In this document: positions 1-64,000 of the stretch, piece by piece
Numbering within the stretch: the stretch's first letter is position 1
Layout of the letters: every line of letters begins with the position of its first letter
NCBI GenBank assembly: GCA_905178155.1
Contig: CAJINV010000004.1
Coordinates: 10,523,655 to 10,587,654 of the forward strand
Direction: 5' to 3'
From: Amoebophrya sp. A120
Taxonomy: Eukaryota; Protista; Dinoflagellata
DNA length: 64,000 nt
Program-made: the position numbers and the translations under genes
Notes under the pieces: generated by a model
The model's database searches: none
Told to the model about the DNA's origin: nothing
Seen by the model: only the letters and a program-made list of their open reading frames with translations

Positions 1-1634
1 AAGTTGCACGCCGCGCCGATGGAAACCACGATGACCACGAAGATCGCGGACAGGTACTGCAAAAAGTCCTTGGCGAAGAAGGATTTCTTTTCCTTCGCAC
101 CACTTTTATTACCCTCTTTCTTCTTGTTTCCCGTGGTCTTTTTGTTGCCCGAACCAGCAGCTCCTCCGTTCAGTGCCTCGTTCGCCTTTTCTTTTCCGAC
201 CACCGTGGCGAGTAACTCCTGCAGCGTTTTCATCTTGTATTCGCGGACAAACGAAGTGGCCTTCTGCATGATGTGCCGGTTGTGCTGGAGTTTCTGCAGG
301 GTCTCATCGGTTTCGAGGAGCTTGGTTTTGTGCTGGGCAAAGTCCTCCTCGGTCAGCGCCTCCTTGTTGTCCGACCGGTCCCGCAGATCGTCGCGCACAA
401 TGCGGTCGACGACGTTCTGGGCCCGCTGGATGTCCTCGTCCACCTCGATCTGGTCCTCCTCTTCCGCCCACTGGTACAGCTGCGGGTACTCATCCACCAG
501 GGTCTGCCCAATGTGGATATGCATTGCAAAAGTATCGTACTCGTAGTAATTGCATTCATGCATTACAAATCTCTTTCTCAAGGCAAATCAGCACTACAGA
601 TTTAATTCGTAATGCTGGGCTAATTTGCAATGCAATTTATACTAGTACGATGCTTTTGCATTGCATAGTGGACACCCTCAAACAACCAGGCGTCCAGGAT
701 GGTCTTCGGGTACTTGGTGGCGTTCGGGACGCGGTTTTCTGATAATGGTGTTTTGCGTTTATAGATTTGTAGCCACGCATGAAGATGAGATGAAGCCACT
801 ACATTTGTGTGGTTGCATGGGCACGACAATGATTGAGCATGCGCATCATATATACCCGCTCCCCATTCGCCATCCCGAGCGGCGGCTTCGTCCCACGTTT
901 CCGCGACGTAGGACTGGTATTTCTGCGGCGCGTCCCGGACCAGCACGAGGGCCTTGTCTTGCATCTTCTTCTTGAACGCCCGGATCCCCTTCTCCGCGTC
1001 GTCGCCGATCCACTTCACGTTGGTCAACTCGAACGTCTTCACCCGGCGTGCCCGGTCGTGCTCCGGCGTGTGACGCATCTTTTGTTTTATGCCCGATAAA
1101 GTAGTTTGTTCTCTGTTTCTTACATGCAAGCAACAGTGCCTTTTGATGTTTTGCGTTCATCATCTGTAGGACGACAAAATGAGGAACCAAAGAAGGTACC
1201 TGACCACCCTGCGCCCGCCCGGTGAAAGTTGTGGGCCCGGTGATGTTCACAACCCAGGTGACGGTGAGGTTGCTCATGATTGTGTCAGAAATTGTATCGG
1301 TTTTGTTCTCCGACGTTGCAGTTATGCTGCTATCTGTTTCATTTCCAGTTGTCGCTTCCGCAGCAGCGGCGGGAGTTTCTTCAGCAGTGCCCCTTGGGCT
1401 TTCGTCCTGTTTACCGATATCTGCGGCTGGAGCGGGGACGGCAGCATGATCGGAGGCTGCTGTAGTTTGCTCCTGTGCAGCCTGTTGCGCGGGCTCCTGT
1501 GCCGCTTGGTCGGGGACTGGCGTTGGTGTGGCTTCCGAAGTGGTTTCTTGGGCTGTGGGTGCGGGATCGGGAGAGCCACTTTCCGCTCGGATGGCGACAG
1601 TGGCGAGGGCAAGAAGTTTCGAACGACGTAGCAT
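1..1634 (-). CDS. Hypothetical signal-peptide protein with C-terminal hydrophobic segment, multi-exon, runs off the left edge
   Basis: N-terminus MLRRSKLLALATVAIRAE, then an Ala/Thr/Glu-rich linker. Removing introner 518-667 plus one TSD joins ...FEGVH to IGQTLVDEYPQ..., and the frame stays open to base 1 ending in YLSAIFVVIVVSIGAA. Confidence 0.65.
518..667. mobile_element. Introner (TIR family B), non-canonical intron
   Basis: TIR tatgcattgcaaaagtatcgtactcgta / tactagtacgatgcttttgcattgcata; TSD gtgga at 513-517 and 668-672; removal restores the ORF. Confidence 0.9.
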
Positions 1635-1959
1635 TCTTAGGAGGTTTCTTTTTTCAGGAACGGAAAGGGTGCTGCTCTGCTCGAGGAGGCGCAGCTTGAG
1701 TGGTGTCTAGTTAGGTTGCTTCACAAATTCCAGTAATTTTTGTAGGGAAGCTCCTCAAAATTAATGGCATGCCAGTTGGATGAATTGGCTGTGAGTGAGC
1801 GTCTCTTCGCTAGTCGTAGCGCTGGAACAAGGTTCAATTTACCGCCCAGAAAGGTTTTTTTTTTGAACACACTGGAGAGAGACGGCACGCAAATTTCTGC
1901 ACCGTGGCGACGCAGCGGTCGTATGCGTATCTAGTAAAAGTGGCAACGCGGACGCAGGC

Positions 1960-3150
1960 CTCCAAACCAAACTGGCCGGCCGCTCCAATCCAGCAAAAAC
2001 AATAGGCCAGGCGGCGCGCGCTGTTATTCACGGGCACGAACGCTCCTGCCGCAGCGAGCCGAGGGCGCATCGGCAGGCGGCGCCGGGCCCAAAGGGCTGC
2101 AAGGGGGGGCGCACGGGAGCGGCCCCTGTCTCGCGCGGGCGGCGCGCGAGACCATGGCGGCGGGGCATGCGGGCCGCCACGCCGCCGGGGCCGCCGGAAA
2201 AGAGACGGCGGCGCGCCACTGCCCTTCGGGGGCCAGTTGTGCAACCACCGCGAAGCGCTGCGCAGCACTGCGGTAGGCGCCGCAAAGCGGAGCCGACGCA
2301 GGGCAGGCACTGCGGCCGGGCGGCCTGTCCGCCCTCGGCCGCCGGGGCCGCGCCCCAATTCCGGGCGGGCTTGCGTCAAGCAGCCGGGCGCCCCCCAATA
2401 GCAGGGCCAGCCTCGCGGGGCGAACGTCGGCGCCGCCCCCGCATCGCGCCACGGCCTCTCGCGGAAAAGCGCCCGCCGGCAGTTGCCGAAGTCCTTTCAC
2501 GTGCACAATCTCCCCGCCATCCCCCGCCCTCCGCGCCCCGCCCTTGTCAGGGTGTGCCTCTAAAGGCTGCGCCCGCCGCGGCCTTCGCCGCCCCCCAGTT
2601 TGGCGCCCTAAAGCGCCGCGGGCCCCGGGGGGCCCATGAGCACCTTCGGCACGGCCTCGGCAGGACGGGCGGGCCGGAAGGCTGCCCCCTTCGGGGGGGG
2701 GGCGCCTAGGGGCAGACCCGCCGCGCCCCAGGCGGCCGCGCGCCTTCGCTTGTCGCGGCACACTCCGGCGGGCCGGTACGCGCGCGGGCACTGGCGCGGC
2801 TTAATTCGCCGAAGCCTTCCCGGCGTTCTCCACCAAAAAACCCCCGGCGGCCCTGCCGGCCTGGTTCCGCAGCGCCTCCAGTCGCCGCGCGCCGCCGATC
2901 CCCTTGGCCTTTGCCGGCGGCGGCGGCTCGGAGGAGCCCGCGGAAGCCGCGGCCTTCTCCTTTTCTCTTCCCGGCCGGGCGCCGGTCGCGCGATTGAGGG
3001 GCAGCCCGGCGGGCTGCTGGTGAGCAGCCGGCAGGCCCCTGCAATCCTGCACTACAATCCACGTCAGCCACAAGTTGACCTCGCCCGAAAAGATCATCGC
3101 GTCCAGGTCCGAATGCATCGGCCTCGCCCGGAAATCGCCCAGCGCTGCAA
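1960..3150. promoter_or_regulatory. GC-rich island upstream of a minus-strand gene
   Basis: Abrupt very GC-rich tract with only low-complexity Arg/Pro/Ala ORFs; similar tracts precede other gene heads. Confidence 0.3.
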
Positions 3151-4799
3151 CGAACACAACCAAAAAACGGCTTCCTCGCTTGCTTTCCATTTAATAACAT
3201 GCTTTTCAGTCTTGCAGGGCCATTTAGTGTAGAAGTTCTGGATAAAAATGTTTTCTGTCTCTTGTAGGAGTTCCTTGCAGTTTCATATCCGCTTGCTAGG
3301 CAAGCGCAATCTTGCCTGGAGGATGACAAAAACCGCAAAAGCCCCATAGCTCGGCTTTTGCTAACACAACAAAACTCAGCTCTACTATATTTTTGGTAGT
3401 ACCTAGAAAATCCATATTGTCGGGACCAATCGTATAATATTCTGGTCGGTGTTAATTCACCTAGTAAGTCTTGCATGTTGCCTGAAAAATCGTGTATGTG
3501 TAATCCTTGACTTTTCTCCTAACCACTATTAAAGATTTTGTAAATTTTGACAAGGCGAAATCATCCGTCCGGACAGCTGGCACGAAAGTCTTGTTCTCCG
3601 CTGGATTTCATTGAGTCTCAGCTTGTTCATTGTTATTTTCCGCTTTAAAATTTCACCATATGGATACTGCAAATTACACACCGGTCGCCCTACATCAGGA
3701 TCATGATGTCCAGCTGCAGGAAACCAATGCTTTCGCTATATCCTCTTCGATAAAATTTACAAATTTCAGGTGGGCTACTTCTATATCGGGTGGTCTTTGC
3801 GAAAAAAACAAAAACCTGGAGGGGGAAAAAACTACTATTCCGTCCCGACGACGGCCTGAGAAGACTAAAGGCGGCAGTAGTAGATGGATTTAGAAGCTCC
3901 GACGGGGGTTCTCTGAAAATTTCAAGGCGGTTGCGGCAGTGTGTTGTCATTGAGCGTGTTGTATCACGAAGCAACAGTTCTCCGGTCGTAGTGGTTCTAG
4001 ATAGGAAAGCCACCTGCTGCTTCTCGATGGTTCATTTTTCCGCTCTCACTCGTGAAGTCTTCTTCGGCCGCGTTTTCAAGAATGAAGTCCTCCTCTACTA
4101 GTCCTGCCAGCAAATCAGAGTGTACTTGTGGTGTGGTTTAGGTTGTAGAGTCCGGATCGACGGTTTATCGTTATTTCGGTGAAGTCCTTGTTGCCTCCAG
4201 CCCCTGGGCCAAATATGACGTCCAGCAAGCCCACGTTACCATTTCCGCATAAACCAGAAACCTACACTGCTTCTGATCTGCTGGCCAGAAATAGGAGTGG
4301 GATAAAATGAAATGTCGTCTGCAGATACTGCACAAACACATAAATGTCGACCACGAAAAAAAAAATGAGCTAGCAAGATGAAAACGGCGTTTTGCCATAG
4401 AAAGTTCAGTGAAGAGTGCTTTGTCTAAAACTTGATTGCTGAAAGCTGTGTGACAAATCTTGATTTTCCATAACAAAAATATCCCTGAAAATCCCATTTG
4501 GTAATATTGTAGAAGTCGATGAAAAGATTTCAGAATTTGGTTGAGGTTTCATCTTCCTCTTCCTAGCATGACAACACCCCAATTATTTTGCTAGTATTCC
4601 GCTTTTAAATTTTCGTAGTTGTATCGACGATGGCATAATCATAATTACAGTTACACTTGTTCCCCTTTTTTAGTATGGTGATTGAGTCATAGTTATTCAT
4701 AATTGTTGATAATGGCGCTTCTAGCAGATTTATTCATAAATTGCAGTTACATGAAATTATAATCAGATTGTCGGCACTTCTTGCACCACGTAAGTTCCG

Positions 4800-7700
4800 T
4801 CACTGGACGGAGTGCCGCAACTTGTGCTCCAAGCTCTTAAACGCAAAAAAAGTTCCAACCCACAGAAGCGCCATTCCGGTGATGCAAAGTGCTGGCTGCG
4901 CCATCGGGTACGGGGAAATGAGGCACAACACTGCGACCTGTTTTCATTGTCGTGTTCTGCCGCATGATCATGAGATGACGCGAACATATGCTTCTTCACA
5001 GCAGGAAAAACCGATACATACTGCATACAATCGTAACTATCGCATGATGACAAGCACACAATAAAAATAAAATGTACCCCGCAACTCTCCATCTTCTGCT
5101 TGAGTTTTCCCTCTGAAATCGCCCGGAGCGCGCCCTGTTTGGCGGACGCCGAGGTGTTGTACACCGCCTGAAAATAGTCGCGGGTGCGGACCCATGCGAT
5201 CGCAAGTTCCATGCAGATCAGCAGAAAGCACGTGAGGAGGAGACCGCAGTTGAGGATGTAGGTGAGGGCTGTTTTGTTGTTCGACAGATTGTTTTTTAAT
5301 AGTTAATTTTCATTCACGTATGATAAAGTCCGTCAATGCACGATAATATGACCCAAACAGACAAGTAAATTTTTTGCAAAACAAAAAGATCTCCACCTCC
5401 GGCGTCGCCGCTTACTCCTTGGTTCAAAATGATCAGCGTCCACAGGCAGGTGCAGAACACCACCTTGTCACACTGCGCGTCCACAAACCCGCCCCATATC
5501 CTGAGTAAAAACGTCCCCACCCCAGAGTTGCCATGCAGATTTGCATTGACAAGGACATTTGTGATGCGCATCCCCATGAGAGCCATTTCCAGTCGTGTTT
5601 TGGAATTTGTGATGCTGTGAACAGGATGAGCAGATGAATCTGTGATGCGGCTGCACATGCTGACCTGCACTACACTGCGGAGTGCAACTTGTCATGCGTG
5701 ACTCACAAAACTCCTAGATTTGTGTTGCAAAATCCTTATCCTGACTCTGGTGTGGGGACGTTTTTACACAGGATATCCCATCGCCCATCGTCATTCTTCG
5801 CGCGGCCGTCCTCCCGCTGCACCTTCGCGACGACCCCGTCCACGTGATCCAGAAAATCGTGGTACATCACCAAAAACGCGGCGGTGAGACCGTACTCGTA
5901 CTTCAGCAACCCGCAGATAACCAAGGTGAGTAAGGTGCGGGCGTAGGTAACGATGTTCGCCGTGAAGACCGTCAAAGTAACCGTTGGTGAGCACTTCTCA
6001 GTCATCATCATGTCGTGGTCTTTCTTGCACTTATTTTTCGATAAAACAACCCCACTGGTGCTTTTCTTGTTTTCCTCCTTGTCCTGGTGATTATCCAATG
6101 GTGCTAGCGCAGTCGCGACGAAACCCGGCACAAACTCCGCTGGCACCTCCACCTCCCGGGGGATGGCCTTGCAGAGGGGGCTGCAGAGCTTCTGGATCCA
6201 AAGGTAGTAGACGTCGTGAAGCCAGACGAGCACGTACATAACCTTCTCTAACCACTTGCAGGAGACGTCGTCCACGTTCCGCTCCGCGTGGGTCAGCTTC
6301 GTGCAGGTCACGTTGCAGCTCTCGTGTGCAGCAGAGGCGGTGGAGGTGTCGGGAAGTTTCGCTGCCGAGGACGAAGAAGTCTCTTGCAGCAAAGTCGTCG
6401 CGCTCGGACTGGTGGGAGTAGCAGCAGTAGCAGCGTTCTTCTTATTTCCGGCGTTGTTTTTCGTACTTTCCGACTGCTCAGGATCGAACAGATTTTTCAC
6501 CGTGCTGTTGTGCATTATTTTTTTTTCAAACTTCTAAAGGGAAGATGCTCTAAAACACACAACATACATTTGTCATGCGAATTCAGACCTACACAAACAA
6601 GAACAAGTTCTCATACTGTCCAATCCAACTTCTAGTTCTACAATTCGTATAACATTACCGTGGCTGGCGCATCCGGTACTTGGTCCAGGATTTCAAATTA
6701 TCAAATGCAAAAATGTCTGGGTCTGGAAGAATGCAATTGTCTGGCATGACTGGAGAATCTGTGTTGCATAGGCACGAAAAAGCCCTCTAACCTGTCCTGC
6801 AAAGACGCAGCTTGCCATGCGGAGTACGTAAGACATGACAGCCAAAAAATTTGTTATGCATAGCTGCGTATTGCAGTGCGTCTATCATTCATTTCTAGCA
6901 TTACAAGTTTTCAGACCCAGACATTTTTGCAGTTGATACAAATTTTCCTCGGTGAGCTCGGTGTTCTGCTTCATGTCCGTGATGGAAACCGGAGCTGATT
7001 AAGGAATTATATAATTTGCTCAGAATCTGTCACGCAGTCGACCTCATGAGAAAATGCAAATAACCGAAAGAAAACCAGCTATGCCATGTACTGTCACTGT
7101 CCGCGTGATCATCGCTGTCACTGGCCCGGCGGCTCAGATCGTCCTGGGAGGAGTCATTGGGCAAGTCCGGCGACTCGTGCACCCCGCCCGTGCTGGTCGT
7201 GGTCGAGGCGTTGCCGCGGGTCAAGCACGTCGTGGACCCGGAATTCTTCCCGATCGGCATCTTCAGTTCCTTGCCAATCGCCTCTCCGACCGCCGCGACC
7301 GTGGAATCCGTCACGGGCAGAGGCTATCAACTGGAAATATGTGGTTTGGGTCCTCTGGAAACTTGTGATGCAAGTCAGGGAACAGCAATGCACACACAGT
7401 AATGCAATGCAAGAGGAGCTCCTCTTTGCGCCCCCGCAATACAGAAGCGTCAGCTCAGCGCCATGCCAGACTACTTAACATGACAAATCTCGCAAAAATG
7501 TTCCAGACCCAGGCCGATATATTCAATTTGATAAAGGCGGCTCCGCAATCATCGAATCGTAGAGCGACTTTTCCTATGAATTGCAAAAGTATCGCAATCG
7601 TACTCGTATAAATGCATTACAAATCTCCTCAGCATGAGAAATAAGATTTGTAATGCGGATTTACCACAACAAAAAGATTTGTAATGCATGATTGCAATAC

Positions 7701-10700
7701 GAGTACGATACTTTTGCACAGGATATTTCCAACAGCTCCTTCTGCGCCTTGTCCAAAACCCCTTGCGTGTTCAGCCGCTCCTGCATATCACACAGAAATA
7801 AGCAGGCAGGTCACATTACTATCTAAACTGCAGCAGCTGGTCAAAAATGCATGCGAGGGGTATGTTCGGGGGTGTGTCAGGGGTATGCAAATGGCAGTCA
7901 ATCACGACCTGAATACAAATTTTTGGCGAAAAAGCAGAAGGTGGGGTATAAACATACCCCAGACACACCCCAGACACACCCCAGACATACCCCAGACAGA
8001 CCCCCGAACACACCCCAGGCAAAAAGTCCGAACATACCCCAGACACACCCCGGACACACCCCGGGCAGACTTTCGGACACACCCCGGNNNNNNNNNNNNN
8101 NNNNNNNNNNNNNNNNNNNNNNNNNNNNNNNNNNNNNNNNNNNNNNNNNNNNNNNNNNNNNNNNNNNNNNNNNNNNNNNNNNNNNNNNNNNNNNNNNNNN
8201 NNNNNNNNNNNNNNNNNNNNNNNNNNNNNNNNNNNNNNNNNNNNNNNNNNNNNNNNNNNNNNNNNNNNNNNNNNNNNNNNNNNNNNNNNNNNNNNNNNNN
8301 NNNNNNNNNNNNNNNNNNNNNNNNNNNNNNNNNNNNNNNNNNNNNNNNNNNNNNNNNNNNNNNNNNNNNNNNNNNNNNNNNNNNNNNNNNNNNNNNNNNN
8401 NNNNNNNNNNNNNNNNNNNNNNNNNNNNNNNNNNNNNNNNNNNNNNNNNNNNNNNNNNNNNNNNNNNNNNNNNNNNNNNNNNNNNNNNNNNNNNNNNNNN
8501 NNNNNNNNNNNNNNNNNNNNNNNNNNNNNNNNNNNNNNNNNNNNNNNNNNNNNNNNNNNNNNNNNNNNNNNNNNNNNNNNNNNNNNNNNNNNNNNNNNNN
8601 NNNNNNNNNNNNNNNNNNNNNNNNNNNNNNNNNNNNNNNNNNNNNNNNNNNNNNNNNNNNNNNNNNNNNNNNNNNNNNNNNNNNNNNNNNNNNNNNNNNN
8701 NNNNNNNNNNNNNNNNNNNNNNNNNNNNNNNNNNNNNNNNNNNNNNNNNNNNNNNNNNNNNNNNNNNNNNNNNNNNNNNNNNNNNNNNNNNNNNNNNNNN
8801 NNNNNNNNNNNNNNNNNNNNNNNNNNNNNNNNNNNNNNNNNNNNNNNNNNNNNNNNNNNNNNNNNNNNNNNNNNNNNNNNNNNNNNNNNNNNNNNNNNNN
8901 NNNNNNNNNNNNNNNNNNNNNNNNNNNNNNNNNNNNNNNNNNNNNNNNNNNNNNNNNNNNNNNNNNNNNNNNNNNNNNNNNNNNNNNNNNNNNNNNNNNN
9001 NNNNNNNNNNNNNNNNNNNNNNNNNNNNNNNNNNNNNNNNNNNNNNNNNNNNNNNNNNNNNNNNNNNNNNNNNNNNNNNNNNCTGGCAAGGCCGCGCCCT
9101 CGGTTGGTCTTGGGTAGTCCTTTGGGGGGGCGCCCCGCCCAGGGGCGCAGAAACAGGCCCGCGCGCCCTGGTTCGGGAGAACAACCTCCAGGACGGCCGC
9201 GCCCTCGGCTGGTCGTGGGTAGTCCTTTGGGGGGGGCGCCCCGCCCAGGGGCGCAGAAACAGGTCCGCGCGCCCTGGTAAGGCCGCGCCCTCGGTTGGTC
9301 TTGGGTAGCCCTTTGGGGGGGGGGCGCCCCACCCAGGGGCGCAGAAACAGGCCCGCGCGCCCTGGTTCGGGAGAACAACCTCCCGGACGGCCGCGCCCCG
9401 CCCAGGGGCGCAGAAAAAGGCGCATTTTTCCACGGGGGCGCCGGCACCACGGGCGCCAAGCCACCCCGTTCTGTCGCAAAAAAAAAACCCTGCCGCATCA
9501 TGGGCAAGAAAAGCCACCGCGGGTGGCCCTTCTTCGCCGCAAGGTCGCAGCGCGGGGACTCTGTCCCCGCGCCATGACCTTGTTTGTAATGCAAAAACAA
9601 ATACACAGGGAAATCTGTCATGGCCATGGGCGAGGCCATAGCATGCTGTTTAGGGCATGCAATATAGACTTTTTTGTCTATTTATTTTTGCATTACAAAT
9701 ATGACCTGCCGGTCTTTTTCTGGGGGATACTGCAGGATGATCTCGATGTCGGTGCTGGAAACCCCCTTGGTCCGCGGCAAGTAGTGGCACTCGCAGACGT
9801 TCTATCAAATGCAAATATGTCTGGGTCTGGGAGATTCCGGGATTTGTCATGCTAGTCCGGCATGACTCTGAGCTCTGTATTGCGTGGCCGCGAGTAGCTC
9901 CTGCTCCCTGTCATGCAAAAACGCAGTTTCTCATGCGGAATACGCAACTCAGAACCATGGAAAAAACCGGTCATGCTTGGCAGCGCATTGCAGTGAGCTT
10001 ACTACTCCATTCCTTGCATCACAAGTTTCCAGACCCAGACATTTTTGCATTTGGTAAGTTCTCGAGCATCTTGTCGAACCGACCCAGGTGGTCGTCCCCC
10101 ATGATGAAGATCTTCGCTATGGAGGGGCTCTCAAACGTTACATTCTCAACTGTTACACGATTTGTCATGCAAATGAGCATCAGCATCCACACGGTGGAGC
10201 TACTTCGCATGACAAATTTCGGAAGGGCTAAATAGGAATAGCATGGAAAGCTGTGCCGCATTTGTAATGCAAGACTTGCAAGCTCCGGCCTTTCACTTTT
10301 CCAGTTCTTGCATCACATATTCATGTAAGAACAGTTGAGAATGTAACGTTTGAGAACGCCATATCCGCCCCATGCTCGACGCAGTACTGCCGCTTGTCCT
10401 CGAGGGAGTGCTCGATGAACACCTCAGACACGCATTGCAGGGACTTCACGAGCTGGACGCGGGCCTGCTCGTCAAAGATCGGCTTCTTGCCCTTCTTCTT
10501 CAGAGTCAACGCGTCGGAAGAGACACCAACGATCAGGCGGGTACCGAAAGCCGCGGCGCGTTCCAAGATGAGCAAATGACCCAAATGGAACAGATCGAAG
10601 GTGCCGAAGGTGATCACCTGTCATAGTTGTTTTGCAGTGCTCTTGCATGAAGACCACGGCAGTCTAAAGATCAACACTGGTGTACCAAATATAGCCGCCG

Positions 10701-10780
10701 GGGCGGAGGTAGTGAGGTCGTGGGCGTTTTCTTGCCGGCCGTCGCTTTGGCCGCGGCTGTGCTTTTCCTGGGTTCGCCAT
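4800..10780 (-). CDS. Fusion of a TagD-like (HxGH) cytidylyltransferase and a CDP-alcohol phosphotransferase; multi-exon, start codon not resolved
   Basis: VITFGTFDLFHLGH...LIVGVSSD...IFIMGDD...YLPRTKGVSST (TagD/CTP_transf-like). Then TANIVTYAR...DFLDHVDGVVAK...WGGFVDAQCDK (DxxDGxxA(R/K)...GxxxDxxxD) and EGKLKQKMES. Frame can be traced across 7 introners and several GT-AG introns; stop at 4802-4800. Confidence 0.75.
5497..5775. mobile_element. Introner (family C)
   Basis: TIR tatcctgagtaaaaacgtccccacccc / gtgtggggacgtttttacacaggata; TSD cccca/tccca; sits inside the GxxxDxxxD motif. Confidence 0.9.
6699..6938. mobile_element. Introner (family A)
   Basis: TIR tatcaaatgcaaaaatgtctgggtctg / cagacccagacatttttgcagttgata; TSD caaat. 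Confidence 0.9.
7325..7533. mobile_element. Introner (diverged family A)
   Basis: tatcaactggaaatatgtggtttggg / cccaggccgatatattcaatttgata; TSD gaggc/aaggc. Confidence 0.8.
7575..7725. mobile_element. Introner (family B)
   Basis: tatgaattgcaaaagtatcg / cgatacttttgcacaggata; TSD tttcc. Confidence 0.88.
8088..9082. other. Assembly gap (N run)
   Basis: Run of N flanked by tandem repeats. Confidence 0.99.
9083..9420. repeat. GC-rich tandem repeat with alternating ~105/86-bp units
   Basis: ggccgcgccc recurs at 9090, 9195, 9281 and 9389. Confidence 0.85.
9803..10056. mobile_element. Introner (family A)
   Basis: tatcaaatgcaaatatgtctgggtctgg / ccagacccagacatttttgcatttggta; TSD cgttc/agttc. Confidence 0.9.
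10118..10363. mobile_element. Introner (family E)
   Basis: tatgg..tctcaaacgttacattctcaactgtt / aacagttgagaatgtaacgtttgaga..ccata; TSD ttcgc/tccgc; removal joins EHGA to IFIMGDD. Confidence 0.88.
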
Positions 10781-11564
10781 ACCGTCGTGAGTAACGTTAG
10801 GCCGCACGGTATGGCGGCCGCTTTATAAACGTCGCAAATTTTGGCAAATTCCCGATATTCCTTTCCGAAAGCCAGCCCCCATGCTATGGGGCCGATCCGG
10901 GTGCCACGGGGGGCGCCCAAAAAGCGAAGGGAAGTCGGGCCCTCAGCATGCGGGTTGGCTTTGCGCGTCTGGCGCGCTTTTGCTTTTTTGCGTTTTTACT
11001 TTTCGCGCCGGCGCTTTTTGCAAAGCTTCCCAGGCTCTGAAACCGGCGAAAATTCGGCCGCTTTCGCGGCCGCCCAAAATGCTCCGAAATCGCGGCCGTG
11101 CCGTGCTGTTTCGCTGTTCTGATTTTGGGCGCGTTTTTTTCGCGCCCCTTTTTGGGCGCCCCAAACCGCCAGAAACTAAGGCGGTGGGCGCCTCAGAAGG
11201 GCGTCCCCTTTGCTGGCTTGTCTGCGTCGTTTTACCCAGCGGCGATCGATAGAATCCGCTGGCGATTCGGTGCCGACACAGCCAAAGCTGCTTGATAATT
11301 GAAAATTTTTTATGTCCAAAAACGCTTCCCGCCGCTTAAAAACTGCCGGTCGTTTTTCAGGGTATATGGCAAAAAAACTCCCCGGTTAGAACCGTTCGGT
11401 GACCTCACTACATACTACCACGAAAATCAAATTCATCGACATCGCACAACAACAGCGAGGACCAATCTAAACCTTATACCGTAGCCTCTTTTTTAACCAC
11501 ATTTTGTTCGTGATTACAACCCGACGCGTAGTCGGGGGCTGCTGTTTCGACCTTCTGGTGCTTT

Positions 11565-11850
11565 TATGCTTTGCAAATACTTGTCTGGGTCTGGCACGAC
11601 ATAATTCCATGACATTTGTTGTGGCTGGTGCAGCACGACGGGAGAGTAGAGTCTGTGAGAAGAACTCATGATGCGCTAGAGCAAAGCCATTTGGTTGTTA
11701 TGCAAAAATGCGATCTTCACAGGCCATGCGGTTTACGAGAGACGACGTCATTGAAAAAGTTGTCACGCGTGGCCCCGAAGCTCCGTAGAAGTTTATCATC
11801 CTCACAGCAGCATCACAACTTTCCAGACACAGACGCGTACTCACTGGATA
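11565..11850. mobile_element. Diverged family-A element outside any recognisable CDS
   Basis: tatgctttgcaaatacttgtctgggtctgg / ttccagacacagac..cactggata; TSD gcttt/gctct. Confidence 0.75.
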
Positions 11851-12861
11851 GCTCTTCCGGAAAAAATGCTGGCGAGGAGCCGACCGTTGCCATTTGTGTT
11901 TCCGAATAAACCGAAAAACTCAGAAAAGAGGGTAAAAAGTCGGAAAGTCAGATCAGGTATTATTTCGAAACTAGAAAGTGACAAACCAGCTAGAGCTAGT
12001 GTAGAAGGTTATTCAAAAGTCCTCTATCAGATCGAATTCGAAAACAGCCGAATAGAAGCAAAAGCTTTGTATTGGTGTGAAGGTCGTGCAGTCAAAAAGA
12101 AGCCAGAATTGTGTTAGAGCAACTTTGTTTATGCCGTGGTGTCGTGGTTTTGAATTGCAGAAAATTATGTGGAGAATTCGCCTTTTGTCCTATTTGTTGT
12201 TTCGGTTTTTTATTCGTTCTCAAAGCTCGCCGGTGCTAGCGTGAAAAAAGAAAAACGGCAAAATAAAATTTGAAGCAACTCGGTTTGGGTTGGAAGGGCA
12301 ACGCTTCGCAAAAGAGCAGCGCCACAAGATGTTGACAAAAATAAACCACAGATATGGATGAACCACAAAGATTGAGTCAGATTGATATGGAAATCATCCT
12401 TCGGCTCGCAAGACGCGCTTTGGTGAAAGGAAATCTTTCGCTTTTCTCTTGGAAATTGGAACATCAGTACTTCTTTTTCGTGCCGCTTCTGTTTTATTTG
12501 CCACGGGATCTAACAGCACAGAGCCCTTTCTATAGATACGTGTATTGTTCGTCTCGGTGGCACTACAAGCACTATAAGCCCACTATAATGTGTAGGTACA
12601 GTGCGTTTTTCTTTCTGTCGACTCGTCATCTGTGCAGCTCAGGGGGAAGCTCGGCCTGCACAAGGCATTCGACGCATTGGAAATTGTACAGGGTGCATTG
12701 GGGAGAAAGATACAACCTCAACCAGGTTCCAAAGTTATGAAAAAAAATTGTGTAGCGACCATCAATCGGGAAACGCGACAGTGAGCTCATAAGTGTTTCA
12801 ACCTCTATTGCGACTAGGCAGCTCTGTGCGCGCCAAGTGTTTTAGTAGTCTTCGGGATTCC

Positions 12862-12983
12862 ATTCGTGCGACTTAAACCGTGATTCAATTTGTGCGACTT
12901 AAAACGTGACTCAATTTGTGCGCTATAGTACGTGACTCTTTCGTGCGACTTGAGATTCGTGCGACTTAAAACGTGATTCAATT
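12862..12983. repeat. Short degenerate ~26-bp tandem repeat
   Basis: gtgcgacttaaaacgtga(t/c)tcaatt repeated about 4 times. Confidence 0.75.
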
Positions 12984-13153
12984 CTTGCTTTGATTTATTA
13001 ACTTTCCTGCATCTTTCTTTGCCTTTGTGCAATTTCTTTCGCACGCCTACCAATAATTGCGGCAGCACCTGCAGGCGCTACTGTGGAGAGCAGCTGCGGG
13101 CAGTTTTAAAAAAATCAAAAAAAAAGCTGACACTGTGCCTTGGGAAAATATTA

Positions 13154-16100
13154 TCAGCCGCTGCTGCAGTAGGTGTGGATCAGCCCCAGGAGGTCCTTGT
13201 GCTTTTCCTCCGTGTCCAAATGCAGGGCTGCTTCCGTCAATCCAAACGAATACTTCTCGACGTGCGCCGTGAGTAAGTCTAAATTGAACGGATTTGCAAT
13301 GCTGTGATAGAACAAAACCGCAACGAAGACGCAGAAGCTCAGCATCGCAAGGCGTAACTGCTTCCCCGCAGCCAGCACATCCTTCAGGTTCCGGGGCGGG
13401 AGGTGGTTCGCGTTTTCGGAGGTGACCGGTATGTATCAAAAGTAAAAATGTCTGGGTCTGGAAACTTGTGATGCTGGGTGGCGTCTCATGATGACGCTAC
13501 AAATGCTGGCTCAGCATGACAAGTTTCTGAGATCTTAGGCGTTGCCTATTCTGCATGACAAACTGCGCTTCTGCATCACAGAAAAACGGAGCTCTTGGGT
13601 AACGTGCATGACAGATTTAAAAGTCATGCCAGACAAGCATGACAGACATGAATTCTTCCAGACCCAGACATTTTTACAGTTGATAGTATGGTCGCGAGAA
13701 CCATGCATTCGGACAAGTCCAGCAGCATGTAGACCAGCGCGCCGACAAACGCGATCTTGCTAAAAGGCGACTTCAACCTTTCTTCTGTCGTCTCCCCGTC
13801 CACCTTCATGCTGTACTCCGACGGGTCGTTGCTGACTTTGAAAAAGTTCGCCAAGTTCACGGTTGGTAGAGACACTGTGTGCTTTCCCGTTGCGGGCGCG
13901 ATGCTCGGGAGTAGTAGAGGGGTCAGGAAGAAGAGCAACGAAGCAAAAATCTTCGCGGACAGTCGCAATTTGAACCGCAGCAAAATTTGCTCCTGGATTT
14001 CCGTTTGTAAGCACTGGAGCAAAACATTGTCCACAGCGTGCTGGTACTCGCTTTGCCGGTCTTGCTCGTACCAATTTTCGAGTTGTGGCTTTCCCACCAC
14101 GTACTCCGTCGTCGACGGGTCTAAATGGCCCAACTGTCCCCAGGAAAAACGTCCCAACCCGATATTTTTTGTCGTGCGGACCTGGTGGAGGCCTAAAATG
14201 TTTCTCATGCACAGCTCCATCGAGCACCTCCTTGGCTAATGCTATCGGGATAAAATTGGTCGTGATTTAATCACGATGAGACCATCGACTTGTGATGCGA
14301 CTGCACAACGAGCTGATGCTAACCACGACTAGTAGTACATTAGAGACGACCGAATAAAGTTTTTGTAATGGTGCGCAACGGCCAAATAAAGTTCTTGCCT
14401 TTTGTGTAGCAAAGCTCGTGCCATCGTGACTGCAGGATGGGAACGTTTTCACGGAAGATACCGATCCGTTCACCGCGACAACCGCTTGGTTCTGTCGCAG
14501 TAAATGTGTCGGACTGCTACTTTGCTGGTGCCCCGCGGCTGTGTGCAGAGAGAAAGCTTGTCCTCCTGCTCCCCGTTGTGGTGGCCCTCTGCCCTGCGCA
14601 CTACCTCCTCCCGCGATTGGCGGCGCGTAGCCCATCACGGCCATGCCGGGTAAGTTCACTTGGTGCTGCTGCAGTGGCTGTTTTGGCTTCGGCGACTCCT
14701 CCACCTCGATTATCCCAGAGAAAAAAGCCGGCAGGTCGTATTTGTAATGCAAAAATAAATACACAGAAAAATTTGTCATGGACAGCCCCATAGCATGCTG
14801 CTTGAGGCATGCAGTGCAGATCTTTTTGCGCGTGTGTTTTTGCATTACAAATACGATCTGCCTGCTTTTTTCTGTGTGATATCGATGCTGAGTTGCTTAA
14901 ACCGACGAGACGACGTGCGGGATGGAGCGTCCGGACTGTTGTCCTTTTCGTTTTCCTTCTCAAAAACGTCACCACGTGGTCCTGGAGGCTCTTTCTTGAT
15001 GTCCTTGCTAGTACTCGAAGAGGAGCCTCTCTCCTGGTAAAAATTCTCGTTCGCTGTGTGTTCATCTCTGCTTCTTCTAGTTCGGTAGGAGTCCGGCCTA
15101 CTTGGCTTGACCGGCGGCCCTTGTTCTTCCGCACTGGAGGTTGCCGCGGCCATTTGGAGCTCGCCCTCCGCGAGATATTTTGTCATGCCCGGCATCAAAT
15201 CCCGGGTAGTGCTGCCGCTGCTGGCGGAGGAGGAGGAATGGCTGCCGGGGCGAAGATTGTCAAAATTCAACACGCCGGTCACTAGCAGAACCTCGCTCGG
15301 GCTGCTACCCGGATTCGGATCATTTCGGGCGCCACCGCTTTTCATTTGATTTTGATGTTCATGATCTTCCGAGGTTAATACTTCAGCTTGATACGTTGTT
15401 CCTGCCGCTGTTTCTCCTCTTCGGTCATGGTCTGTTGTTCTCTCTGAGAGCTGCAATTCATCCTCACTCCTGTGCGCCCCCTCCCGCATCTGCGCCCTTG
15501 CGAGCAACGCCGCGTCTGTCGCGGTGAGCTCGCTCAACGGATCCGGTCGCATCGACGTTGTCGGCGACCGCGCGCCGTCCTGCCGGATCGCTGCGGCGAG
15601 GATGTGCTCTGCGGGTTGGTGCACGCCCGCGCTCGGGGAGTCGAGGTGCAGGTGCTGAGAGGCGGTCGGGGAGTCCAGGTGGAGACCGCCCAGCATTTCT
15701 ACTTCCCCCGCCTCCCCGTTATTTTCTCGGAGTGCACCATTCGTCGGCGAGTGCACCGGCGACAGCGTCGCTTCAGCGATTTGGTGCGCCGTGTCGGGCG
15801 GCGCCTGCTCGGGGGAAATCAAATTTTCCGTGTGCTGGAAGTACACGTATTTGTGGTAGAGTTCAAACGCTTTGGGCACCGACCGCACTTTCAGGTTCAT
15901 GTTCAGAAAGGATAGCTTCACCGTCGTGTCCGAGCGGCGGGGGAAACGCGGCTCCTGGTAGGATGACGCACTTGTTGCTGCTGCACCTCCCAAAGGTGGA
16001 GCTGCACTTGCAACACCAAGGCTATTAATGTGTTGCGGCGAAGGAGATCGCGGGGCGACGACGCTCGTGTTTATTTCGCCATTTTGAACAAGACCTTCTT

Positions 16101-19100
16101 GTTGTCTACTTGTTCTTGTTCCCGGTCGTGCACTTTGTTTGCTCGAGGGTGTTTGCAGTGGTCTCTCCGGCAGTTGCTGCTGCCCCTCTACTGCCGCCGC
16201 TCCTGTTGCGTCTACTTCACTCGTTCTCCTCTGTACCGTCTCCGCGAATCTAGCGGTGATTAGGTCCCAGTTTTCCAGGGCAAGCACCCGGTAGTCGATC
16301 TCCAAACTCTATCCTGTGCAAAAGTATCGTATTCGTATAAATGCAAGCCCTGCATTTCTGTCAAGGTAGATCCGCATTACAAATTTTATTTCTCACGCTG
16401 AGGAAATTCGTAATGCATTTATACGAGTACGATACTTTTGCAGCTCATAAACTCCACGGCAGCTGAACCGACACCGTCCCCAGTGTGTCCAGCATGCGGA
16501 GCAACAGCCGTACCCGCGCACCGGCGCTCCCGTCGTAGTCTTCGTCCCGGCCGAACACTATCAGAACCTCCTGCCACTTGCCGCCAAACTCGCCGAGGTT
16601 TCGCAGCCCGTCTATCAGGGCGAGGAAGAGAAGGAAATACAGGCTGGAGACCTGGAGCAGCAGTGCGCGGCCGCACACGTACCTAAGGTTGTTCTATCCT
16701 TCCCGTGTTGATGCATGATCCTAGTTGTACCAGAAAAACTACACCCTAGACTACTACACATGCACATCACATCACAAATCCAGCCTGCTTCGCTATACCT
16801 GACCACGTCCAGCATGAAGTTCAAAAAACAGGCCACTTTCGTGAACAGCAGCCGCGCGTCTTGGTGGTTGAAATGGTCGTGACTTGCGAAGGCCCGACCG
16901 GCCCGCAGATCCTCCGCGGCGATGCGGTCGAAGTATATGTTCGTTACCTTGACCGCCCGCGTGCACTGCACAGTGAGCAAAGACCCCAAAAAAGGCAAGA
17001 AGAGGTGGAAGTACAGCAGGAGCAGCGTCACCTCGAACAGCGCCACCAGCGCGCTCTTCCTGCGCATCCCCAAGCTGTCACTCGCTGTCATCAGGTCGTG
17101 GAGCGCCGGGAACCAGGCCCGGAGTAGCGAGACGGAGACGAAGAGCAAAAACCAAAGCAGCAGTTGCACTTTCACACAGCACTCCAGCAACGCGAGCAGC
17201 AGCGCCGTTTTCTGCTTCCGGATCCAATCCACTCCCGCACTACTCCAGTCCACCGCGGCGTCCCGCGCGAGAGCGGCCAGTGCCGGGGGCGGTTGGTGCA
17301 GGCGGGAGCGGGACGGGGTCGGCGGCGGTACCGCCGAGTGGCTGCTTTCTGCGAGAAAAACCGCCGACGCGGAATTGGTTTTATTATTTCCTTGCACTGT
17401 TGTGTCTTCGACACGTGGAGGTCCCAGCGACGACGCGGGTTGTTCGGCCGGATCATTTGTGGTTCGGTCGTTCACCGCACTCTGCGCCAAGTACGCTTCC
17501 ATGCTGCGGCTCATGTACGTGTCCACGTTACTGTTGCGACGGGACGGGGGGGAAGGCGGAGATTTTCTAGCACCTGCATGAGGAGAAAGAAACAGGTTGA
17601 TTTCATTTTGATGTGCTGGACCTGTGCCTTCAGAGTATAGAAGAATTTTCTTCTTCTTCTGCTACAACTCAAATGCTAAATCTCGGCTTTGTCATAAACA
17701 TCGAGTAGACTCTGAGTGTGAACGCGAACAAGAGGCAGTACCTCTCTTGCTGCTACTTGTCTTCGACGACGGCCGCGGGATGTCTTGCTTCGGACTGGGG
17801 CTGATTTCCGCTTTTCGGTTATTCCTCGCGGCCGCATCCATCGCGAGTTGCGCGTTGCGCGTCGGACTATCCAATGCGGGTTCGATTCGGACCGCGGTGG
17901 TGCCGGCTTGCTGCTCTAACCTGTCATGCGATAGGACTGCTTTCACGCAACACAGAGTTTTGTCTCAAGCAGCTGCTCCTGCTGGACTGCACAAAAAGTA
18001 AATCTATCCTGACCAATGTACCACTACCTTTGCAACTCAATTTCCTGCGCAGCCTGGAAGTCGCGCTCCGCTTGCTGCCTGCCCTGCGAGTACGCCAGCA
18101 GTTGCGCGCCCTCGATTTGTGCACGCATCGCGGCCAATGCTTGATTCTGTTCCGTGCGGACAAACCAGGCCTGCAGCACGAAGCTGTGCTTCTCCGCGAG
18201 AACAATGCGCAAGAAGAGAATGCTGGTGGAAATCAAGATGCACAGCAGGTATTCCACGAACCCCGCCCCGTAGCTAAACAGGTACGTCAGCGAGACGCTC
18301 GATCCCCGGCGGAAACCGTGGAGGATGGAGTAGTTGCAGCCGTAGGCGAGCGGAAGAAACAGGACGGCCCACTGCACCACGGTCCAAATGTTGTTCACGC
18401 TGCTGTCCATCTGTTCGGTCGGCAGGAGTAGCATGGGCAGCGCGAGAAAGACGAACGTCACGAGCGTGATCCCGAGGCAGACCGCCGTGTTCCAAAGCGT
18501 GTGATACTCCAGTTGCGGCAGGGCCCGTCGCACCACCTCCGCGGGCGTATCCGCACTGGAAATCATGGACAAGGATCTTCTCTGCTGCAGATGAAGAAGA
18601 CCACGGGAAGATGCTTCCTGTGATCCTGCTTCCTCTTGTTCCTGTGATGCTGCGGAAGTAGCTGCCGGCTCCTTCACGGCAAAGAACACTCGTCCGGCTC
18701 CTGCGACTATTTTCGCGCCCGAGTTCTTGTTTTCTTCTGGTGCGCACGAAGGATCTAGTTGTGCTTCCGCGACATTCGCTTCAAAATCCGTCTTCTTCGG
18801 AACGATCAGGCTGCTTTCTTGGTCGCTGGGTACTATTCTCGCAGCCGCGCCGTCCTCTACTCGTTCGGACCACGCAGTAGAACTACTTTCCAATCCCCGC
18901 CGGCTGCCACCCCCCGTTGCCGCCTGCAACTGCGCCAGCGCGTCATTCACGGCCGCGAGAAGGTCGAGGGGAGTCGTTGTCGCCGTTGTGCTGGTAGCGT
19001 TGTACGCAAGCTGGAAGTATCAAACGCAAAAATGTCTGGGTCTGACTCGTGCGAAAAAAGGAATCACAAACGGACCGAGGTATGCAGGAGCTACGCATGA

Positions 19101-19735
19101 TAAATTTTTGACCGCGGTACTTTCTAGTGCGAAAACCTAAATCGCGTGAGAGCTTGCGTCTTTGCATGACAATGAACATGCAGCGTTCTTCCGCAACATG
19201 CATTGCAGCGCTGAGGAGTAGTATGCGAGTTCAGCAATAGAAGTCGTGCAGTAATATTTTCCCGACCCGGACATTAGATTTGCAGTGGATAGGAAGCCAC
19301 TGGTTGTCGTGGTTGTCAGCGTCCCGCTCATGTTGTACAGGCTGGCGTACGCTTGCTCGAGATCGGTAACGGTGCCTTGTTATTTTTCGATTTTTTTTTC
19401 CATCACGCAATTCAGATTCTTGTTGATATCGGGATTGTTCTCGCGCCCGCGACTTATCGTGATTCATTCAGCAATCTTCTGGAAAAAAAAAAGAACCACA
19501 ACATTCTCAAAACCAGTAGTACTCGGCAAGCCCGCCGCTGCTCCTCCGGCCACGGCACTGCCCGCGGGTGCGATGTAGATCCCCTGCACTGCTTGCGCCG
19601 TCTGTGTGTCATCCTTGCCGGAGTCGCACAAAAAGAGCAAGCGCGACGACAGCAGGAGGAAGACGACTGCGCCCGCCAGCACCGGCAGCTCGTGGTGCCC
19701 GCGCAAGATGTAGCCCGCTTCCGTTCCGCGGTACA
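13154..19735 (-). CDS. Large multi-exon polytopic membrane protein of unknown family (may be more than one gene)
   Basis: ORF blocks 18024-18950, 16615-17526, 16445-16678, 14845-16305, 13624-14220 and 13154-13378 carry many hydrophobic helices. Four introners join blocks in frame (SGF/QLAY, PWS/LEID, LSI/EVEE, ATI/PVT). Confidence 0.55.
13434..13685. mobile_element. Introner (family A)
   Basis: tatcaaaagtaaaaatgtctgggtctggaa / ttccagacccagacatttttacagttgata; TSD gtatg. Confidence 0.9.
14711..14881. mobile_element. Introner (family D)
   Basis: tatcccagagaaaaaagccggcaggtcgtatttgtaatgcaaaaa / tttttgcattacaaatacgatctgcctgcttttttctgtgtgata; TSD tcgat. Confidence 0.9.
16310..16449. mobile_element. 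Introner (family B)
   Basis: tatcctgtgcaaaagtatcgtattcgtataaatgca / tgcatttatacgagtacgatacttttgcacagctcata; TSD aactc. Confidence 0.9.
19018..19291. mobile_element. Introner (family A)
   Basis: tatcaaacgcaaaaatgtctgggtc / gacccggacattagatttgcagtggata; TSD ggaag. Confidence 0.88.
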
Positions 19736-21549
19736 TAATCAGGAGCAGTCGGGTGCGCGATAGAATCGTTGGCGCCGCCCTCCTTGGCTTCCCCGGCCGG
19801 GGAAGGATGCCGCGCCGCGAGGGCGGGCACGCGGAGTGAGTTGCATGTCCGGACGCGCAGAAAGGCGGCCGCGGCGCTAGATAGTTTGAGTGCGAGCGGC
19901 AATCCAGAAAGAACGCGGCAGCGCGGCCGCCTCTTTTTGTTTTTCCCCCACTCCCGGTGGGGAGAAGGCCAACGCGGAGCGCAGGTGGCGCGGGGTCGGG
20001 ATGAACAGGGGCGCCGTGATGACGCCGCGCCGCGGAGACCGTACAATCGGAGCGGCGGCAGGGTGCTCGCGGTAGAATGAAGGAGCACCGCCCGCGCCTC
20101 TGTAAAACAAGAACGCGCCACCCCTGCTTGACCTGCGGGGGCAGAGTAGGGGCGGACGGGCGGCGCTTCGCATCCTTGGCGAGACTCCCGCACGCTGGCA
20201 GCGCCCGCAAATGTTTTGCAGGGCGCGCGCCCCCTAACGGGCTTGCGCCGCTTGGCGGCTGGGACGGCTTGGGCCTCTTAGTAAGCGCCCCCGACACGGG
20301 GGTCTCCGTTCCGTGCAGCACGGCGGCAGCACCCGCGGTCGGCGCGGCAAAGACACACGAGGCAGTGCCGTGCGCCGCTTACAATGGGCCACATGGCAAT
20401 CGCGTCGCACGCCGGAACTTTAGGCCGGGCTCCAGAATCTGGTCGCCCGGGCCTATGCGGTCCACCCTGGTAATTCCACCCTGGTAATGGAGCTACTCAC
20501 CCGGATTTGGCCTAGTAAAAGCGATATGAAGATCGCGGAAACGCATAGGCAGGGTGCCCGATGCTAGCCACCGGAATCGGGCTCCCGAGCCTGGCCTTCG
20601 GGCAGGGTATTCCCAATAGTTTTTTTTTCGATTTTTCAAAAGTGCCTAAATCGTGTATGCATGGACCTCATGGGCTCCGGTGAATGAGAATAGTAACAAA
20701 ATACACTAACAAAACACGTTCCCTTCTTTTTGTATCTCACTTTTAAAGGGATAATCAGCGTCCGGGAATTTTTGCAATTTTTTTAAAATTCCATAAAATC
20801 CAATAAAAACAATATAACAGCCCAGATTTAAAGCGTACAGCAAAAAAAACACAGGTAAAAAGCCAGAACTTTTAGACCGGTAATGTATTCAGCCCATTAT
20901 CAGCCTCATTTTTTATCCAGTTGATTTTTCAAATTTTTTCAGAATGTTGACAACCAAAAAAATAGCTGAGCCCTTTCAACATTTTTAGGGTAATGCTGCA
21001 CATTCAAGCCCTAATGTATCTAGTCTTCCTTTTTCTGTCCACTTTTTCGATGATAAAATCGAAAAATTAACAGAGTGAAAATTTTTCACAAATTTCAAAA
21101 ATTTTTAAAATTGGGGAAAATGTGTAAACTAAAGAGCACAATGAAAGAAAAATCATTACTATGGATATGATGTTAAGCAAGAGGCTTGCTCGTTTACATA
21201 TAGGGTAAATTTTCTGGCATCTGAGTCATCTGGAAAATTTTTGTTTTTTTTCGATTTTCGAAAATATTTACGAAATCAAGAAAATTGCACTGGCGTATGT
21301 GCATAAGCAAAATAATGCCGCAGAATCATACAGCTGGCCTCAATTTTGCCCATTTTTAGATGGAATATGATGCACATTCAGAAGGTTATTCATTTTTCTA
21401 ATTTTTATGATTTTTGGGAATCTGTGAAAAGTGCCTAATTATATGGGTAATTGAATCCGTCCAATGGAAAGAAAATGCAAAACCATAAGGATTCCTGTTT
21501 TTTGCAGCATTTTTCATCAGACTTTGGACCGCCGACGCGTTTTCGGCCG

Positions 21550-21709
21550 AAATGCGTAGGCGATGGACGAGATCTCGGCTTTATTTGCGGGCGTCCGCAA
21601 ATACTCCGCAAATCCTCCTTGCGGCGCGGTAAGCGCCTCGTCTGGGTGACACGTGTACCCCAAGGGTAGCAGGACCGTAGAACCGCTCTGCACGAGCGTG
21701 GTTTTCTTT
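21550..21709 (+). repeat. Split direct repeat A1 (160 bp)
   Basis: Near-identical to 22716-22875. Confidence 0.95.
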
Positions 21710-22519
21710 CGGTCTCACGGAGCTGATCGTCCGTGCCCACTGCAGATTTCGCGCCTCCCAGCCTTGTAGGCTGTAGTCGCTTCGGTCGACATTGGTTTGC
21801 TAGTATGGGTTCACAGTTCGGAGGTGCGAGGCCACGTAGGCCAGTCAGGTGCTCGGCTCACAGTCAAAAGAGCCAGTGTCAGTGCCATAGTAAGCACAGG
21901 GTGAGAGTTTGTTAAGAGTTGCCTCAAGCCTGAGAGCATGTCAGAGAGCATCGCGGCCGTGCCAGTAAGAGCACGACGGAGCCGCATTGCCAGAGTATAC
22001 ACGGTCGGCTACCACCCAGCAGCATGCGCAAGGAGGGATGTAGGTAGCCCAGGTTGCTGATTACGGCGCCAGCGCTGTCGCTTCGCGAGCCGGTCGCTCC
22101 CCATCCAGGTGGGGCTCACCTCGCAGGTGATGCGCTCCTCTTCAGTGCGCTCCGTTTCGAGGCGCGTTCGCGCGTCTTGGGACGGTGTCGCGCGTGGAGC
22201 TCTGTCGACCGACTCGTCGGGCGGCAGTGCTTCGCGCCGTCATGTTTTCGTTTTACTGCGGCATAAGCCAGTGAAGGCGTGCCTGCAGGACGCCAGCAGC
22301 CAAAGGAGGGAGCTACGCTGAGAGCAGCGAAGTCCCAGCGCAAGGTTGCGCACAGAGAGTACACTCAGAGAGTGACTGCGCGCCCAGTCAGGCGGCAGTA
22401 TCAGTGCAAGCAGTGAGAAAGCATACGTTGTCCCAGCGCACTCGGCGTCGAGCGTGGTGGGTGCGGTGGCCTGTTGCGCCTCGGCCGGCGCCCTCTCCTG
22501 GAGAGCGATGGTGGAAAAA

Positions 22520-22875
22520 GGGCCACACGCACCTCGTCGCTCTCGTTCTCGTGCTCGTGTGCACGATCCGTGATCGTATGGCAGCCCGAGCGCTGCAGCT
22601 GAGCTTCGTACAGCTCCCGCGCATCGCGATTGCGCATGGGACAAGAGGTCGTACTCAGTAACCAGCTCTACTAGTTAGCTGTAAGCACCGTAGTAGTAAG
22701 GACAGCACGCAAATAAAATGCGTAGGCGAGGGACGAGATCTCGGCTTTATTTGCGGGCGTCCGCAAATACTCCGCAAATCCTCCTTGCGGCGCGGTAAGC
22801 GCCTCGTCTGGGTGACACGTGTACCTCAAGGGTAGCAGGACCGTAGAGCCGCTCTGTACGAGCGTGGTTTTCTTT
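22520..22875 (+). repeat. Internal B1-A2 junction repeat
   Basis: B1 22520-22718 is joined directly to A2 22716-22875 (gcacgcaaata-aaa-tgcgtagg). Confidence 0.95.
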
Positions 22876-22892
22876 TCCCGCCCGCCCACTCC

Positions 22893-24299
22893 ATGGATGA
22901 CGAGGAGGAGACATGGTGGCAGTCGCTGCAAAGTGACAGCGACAGCAAGGCCAGTGAGAACCTGTCGTCGTGCGACAAGCTAGTCGAAGCGTTTGGTGAG
23001 AAGAAAGCGGAAGCAGCCACCAGGGAGTGTCTGCGGCAGGATGGCAAACTGCCAGCGCAGTTCTTGAAGGATAGCGAGACGCTACCGAAAAATCTGTTTT
23101 CCCACGATTTAGCCAGCGGGAAGCTGGTAAGTGCAGAACTCGGTGCGTTGCACGGCAACCAGGCGCAAGCCATGCAGCTTGCTAGCGACCTGGGGAAGTT
23201 CCGGCTCATCGAAAGACGCGTAGGCAGCAAGGTGGAGTTCTTCACGCAGAGGAAGGACGACCCGTTTGCAAGAGCCAGCTGCACGCCGAATGTCAGCAAA
23301 GACTTGCTTCTGGACAAGATGCGCAGTGCGCAGGCGTCAGTCGACGACGTGTTCGCAGCCAGGTGCGAGAAAGACAGGACGGTCGCCAGGAGCAAGATGA
23401 GTCTGGCATTGGAAATTGCCAAGGACCCGTGGCAGTTGAAGAACGCCATGGACGAGTTTGCGTCGATGTCCTCGACGAAAAAAGCGGACGACAATCGAGA
23501 CTCGAGGGTCTCGAGGTACTTGAAAATCGCAAGCGAGTTACCGCAGCGGATCTGGACGGTGGAGTCCATACGGGCTTTCATCGGTGTCAGCTTGGCCGCT
23601 GGGTACTCCAGCATAAAGCAAGCGACCACGGACGTGTTGGCAGATACGAGGTGTGTGATGTTGGATGAAGAAAAAGACGTGGCGCGCAAGGAGCTCGCCA
23701 CGCTTGTGAGGAGAGGACACCTCGGCAGGAAGTTGCAGATAGCACCGATGACCATCTGCCACATCTACAAGTACTGGTCAGGCAAGAAAATAGACGACAG
23801 ACAGGCCATGGTCCTGCTTGTCACGTGGTACGCGGCGCTCAGGAAGAGCGAGGTGAAGTTGTTGGACATACGGCAAACGGGCGAAAAGAACAAAATCAGG
23901 CTGCGGCACGACGGAGACGACTTGCTCCTGAATTTTCAGGAAGCCTCGACCAAGGTCAATGTGTACTCAGTAGTGCGAGTGCTGTGCGTGTGCAAGCAGC
24001 TCGAGACAATAGGAGTGCCAAAGTGCTTCTGTGTGTGCAGATTCAAGCACCTGTGGTGCCAGTTAGAAGAGAAAGACTTGTGTGTAGCCACCATTATGAG
24101 AAATTTCGACGAAAAAGATACAGCAACGCACAGCTGGCGGATAGGGGCCGCCACACACTTGTATCTGAACAAGGTGGACCCCATCAAGGTAGTAATCCAC
24201 TGCAGGTGGAGCGAGCTTTCCATGCTCATGCACTACATTAGATCCATGCCGTACATATCGAAGGACATGTTTGTCCCGCTACAGTTTGCAGGCTTGTAA
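22893..24299 (+). CDS. Tyrosine recombinase of the retrotransposon
   Basis: Catalytic motifs ALRKSE (R), HSWRIGAAT (HxxR), HCRW and MHYIR (Y); uninterrupted 468-aa ORF. Confidence 0.9.
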   Translation: MDDEEETWWQSLQSDSDSKASENLSSCDKLVEAFGEKKAEAATRECLRQDGKLPAQFLKDSETLPKNLFSHDLASGKLVSAELGALHGNQAQAMQLASDLGKFRLIERRVGSKVEFFTQRKDDPFARASCTPNVSKDLLLDKMRSAQASVDDVFAARCEKDRTVARSKMSLALEIAKDPWQLKNAMDEFASMSSTKKADDNRDSRVSRYLKIASELPQRIWTVESIRAFIGVSLAAGYSSIKQATTDVLADTRCVMLDEEKDVARKELATLVRRGHLGRKLQIAPMTICHIYKYWSGKKIDDRQAMVLLVTWYAALRKSEVKLLDIRQTGEKNKIRLRHDGDDLLLNFQEASTKVNVYSVVRVLCVCKQLETIGVPKCFCVCRFKHLWCQLEEKDLCVATIMRNFDEKDTATHSWRIGAATHLYLNKVDPIKVVIHCRWSELSMLMHYIRSMPYISKDMFVPLQFAGL

Positions 24300-24861
24300 C
24301 AGATTGGAAAAGGACACTAGTGGTTGACGGTTTTTGTTGAAAAATTACAAGTCGCATCCCAGCGGCATTGAGCCACGCTGGCAGTGAGATCCAAGCCTTC
24401 ACGACAATCGTCGATAGCATGTTCAAGCACCAGACACCATGTAAAAGCAGACACGCTGTTGAGATCAGAGTAGCTCACTGAGCAGAGCAAAAGTTCCCTC
24501 CCTCAGCAAAGTAGTTCAGAAGCTCGCCAAAGTGCATTGCTGTCACCCCACCCCGTCAGGTAAAGCGAAGTGCCTCAGCACATCAGTAGCATAGTCTGCG
24601 TCTGGAAATCAGAGAAAAACGTAACGAGATCAGAGAGAGCGAAGATGGACTTAGACTTCAAGACGAAGTGTCACGCGGTTCTCCTCGCGATTTTGTTTGT
24701 GAGAAATTACGTAGAAATTGTGTTACTCATGTCGACGCGCGTGTGGAAATTCTTTTCCACAATTTCGTACCTCATCACTTGTTTGCTGTGAAAAAAACCG
24801 TAGGGATTTTCAAACCTAAGCACACTTTCCTCAGAAGCTTGGTCGTCTTCACAAATTCAAG

Positions 24862-26675
24862 ATGGCTGACCCGAATGCCGCTGCTCAGGCAGGCGCCGCA
24901 ATGGTCGGCGGAGGTACATTTGTTGCTTTTTGCTGATGCTGTCGCTGTAGCAGTAGCAAATGTTCGCATGCATGATTTGACGTCATACATGACGGTATAC
25001 CATTGCGCGTCAAGTAATTCAACATCCCTTTGTCATCACAGATGCGGCCGCGCAGCGGCGCATGGCGGATTTTTTGTGCGGGCAGGAGGCCACCATCGAG
25101 ACCGCTTCGCAGAACCTCTCGTACAGTCTGCCCGAGATGCGCCCCAAGCTCGATGAGTTCACCAAGGCCGCTAAGACCAACAACAACCGCTCCTGGTGGG
25201 AAGTCGGTGAGGACACAATTGAAATAGTAGAGTACAACTCAAACCCAGCGTGGTGGTTAGTCGATGAAGACATTGAAATTGTGCAGTTCGAAGTCATGCT
25301 CACGCAGGATAATGAGATAGATTGCAACTTCACCACGAGCCACGAAGTGAGGCTGTTTCAAGTAGGCAGATATGTGAGGCCACTCAGTGTAGGAGAAGTG
25401 CGAAGCATCGTTTACAGGAACGCACTTCGAGGCAGTGCGGACGAAATCGATTGTGCAGGTCGGTCAACATCTTGATTTGTGCCAGTCAAATTAAAGATGA
25501 CCACCTGCCAGATTCACACTTGTGTGTAGTTTTGGAAGCAGTAGCTGCGTGTTGTAGTAATGAACATTTGGCACATAGTGAGATTCAAAAAACAACTAAT
25601 CGCAGGTCGCGACTTGAAGTCCCACGACCCGGCCATCCAGGACAAAGTGAAGCTTTCCGTGGGCGGCATGTTGGCGGCCATGGCGTCCATCACGCACCGT
25701 GATCGGCAGCCCATCTTGACCATCGAGCGGCGTGATGCCTTGATCAACCAGTACAACTTGGCGGCCACCGTGGTCGGTGAGGACCTGGCCAAGCGCTGCT
25801 TCGGATCCTGCTTGTTCAAAACCGAGCGCATCACGTCGGACACCGATCCCGCCAACAACGGCACGACCTACGAACAGCGCCTCACGGCGTTTTTCCGTAC
25901 TAATTGGCTTGTTTTGTTTTTGTGCACAGTAGCGAGTGAAGGGCTAGGACGGAAAGGCGTGTAAGTAAAGAGAAGTGGAAACTGTTGGTAAATAGAAAGT
26001 TACGGGCATAGTCTCATGCATCAATGCCACAAACAAAATCGTCACATCACAGAGGCCAACCGCTGGAACGCGTTTTGGAACTCCGAATTGTCCAAGATCA
26101 AGCAGATTAAGGATGCCGCGGAAGAGTCTTCCCGCCTGGCCAAGGAGTTGCTCGACTTGGAAAAGAAGCAGTTGATGGAGCAGATCAATGAGTTGAAGAA
26201 GGAGAGCTGGTCCGGGTACGGACCGGACTGGCACACTACCAAGGGGAAGAGTGGAAAGAAAGGTAGCGCACCTAAGAAGGACTTGCGCAGTAGTCTTTTG
26301 TATTCCGCCAGGCGCGACGAGCGCAGCGGAAAAAGCATTTCTAAGTTTTGGTATTGCAACAAGTGCCAAGTGTGGCGCCAGAAGTAGAAGCCTTTAAGTA
26401 AAAGCTTGTGCTCCGGCTTTGTAATCGTAAAATCAGACGTCCACACCTCTTCCTAAGGTAAGGGAAAGAAGGGAAAGCAGTCCAAGACCACCCCGGTGTG
26501 CTTCCGCTACTTGAACGGTAACTGCGACGTCGCGGGATGCAAGTTCAAGCACCCGAAAAAGGGAGAGCTGGCAGAGGCGGAGTTCAACACCCTCAAGAAC
26601 GACTCCCGCTTCTCCGACAAGCTGAAGAGTGTGACGCTCGAGTCGTGGCGCAAGGAAGTCACTGCGGAGGCGTAA
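24862..26675 (+). CDS. Gag-like protein with CCCH zinc finger, 5 exons (311 aa model)
   Basis: Exons 24862-24913, 25042-25206, 25606-25896, 26053-26262 and 26458-26675 joined by four phase-1 GT-AG introns give one open frame. It has a coiled coil, a KGKKGK tract and CFRYLNGNCDVAGCKFKH (C-x7-C-x4-C-x3-H). Confidence 0.75.
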
Positions 26676-27538
26676 ATAGGAAGAGCACTTGACTGCTTTT
26701 CCCGTTTCGTTTCCCCATGAAGGGGCCAACACGTGGCAGCTTTGTGTAAGATTTAACACAAAAAAACGCGCGCGCTCATTGTTTTGAAGAAGCCTTCCCA
26801 AGGAAGTGCGTTTAGGTTTTATCAACTGTAGTTTTTTGGGCTGTCGCGTGTTGGTTTATTGTTAAAAATTTCAATTTTACTGATTTTTTATTGCCATCCT
26901 ACGGCACAGTAATGATCACAGCAAGTCTTCAGTACTGTATGAAAAGAGGAGCTTGGCAAATGTTTGCCCACCAGACTGCACACTTGTGTTTGTGAACTTA
27001 CTGAAATGAAAACGCGTTTTTGTTTTTCCAATGGAAATAAATGGAAAACAAAATCACCATGTGATGATAGATACCAGAAAGAGGTAGTAAAAGCACAGAC
27101 TACTCGTTGAGCAGCCAGCATAAGCTGCCCTGTGTTCGTGAAGATTTCACAAAGCCCGTGTACACATGTCAAGAAATTCGGTTGCTCTTGTGAAGAAAAG
27201 AGTAAGGCTTTGCGAGCGTGCAAACAGGCTTGTGAAATTCAGAATGTCACAGCGCAAACGGTCAAGATAAGCCTCGGTAGATGCGCAGTCGGTTGAAATA
27301 AAAAAACAAGCTACCACAAGGCAGCAAAGTGTCGCGTAATTGCAAAAAGAGTCGGTCGTGATATCACGGGGACAATGGCAAAAAACTGGGTTAGAGAGTA
27401 AAATTAATCACAAAGACGCGCAAATGCAGCATTAGCGGTTAGTATTGCTACTCGGCTCATCGTGATTACGTTGTGATATACGGTCTGAAAGCACAGCGCA
27501 GTTTGTTTGCGTCTGACTAAGAGCGGCTGGTGGGTAGA

Positions 27539-29854
27539 ATGCCACTGCCGACAGAAAAAGAGTGCAGGAATGTACTTAAAAGGGTCGAAGTGGACATGCT
27601 CCGGGAGCATCCCTTCGACAGAGCGCAGTGGTTACCAAACCCGCAGCAGCTCAGCGAGGAGTTGCTGCGGGAGCGACACGAGACCACGAAGAGGTGGCTC
27701 AAGGAGACGGAGAAGCGGTCTCTGGAGATCTACAGCGGTATAGACCCAGAGATTCGGCTGCCGCGCACATGCAAAGTGCTGGGATTCTGGGAGAAGCTGG
27801 GATTGGAATATCATCCCACCGACCCGGAAGCGTGGGATGTGTGGCGCGACGGGTTACGCATGATCGGCCCGTGCAAGGTCGACCCGTCCTGGAGCCCGAG
27901 GGCCAGGAGGGACAAGATGGATGGCAAGGAAGAAGACTACCAGCCCAGCAAGGTAGTGCAAAGCATCCTGGAAGGAAAGCACATCCCACCGCGATGGCCG
28001 CAGGCGGACATCGATCTGATCTGGCAGAAGAGTCTCAAAGAGACCAAGGAAGTCCCGGAGTTGGGGTACGCGCTGCTGAAAGGGCCGTTTCCGGTCCCTG
28101 ATTCCGTGGTAGACGATGCGGAGCAGCGGGAGATGGTGTACTACGGGTACAGGAGGTTTGTGAGGCACCAGGCCAGGAAAGATCGTCTGATCGACCCCGC
28201 CGTCTCCGCCAACAAGTGCAGCCCACTGCCGAAAAGGGTACCGATCCCGTCCGCCTTGGACGTGTTAGTAAATGCCACAGTGGCAAGGCAGCCACACACC
28301 GCCGGGAAGGAGGTGACACGGCACACCAAGAGGGTCCTGCAGAAGTGCCGCAAGGCGGAAAAGCAGTACGAAAAGGAGTTTGCGCAGTACGTAAGCGGAG
28401 ACAGGGAAAAGCTCGACGAGAAGCTGCTGAAGAAAGGCAAAGCAGCAACGCCGATCGAGAAAGGCCCGGTTTTCAAGTCCGGCAGCAACAGGAAAGTCAG
28501 GAGGGTGCAAAGCGAGTTGTTAAACGACATCGAGGCGGTGCTGCTGGACATAGCGAAGTGCTACAACAGCCTCACTATACGCGTGTCGGACAGAAAGTGC
28601 AACACTATCCTGGTGTTCAATCCGGAGGAGAAGAGGTGCAGCAGGTTCGTCGGAGTGTCTGCCATTTTTGGCAGCAGGCACTCGGTGGCCGGCTGGTGCC
28701 GGCCGGGGAAGTTGTTGAGGTCAGTGCTACGCAAGCACTACCTCCTCAACAGTGAGGACTACGTGGACGACTGCCCCAACTTCGTGAAGCTGGGGCTTGG
28801 GGAGCTCATCAAAGAGCTCACGTTGGAGCTGCTGGAGATGCTGGGGTTACCGGCCATGCGCGACAAGGTGGCTGTTGCCAGGATGATCGAAGTGTTGGGC
28901 TTGTTCTTCGACGTCACAGCGGAGTCGCCCACGATCGCGGTCACAGCAGCCAGGAAGAAGCAGATCACGGAGTGCTGCGATGCAGCGCTGGCTGCCATGG
29001 CGCTGAGTCCAGCGGACACCAACGAGTTGTTGGGGCGGTTGACGTTCGTGTTAGGGGCTGCGGCGGATCGCGCGCTGAGCCCCGTGCTGAAGCCGCTCAG
29101 GCAGCACTTGTCAAAAGAGGAAACCAGGATAGCCGTAGCGGTAGGCAACGCGTTGAAAGCAGTCAGGCACATCATGGGGATGGAATTGAAGAGGAGTGCG
29201 CAGTTCGAAGAAGATGGCGTGTTGAGCACGCTGCTGCACACAGACGCACAGTGGAGCAACCGCAGCGGTGTGCTTGCGGCGGTGCTGGTCCAGAATGGAG
29301 AGTTTTTCTGCGTGCGGGAGTCAGTAACGGCGTCGCAGCTGCACAGCGATTGCGCACGGTTTCCCATCAACGTGCTGGAAACGGTCGTAGCACCGTTGGC
29401 GTTGGTCTACTTCAAGGAGCAGCTGTCGCAGAAAAGGTTCGACCACGGCATCGACAACAAGTGCGCACAGGAGGCACTGCTGGCGCAGGGATCCAGCAAG
29501 GAAAAGCAGAAGTGGATTTACGCCAGGCTCACAGCGGAGTTCTGGACCATCGCCACAGCGTGCGGCATGAAGCCGTGGAGCACGCGGGTGCCGTCAGGAT
29601 TTAACCTGGCGGACTTCCCGACCAGGGATGAAAAAATGCAAGTGTTGAATAAAGTGTATCCCAATTTGTTCAAAGAAATCGTAGATGGTTTCGGCATGAG
29701 TGACTATGTACAAAAGTTGTTGTTGGGCAAAGTCTCCAAAGGAGTGGAAGACCTTGCAGCCACCTTAGCAGATGCAGAGTGCTTGCGTGGCAATGTAGTG
29801 AAGAGCCTCACAGTGTGTGATGTGCTTTCTTCAGATGAAGAAGTAGACTTGTAA
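27539..29854 (+). CDS. Reverse transcriptase / RNase H of the YR retrotransposon
   Basis: RT motifs LLDIAKCYNSL, AIFGSRHSV, YVDD and IEVLGL; DIRS-type RNase H motifs HTDA, INVLE, IDN and NLADFPTR. Confidence 0.92.
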   Translation: MPLPTEKECRNVLKRVEVDMLREHPFDRAQWLPNPQQLSEELLRERHETTKRWLKETEKRSLEIYSGIDPEIRLPRTCKVLGFWEKLGLEYHPTDPEAWDVWRDGLRMIGPCKVDPSWSPRARRDKMDGKEEDYQPSKVVQSILEGKHIPPRWPQADIDLIWQKSLKETKEVPELGYALLKGPFPVPDSVVDDAEQREMVYYGYRRFVRHQARKDRLIDPAVSANKCSPLPKRVPIPSALDVLVNATVARQPHTAGKEVTRHTKRVLQKCRKAEKQYEKEFAQYVSGDREKLDEKLLKKGKAATPIEKGPVFKSGSNRKVRRVQSELLNDIEAVLLDIAKCYNSLTIRVSDRKCNTILVFNPEEKRCSRFVGVSAIFGSRHSVAGWCRPGKLLRSVLRKHYLLNSEDYVDDCPNFVKLGLGELIKELTLELLEMLGLPAMRDKVAVARMIEVLGLFFDVTAESPTIAVTAARKKQITECCDAALAAMALSPADTNELLGRLTFVLGAAADRALSPVLKPLRQHLSKEETRIAVAVGNALKAVRHIMGMELKRSAQFEEDGVLSTLLHTDAQWSNRSGVLAAVLVQNGEFFCVRESVTASQLHSDCARFPINVLETVVAPLALVYFKEQLSQKRFDHGIDNKCAQEALLAQGSSKEKQKWIYARLTAEFWTIATACGMKPWSTRVPSGFNLADFPTRDEKMQVLNKVYPNLFKEIVDGFGMSDYVQKLLLGKVSKGVEDLAATLADAECLRGNVVKSLTVCDVLSSDEEVDL

Positions 29855-30108
29855 TTGGAAAAAAGTGAACATGTTTTTTTGGCAAAATGTATACCGAGTT
29901 GTGTATTGGAAAAGGATGTGAAGAAGTTGTGCAGTGCGTTGGCGTCTGAGCACGACCTGCGGTGCGTCGATAGCAAGACTCCTTGTTCTATCGCGACGCA
30001 CATTCTGATCGCTCTGTGCAGGAGCTGTTTGTTCTCGAAGCTCACGTGATCGTCTCGTTGCATGTTGTTTCAGATCTATTTGTGTGGCATCCTTCGTATG
30101 CGTTGAGC

Positions 30109-30307
30109 GGGCCACACGCACCTCGTCGTTCTCGTTCTCGTGCTCGTGTGCACGATCCGTGATCGTATGGCAGCCCGAGCGCTGCAGCTGAGCTTCGTAC
30201 AGCTCCCGCGCATCGCGATTGCGCATGGGACAAGAGGTCGTACTCAGTAACCAGCGCTACTAGTTAGCTGTAAACACCGTAGTAGTAAGGACAGCACGCA
30301 AATAAAA
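30109..30307 (+). repeat. Split direct repeat B2 (199 bp)
   Basis: Near-identical to 22520-22718. Confidence 0.95.
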
Positions 30308-31059
30308 CTCGGGATCGTCGGGCTGGGGCCTGTAGGTCTCCTGGCTCTTCCTTCACAGCCAGACCAGATGGCGTCACCTTGCATGTAGTCAGCCCGTGGC
30401 AATGTAGAAGGGACACAAAGGACCAAAGCAGCGCGGCCTGGGATACCATGCGCCCCACCTGCCTTCTCCCCCTCCCCGCCCCCGCCCCCCCGCCCCCCCG
30501 CCGGATGCCCGTTCGGTGGGTCTCATCGGTCCCCGCCGCCCTAGGAAGGGCGGAAGAGCAGACGCAGAACAGCCTTCCAAGGTATTCTTGACCCGAGCCA
30601 GAGTCCGAGGCGATGCGTTGCCCAGGATGCCAAGCGGGCCACAAGACGGCGCAGCGCTGTAGATAGGGCGCGCCCCGCGGTTTTATTTTCGCGGGCCGCC
30701 GCCGCACCTTTTATTGCTTGCGGAGTTAGGGCCGCAAACCGCCCGGGTGGGCCTGCCGGGGTCCGGCTTGAAGCAAAGAGAACGCCGCGGAAGGCAAATT
30801 GCGCGGCGCCCCCCTCCGCCTTCCCCTTCGGGCAGGTAGAAGCGCGGCGCCCGCCTGTGGTACGGGCGCGCGGCCGGGCCGGGGCATCGGCGCGGCCGAG
30901 ATCACACCGGGTCAATTCCCCCGGCGGCTTCGATGTGTCGCGGGCGCCCCGCCTTTCGTGCCGTCGTTCGGTCCATTAGGACGGCCCATCGCGCCGTCTT
31001 GCTACGACACCTTACAAGCCGCTTCGTACGTGAAAAAAAAACAGCGGGACGTCATCAAG

Positions 31060-31512
31060 ATGTGCCTCCGCTTCCCATCGCTGGCGGATTTCACCGCGCA
31101 CAGCTGGGCGCAGAAGGCCTTGGATGAAGGCAAGCACGAGAACAGCCGGCTGCGCGTGTCGGGCGCATCGCTGTCCCCGATTTTCAACGGGAACTACGTG
31201 TACGACCGGCCGGGAAAGCGATGGGTTCACGAGCAGAGCCCCGACCTCGTTTGCGCGTTTACCGCCGTGCGCGGGGAGAAGTCCGATAGCAACGAGTTCT
31301 TCTGCCAGTGGAGTTTTCAGCACGCGTCGGACAAAACCGTCCTGCCGTACTTTCTCCGGAGTGGAAGCATCGAGCCGCCGACCGGAGAGAAGGAGGCATG
31401 GAACCACGGGTCGATGCAATACCGCGGGGAGGACGAGAAGATGCGGGTGGAGTACATTTCGGGAGAGAACGGGGGAGAGAGGTTGAGCAACGCGGTTGAG
31501 CTTAGGGCGTGA
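31060..31512 (+). CDS. Hypothetical protein (~150 aa)
   Basis: GC3-rich codon usage like neighbouring genes; LRVSGA..IFNGNYVY..W..W..YF..PP..W pattern. Confidence 0.55.
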   Translation: MCLRFPSLADFTAHSWAQKALDEGKHENSRLRVSGASLSPIFNGNYVYDRPGKRWVHEQSPDLVCAFTAVRGEKSDSNEFFCQWSFQHASDKTVLPYFLRSGSIEPPTGEKEAWNHGSMQYRGEDEKMRVEYISGENGGERLSNAVELRA

Positions 31513-32170
31513 GGAATTCGTCCTACGAAATCTAAGGAACAGTACCCCGCGCAGCCAGTTGGTTTTCTTTCTCGGCTTAGGAGGAATCGACTAGAAAAAA
31601 TTCAACAGCGGCACAAGGGATTCGGCAAACATCAGTCTCGATATCGAATATGCTCGCGTGGCAGGAAGTCACCGGATTGTGATATGGAGGCATACCCTAC
31701 TGGAGCTGTGCTACTACAAACGGGTCGCGTTTTGTGCATCTTCCTATTCAGGCGATAATGAGAATCCAGGGACGTAAACGAATAGGGGTCGAACTGGGAC
31801 AATCTAAGGCTTAGAGCCGAACAGATTTCAATCATCATTCAGAACAACAAGGAGTGTCTAAACAGCAAAAAGCAAGTGCCGTGTGAGCGAAGCTCTTGTC
31901 GAAATAAAAAGGCGTGAGCGTTTGTGTGCGAAAAGTAGAAAACTGGCGAGAGAAGAAGTGGAACAACAAATTTGTCAAAACGCTGCAAAAGGGCAAGCCA
32001 GTTTTATTCGGTTGCAAAGATGCTGCGGTTTTTATCTCCACAAAAGTAGTCTTGATGTCGTTCACATAAAAAACAATCGACCGTGTTGCGAAAAACAGAA
32101 AATCAAACGCGCACCGGAAGTGCGTTAGTCCGCTACGAAATAAGAGAGCAAACGCTTGTAGTCGTCCATC

Positions 32171-34063
32171 ATGGTGTTTCATCCCGGCGACTTGTCCGCG
32201 ACGTCCGGCGGGGCTGGGACTCCCGCCGCAATGCTTTTGACGGAGCCGGAACATCAGCGTCACACGACGAAGAAAGAATCTTCCGGCATCAACGGCACCT
32301 CCAGCCCCTTGGACAACGCCACGTCGCAGCAGGGCTCTGCCCGCCCGCAGAAGGTGGAGATCTTCATCGACGGTAAGATTGTCGACGCGACCAGCTACGC
32401 GAAGAAGCACCCGGGCGGGCGGATTTTGGAGTTCATGGCGGGGACCGACGGGACGGACGCGTTCGCGCAGTTCCACCACCGGTCGGAGAAAGCGGCCAAG
32501 ATTTTGGCGAAGCTCCCGCAGCGGGACCCGGTGGACGAGGCGGAAAAGCGGGCGTTTGTCAACGTGGGGAACCAGGCACTGCTCGCGGACGTGCGGGCGC
32601 TCGAGGCGGAGTTGGACGCCGAAGGGTACTTCAAACCCTCGCCGCGGCACGCGGCTTACCGGGTTGCGGAAATCGTGGTTATGCACCTGGTCGGGCTGGT
32701 CTTTTTGTTTGCCGCGGGGAAAAGTGAAGAGATTGGTCAAGACAACTTTTCCCGCACGGCCACTGCTTTGTCGACGGTCGCGACCACGGCTTTTTCGACG
32801 TTTTTTCTCTTCCTCGGCCTGGTCACGCTCGGCGTCGCGCAAGGCCGCTGCGGGTGGCTGCAGCACGAGGGCGGGCACTACTCGCTGACCGGCTACATGA
32901 AGCTCGACAAGCGGCTGCAGCAGTGCATCTACGGGTTCGGTTGCGGAATGGCTGCGTCCTGGTGGGTATGCTAGAAGAAAGCATCGCATTACTCTGACTT
33001 TCATCGCAAATGCTAATGCGGTTTCTCAGTAGGAACAAAAATCAAATTTTTATATGCTAACAGAGGTAAAAAGATAGATCTTTCTAGAATTGTTTTGAAG
33101 CTGTGCGGGCGCAATGAATTTGTGCGATTGTGCGATCCTTTCACAAAGGATACTTCTCCAACCAGCACAACAAGCACCACGCGACGCCGCAGAAAATCGG
33201 TTACGATGTGGATTTGAACACCCTGCCGCTGGTCGCCTTCCACACCGGTGCGGTAACGGACACGAAAGCCGGGCAGAAGCTCGCCGCAGGGACGAGGAAT
33301 AAGAAATCGTCGAAGCAGGTGGAGCAGCAGCTGACCGCTTGGGCGAACTACTGGCTGAAAAACCAGGCGTACCTTTTTTCCCCGCTCATCTGCCTCCTGG
33401 TCGCGCTGTTCTGGCAGCTGTACCTGCACCCGCGGCACGCGATGCGCACGCAGAACTACATGGAGCTGGTCTGGATGGCCTGCCGGTACGGCTGCACGTT
33501 CGCGTTTTTGCTCTCCACCCTGCAGTGGTCGGTGTTCGGGAGTGTGGTCTTCTACGTCGCGTACGTTCAACTCGGGAGCAGCTACATCTTCACGAACTTC
33601 GCGGTGTCCCACACGCACTTGGACGTGGTTCCCGAGACCGACCACCGGAACTGGGCGGAGTACGCAGCGGACCACACCATGAACTGTGACAATCACTTCT
33701 TGACCAACTGGTGGATGAGCTTCTTGAACTTTCAGGTAGAAAAATGTTTATCAAAACCGATACCGAGTTTCTTGCAAGGACTAAAAATCGATTTTCTTCT
33801 TCTTGACGGAAATTATGTGCGAATGGTAATTTATTGTTTGATGGCATCAACAACTACAAACGACTCAGATCGAGCACCACCTGTGGCCGCAGATGCCGCA
33901 GTTTCGTTTTCCCGAGGTTTCGCCCCGGGTCCGCGCGGTGTTTGAAAAGCACGGTAAGGAGTACAAGAGCTTACCTTACTGGGAAGCAATCCGGATCACG
34001 TTGAAGAATTTGGACGACGTCGCTCAAGAGGCTTTGGAGATGACGCGGGCGAAGATCGACTAG
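32171..34063 (+). CDS. Front-end (delta-5/delta-6 type) fatty acid desaturase with cytochrome b5 domain
   Basis: HPGG and His boxes HEGGH, HNKHH and QIEHH; introns 32966-33156 (non-canonical) and 33736-33868 (GT-AG); stop 34061-34063. Confidence 0.93.
32967..33152. mobile_element. Degenerate introner with eroded TSD
   Basis: tatgctagaagaaagcatcgca / tgcgatcctttcacaaaggata partial TIR. Removing 32966-33156 restores WW-SNQHNKHH. Confidence 0.7.
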
Positions 34064-34831
34064 ACCGGCAGGGGATGGACGTTGACGGGCTCGGACTTTT
34101 TTGCTAGATTTCGCACAGGCATGCTGGCACAGCAGAATCAGAATTTATCTTCTAATTTTTAGAGAAAAACATTTACATTACGACGACACAGGCATTCTAC
34201 GCAAGTACTACAGCGAATACAAACATGATTGCTACAGCAAGTACTACAGCTGGAAAGTTTTTTGCAACATCTCCCAAGCACCACGAGCTACTTCCAAGAA
34301 ATTTATTTTTTTGCCAACAACATCATCCACTTTTTGTTGAAACACACCTTAACCACGCTTAGGATTTTTGAACAGACGAAGGGAAAATCGCTACACCGAC
34401 ACAAACCGTATGCAGCAAACCTGTCGTAAGACAAATTTTCCGTGTCGACACAAAATATCTGAGACAAGATACTGCAGCAGCTGCGCTACCAGTGCACATA
34501 GCGGCGCTCAGCGCGCTCCTTCGTGCAAGATTTCTTTCTGTTCGTAGTCTTTTCTTAGGAGAGCAAAAAAGATCCTTCAGAATGAACCGGAAGATGTTTG
34601 CGACACCCTTGCGCGCAACACCTCCAACTCAAACGTGTGCGACAAGCGCAGGCTGTTAGGGTTGAAAATAGAGTATGCGAACGTGCAGCCCGGCCGCAGC
34701 GCTACTTGCCGTCCACTAGAACCCCCACGGAAGTAGATATTAGCAAAACATCGCCCACGCGACTACTTCACTGCACGCAAGAACACCGTTGCGAAACCCC
34801 GCACAAAAAAGTCGAACCCCCGACCACGACG

Positions 34832-36956
34832 ATGTCGTCCCTCGTGTGGCTGGGGGTCTCTATGGAGGTCTGCGCCAGCATTGTCGGCACGATTGGTAAG
34901 CAGATGATCCGCCACGGGGCGGTGGCGAAAAAATCCCAGTACATCGAAAAACTTTTCCAGTACACCGGGCTCTTGCTTACTACCCTCATCGGCCCAATCC
35001 TCGACCTCGCGGCCTACACCTTCGCCCCGCAATCCATGATCGCACCCTTCAACGGCCTGGATGTCGCCTGGAACACGGCGCTGGCCCCTTTCACGTTAGG
35101 GGAGACCCTGACGAAGCGGAAATTGATCGCGATCTTGACGGTGGCCGCCGGGGTGTTCAGCACCTTGGCTTTTGTCCACATGGAGGAGCCGGAGTACACG
35201 TCGGACTACATGCGCGAAGTGGTGTTCTCCTGGCGAACGTTCGTCTACTTAATCCTATTCGGCTGCTTCATCGGCTACAATTTGCGAGTCCAGAGGAGAT
35301 ACCCGAAGGGAGACAATCGTCGGGGACTCTCACTGGGGATCACCGGGGGATCGTTAGCCGGGAACATGTTTTGCGTGAAACTGATCGGGGAAATCATCCA
35401 GGACTCCGCTTCGTCCGAGTCGTTTTTCGAACGGTTCGGCCAGTGGTTTGAGGAGGACGCGCTGCTGGTGTGCGCGCTGCTGTTTGGGACGGTCCTGTTC
35501 TCGGTTTCGAACATCAAGTTCATGGCCGAGGGCATGCGGGAGTTCGAAGCGCTGTACATGGTGACGCTGTATGAAGGTGAGTAGAAAGTGATTGGTCTCG
35601 GCAAAGAGCCATTTTTTTGTCATGCTCTTTGAACATTCCACTTAGTGTGGTGTTATGTATGCTGAACTTCATCAAACCTGAATGTAAATCCTCTCCAAAG
35701 GTAGCATCATCGTTTCCGGCTGTCTTTGCGGTACGGTCATCATGCGGGACTTCGACCGAGGGAGCTGGTTCAACCCGATCGGCTTCTACGCCTGCATCCT
35801 TCTCATCATCCTCGGTTTGTATCTCCTCTTCGTCGCCCAGATGCGGGCCTCGTCGTCCCTGTTCGCCGGCACGGCGTCGATTGTGTTGGATAAGCGAGAA
35901 ACGCTTTCGCTGCGACCGAGCAGTCCAGGGGCTTTATCAGAGACGAATCCGGACCAGCCATTGCCACGGTTGAGCAGAGGAGGTGGGGTGGTCAGCAATA
36001 GGTGTGCCGCTTCTGGTGCACCAGCGCAGGACTGTGCAAAAGACTCGGCTGCTCTGGGCGTCGAGAAGCTCGAGATTGTGATAGACGTCGAAAATCAAAA
36101 TTCCGACGACCAAATAAGCAACCTCGGAGAGCACAATTTGCGGATAACGTCCACTTGTAGTTCCCAGCAAACTGCAGGCGAGCAACAGCAGCATCTTCAT
36201 CAAACGACGAAAGCCAGTAACTCCACCAGCGAGATCAAGTCCGTCGAAGGAACACCCAGTGGACAGTTAACCGAAAGCACGACGGGGCAGCATGAAGCGG
36301 AGAACGGGTCTTCGTCGTCCTCCAGCATGAACAATATCCGCGACGGGGGGAACGGATCGAGTGGTTGTACGTCTAGCGGTACTACAATTACAATGCAGGA
36401 GACGGGAAAGAGTAAAGTCATGGACGGCAAGGGCAAAGGGGAAATTCATGACGATGGCCGCGTGCAAGGGGACTTTTTGCCATTAGCGTGCGCGACAATT
36501 GATGAAGGAAAGGAGGTTCTTCTGCTCTCCCGACAGGAACAGCAGCAAGTTCCGTCGACGATAGTCGTGCAACTACACCAGCTTCCGGAGCCAAAAACCT
36601 CATCTGCACAAAGGACGAACTACACCACCGGTGCCAAGGAACCTTGCTGCGGAGTGTTCGCGAAAAGTAGTAGTGCCGCTGCAACTTCTTCTACCGGTAG
36701 TAGTGAGGAGGTGCAAGAAGACCACGGCCACACCAGCGACAACGCTGGCGCCTCGTTGCAATCGCCTGGTTCTGAGCAAGATCAACAGCCTACTAGGGTA
36801 CTATTCGCTCCGTCTGTGAACGAAGCTTTGCTCCCCTCACCATTAGAGGTGTTCCAGGAATACCCCTTTCGTCGGAATCTCAGCTTGGTCCGGCGGGAGG
36901 AGGAAGACGAGGAAGAGTCAAGGGCTGGAAGCACGGAGAAAAGACCGGGAAAGTAG
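34832..36956 (+). CDS. NIPA-like (DMT superfamily) putative Mg2+ transporter with long disordered C-terminal tail
   Basis: AAYTFAPQSMIAPF...APFTLGETL and FEALYMVTLYE motifs; multiple TM helices; GT-AG intron 35577-35700. Confidence 0.8.
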
Positions 36957-38090
36957 GTGTAAACACAGTTGATCTTTTTGATTAGGCAATTTGTCATGGA
37001 AAAGTTACACCCAAGATATTGTATCTGATTTGGCAAAAATGATGTGGAAAGAACGTCGTCCCGTTTCAAAATGCACCAAATTTTTGAGCAATTGCAATTC
37101 AGTGTAGGATGTCTGTCTTGTTTCGATAGGAGGGCCTAACAGATTTGAACGAGCGAGGCAACCGCAAAAAGAGCAAAAACGGTTCGCGGTACATCGATGG
37201 AGCATGGCATGCAGCGCTTGTAAGCAAATTCCATCTGATTTGGAGCCGCTAAAAACTTTTTTTGCTACATAGTATGCCGGACTGCGTGTTCTGGTGCTGG
37301 GTTGCTGACAGGTCGCTAGGAAGGTTTCTGTTTTGCAGCCAAACGCGAAGATGGATCGTTTTGGCACCGCGCTCGCGATCGGAAATCACTGTCGTTTTAA
37401 ATCGGTCGTGAATTGAAAGTTTCGACGAAAGCGAATTATTAGAAGTACGTATCGATCGGACTCTTTTTGTGTGCCTTTCCTTATTTTGCTTTTTGCAATT
37501 GTGACTCTTTCAACGCTGCAGAAAAAGTCTCTCAGATCTTCAACGGAACATCGCCTGACATTCATCGAATCAGAAAACATGGGCCCAATTATTTTTTCCT
37601 CGAACAGCCTAAATCCTGATCCCACACAACTTTGTCTACCCTGTTAGTACTTTAAAAGTAGCAGGTTTTCAGAATCACTTTCATCTACTCCGCTGTGCCT
37701 TTGACCACGCAGTTATTTGTTATCCTCAGGACGATTCCGATCCGAAAGCCTCGCTACGCACATTGACTTTTTCAAAAGCTTGTTGGACTTACTTGCTCGG
37801 TTTTAATATTCGCTGTGAACTATGTTCAAACTCGCTTACTAATTCTTGAAAAAAAAAGCCATGGCATTTTCAACAACCGCAATCACGATCAAGCCGCAGC
37901 GAGCTCGTCTGCGAGCTCGGATTGGTGAATACAGCGCGTGAGTGACGGGTACAAGCGAGGACACTGTCGGACAAGACCGGTGTCGCCGGAGCACGTGGTA
38001 ACTACAAGACGGGAAGAACACGCTTTGGGTACGAATTGCTACCTGGTCCCTAATACGACTTTACTCACATCACCACAAGGCCATCGGATC

Positions 38091-45048
<6,958 letters not shown>

Positions 45049-45740
45049 CTTCAGGAATGGGGTTAGTTTAGTAAAATGTGCTTCAGTACGAGGAAGTCGG
45101 TATGGCCAGTTGAGGCATAGTATTACGAGCGACTGATCGACGTCACTGAGGAACGTGAAAAAGAAAAGCCACCTCATTGCCTTAGCACCTTTGTTCATCT
45201 TTGTCCACCGCTCGCCAAATCGTCTGCGAAGACGCTACTGAATTCGAAAGCGAGTGAGTGCGAGATCGTGATCGGATACCTTCAGTGTGAGGGTGAATAC
45301 AACTACCGACTCGACATCAACATGAGTAAATTGGAAAAAAAGAATGATGCGATCAAAAGAGAGATAGAATAGCTTCGATGGCCAGCATAGCCACGATGAA
45401 GTGAGCGAGTGAAGAAGATAAGACTAGCTTGATCTTCTTCGAGTTCTTTCGTGTTGGTGGAGCGAAGAGGGTGTTGGTTTCGGCGTCATTCTTTGGTAGT
45501 GTTCCTGCTGAGCACGTCAAGTTTGAGTTCGCTATTACCTGACAAAATCGATGCGCCAGAAGTATATTTATCATGGTTCTCGAGAAAAAACGTCGCAAAA
45601 GGTTCCAAATTTAGAAATCTGAAAGTAGAATATCAAGCCGGACGTCGAGAGGTTTAGTTGTCCTTCCGTACGAGGTTTTCTGCGGAAGAGGTTCTTCCAC
45701 ATTCGTTCGAATAAAGAACCAAACTCCAAAAGGAGCAAAG

Positions 45741-48700
45741 ATGAAGGTGTTCTACCTGCTCGCCGCCGCCACGGCATCCGAGCAGCTGCGCGGTAGCACT
45801 GCGTTGGATCAGAGCTCGCGCACATCTCACGCAGAGCAGCATGCGGGGAAAACGAAAAGCCACCCCAGCCACCGGCACGTGGTGCTGGATGCGGATGCCT
45901 TTGTTCCCGCGGATACTGCCCAAGAATCGCCGCAGCATTCTCACGAAGACGAGAAGCTGCTGCGGAGCGAGCCATTTGCGCACGGCAGAAACATGATGAA
46001 AACTTCTACCTCACAGCACCACCACAAGCAGACGCGGCTTAGTCCCGCCGCGGCGAAGAGGAAGCACAGTCTCCAGCAGCACCGCGTCGGCCATTCGGGG
46101 CGGAATCACCATCAGCACAAGAAGCCGTCGCAGCATGGCGCGCACCTGGCCGCGAAGCTGCACCTGCTTCAGATCACCAAAAGCCGTGGAATATCTCGCA
46201 GAAAAAAACTAGCATACCATGTGTGTTGTATAATGCAAAGATAGCTTGGCCAGAAACGAAAGTCGATGGTCAATGATCATGGGAGCTCTGATAGCATGCA
46301 GCTTAATCGATGCAACTGTGACTACTTTAATTCACTTGATATACAATTCTGCATTAGCGGCACTAATAGTTTTTTTTTCTATGTGATACGTAGCACACAC
46401 TTCTTCGAGCGGTTCTGACCCGGAGCCCTTTGCCACAAAAGCCAAAGAGGTTGCTGACGCTATTATCGATAACAAGACAAGTGACAGCGATGATGACGTG
46501 GACGCCGCGGTGGATGCGCAGATGACCAATCTCGAGGGAACCTTCGCTGAGGGCCATCTTACCACCGATGGCGTTACCACGATCACGCCTGCTATCAAAA
46601 CGGTAGCTAAGGCCGCTGTCGCCGATGCCGGGGACGCTGCTTATCAAAATTGAAAACTTTCCCTCCCCATATTCAAAACGAAATTTCTGATGCTGGATCT
46701 GCGTACACAGTCTTGTTTTGAGGGATTGCAGCCAGATCTTCAGCCTGGCCAGGGGCGTTTGCGTACATTTGTTCCGAATGGGAAACTGCTACCCGGTAGG
46801 CCCAGCAGCATGGTATACCGCTTCTTAGGGGGAAGAAAGCCTCGGCGCTTGCCTTCTTGCAAGACAAGGCTGATTCGTGGTCATAAGTCTGCGGCACAAA
46901 TTATCCTCTTTAGTATGGGAAGGGGGGATTTTTCCTCCGAATTCCGCGGCTGATAAGGACACCATTAAGGCGGCGATCGAGCAACAAGCGCAAGCCATCT
47001 TCGACGCTGATGCTGGGAGGTAAAATCAATTGTTAAATCCCGCATGACAAATACGTAACTATTAACTTTTTGCACCGCGGGCCAGTTGCATGCTAAGTAC
47101 CCTTCTTGTTCGTTGGTGCTTCTCATTCTCTTACCACGTTTCTCGCGGAGGTTTGAATTTTGTGTAGAGGCAAAGTTGCGGCAAATCCTGTTCCGCGGAG
47201 CCTAATGTATAATGTTTGTACTATTGTAGAACCTTGCAAGCGACTTGATTTCTTTTTCTACCCAATGCGGAATGAGACTACAACTGATACAAAGCAAACA
47301 CAAACTACAGGGGCGGGATGCCATATCCCGTGCAAATATGTGTCGTCCGGGGTTGGAAACTTGTCGTGCAAAATAGTGAAAGTACACCACGAACAGAGTA
47401 CATTTTTAGTCAGCGAACCATAACAACTTCTCTGGCGACCCTGTGTCACGTATTTCGCATGCAAAATCATATTTCTGCAGCACCCCGAGCAAGTGGCGCT
47501 CGCGCAATTGCGCAAGAACAATATTTTATAAATTCATCGCAAACGAGTGGTCTAGATCTACAAACAGTCAGCACTCCAGTCAAACAATAGCTATTCCGGA
47601 CCCCAACGTATTTGCAATGCATAAGCCGCCGGACTTCGACGTGTCGATTAACAAGATTTGCACCGAAATGGAGATATCCCGTGTAAAGACGTACCAACAA
47701 CCCAGTAGTGAAGATTAGAGTTGTGCTACTTACACAAGGCCAGAAGCTTTATCGGTCTTGCATGACAACTTGGCTGCATCTCTACGCGTAGTCGTGACTA
47801 GCTACAGCCTCCGGAATGATAAATGCGTGATACGCATTCCGGGCATGCGGACTTTTTACCGTTCCGCATGCTCGAAATGCGTATCCGCATGCCCGTGCCT
47901 GACATTGAATGGATGTCAAGTACGGGTAGGCAAGAATGTGTGCTGCATTTTCTGTAGCATGACAGACGTGCTGGGATGAGTGCGTCTATTTTACACAGGA
48001 TGGAAGACCGTCGAAGCCTGCCAAACGGAGTGTACGGAGGCCTGGACCCACTGCATGGCGGTCAAGGACTATCGCACGAAAAAACTGCTTCACCGCCAAT
48101 TTGGAGGATATACTTGGCATGACATGCGAACAAAGAAAGTCTTCGGGGCGTGTTTCGCAGGGAAAACACCACTAGCAGAAGATTGAGTTTTGCCTTCCTG
48201 GCAGGACAAAATGCATGACAATTTTACAACAGTGAAGCAGTTTTTTCTTGCGATAATACGGATGCGCAGAAGGACATGCCGGTGGGACAAGTAGTCAATG
48301 CTGGTCAAGCAGCCGAAGCAGGAGCGGAGGCGTCCGCGGAGGAGATATGCAAGAAAAAAACTGTGTAAGTGTAAATTTGTGTTACGAGCGAGGCAAGAGC
48401 GTCACACTTCTCATTCTGGATGTGCGACATAGTCTAGTTTCATATTGTGGTGCTTTCGCTTTGCTGCTCATCCTACAAAGACAAAGTTGCACTAAAACAG
48501 TCGTTGTCTTGGATAGGGTGTGTGTGGCGCGGCAGGAGTGACTACGAGGTCGCAGGAGTGCTACTGCAAAGCCAAAGCATACAAGGACAACGCGGCCTGC
48601 ACCGAACCGCCGAAGGGGCACCTGTTCGATTTTATCGAAATGTTCTACAAAGGGATGGAGCCGGTATCAAATGCAACTGTGTCTCGGTCCGGATGAATGC

Positions 48701-49981
48701 CGATGTTTGTAATACGCCTTTTGCATGAAGACCCAGAAGCTCTAGCTTGCAACCAACAGCATTATTGGTTTGAGGAGGTGTCCTACTGCTGCTTATGCCC
48801 GCATGAGAAATCCCGAACTTGAATGGCAAGAAGTCGGGCGCTGTTTCTGTCCATGTATGATGACGGACTTGTGCGTGCTCTAGTACAATGCGCATGACAA
48901 GTTTGCATCTGGTCCTGCGGGGGCTTGCTCTACAACGCCGCTCGGGGTCCTCCGGTGGCTTGCTGCCAATGGATACTCGGAGCGACCATCAGAACTGCGT
49001 AACCGGTTGGAGCTACGAAAAAAAAAGAATGGCCGGTCGGGCCGGTCATTTTAGCATCACAAGTTTGCATGATCCTTCCAGACCCAGACGCAGCTCGTTG
49101 CAGTTGATACCCGGGTGGCGCCGAGGGGTTCAAAGTGGTCGCCGCGATGTGCACGAGCCACACCTTCCCCGCGGACATGAAGCTGGAAAACATGGAGTGT
49201 TCGATATTGTCAGGTAAAATCCATCCTCGACGTTCCCATAGTTCGTTGTATTCGAACGAAGGTTTCCATTTCTCATGCGCGATTTCATTGTGAGTACACA
49301 AATCAACTTGTGTCTGTGCTCGATGAAGAAGAAGAAGGCGAAGTAGAGACACAGCAGAGGCCCACTTTGCTAGCGACGTGTCCTGGTACAACTACATCGG
49401 GCAGTGCAGTGTATCTATCTGGAGTCCTGTCATGCTGTGTGCTTGCAACCACATACACTTTTGCGTGCCTGACAGCACTAGAATCCGTATCTGTTGTCAG
49501 TTCTTACGTGGCAATACAGCATGTAGAAATTTACTTTTGGATTTTGGGACGAAGATGGGGAGAACTATTTGCACTTCGATATCCGGCCGCCACTACGGCC
49601 GCGCCGGCGGGGGAAGGCGAGGGCGGGACCAACATGGCGATGATCGGCGGAATCGTCGCAGTCGTGGTGTTGCTCGGCGGTGTCGGGGGCTTCGTCATGA
49701 TGCATCAAAAGCCGGCGGACGGGGCGGCGGGCGTGGAGGGTGAGGGCGAAGCCGCGGAGGAGGAGTACATGGAGGGTGGTGGGGAAGGGGCTGAGGAGGG
49801 GGTATGTTATAATAATTTATTAGTCGTGCTGCGAATTTGTATGGATATGGAATTCGGAAGCTTTCGTAAGGTGTCCTTCTTCTTCCGCTACAAAATCAAA
49901 AACTGCATTCATGCACACCATGGACGAAATCAACAAAACAGGCCGAGGGCTGAGGCGGTGGCTCCGCGATCGAGTCTTTGA
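45741..49981 (+). CDS. Putative type-I membrane surface protein (His-rich N-terminus, Cys-rich domain), multi-exon, 3' end unresolved
   Basis: Signal-like MKVFYLLAAATAS; CQTECTEAWTHC; TM MIGGIVAVVVLLGGVGGFVMM; acidic tail; 4 introners. Confidence 0.6.
46642..46943. mobile_element. Introner (family G, eroded)
   Basis: tatcaaaattgaaaactttccctccccata / tatgggaaggggggatttttcc; similar to 53596-53917; TSD ctgct/ccgcg. Confidence 0.75.
47324..47623. mobile_element. Introner (A-like, diverged)
   Basis: tatcccgtgcaaatatgtgtcgtccgg / ccggaccccaacgtatttgcaatgcata; TSD tgcca/agccg. Confidence 0.75.
48665..49109. mobile_element. Introner (family A, diverged and long)
   Basis: tatcaaatgcaac..gtctcggtccgga / tccagacccagac..gttgcagttgata; TSD gccgg/cccgg. 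Confidence 0.8.
49395..49581. mobile_element. Possible highly degenerate introner
   Basis: catcgggcagtgca / tgcacttcgata weak TIR with an internal tgtcatgc. Removal in the 4|1 register gives CPGTT/AATTAAP. Confidence 0.4.
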
Positions 49982-50967
49982 TGACGCAGGAGGGTGGAGG
50001 AGGAAAGCGTTCACTCTCACGATTTTGATGAAGCGATTTACGAATTTTATATGCACCTTCTTGTTCCTCAGAATCAGAAACCAGTTTCAGGAGACGTATC
50101 GAATACCAAATGCACCGAGACAATACCGAATCGCTCAAAGAATTAATTTACGAGATATTGCAGACTCCATTTGATGTTAAACTTGTTGTAGCATTGCCGA
50201 TTCGCTAACACAAACACTGTTTACCAAGGCAACTGTATCACAACGAAGAAAATTATTGAAGAGCAGGAGTGCCGAGAGACGTTTGTACTTCCCCGGAGAT
50301 ATTAAAATGCAGCAGCTCCTCGTTGCAATAAATAAACCCGAATGAAGATAACGTGTATCAAACTGACGAAACAAAATGTATAAAATATGGAAGTAGTAAA
50401 AGAAGAAAAAAAAGCCAGTGCTTCTCCTGTAGAATAGCGATAGAAATATGTTGTACCAGACCGCGAAATACTTTTCCTTTGTACGATCAATCGTTTCTCA
50501 ATACCTCTGAAAAAAATGAATCTGTTCGTGCTTCGGCGGATCATGTACAGCCACGCAGAGTATTCTTTCAGCGTAACGTGTTCATCATAATATCGCTTTA
50601 GTGTCGGATTCGCAGTAAATCGCATGTTTTGATTTTCGTTTTTCTCGCTTCCTTGGACTGCACTCGCATCGCCTGCAGCAACGTACGGCTTCTGTTCTTG
50701 TCTTCTTGATCGCGTTCCTTCCTTGTATCGAAGCAGTCGCCTAGGAGTGAGTACGAAACTGTAAGAATATCGCCTTCGTCGGAATCGTCAACATCGTATT
50801 CTCGTGTCAGCTTCGTGTTTGTCGATTTTTGTCGGTGCTTTGCAAGTTGGAGAATCATTTCTATGCTATTCAAAGAGAATATAGGCGCTTGTAATAAAGT
50901 TAGCAAAAGCAAAGCAAATAAGAAGTTTATGGTTATCGAGATTTCGAAGAAAAGCAAAACGAAAACC

Positions 50968-52947
50968 ATGTCGGTTAAAACAAACATGCTTTTACTAAGC
51001 TTGTCTTCGTGGCTCTGTGCAACTACCCTCCAGTGGCGTCTTCTGGTCACCGCACTGGACCACACCCGCTATGACGCAGCTTCCGATCATCTTCCTGTGA
51101 CCCGGTCGACGCAACAGCAGATCATGCTGGATGCGGACGCTCTATCGTTTTCTACTCTTGCTGCGACGGAGGATTATGATGGTAATTTGGGTCGTACGAT
51201 GAAGAGCGAAAACACGAAGAAACACGCGCACCACCACGGCCATCCTTACCACAAGAAGCAACGTGTCACGCCGCGTCATGACCACCAGCACGCGCAGAAG
51301 CCTACCACGGCTTACGCGTTCCAGCAGGAGCAGGCACGGCATCGTCATCGGTCGGTCTATCATGCAGCTGAAGAACAGCGTCTGTTGCGTAGCGAACAGC
51401 AGTACGACCAGCAGTCGCTTTCGAAGAAGCAGCACTTGCGCAGGACAGCAGGGGCCAAGAAGGTTAATGAAAATGTTTCGCCCCTCCACCCCGACGCTAC
51501 AACAACTACTACCGCGAAGGCGAGGCGCACGAAAGGAGATAGGAGGATGTCGTCCTTTTCCTCTGCCAGTGCAGCATCGGACTTGGGCGAAAGCATGATG
51601 CTCGTCGCGAAAAGAAATCCTTTTCACCGCATGGAAGCGAAGAACTTTTCCGACCTGCTGCAGAAGCTGCGTCTCGGTGCTGCTGCAAGCACCACTTCCA
51701 GAAGTGCATCGAACACCACGATCTCGGTGGGCGAGTGGTGCGACGCGGCGTCGGAGTCTGCCGCCGACGCGGCGGTCGTCGACACGGACTGCCAATCCAA
51801 GTGCGTGCAGGTGTTCGCAGAGTGCACTGGGTTGAGCGGCCCGGCGGAAACCTTCGACACGGCGACGAACCTGCCAACTTGCACCCTGGAGTCCGCAGCG
51901 TGCAACACGCGGGGGGAAGAGTGGCACACCACCTGTCTCGACGACGAAACCAAACTGAACGGCGCGTCCAAGATGCTCACGGAAAACATGGCCCTGACCG
52001 TCTGCGGCGCGAGCAACGTGCCCACGCCGACGATCAACAGTGAGTGCGGGATGGAGGAGAACGAGGACTGCCGCGCGGAGTGCGTGGAGGTGAACAGCTT
52101 CTGTTGGTCGGTCACGGAGGATGCCCAACTCGATGCACCCTACGGGTCGTGGTGGAACCCGGACGAGCCGTTCACCATCTGCCCTTTTATGTCGGCGGAG
52201 TGTCTGTGCCGGGCCAAGGACTACCGCAACAACCCAGCCTGCAAGGAGCCGCCGAAGAACTTGTTTTACGACGAGCTCATCGTCACCGTGCACAACGACC
52301 AGCTCCCCGGCTACGACGTGATCTCCGACCTCTGCGACAGCAGCTTCACGATTCCGCCGTTGCCCGCGGGAGATTTCGTCTGTCCGAGCGCCGCGGTCGA
52401 GGAGGCCCGGAAAAAGGACAACAACAAATTGATGATCATTTTGGCTGTTGTGGGGGCGGTGGTACTGCTGGGCGCGGGAGTCACCGTGTTCCTCATGCGG
52501 GGTGATGCGGCAGCAGTTTCGGAAGTAGATGGGGCGGCAGAAGCTGACGAGGCCGCGGGGAAGAACGACGATAATGTGGAGGGGAAGCCCGCGGGAGAGG
52601 GTGGCGCAGAGACGAAAGACGAGAAAAAAGAAGAAGCGGAGGGTAGTGCGGCGCCCGCAGCGGAAGGTGGTGCGGGGGAAGCAAAGGCGGAAGGAGGAGG
52701 CGCCCCTGGGGAGAAAGCAGAGGAAAGTGCAGCAGCGGAGACACCAGCGGAAAAAGCAGGCGATGCACCACCCGCGGAACCGGCTGCGGCGGCGGTAGTC
52801 CTTTTATTTCTCGATTTGTTTGGTCGCACTTATTTTCGGATGATAAACGAAGAAATCCATCTGCATCACCTCCGTTCTTGCACGGTGGCTCTAGTGTCTG
52901 CATGAAAAAAAAAAAAATGCTCGTCAATTCACTACTTACAGGGATGA
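50968..52947 (+). CDS. Putative type-I membrane surface protein, paralog of 45741-49981
   Basis: Signal-like N-terminus, His-rich region, two Cys-rich repeats (CQSKCVQVFAEC, CRAECVEVNSFC), TM LMIILAVVGAVVLLGAGVTVFLM, Ala/Glu/Gly tail; probable terminal intron near 52794-52941. Confidence 0.75.
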
Positions 52948-53481
52948 AGATAAGGCGGCACCACAGGGAGAAACGGTTTTGAAGTTTGGAAAGTTTGACA
53001 GAGCTGGTTGTCACAATCTAGTAGTTTCAACAACTATCAGCCTTATAAGAAACACAAAGAACACGATGGGAACTACTTGCAGAACTTTTCTAGCGGGAAG
53101 TGACGCGAGGTCGTTTCAAAGAAACAAACAGAACTAGTTCGGTCTTTAGATCTTTCACCTGCGCGAAACGAAGTCCGCAGTGGTTCTTCCCATACGCAAA
53201 CCCAAGTTTGTTCCGAACTTTTGTGTCCAAAGCTTTTGTGCTTTTTGAATTTTCAGCTTCGCGTTCTCAGAGGCATACATCGATCTTATTTTTTCTGGTG
53301 TCGCTGTCGTCTCTGACCACCACGTGTTGCCTTTTGTAACTAGCGCGCCCAGCTGGCATGGATCAAATTTAAAATTTAGCAAAGAAGATGAAACGAGGAG
53401 TACAACGGATAGTTGTGATCAGGAATAAAAAGCAGACACACGACACGTGAAGAAGATCATATTCTGCAGAAGAAAGTAAAC

Positions 53482-55491
53482 ATGATTACCTGGGTGGAGC
53501 GCAGCGCCGAGAGTAGCAGTCCTGGCGCCCACAATGCGAATCACCAGAACTTCCCCGTTGGGGGTCTTGCCGTCCCGGAGGCGCTGGTTATGTCATATCA
53601 AAATGAAAAATCCCCCCTCCCCATATCAAAACGGAATTTCTGATGCTGGATCTGTGTACACAAATGCGCTCTGTATTGCAGGAAGGCACTGTGGCCAGAT
53701 ACCCAGCCTAGGCAGAGGCGTCTGGGTCTAGTTGTTCAGCATGGCAAACAGCTCCCCTTTAGGCCAAACAGCATGACAAACGGCGTCCATAATGGCGCGG
53801 CAGCTTCCGCCTTTGTCTTCTTGCAGCACAAATGTGATTTGTGGCCTCAAATCAGCAACGCAAATTTTCGGAAACATACCGTTTCAATATGGGGAGGGAG
53901 AGTTTTTCCTTTCGATATGTCATCCTCTGGCTCAACATCTGCCGCCGTGCATCACGGGGATACTATGTTGGCCGCCCACGTGGAAACGCAGCGGCACCGA
54001 GGAGCACCACCTGAAGGAGCCGTTGGACATCAGTTGTCTTCGGGGCCAGCATTGTTTCCCACTTCACGACACAAGAAGTTGAGAACCATTCCGTTCCAGA
54101 CCACGCAGCGGCATGTGCTGGCTATCTGGGTACTACTCATCATTTTCGTCCTCCTCGCCCCATGGCGAAGATTTTTCTCGGAAGATAAAGCGGACCAGGG
54201 AAATAACAGCGCCAGTAGTACAACCGAGTCGGATCATCCTCAACAGCAGAGCGACAACAGCCCTGGAAGTACAACAAGCACCACTTCTTCTGATACTGCT
54301 TCGGCAACAGGAGATCCAGACCTCCCGCCGCGAGTTGACCTGCTTCTCCACCACGAACTGTCCAACAGTTACGTTTTTCTCGGCGCGAGGCAGCATGTGC
54401 TCTTACTCCTCTGCTTGCTAATTGCCACGACGACGACGCGGCACGTGATCCTGCTCCAAGACCGGATTGTTCTTCACCTCGGCCCGTTTCCCGTGTGCTT
54501 GTTCCTGATCCGGATTCCCTACACGGCGATTCTGAGTGTCGACGTGCGACAGTCGTTTGACACCTGCGGCGGGAAGTGTTGCTGTAGTCTTGTTGGAGGG
54601 CGCAAGAAAACTGACGCAGCAGTGGATTGTTCTGGTCAAGATCTGGGGATGGACGATAGAACGCTGCCGAAACTACATACGAAAAAAGGCCTTTGGAAAA
54701 CATTCACCGACAGCCCGTTTTGGTTCTACCGCAGCTGGCTATACACTGGCTGTCCGATTTTCGGTGGGCATCATCAACTCGGGAGTTGCTGTCCCGCGGC
54801 TGTTGCACTGTTGGTGCAGCAGGCATCCAGGCGAGTGGAGCTGTTGACACATGCGGTTTTTTCAGGGAAGAAAGTTCTTCCAGTTCCGGACAGGAACCAT
54901 TATCATTCAGGACAGTCTCCGACACCACCGCGCAAAAAACACGAGTTTCTGTTCCTACGCGTCAACATTTCGGCGGTCGAGCGGCAGGCGTGGCAAGAAA
55001 GGAAAATCGCACACGCACATTTGCTTCCATCACCTCGCGGGGGAGAGGCTGGTGCAACAGCATCTTCAGTGAAAATAACACCAGATCAGGGAGCACCGCC
55101 AGCACTGAACACCATGGGCGATAAACCTCAGTTAGAAGGTATCCAGATGGTCAGCTCGGAAAAGAAAAATGATCATGATGTGGTAATGAACAACCTCGAC
55201 TTAGAACAGGGAACTCTCCTCAGCGCCGGTATTAGGTCGGGTAGTTTCCAAAGTACTGATGTGATACAAGAAATCTGCGTTGCTATTCCAGATGCGGATT
55301 TGGTGCAGCAATTTATCGAGCAGAAGTGGTACCAAGATTGCGAGTGCTCCACCTTAACTGAGGCGGTCTGGGTGCCGTGCGACGGATACTACGACATCTT
55401 GCAGGGCAGGAAAACGAGCTGTTACTCAGGCTGGTTCCGCTTGTACGCTGCTTTGGGGAAATGTAGAAAGGCAGTGGGTGTTCGTTTCTGA
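53482..55491 (+). CDS. Hypothetical membrane protein
   Basis: ATG 53482 joins the long ORF in frame after removal of introner 53596-53917; two hydrophobic segments. Confidence 0.65.
53596..53917. mobile_element. Introner (family G)
   Basis: tatcaaaatgaaaaatcccccctccccatat / atatggggagggagagtttttcctttcgata; TSD tgtca. Confidence 0.88.
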
Positions 55492-55685
55492 AGATCCTTT
55501 GTTGTGGTCCCTTAGATCTTCTCAGTAATTTTCGTTGACCTAGACCTTACGATCCTACCTTTCGTTCCCCACTGCAGTAAAAGAAAAACAACCTGCTGGA
55601 TCGAGTTTGAGTTCCGCCGCTTGCCCTCCTAAAAAAAACAATGGTTGCGTATTGTGGAAAAAAGTAGCATTCGCTCAATTGTCAT

Positions 55686-58267
55686 ATGCTGAAGAAAAGA
55701 AAACTCATGGCGGTGGAAAAGGAACTGAGCGCTGACGCCGCGACCACCAGCGATGCGGGGCAGGCGCAGCTGTGGGCGTACAAGGACAAGCTCAGTGCGG
55801 AGGAAAAACAATCGCTGCAGGAGCAGATTTCCGCGCTCGATCTGAAGCAGCTCAACGCGCTGTTTCTAACCGCCACGAAGAAGCACTTTGGAACGGGAAT
55901 AAAGGATGAGGAACGAGGCTCATTACTACCCGAGGAAGATGAACTCTCGCCTCCGACAAAAGTGCAAACGCTGGAAACCCTGGATCCAGCTGAAGTCAAA
56001 CGCCTCGAGGGGCTAGGTGAGGTGTTTTTCTTGGGAAAGTTTGCTCCACATTGTTTTTCTTGTGAAACTGCAGGGCTGCATAGTACATGGTAGTATTCGA
56101 CGTGTTGCAGTTTTCATGCAACGCGAGCAAGCTTCTAAAAACAGTATGATCTTCCCATTGTCCAGATCCTCATCCTTTGCAGATTCATTGGTTTCATCCA
56201 ACCCACTTCCAGGTCGCACTGCCATTTCCGGCGGCAAAGTTGCGGCCCTCTGTCTCGGCGGCGGCGCTGGCACCCGGTTGGGGATCGACGGGCCAAAGGG
56301 CCTTTTCCACCTACCGCAGCTTCCCTCCAGAAAATGTCTGTTCCAGCTCTTCGCCGAGAGGATCAAACGATTGAAAAAGCTCTGCAACGCGACCACCCTC
56401 CCGTTTGTCATCATGACCAGCCCGCTGAACCACAAGGCGACCACGAAATTTTTCGCCGAAAACTCCTACTTCGGACTGCCACCAAACGAGTGTTTGTTCT
56501 TCCCGCAGGGCACGCTCCCCGCGTTCGACTACGAAGGGAAAATCCTGTTAGAAACGCGGTCGACCATTTCCCTCAGCCCCGACGGGAACGGCGGTGTTTA
56601 CCCGGCCTTGGAGAGATCCGGGGTGCTGTCCAAGTTGAAGTCCTTCGGGATCGACTACCTGCACCTCTTCGGCGTCGACAACATCCTCGTCCGCCCCGCG
56701 TATCATTTGTGAAAACGTCCCCACCCCATAGTTGTCATCCAATTCTGCATGCCAAAAAAGTCTCTCATGCGGAGCCCCATGAGAAGCATTTTCTGGTCGT
56801 GTTTTGGAATTTGTGATGCTATAATCAGCAAAATATGCTAGATCTGTGATGCTTCTGAACTACCAAAAGAGGATTATACTACAAGGACAAACTTGCCATG
56901 CGAAACAACCAAAGACGGCTAATTTGTCTAGCGGACTTGACTCTGGTGTGGGGACGTTTTTACTTAGGATACCGCGGACCCCCGGTTTATCGGCTACCTG
57001 ATCGACCAGAAGGCGGAAGTGGGGAACAAGTCCGTGTTATGAATTGCAAAAATGTCTGGGTCTGGAAGATTGCGAGACTTGTCATGCTGATCTGGCATGG
57101 CCCTTAAATCTGTGTATGTAGCGCTTAGGGCCCTTCCGTACGGCCATTTGTATGTCCCGCAACGGGGAGGTTCGCCTAAGTCGGTCACTTGTATGCGAGG
57201 CGTTGGGTTACCCGGTCGGCAGAGCCGATCCACAACGAACGAACGTGGCCACAAACAGCCTCTCTCGCCTGTCATGCAAAAACACAGTTTCTCACGCGGA
57301 AGACGCAGCAGGGAAGCACGAAAAAGCTTGTCATGCTTGGCGGCGCATTACGATGCATTTGTTATTGACTGTCTTGCATCACAAGTTTCCAGACCCAGAC
57401 ATTTTTGCATTTGATACGTGTGGAAGGCCGATCCGGAGGAGAAGGTCGGGGTGATCGCGAAGAGAGCGGACAAGTACTGCGTCGTGGAGTACAGCGAACT
57501 CTCCGGGAAGCACAAGAATCTCCGGGACGAAAACAGCAACGCACTGTTGTTCGGCGCGGGTAACATCTGCAACCACTTGTTCAAGTTGGATTTTTTGGAG
57601 CAAACGGTTTTGCCCAACATGGAGAACAGCTACCACGTGGCGGAAAAGAAAATACCGGTCGCGGACGATGGAAACGAGGGGAAAACGTCGAAAAAGCCGG
57701 AGAAGAACAACGGGATAAAACTGGAAACCTTTGTGTTCGACGTGTTCCCCTTGACGGACAGAATGGCGATTTTGGAATGCAAACGCGACGAAGAGTTCGC
57801 GCCGATCAAAAACGCGGAGGGCACGGACTCACCCGCGACGGCGTGGTATCAAATGCAAAAATGTCTGGGTCTGGAAGAATGCAACTTGTGATGCTATTTT
57901 TGGAATCCAAAAAAATCTGTATTGCATGAGCAGCAAAGGGAGTCGATTTTTGCTACGTGGAGAGGGGATTTGTCATGCTGAGCAGGCATCAAGATGCCAT
58001 CAAAAAATCAGTGACGCTAGGGCATGCATCACAGACATCATGGCTCATGCAAAATGTGCATGACAAGCTCCGAGTCTTCCAGACCCAGACATTTTTGCAC
58101 TTGATACGTGGGACATGATATCAAAATTGCACAAATCCTGGGTCGAGGCCGCGGGCGGGAAGTGCGAGGGTTCGGTGGAGGTGTCGCCGTTGGTCTCCTA
58201 TTCTGGGGAGGGCTTGGAGGACCTTGTAAAAGGGAAGACGTTCCCTGATGGGGCGGAGATAAAGTGA
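55686..58267 (+). CDS. UAP1: UDP-N-acetylglucosamine pyrophosphorylase
   Basis: LGGGAGTRLG..PKG, IMTS, FFPQG, SPDGNGG, VDNIL..ADPRFIG, EKVG, VVEYSE, GNICNH, GIKLETFVFDVF, EFAPIKN, VSPLVSYSGEGL. One GT-AG intron plus 3 introners; stop 58265-58267. Confidence 0.93.
56701..56971. mobile_element. Introner (family C)
   Basis: tatcatttgtgaaaacgtccccacccca / tggtgtggggacgtttttacttaggata; TSD ccgcg; joins RPA/DPRF. Confidence 0.92.
57038..57416. mobile_element. Introner (family A) with ~130-bp internal insertion
   Basis: tatgaattgcaaaaatgtctgggtctggaa / ttccagacccagacatttttgcatttgata; TSD cgtgt; joins KSV/WKAD. Confidence 0.92.
57847..58106. mobile_element. Introner (family A)
   Basis: Near-perfect ~31-bp TIR; TSD cgtgg; joins TAW/DMIS. 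Confidence 0.93.
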
Positions 58268-58661
58268 ACATTTAGTACGAGGTAGCAGTGCTAATTACAG
58301 CTTGTGAATCAATGTATCATGCAGCGCCGGATTTTCATTTTGGTTTTGGTCAAATGATTTTCTCAAGGACCAAGGTTCAGACAGGGACAGCGCTGCAAAG
58401 ACGATATCTTTTGCAGGGAGATAATCATGGTCATGATCCATTGCTGCAGCACGAGCAGCGGCACAGTCGTGCCGACCGAAAGCGCGGCTCACCTCTGGTT
58501 TTGTTCTAAGAGAGCGCAGGTCCTTTTCGCAATGTCGCGCATCAGAATGTTTTTGTTCCAAGAATGTTGTCTTTTGCCCAAAAACCTCCTAGCTGCGCCT
58601 CGAAGACAGGAGTAGCGAAAATAAATTCCAACTTACAATGTAGACAACTGCTGCAAACAAA

Positions 58662-59051
58662 ATGAGTAGTCGCGATCTCCAATCCCGGGGCAGTTCGCGG
58701 CCGTCTTCCAGCAAGTCGACGGGGACAAAGGCCAGCACCTCGAACCAGAGCGGGCGGCAGTCGGAGCCGAAGGTACTGAAAGGCAAGGACCTGGAAGCGT
58801 TTAAAATTCGGACCGCCTACGCAAACGGGACTTTTTTTGTGTACGGTGCGTGGCAGAACAACGACGTTTTCCGCGCGCTGCTCGACCGGGTTCCAGACAA
58901 GGAAATGGCGCTGTTACTATCAGAAAACGTCTACGGGCCGTACAGCATACGAGACACCAACGAATGCGCGTTATCGCCGGTGTACGTGCCGTTCACCAGC
59001 CCGTCACCGGAGGATCAGGTCGTGCTTGGGCAGATGGTGAATGGTATAGAG
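58662..59051 (+). CDS. AIG2-like / gamma-glutamylcyclotransferase-fold protein, 5' exon only
   Basis: FFVYGAWQNNDVFRALLDRVP...VLGQMVNG resembles the AIG2 N-terminus. A GT donor at 59052 is followed almost immediately by the copia element. Confidence 0.6.
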
Positions 59052-60383
59052 GTTATTGTAAGCATGATCAAGAGTTTGTTCTTGACAAGCATCCCGATCT
59101 GAATTGACTAAATTGAAATCACGATGTAAATCACGATGCTACGATGATGATTCAAAATGAGGTCTCATGCAAATCACGATGTTCATGAGAAGGAACAAAA
59201 ATGAAGTTCACTCTAATCCCGCACTGTATACTAGTGACGATCAACGATTGTTGATCTGATATTTTTCATAAATTTAGGGTGATTAGAACAAATTTGAACT
59301 TTCATGTTTTACCCCCTTGACTGAGAACTCAAAATTTGTGTGTTGTTTGGAACGCTAAATTTTTCCCCACAGGCTGCGACGATAGTCACCATAGATTGAT
59401 TGCGACTAAGAAACACTGAATCCCACCTAGATTCTGCTTGACATGCAAGATGGCCAGTGTTCACACCGCCCGCGTTTCTTCGTCGTTGATTGTCTTCACA
59501 CCGTGAAAATTCGGTTGACATTCTAACGGCACAGCCTTGAGCGCTGACACCAAGACACGACCAGTGCCAACACGACAACAACTACCAAGCCTGGTCCCCC
59601 CGCAACACGACAACACCTACCAAGCCAGGACCAGAACCAAACCACCAACCACACCAAGACCCGCAGGAAGGTACTAAAAGCACGAAGAAAAATAAAGAAA
59701 ATTTTGAATTTTTGGTAGTGTTTTTGAATAGAATTTTTGTTTGAATTTGAACTAAAAATTTAGGCAAAATAACCCCCAGCCACCGAGTTCAAATCAACCA
59801 ACAGTGGTGATTTGCTGCCGTGATATCAATTGCTGATACACGGTCAGAGGCTGTTTGAAAGTAAGAGAGAATTTGTAATCATACACCTACACAGGTGCAA
59901 GAGAGACAAAGCGACCAAAGGTGCGCGCTACGAAGCCCGTAACCTTTGCCGAAGCATCGAGCGAGGAACAAGACAGGTACTAAAATTGTACTTATTTTCG
60001 GTCTGTTTTCTAAAATCATTGGAAATTTTGAATGCGAGCACACATGGCAAGAGCACAAAAATCGCATGTTAATCCTCCCCAACAAAAACTATTACAGTTT
60101 TGGGCGGCGGATTTAACGTACCGAGCAGCAGGCCGGTACAAGAGCAAGGACCCGACAGCAGGCCACGAAAAAGGTACTGAATTACATCGGTTTTTGAAAA
60201 TAGAAGTCTAAGCGTAATTCTGATTTTGTCTGTAATTGCATCGTGAATTCAACAAGATGATCGCATTTGAAATGCTGAATACCATCTGAATTCGATTGCA
60301 AATTTCTTGTACAGGTAGCCGCCTACGCGTGTACCGAGTACAACAGACGACACAACCGCGACGCGCGTGCTCATCGTGAAAAG

Positions 60384-61532
60384 ATGGGGGCGCCGGGTGA
60401 TGACCATCGTCCGAGCACTTCCGGCACCGTCGGAATGCTGTACGACGCGGAACACGAGGGAGAAACTGGAAAGGACTTCCAGACGTTCAAGGGTAGCGTG
60501 ATCGCTCAGGCGTTCTCGTTGAACATCGGTCCCCAGTTCAAAGAGGACTTAGAAGGAAAAGTCTGCATGGACAAGTGGGATGAGGTCGATCAGTTAGCCT
60601 GCGACCAGTGGGTTGCTGACGGCAAACACGAAAACGACTTCTGGCCCACCTACACAACCGAAGTGCGCTCAGCTTACGCGAAGTTGTATGGTACAGTATT
60701 CAAATCCTTAACCGGAAAGGCCCGAGCCAAAGCTCAGGACATTCAGGAAGAGCCCGGGGCTGACGCGTGTGTAGTCTGGTTGATGCTTCAGATCAAGGAA
60801 AAGGCTAACCCGCAGACCGCCGGTGCCCGCCGCATGTTGATCAAGGAATATTTCAACAGCAAGCAGGGTGAAGATGAAACCGTGGAAGAACATATTGACA
60901 AACTGAAGAACTTCTGGAATTTCAAACTGGGCGCTAAAGTTACGGCCGAAGAGTTACGCTATCACTGTATCTTCGGGAACATGCGCGAGGAATTCGATGA
61001 GTGCAACAAGCGTGCCTTGGCTAATGGATTCAGTTTCGAAGAAACCAAGAATCATATGGTCGAGGAAGAACGCGCTCTGTCTAGCAACGGAGAGACCACG
61101 AAGCACAAAGCTAATCTGGTCCGCAACAAGAATTCTCGCAACCAGCATGGCCCGCGCCCGGATCACGTTCAGAAGAACCGTGAGAAGCAGATGTTCTCCA
61201 ATATGTTGAAGAAAGAGATGCCGAGTCTGATCCAGCAAGCCGCTGCGAATCTGATCGCGCAAAATCCGAACTTGACCCAGAATCACACTGCTGGTAGCAA
61301 TGACGACAGTCATGCGGCCAATTACGCAGGAGATTCCAAGTGGTGTTCGAATTGCAATTCGGAATCCCACAACACCAAGGATTGCTGGTACAAAAACGGC
61401 AATAAGGTCAATAACAAGTCTTCCAATAAGAATTCCGGTAAGGGTAACAACACGAATACTGTTCGCAAGGGCAACGACAAGCCGAAGGGTGGAGGTAAGA
61501 AAGGAAAAGGAAAGAAGGGTAGGAAATACTGA
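60384..61532 (+). CDS. gag: Copia gag
   Basis: QGEDETVEEHIDKL (MHR-like) and zinc knuckle CSNCNSESHNTKDC; basic C-terminal tail; ends in TGA. Confidence 0.88.
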   Translation: MGAPGDDHRPSTSGTVGMLYDAEHEGETGKDFQTFKGSVIAQAFSLNIGPQFKEDLEGKVCMDKWDEVDQLACDQWVADGKHENDFWPTYTTEVRSAYAKLYGTVFKSLTGKARAKAQDIQEEPGADACVVWLMLQIKEKANPQTAGARRMLIKEYFNSKQGEDETVEEHIDKLKNFWNFKLGAKVTAEELRYHCIFGNMREEFDECNKRALANGFSFEETKNHMVEEERALSSNGETTKHKANLVRNKNSRNQHGPRPDHVQKNREKQMFSNMLKKEMPSLIQQAAANLIAQNPNLTQNHTAGSNDDSHAANYAGDSKWCSNCNSESHNTKDCWYKNGNKVNNKSSNKNSGKGNNTNTVRKGNDKPKGGGKKGKGKKGRKY

Positions 61533-64000
61533 GTCTTAGATGGTGTTTCGAAGAAAAGTAGCTTGTTACACAAACTACAAAAAGTAAGAAAACTATTCTT
61601 ACGGCTGACGAAAACTCGATGTTATAATACAAATTATTCGCGATGTTTTTCAACTAAATTTTTAACAAAAATACCCCCCCAAAAGAACCCCCCACAAAAA
61701 GAACAACCACCTGGTGATGAACCACCAGTGACTACAAGTCATTTTGAAGAAGATGAATGTGTGTTCGACAGCAAGCTTGACATCTTCAATCCAGATTCTT
61801 CATCATTAATCGATATGGATGATTTATTCTCGAATCTCGATAAGAATGAAGATGAAATTTGTACCAATGATGCAGCTGGTCCAACGAGACAGCTGAAAGG
61901 AAAACGAAAAAGAGCAGAGCTGGAGCTTGCTGAGCAATTTGCAACCCCAGAGATGGCAAATATGACACAACAAGTCCAGGCTCTTGAGTCGACCGATCGC
62001 GAAATCCGTAAGATTTTATTTCCTCGATCTCATGTTTCGGATGCGTCCAAAGCCGAACGAGTTGAGAAATGCAATCTGTCACAAGATGCAGTATTTTCAA
62101 TCGTAGCAAAAGAAAGCGAGCAAAATCATTCGCCCGAGTACACAGCAAGAAAGCTAGCACACCTCTACAGCGTTCGCGAATCAGCATTGAGGAAGGTGCG
62201 CGAGGCGAACGATGCTCATCGGAATAAAAAGGACGAGCAGCACCGAAATCATGAAACAGCTTTTAATTGTGTCGATGATGCAATTTGCGACAGTGGCGCA
62301 ACAAGTCACATGTCGGGCCGACCAGAGATTTTCGAATCTTGGGACGACAGTAATCCAGTGCGAATAACTGTAGCAGACGGAAAAGAGTTGGATGGCCCTG
62401 GATATTTTGGCACATTGAAACCAAACGCACTTGGTTGCAAGCGTGCAATATTCCATCCATTCCTTCCACAGACCCTCCTCAGTGTCGAGCAACTGAAGAA
62501 AGAAGGCTATAGAGTTGTTTTCGACGAAGGGGGCAACTACTTGCAAAGTAGGAAGACAGGAAAGAGAATTTTTCTTCACAAAGGGATCGGAACCAAGCTG
62601 CCGGCCGTGGCACTTGGGTTCAACGAAGATCCAGGTGAAAAGGGTTTGTTGTGCGAAGAGATCGAGACAGAGTCCACTATGATGACAAAGGCTGAGAAAA
62701 TGCTTCTTGATCATCAGCGTGCTGGACATCGTAGTCTACCAGGAATAGTAGTCCGATGTCCTGCCTGCGATCTCGCGAAAAGCAAAGGCGCGCAACATGC
62801 AAAAGCGAAGAAAGAATGCTACAAAGTTGAAAAATTCAATGACCAAGTTGATTTTGACTTTACTGGACCGTGGGAACCTGACTACTGGTCGCAAAGATGG
62901 GTGCTAAATGCCATCGATCAAGCAACCAGCTGGCCTCGTTCTTTCATCTGCAAAAGCAAAGCAGAAGCAGGCGCAAAGCTGCAGGTCTGGATAAATGAAG
63001 AGGGACCACCGAAAAGAGTGAGATCCGACAATGCCAAAGAGTTCAAGGAACCAGGTAGCACTTGGAAAAAGACAGCACAGAAACAGTCCCCGCCGATTCA
63101 TACTGACTACTCAGCTCCATACGAACCACAAGAAAATGGAAAAGTTGAAAGATACAATCAAACTCACCAGAACGGAGTGAGGGCAATGATGGTCGGAGTC
63201 GATAAGCGTATGTGGAGTTATGCAGCACGCACTTTCTCCCACATATTCGCCCGAACCCCTACAGCCAAAGGAGGCGAGTCGCCATTTGAAAAACGCTTCA
63301 AAAGAAAACCTTCCATCAAGTATTTCCGACGTTTCGGATGCTTGGTATACGCGAAGGATCACTCACAGAAGTCGAAGCTTGAAGACCGGTTTACCCGTGG
63401 AATCTTTCTAGGCTACGCCCAAGAAAATTCTACATACCTGGTAGGCATGTGGTCCGCAGATGGTCGATGTAAGAAAAGCTCCAAAATCCGCTTCGGAGTC
63501 CACGAGGTGAAGTGTTGTAAGTTTGATGAATCAGTGCTGGTCAGCAAGATAGATGATCTGAAGCCGGACGCTGACAAGTTGTTAATTGATTTTCCGAATC
63601 CGGCGCGTCTGGGTGATAGTTCGCAGCTCGTAGAGCCGAATGTGCCCGCTGTAGATCATGATCAAAGCAGTCGTGGTCAGGACGCTCCGAGGACCGATCG
63701 TTCGAAAGATGAAGAAGATGCGGACAAACGCAGTTCGAAGGAAAAAGAAACCGTCGAAAACGACGAGGGCAAGAGTTTCGAAGGGGGTGAGCAACCTGAG
63801 GAAGGGGGCGAGGAAAATCAAAACCCTAATCAGGATTGGCTCGATTTGTTTTCAGAGGAGGCGCCTGAAAAATCCCCGAAGCAGAAAAAGAAAGCTGAGA
63901 ATGGAAATCGAAAAAGAAAGTCTAATACAGTTGATGCTGATGAAAAAGAGAACGAGACACAAGAAGCGCCTAGGATCCTCGTTGAAGGACCTACACGAAA
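61533..64000 (+). CDS. pol: Copia pol (protease, integrase), open to the window end, same frame as gag
   Basis: Translated by hand: AICDSGATSHM (PR), HQRAGH..CPAC (HHCC), DFDFTGP, RVRSDNAKEF, PQENGKVER, RRFGCLVY, GIFLGY; no stop seen from 61533 to 64000. Confidence 0.9.

What the first reader, a model, noticed from the sequence alone, without database searches (positions are those of the whole stretch)
518..58106. Multi-family introner system: TA...TA MITE-like elements with 5-bp TSDs acting as non-canonical introns
Seen: about 27 elements, mostly 140-450 bp, in at least 7 unrelated TIR families. Nearly all begin TAT(C/G), end in TA (mostly GATA or CATA) and are flanked by a 5-bp duplication. 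They sit inside conserved motifs of UAP1, SRP54 and the CDP-alcohol transferase, and removing the element plus one duplication restores the frame each time. For TSDs TCCAC (518-667), CATAC (13434-13685) and CTTCC (19018-19291), read in transcript sense, no sliding of the junction gives GT or AG. Known: IR/DR-bearing non-canonical introners are described in Amoebophrya. Inference: they all derive from one DNA-transposon lineage with TA termini and a 5-bp TSD, which I cannot assign to a superfamily.
Basis: partly seen in the sequence, partly recalled or inferred. Interest (0 to 1): 0.8.

Follow-up and report, generated by a model that had tools for sequence, protein, structure and literature searches.

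The report
Transposon introns cut without GT-AG
These are the already published transposon-derived introns of the marine parasite Amoebophrya A120; transcript assemblies lack every one that could be checked, all fitting one fixed cut position beside the element ends, and the bases kept at those ends point to a likely spliceosome that needs only a U and a branch A instead of GT-AG.

Summary
The window is Amoebrophrya-type DNA matching Amoebophrya sp. A120. Its 32 elements (TAT-N7-AAA ends, 5-bp duplication) are the introner elements of Farhat 2021; Gozashti 2025 lists an A120 family with 'TA/TA termini, 5-bp TSD'. Transcript contigs from one sample lack 18 of 18 elements in two tested stretches, always element+5 nt, never GT-AG. 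Decayed duplications fix the cut one base before TAT and four after ATA, so the element ends, not the repeat, set it. This scan reported that register earlier on other A120 DNA. New here: in transcript sense the ends decay asymmetrically. In 282 oriented copies from another assembly, intron +2 U and the A seven bases before the 3' cut never change, while their mirror positions do (11 vs 0, 0 vs 3; p=0.003). This favours a relaxed spliceosome branching at that A over a symmetric hairpin nuclease; no lariat was observed. No transposase was found. The ends fit IS3EU/GingerRoot, but their 6-bp duplication is not met.

The parts
518..667 (-). introner, 150 bp, repeat 5/5
   Evidence: not RNA-tested
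5497..5775 (-). introner in CDP-alcohol phosphatidyltransferase motif, repeat 4/5
   Evidence: not RNA-tested
6699..6938 (-). introner, repeat 5/5
   Evidence: not RNA-tested
7325..7533 (-). introner, repeat 4/5
   Evidence: not RNA-tested
7575..7725 (-). introner, repeat 5/5
   Evidence: not RNA-tested
7786..9729 (-). 171-bp-family introner carrying a nested insertion and an N gap, repeat 5/5
   Evidence: the loose end at 9730 equals 7751-7780, i.e. element+5 absent
9803..10056 (-). introner, 5' end TAC; allowed cut -6..-1
10118..10363 (-). introner; allowed cut -1..0
11565..11850 (-). introner; allowed cut -3..0
13434..13685 (-). introner, repeat 5/5, removed in RNA
14135..14460 (-). introner, 3' end ACA; allowed cut -2..0
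14711..14881 (-). introner, repeat 5/5, removed in RNA
16310..16449 (-). introner, repeat 5/5, removed in RNA
19018..19291 (-). introner, repeat 5/5, removed in RNA
32967..33152 (+). introner with fully decayed repeat in a desaturase-like His box (label recalled)
   Evidence: -1/+4 removal gives an open frame; not RNA-tested
38830..39135 (+). introner in SRP54, repeat 5/5
   Evidence: not RNA-tested
39195..39459 (+). introner in SRP54 motif, repeat 4/5
   Evidence: not RNA-tested
39940..40084 (+). introner in SRP54, repeat 4/5
   Evidence: not RNA-tested
40156..40473 (+). introner in SRP54, repeat 2/5, 3' end ATG
   Evidence: not RNA-tested
43826..44087 (+). introner in SRP54, repeat 5/5, removed in RNA
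46192..46388 (+). introner, repeat 2/5; allowed cut -2..-1
46642..46943 (+). introner, 3' end ATT; allowed cut -3..-1
47324..47623 (+). introner behind a 12-nt exon; allowed cut -4..-1
   Evidence: table 5c
47675..48002 (+). introner, 3' end ATG; allowed cut -3..0
48070..48255 (+). introner, repeat 1/5; cut fixed at -1/+4 (CT..AC)
48346..48515 (+). introner, repeat 2/5; cut fixed at -1/+4 (AT..GT)
48665..49109 (+). introner; allowed cut -4..0
49205..49581 (+). introner; allowed cut -3..-1
53596..53917 (+). introner, repeat 5/5, removed in RNA
56701..56971 (+). introner in UAP1, repeat 5/5
   Evidence: not RNA-tested
57038..57416 (+). introner in UAP1, repeat 5/5
   Evidence: not RNA-tested
57847..58106 (+). 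introner in UAP1, repeat 5/5
   Evidence: not RNA-tested
38091..45048 (+). host gene SRP54-like: 5 introners, 3 GT-AG introns
55707..58267 (+). host gene UAP1: 3 introners, 1 GT-AG intron

Best explanation
These are short non-coding inverted-repeat elements of Amoebophrya A120, likely spread by a cut-and-paste transposase, that are absent from spliced transcript contigs together with five flanking bases, at a register of one base before the leading TAT and four after the closing ATA, likely removed by a relaxed spliceosome that branches at the first A of the closing ATA. Shown: removal of element+5 nt, a single compatible register, independence from the duplication and from GT-AG, and removal in both orientations. 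Inferred: the first T of the element is read as intron +2 U and the next A as +3, the same GUA pattern as the host's ordinary introns but with +1 free. [quoted passage not shown] The inner TIR stem would bring the two sites together and may stand in for U1, which Farhat could not find. Because both ends read TAT and 1+4 equals the 5-bp duplication, a fresh insertion in either orientation would restore the original mRNA. The mobilising enzyme is inferred to be an integrase-like DDE transposase.
For: RNA: 8 of 8 elements in 9450-21400 and 10 of 10 in 43750-54100 are skipped by exactly length+5, in runs and mostly the same contigs that also lack GT-AG introns. It was written down before the second lay; the chance for those 10 under a random cut is 8.6e-4. 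0 of 18 can be written GT/GC/GA-AG. Same-family copies 9803 and 13434 lie in opposite orientation in minus-strand genes and both are removed. Asymmetry: with detection blind to the first three bases and strand called from flanking codons (27 of 27 calls right among 31 window elements), 282 oriented copies show TIR position 3 changed 11 times at 5' ends and 0 at 3' ends, and position 1 changed 0 and 3 times (Fisher p=0.003; p=0.011 with three mis-registered rows kept). The window adds 1 vs 0 and 0 vs 3. A(-7) never changes to G although that would keep a wobble pair. GT-AG introns have +3 A in 15 of 18. The first 4 bases are often predicted unpaired while positions 9-24 mostly pair. Published A120 annotation has N-T starts in 6,681 of 9,716 fam2 introns. 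Fixed branch-to-3' distances exist elsewhere (PMC2483917).
Against: No lariat, branch or snRNA pairing was observed. The RNA comes from assembled contigs of one sample and one study, RNA status is a guess by the tool, and contigs hide minority junctions; it may not be independent of the annotation. Raw-read runs X8-X10 gave almost no cover (94, 2 and 3 reads). GT-AG introns show only weak A at -7 (10 of 18, p=0.07; 5 of 9 RNA-supported, p=0.25). There is no U2-type consensus around the proposed branch A. At the strictest strand threshold, with mis-registered rows kept, the asymmetry is not significant (p=0.11, n=217). A spliceosome indifferent to both +1 G and the terminal AG conflicts with established step-2 recognition (own knowledge). 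The published N-T counts depend on aligner choices among equivalent junctions. No transposase was found.
Confidence: 0.6

Rival explanations
1. A spliceosome-independent nuclease/ligase, or a separate machine as proposed for euglenid nonconventional introns, recognises the TIR hairpin and cuts 1 nt before and 4 nt after its base.
For: The elements fold strongly (median z -6.2 against mononucleotide shuffles, 31 elements). The cut follows the TIR and ignores all four terminal bases except +2. U1 was not detected in A120 (PMC7789003). Euglenid introns leave as circles (PMC11282704).
Against: Pairing predicts symmetric constraint, but decay is asymmetric in transcript sense. Terminal pairs are broken or predicted open in spliced copies such as 9803, 11565, 14135, 16310 and 46642. 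Several spliced copies fold weakly (z about -0.4 to -1.6). The kept U and A match the host's GUA.
Confidence: 0.22
2. The spliceosome removes them at -1/+4, but the branch lies further inside (for example in the repeated CATNAC motif), and the invariant A(-7) is a protein or pairing contact.
For: TGTNATGC/GCATNACA occurs 67 times in 8,760 bp of elements, in both orientations, against 7 in the other 54,245 bp, and resembles a yUnAy branch motif (recalled).
Against: The motif is nearly absent from GT-AG introns (2 in 2,478 bp) and its distance to the 3' cut differs between families, so it does not explain a fixed AG-free 3' site. It may equally be a transposase-binding motif.
Confidence: 0.13
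3. The junctions are reverse-transcriptase jumps across hairpins between direct repeats, or DNA alleles lacking the elements; the elements are not spliced.
For: Hairpin plus short direct repeat is the classic setting for such artefacts (own knowledge). Some contigs retain an element (49174-49613). No DNA run was laid as a control.
Against: Junctions form where the repeat is 1-2 of 5 with no shared bases (48070, 48346) and keep one register. Elements carry stops or shift the frame in conserved genes. The same contigs lack GT-AG introns and differ from the window by about 1 base in 3.7 kb.
Confidence: 0.03

Closest known systems
Introner elements of Amoebophrya sp. A120 (Farhat et al. 2021, PMC7789003; seen: abstract, passages, sections 11, 12, 16, supplement passages and part 2; figures not visible)
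   Same: Same organism (100% protein identity); IR motif 'TAT, seven less-conserved nucleotides, at least three As'; 3-5 nt direct repeats, 5 bp in Fig. S19; hairpins; RNA-supported removal; about 29,850 copies reported.
   Different: The paper calls splice sites variable relative to the hairpin and the border unknown, and rejects general transposase mobilisation. Here there is one register, a strict 5-bp duplication and strand-asymmetric conservation.
A120 introner families of Gozashti et al. 2025 (PMC12130899; seen: passages, 57 of 58 A120 rows of supplement file 8; files 13-14 not searched)
   Same: Most rows are 'TIR DNA, Unknown'; fam38 is noted 'Ginger; 5-bp TSD, TA/TA Termini', with ORFs resembling Copia/Gypsy integrase regions.
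   Different: TSD calls of 2-6 bp and varied splice-site co-option per family; no common register in what I saw. The main text says fam38 lacks Ginger homology, termini and TSD. I could not compare fam38 with the window elements.
IS3EU/GingerRoot DNA transposons (PMC10045372, PMC6839031, PMC12730594; passages)
   Same: TA..TA termini (TAYGG..CCRTA in fungal IS3EU) and integrase-related transposases, a fitting candidate mobiliser.
   Different: Their duplication is usually 6 bp; here 293 of 387 copies have a perfect 5-bp and 0 a 6-bp duplication. No transposase to compare.
Euglenid nonconventional introns and Fritillaria introners (review PMC11282704 and bioRxiv 10.1101/2025.08.15.670264; passages)
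   Same: MITE-like introns with TIR, TSD and non-GT-AG ends; Fritillaria uses a modified spliceosome.
   Different: Euglenid introns pair CAG/CTG at +4..6/-8..-6 and leave as circles. Fritillaria keeps preferred ends (AG-AC, AG-AT). A120 has free +1 and free 3' dinucleotides.

Membership tests
Amoebophrya A120 introner elements | Host is A120 | tested here: met
   P0010 is 100% identical over the query; 479 of 479 residues
Amoebophrya A120 introner elements | IR motif TAT + 7 variable + AAA | tested here: met
   column counts, against section 11
Amoebophrya A120 introner elements | 3-5 nt direct repeat at the boundaries | tested here: met
   5 bp; 14 of 31 perfect, 293 of 387
Amoebophrya A120 introner elements | Removed from RNA with mostly non-GT-AG ends | tested here: met
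   18 of 18 removed, 0 of 18 GT/GC/GA-AG
Amoebophrya A120 introner elements | Repeated, hairpin-forming | tested here: met
   16 of 32 have 5-163 hits over 70% of their length in 128 loci; median z -6.2
MITE / non-autonomous TIR DNA transposon | TIRs, fixed-length TSD, no coding capacity | tested here: met
MITE / non-autonomous TIR DNA transposon | Cognate autonomous element or transposase | tested here: inconclusive
   none in the window or in 601 kb of loci; no whole genome held
MITE / non-autonomous TIR DNA transposon | Empty orthologous sites | not tested
   the fetched loci share no gene with the window
IS3EU/GingerRoot | TA..TA termini | tested here: met
   58 of 62 ends
IS3EU/GingerRoot | 6-bp TSD | tested here: not met
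   0 of 387 and 0 of 31 perfect at 6 bp
IS3EU/GingerRoot | IS3EU/GingerRoot-type DDE transposase | not testable with these tools
   no coding element available
Ginger1/Ginger2 | TG..CA termini | tested here: not met
   TGT at 7 of 886 ends
U2 spliceosomal intron | GT/GC..AG ends | tested here: not met
   0 of 18; 10 of 231 perfect-repeat copies can slide to GT/GC-AG
U2 spliceosomal intron | U at +2 | tested here: met
   31 of 31; 282 of 282 after dropping 3 mis-registered rows
U2 spliceosomal intron | Branch adenosine | tested here: inconclusive
   invariant A at -7; conservation only
U2 spliceosomal intron | Lariat intermediate, snRNP dependence | not testable with these tools
   needs raw reads or experiment
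Euglenid nonconventional introns | CAG/CTG pairing at +4..6/-8..-6 | tested here: not met
   ends are N-TAT and ATA-NNNN
Euglenid nonconventional introns | Circular excision product | not testable with these tools
   contigs only

The most novel reading that the evidence does not exclude
A120 runs a spliceosome whose whole code is N-U-A at the 5' end and a branch A exactly seven bases from an AG-free 3' end. A transposon whose ends read TAT on both strands and whose duplication is 5 bp (1+4) then becomes a scar-free intron at any site in either orientation. The same code predicts a different register for the TTA-ended elements of strain A25: a cut at the first T.
Probability: 0.45. Interest if true: 0.8.

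Novelty: already known. Interest (0 to 1): 0.48.

Why it matters
The elements are published, but how tens of thousands of introns without GT-AG are removed is stated as open in the source paper and a 2024 review. A fixed -1/+4 register corrects gene models (one residue can change at decayed repeats) and names a single base to test as the branch point. If confirmed, it would show a spliceosome working without +1 G, terminal AG and perhaps U1, and would explain why this transposon can invade exons without harm. I did not find the register or the asymmetry in searches; Roy et al. 2023 (Curr Biol) was not read and the figures of Farhat 2021 were not visible.

Tried and rejected
No whole genome is held, so no genome-wide transposase search was possible. 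No holder of the stretch is on record as RNA. Raw-read runs X8-X10 hit only element ends and count as no evidence. Joint rows set aside as repeat artefacts: 9929>10026 and 10736>10839 (4 further rows were not shown) and 43863>44056. The Copia-like gag/pol at 60279-64000 as mobiliser: no element-type end upstream, and 24 of 30 relatives carry RVT_2, so it is an ordinary Copia. Long elements: of 40 pairs over 600 bp, 4 had a matching repeat, with longest open frames of 85-199 aa; the 3.5-kb one (L033) is two short elements mis-paired. Viral contigs: 0 matches. Removal of element+2 nt (G-TAT..ATA-G) keeps UAP1 in frame (482 aa) but no RNA junction shows it. An apparent loss of G at intron +1 in the window did not repeat in the loci and was dropped. 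A at -7 in GT-AG introns is not significant. Rfam: 0 matches. Three of 22 variant rows were dropped as off-register by one base; re-registered they are TAT..ATA with perfect repeats.
Full report
Observation. Exact and relaxed scans plus RNA junctions give 32 elements between 518 and 58106. Twelve have TAT..ATA ends, a perfect 5-bp repeat and at least 13 of 22 TIR matches, against 0.17 on average in 100 local shuffles. Among 31 analysed, the ends read TAT(C/G)-N4-G-N-AAAA; 57 of 62 ends are TAT. Only a 5-bp duplication is in excess (125 of 155 positions), and it is perfect in 14 of 31. Interiors fall into 12-19 groups. Other copies in the runs diverge exactly at 53596, 48346, 44087 and 13685 (loose ends), which confirms the boundaries.

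Identity. A UAP1 exon is 100% identical to a protein labelled Amoebophrya sp. A120, and 67% to the A25 protein. Removing one GT-AG intron and three elements plus 5 nt gives 479 of 479 residues of that 486-aa protein. Farhat et al. 2021 describe A120 introner ends as TAT, seven variable bases and at least three As, show 5-bp direct repeats, and leave the borders unknown. Gozashti et al. 2025 list 58 A120 families (57 rows seen), mostly 'TIR DNA, Unknown', with fam38 noted as 'Ginger; 5-bp TSD, TA/TA Termini'. The class, the termini and the duplication length are therefore in print.

Removal. Contigs of runs X3-X6 (one sample; RNA by the tool's guess) skip 8 of 8 elements in 9450-21400 (X3 only) and 10 of 10 in 43750-54100, each by length+5. 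Eight GT-AG introns are removed in the same runs, which shows processed mRNA. A loose end adds 7786-9729. Some contigs retain an element or a GT-AG intron (table 8). None of the 18 can be written GT/GC/GA-AG; one can be written AT-AC.

Register. Where the two repeat copies differ, the RNA shows which bases were kept. The first lay allowed only offset -1 (9803 needs -1 or less, 10118 needs -1 or 0), and I noted the prediction. The second lay agreed in 10 of 10 and fixed it uniquely at 48070 (CT..AC) and 48346 (AT..GT), where the repeat is 1-2 of 5. The chance under random cuts is 8.6e-4 for that set. The intron is N + TAT..ATA + NNNN. The repeat is not needed; it only makes a fresh insertion scar-free. 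Copies 9803 and 13434 of one family are removed in opposite orientations. Earlier notes of this scan reached the same register on other A120 DNA; I had it before reading them, and they are not independent support.

What reads the ends. A collection scan returned 128 loci (601 kb) from one other assembly with the same families at 72-94% best identity. 293 of 387 short copies have a perfect 5-bp repeat and none a 6-bp one. I detected 443 copies without using their first three bases and oriented 285 by flanking codon statistics (27 of 27 calls correct among 31 window elements). Of 22 variant rows, 3 were off-register and dropped. In the other 282 copies, TIR position 1 changed 0 times at 5' ends and 3 times at 3' ends, position 2 changed 1 and 4 times, and position 3 changed 11 and 0 times (Fisher p=0.003; 0.011 with the three rows kept; 0.11 at the strictest strand threshold with such rows kept). 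The window shows the same direction. A transposase or a paired stem would constrain both ends alike. What is kept in transcript sense is U at +2, mostly A at +3, and A at -7. The host's GT-AG introns start GTA in 15 of 18. This is what a spliceosome with free +1, a branch at -7 and a measured 3' site would leave; fixed branch distances are known in other lineages. Against this: A at -7 is only weakly enriched in GT-AG introns (10 of 18, p=0.07), there is no branch consensus, and no lariat was seen. I put this mechanism at 0.6, a hairpin nuclease at 0.22, an inner branch at 0.13 and artefact at 0.03.

Mobility. TIRs, a strict 5-bp duplication and many dispersed copies fit non-autonomous cut-and-paste elements (inference). 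No coding copy was found in the window or the loci. The nearby integrase belongs to an ordinary Copia. TA..TA termini match IS3EU/GingerRoot, but their 6-bp duplication is not met and Ginger's TG..CA is not met, so I do not file the elements in any superfamily. An integrase-like enzyme, as hinted by fam38, remains the best guess.

Verdict. Real, correctly described, and already known as A120 introners. The added value is a fixed register and a testable branch-point candidate, which I did not find in searches; Roy et al. 2023 was not read, and figures and two supplement files that could bear on this were not seen. Interest 0.48.

Noticed in passing
window 7815-9596 and 41070-43712: Related GC-rich insertions: one inside the 7786 introner, one inside the 2.8-kb GT-AG intron of SRP54. 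Both sit between A and T, start TTAC and end in a hairpin plus CTTG; the second holds about 20 copies of a 96-bp unit with the same hairpin plus CTAG. Looks like a non-autonomous Helitron with tandem 3' ends (label recalled). RNA loose ends show both host introns are removed.
   Followed up: partly
window 21550-30307: Retroelement-like unit with split direct repeats (21550-21709 = 22716-22875; 22520-22718 = 30109-30307), a tyrosine-recombinase-like frame (PF00589, E=0.004, below cut-off), a gag-like gene that appears to carry GT-AG introns (by eye), and a 777-aa frame with a YVDD motif but no Pfam hit. DIRS/Ngaro-like (recalled), with an unusual repeat order.
   Followed up: partly
window 58663-64000: Copia-like gag (PF14223) followed in frame, past one TGA, by protease/integrase; the upstream part seems to be split by several GT-AG introns (by eye, untested). 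Cut off by the window end.
   Followed up: partly
window 47311-47322: 12-nt exon between a GT-AG intron and an introner; both are removed in all four runs.
   Followed up: yes
all elements: Motif TGTNATGC/GCATNACA occurs 67 times in 8,760 bp of elements in both orientations, against 7 in the other 54,245 bp; shared by unrelated families, role unknown.
   Followed up: partly
loci L001-L128: Mismatches between repeat copies are skewed: upstream A/T with downstream G/C 28 times, the reverse 9 times (p=0.003), at all five positions; unexplained.
   Followed up: no
window 10618-11479: 862-bp GT-AG intron whose interior (10683-11417) matches L056 at 82%, so it holds another repeat. Its ends (G-TAT..ATG-ACAG) fit the introner geometry, hinting that some ordinary introns are old elements.
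   Followed up: no
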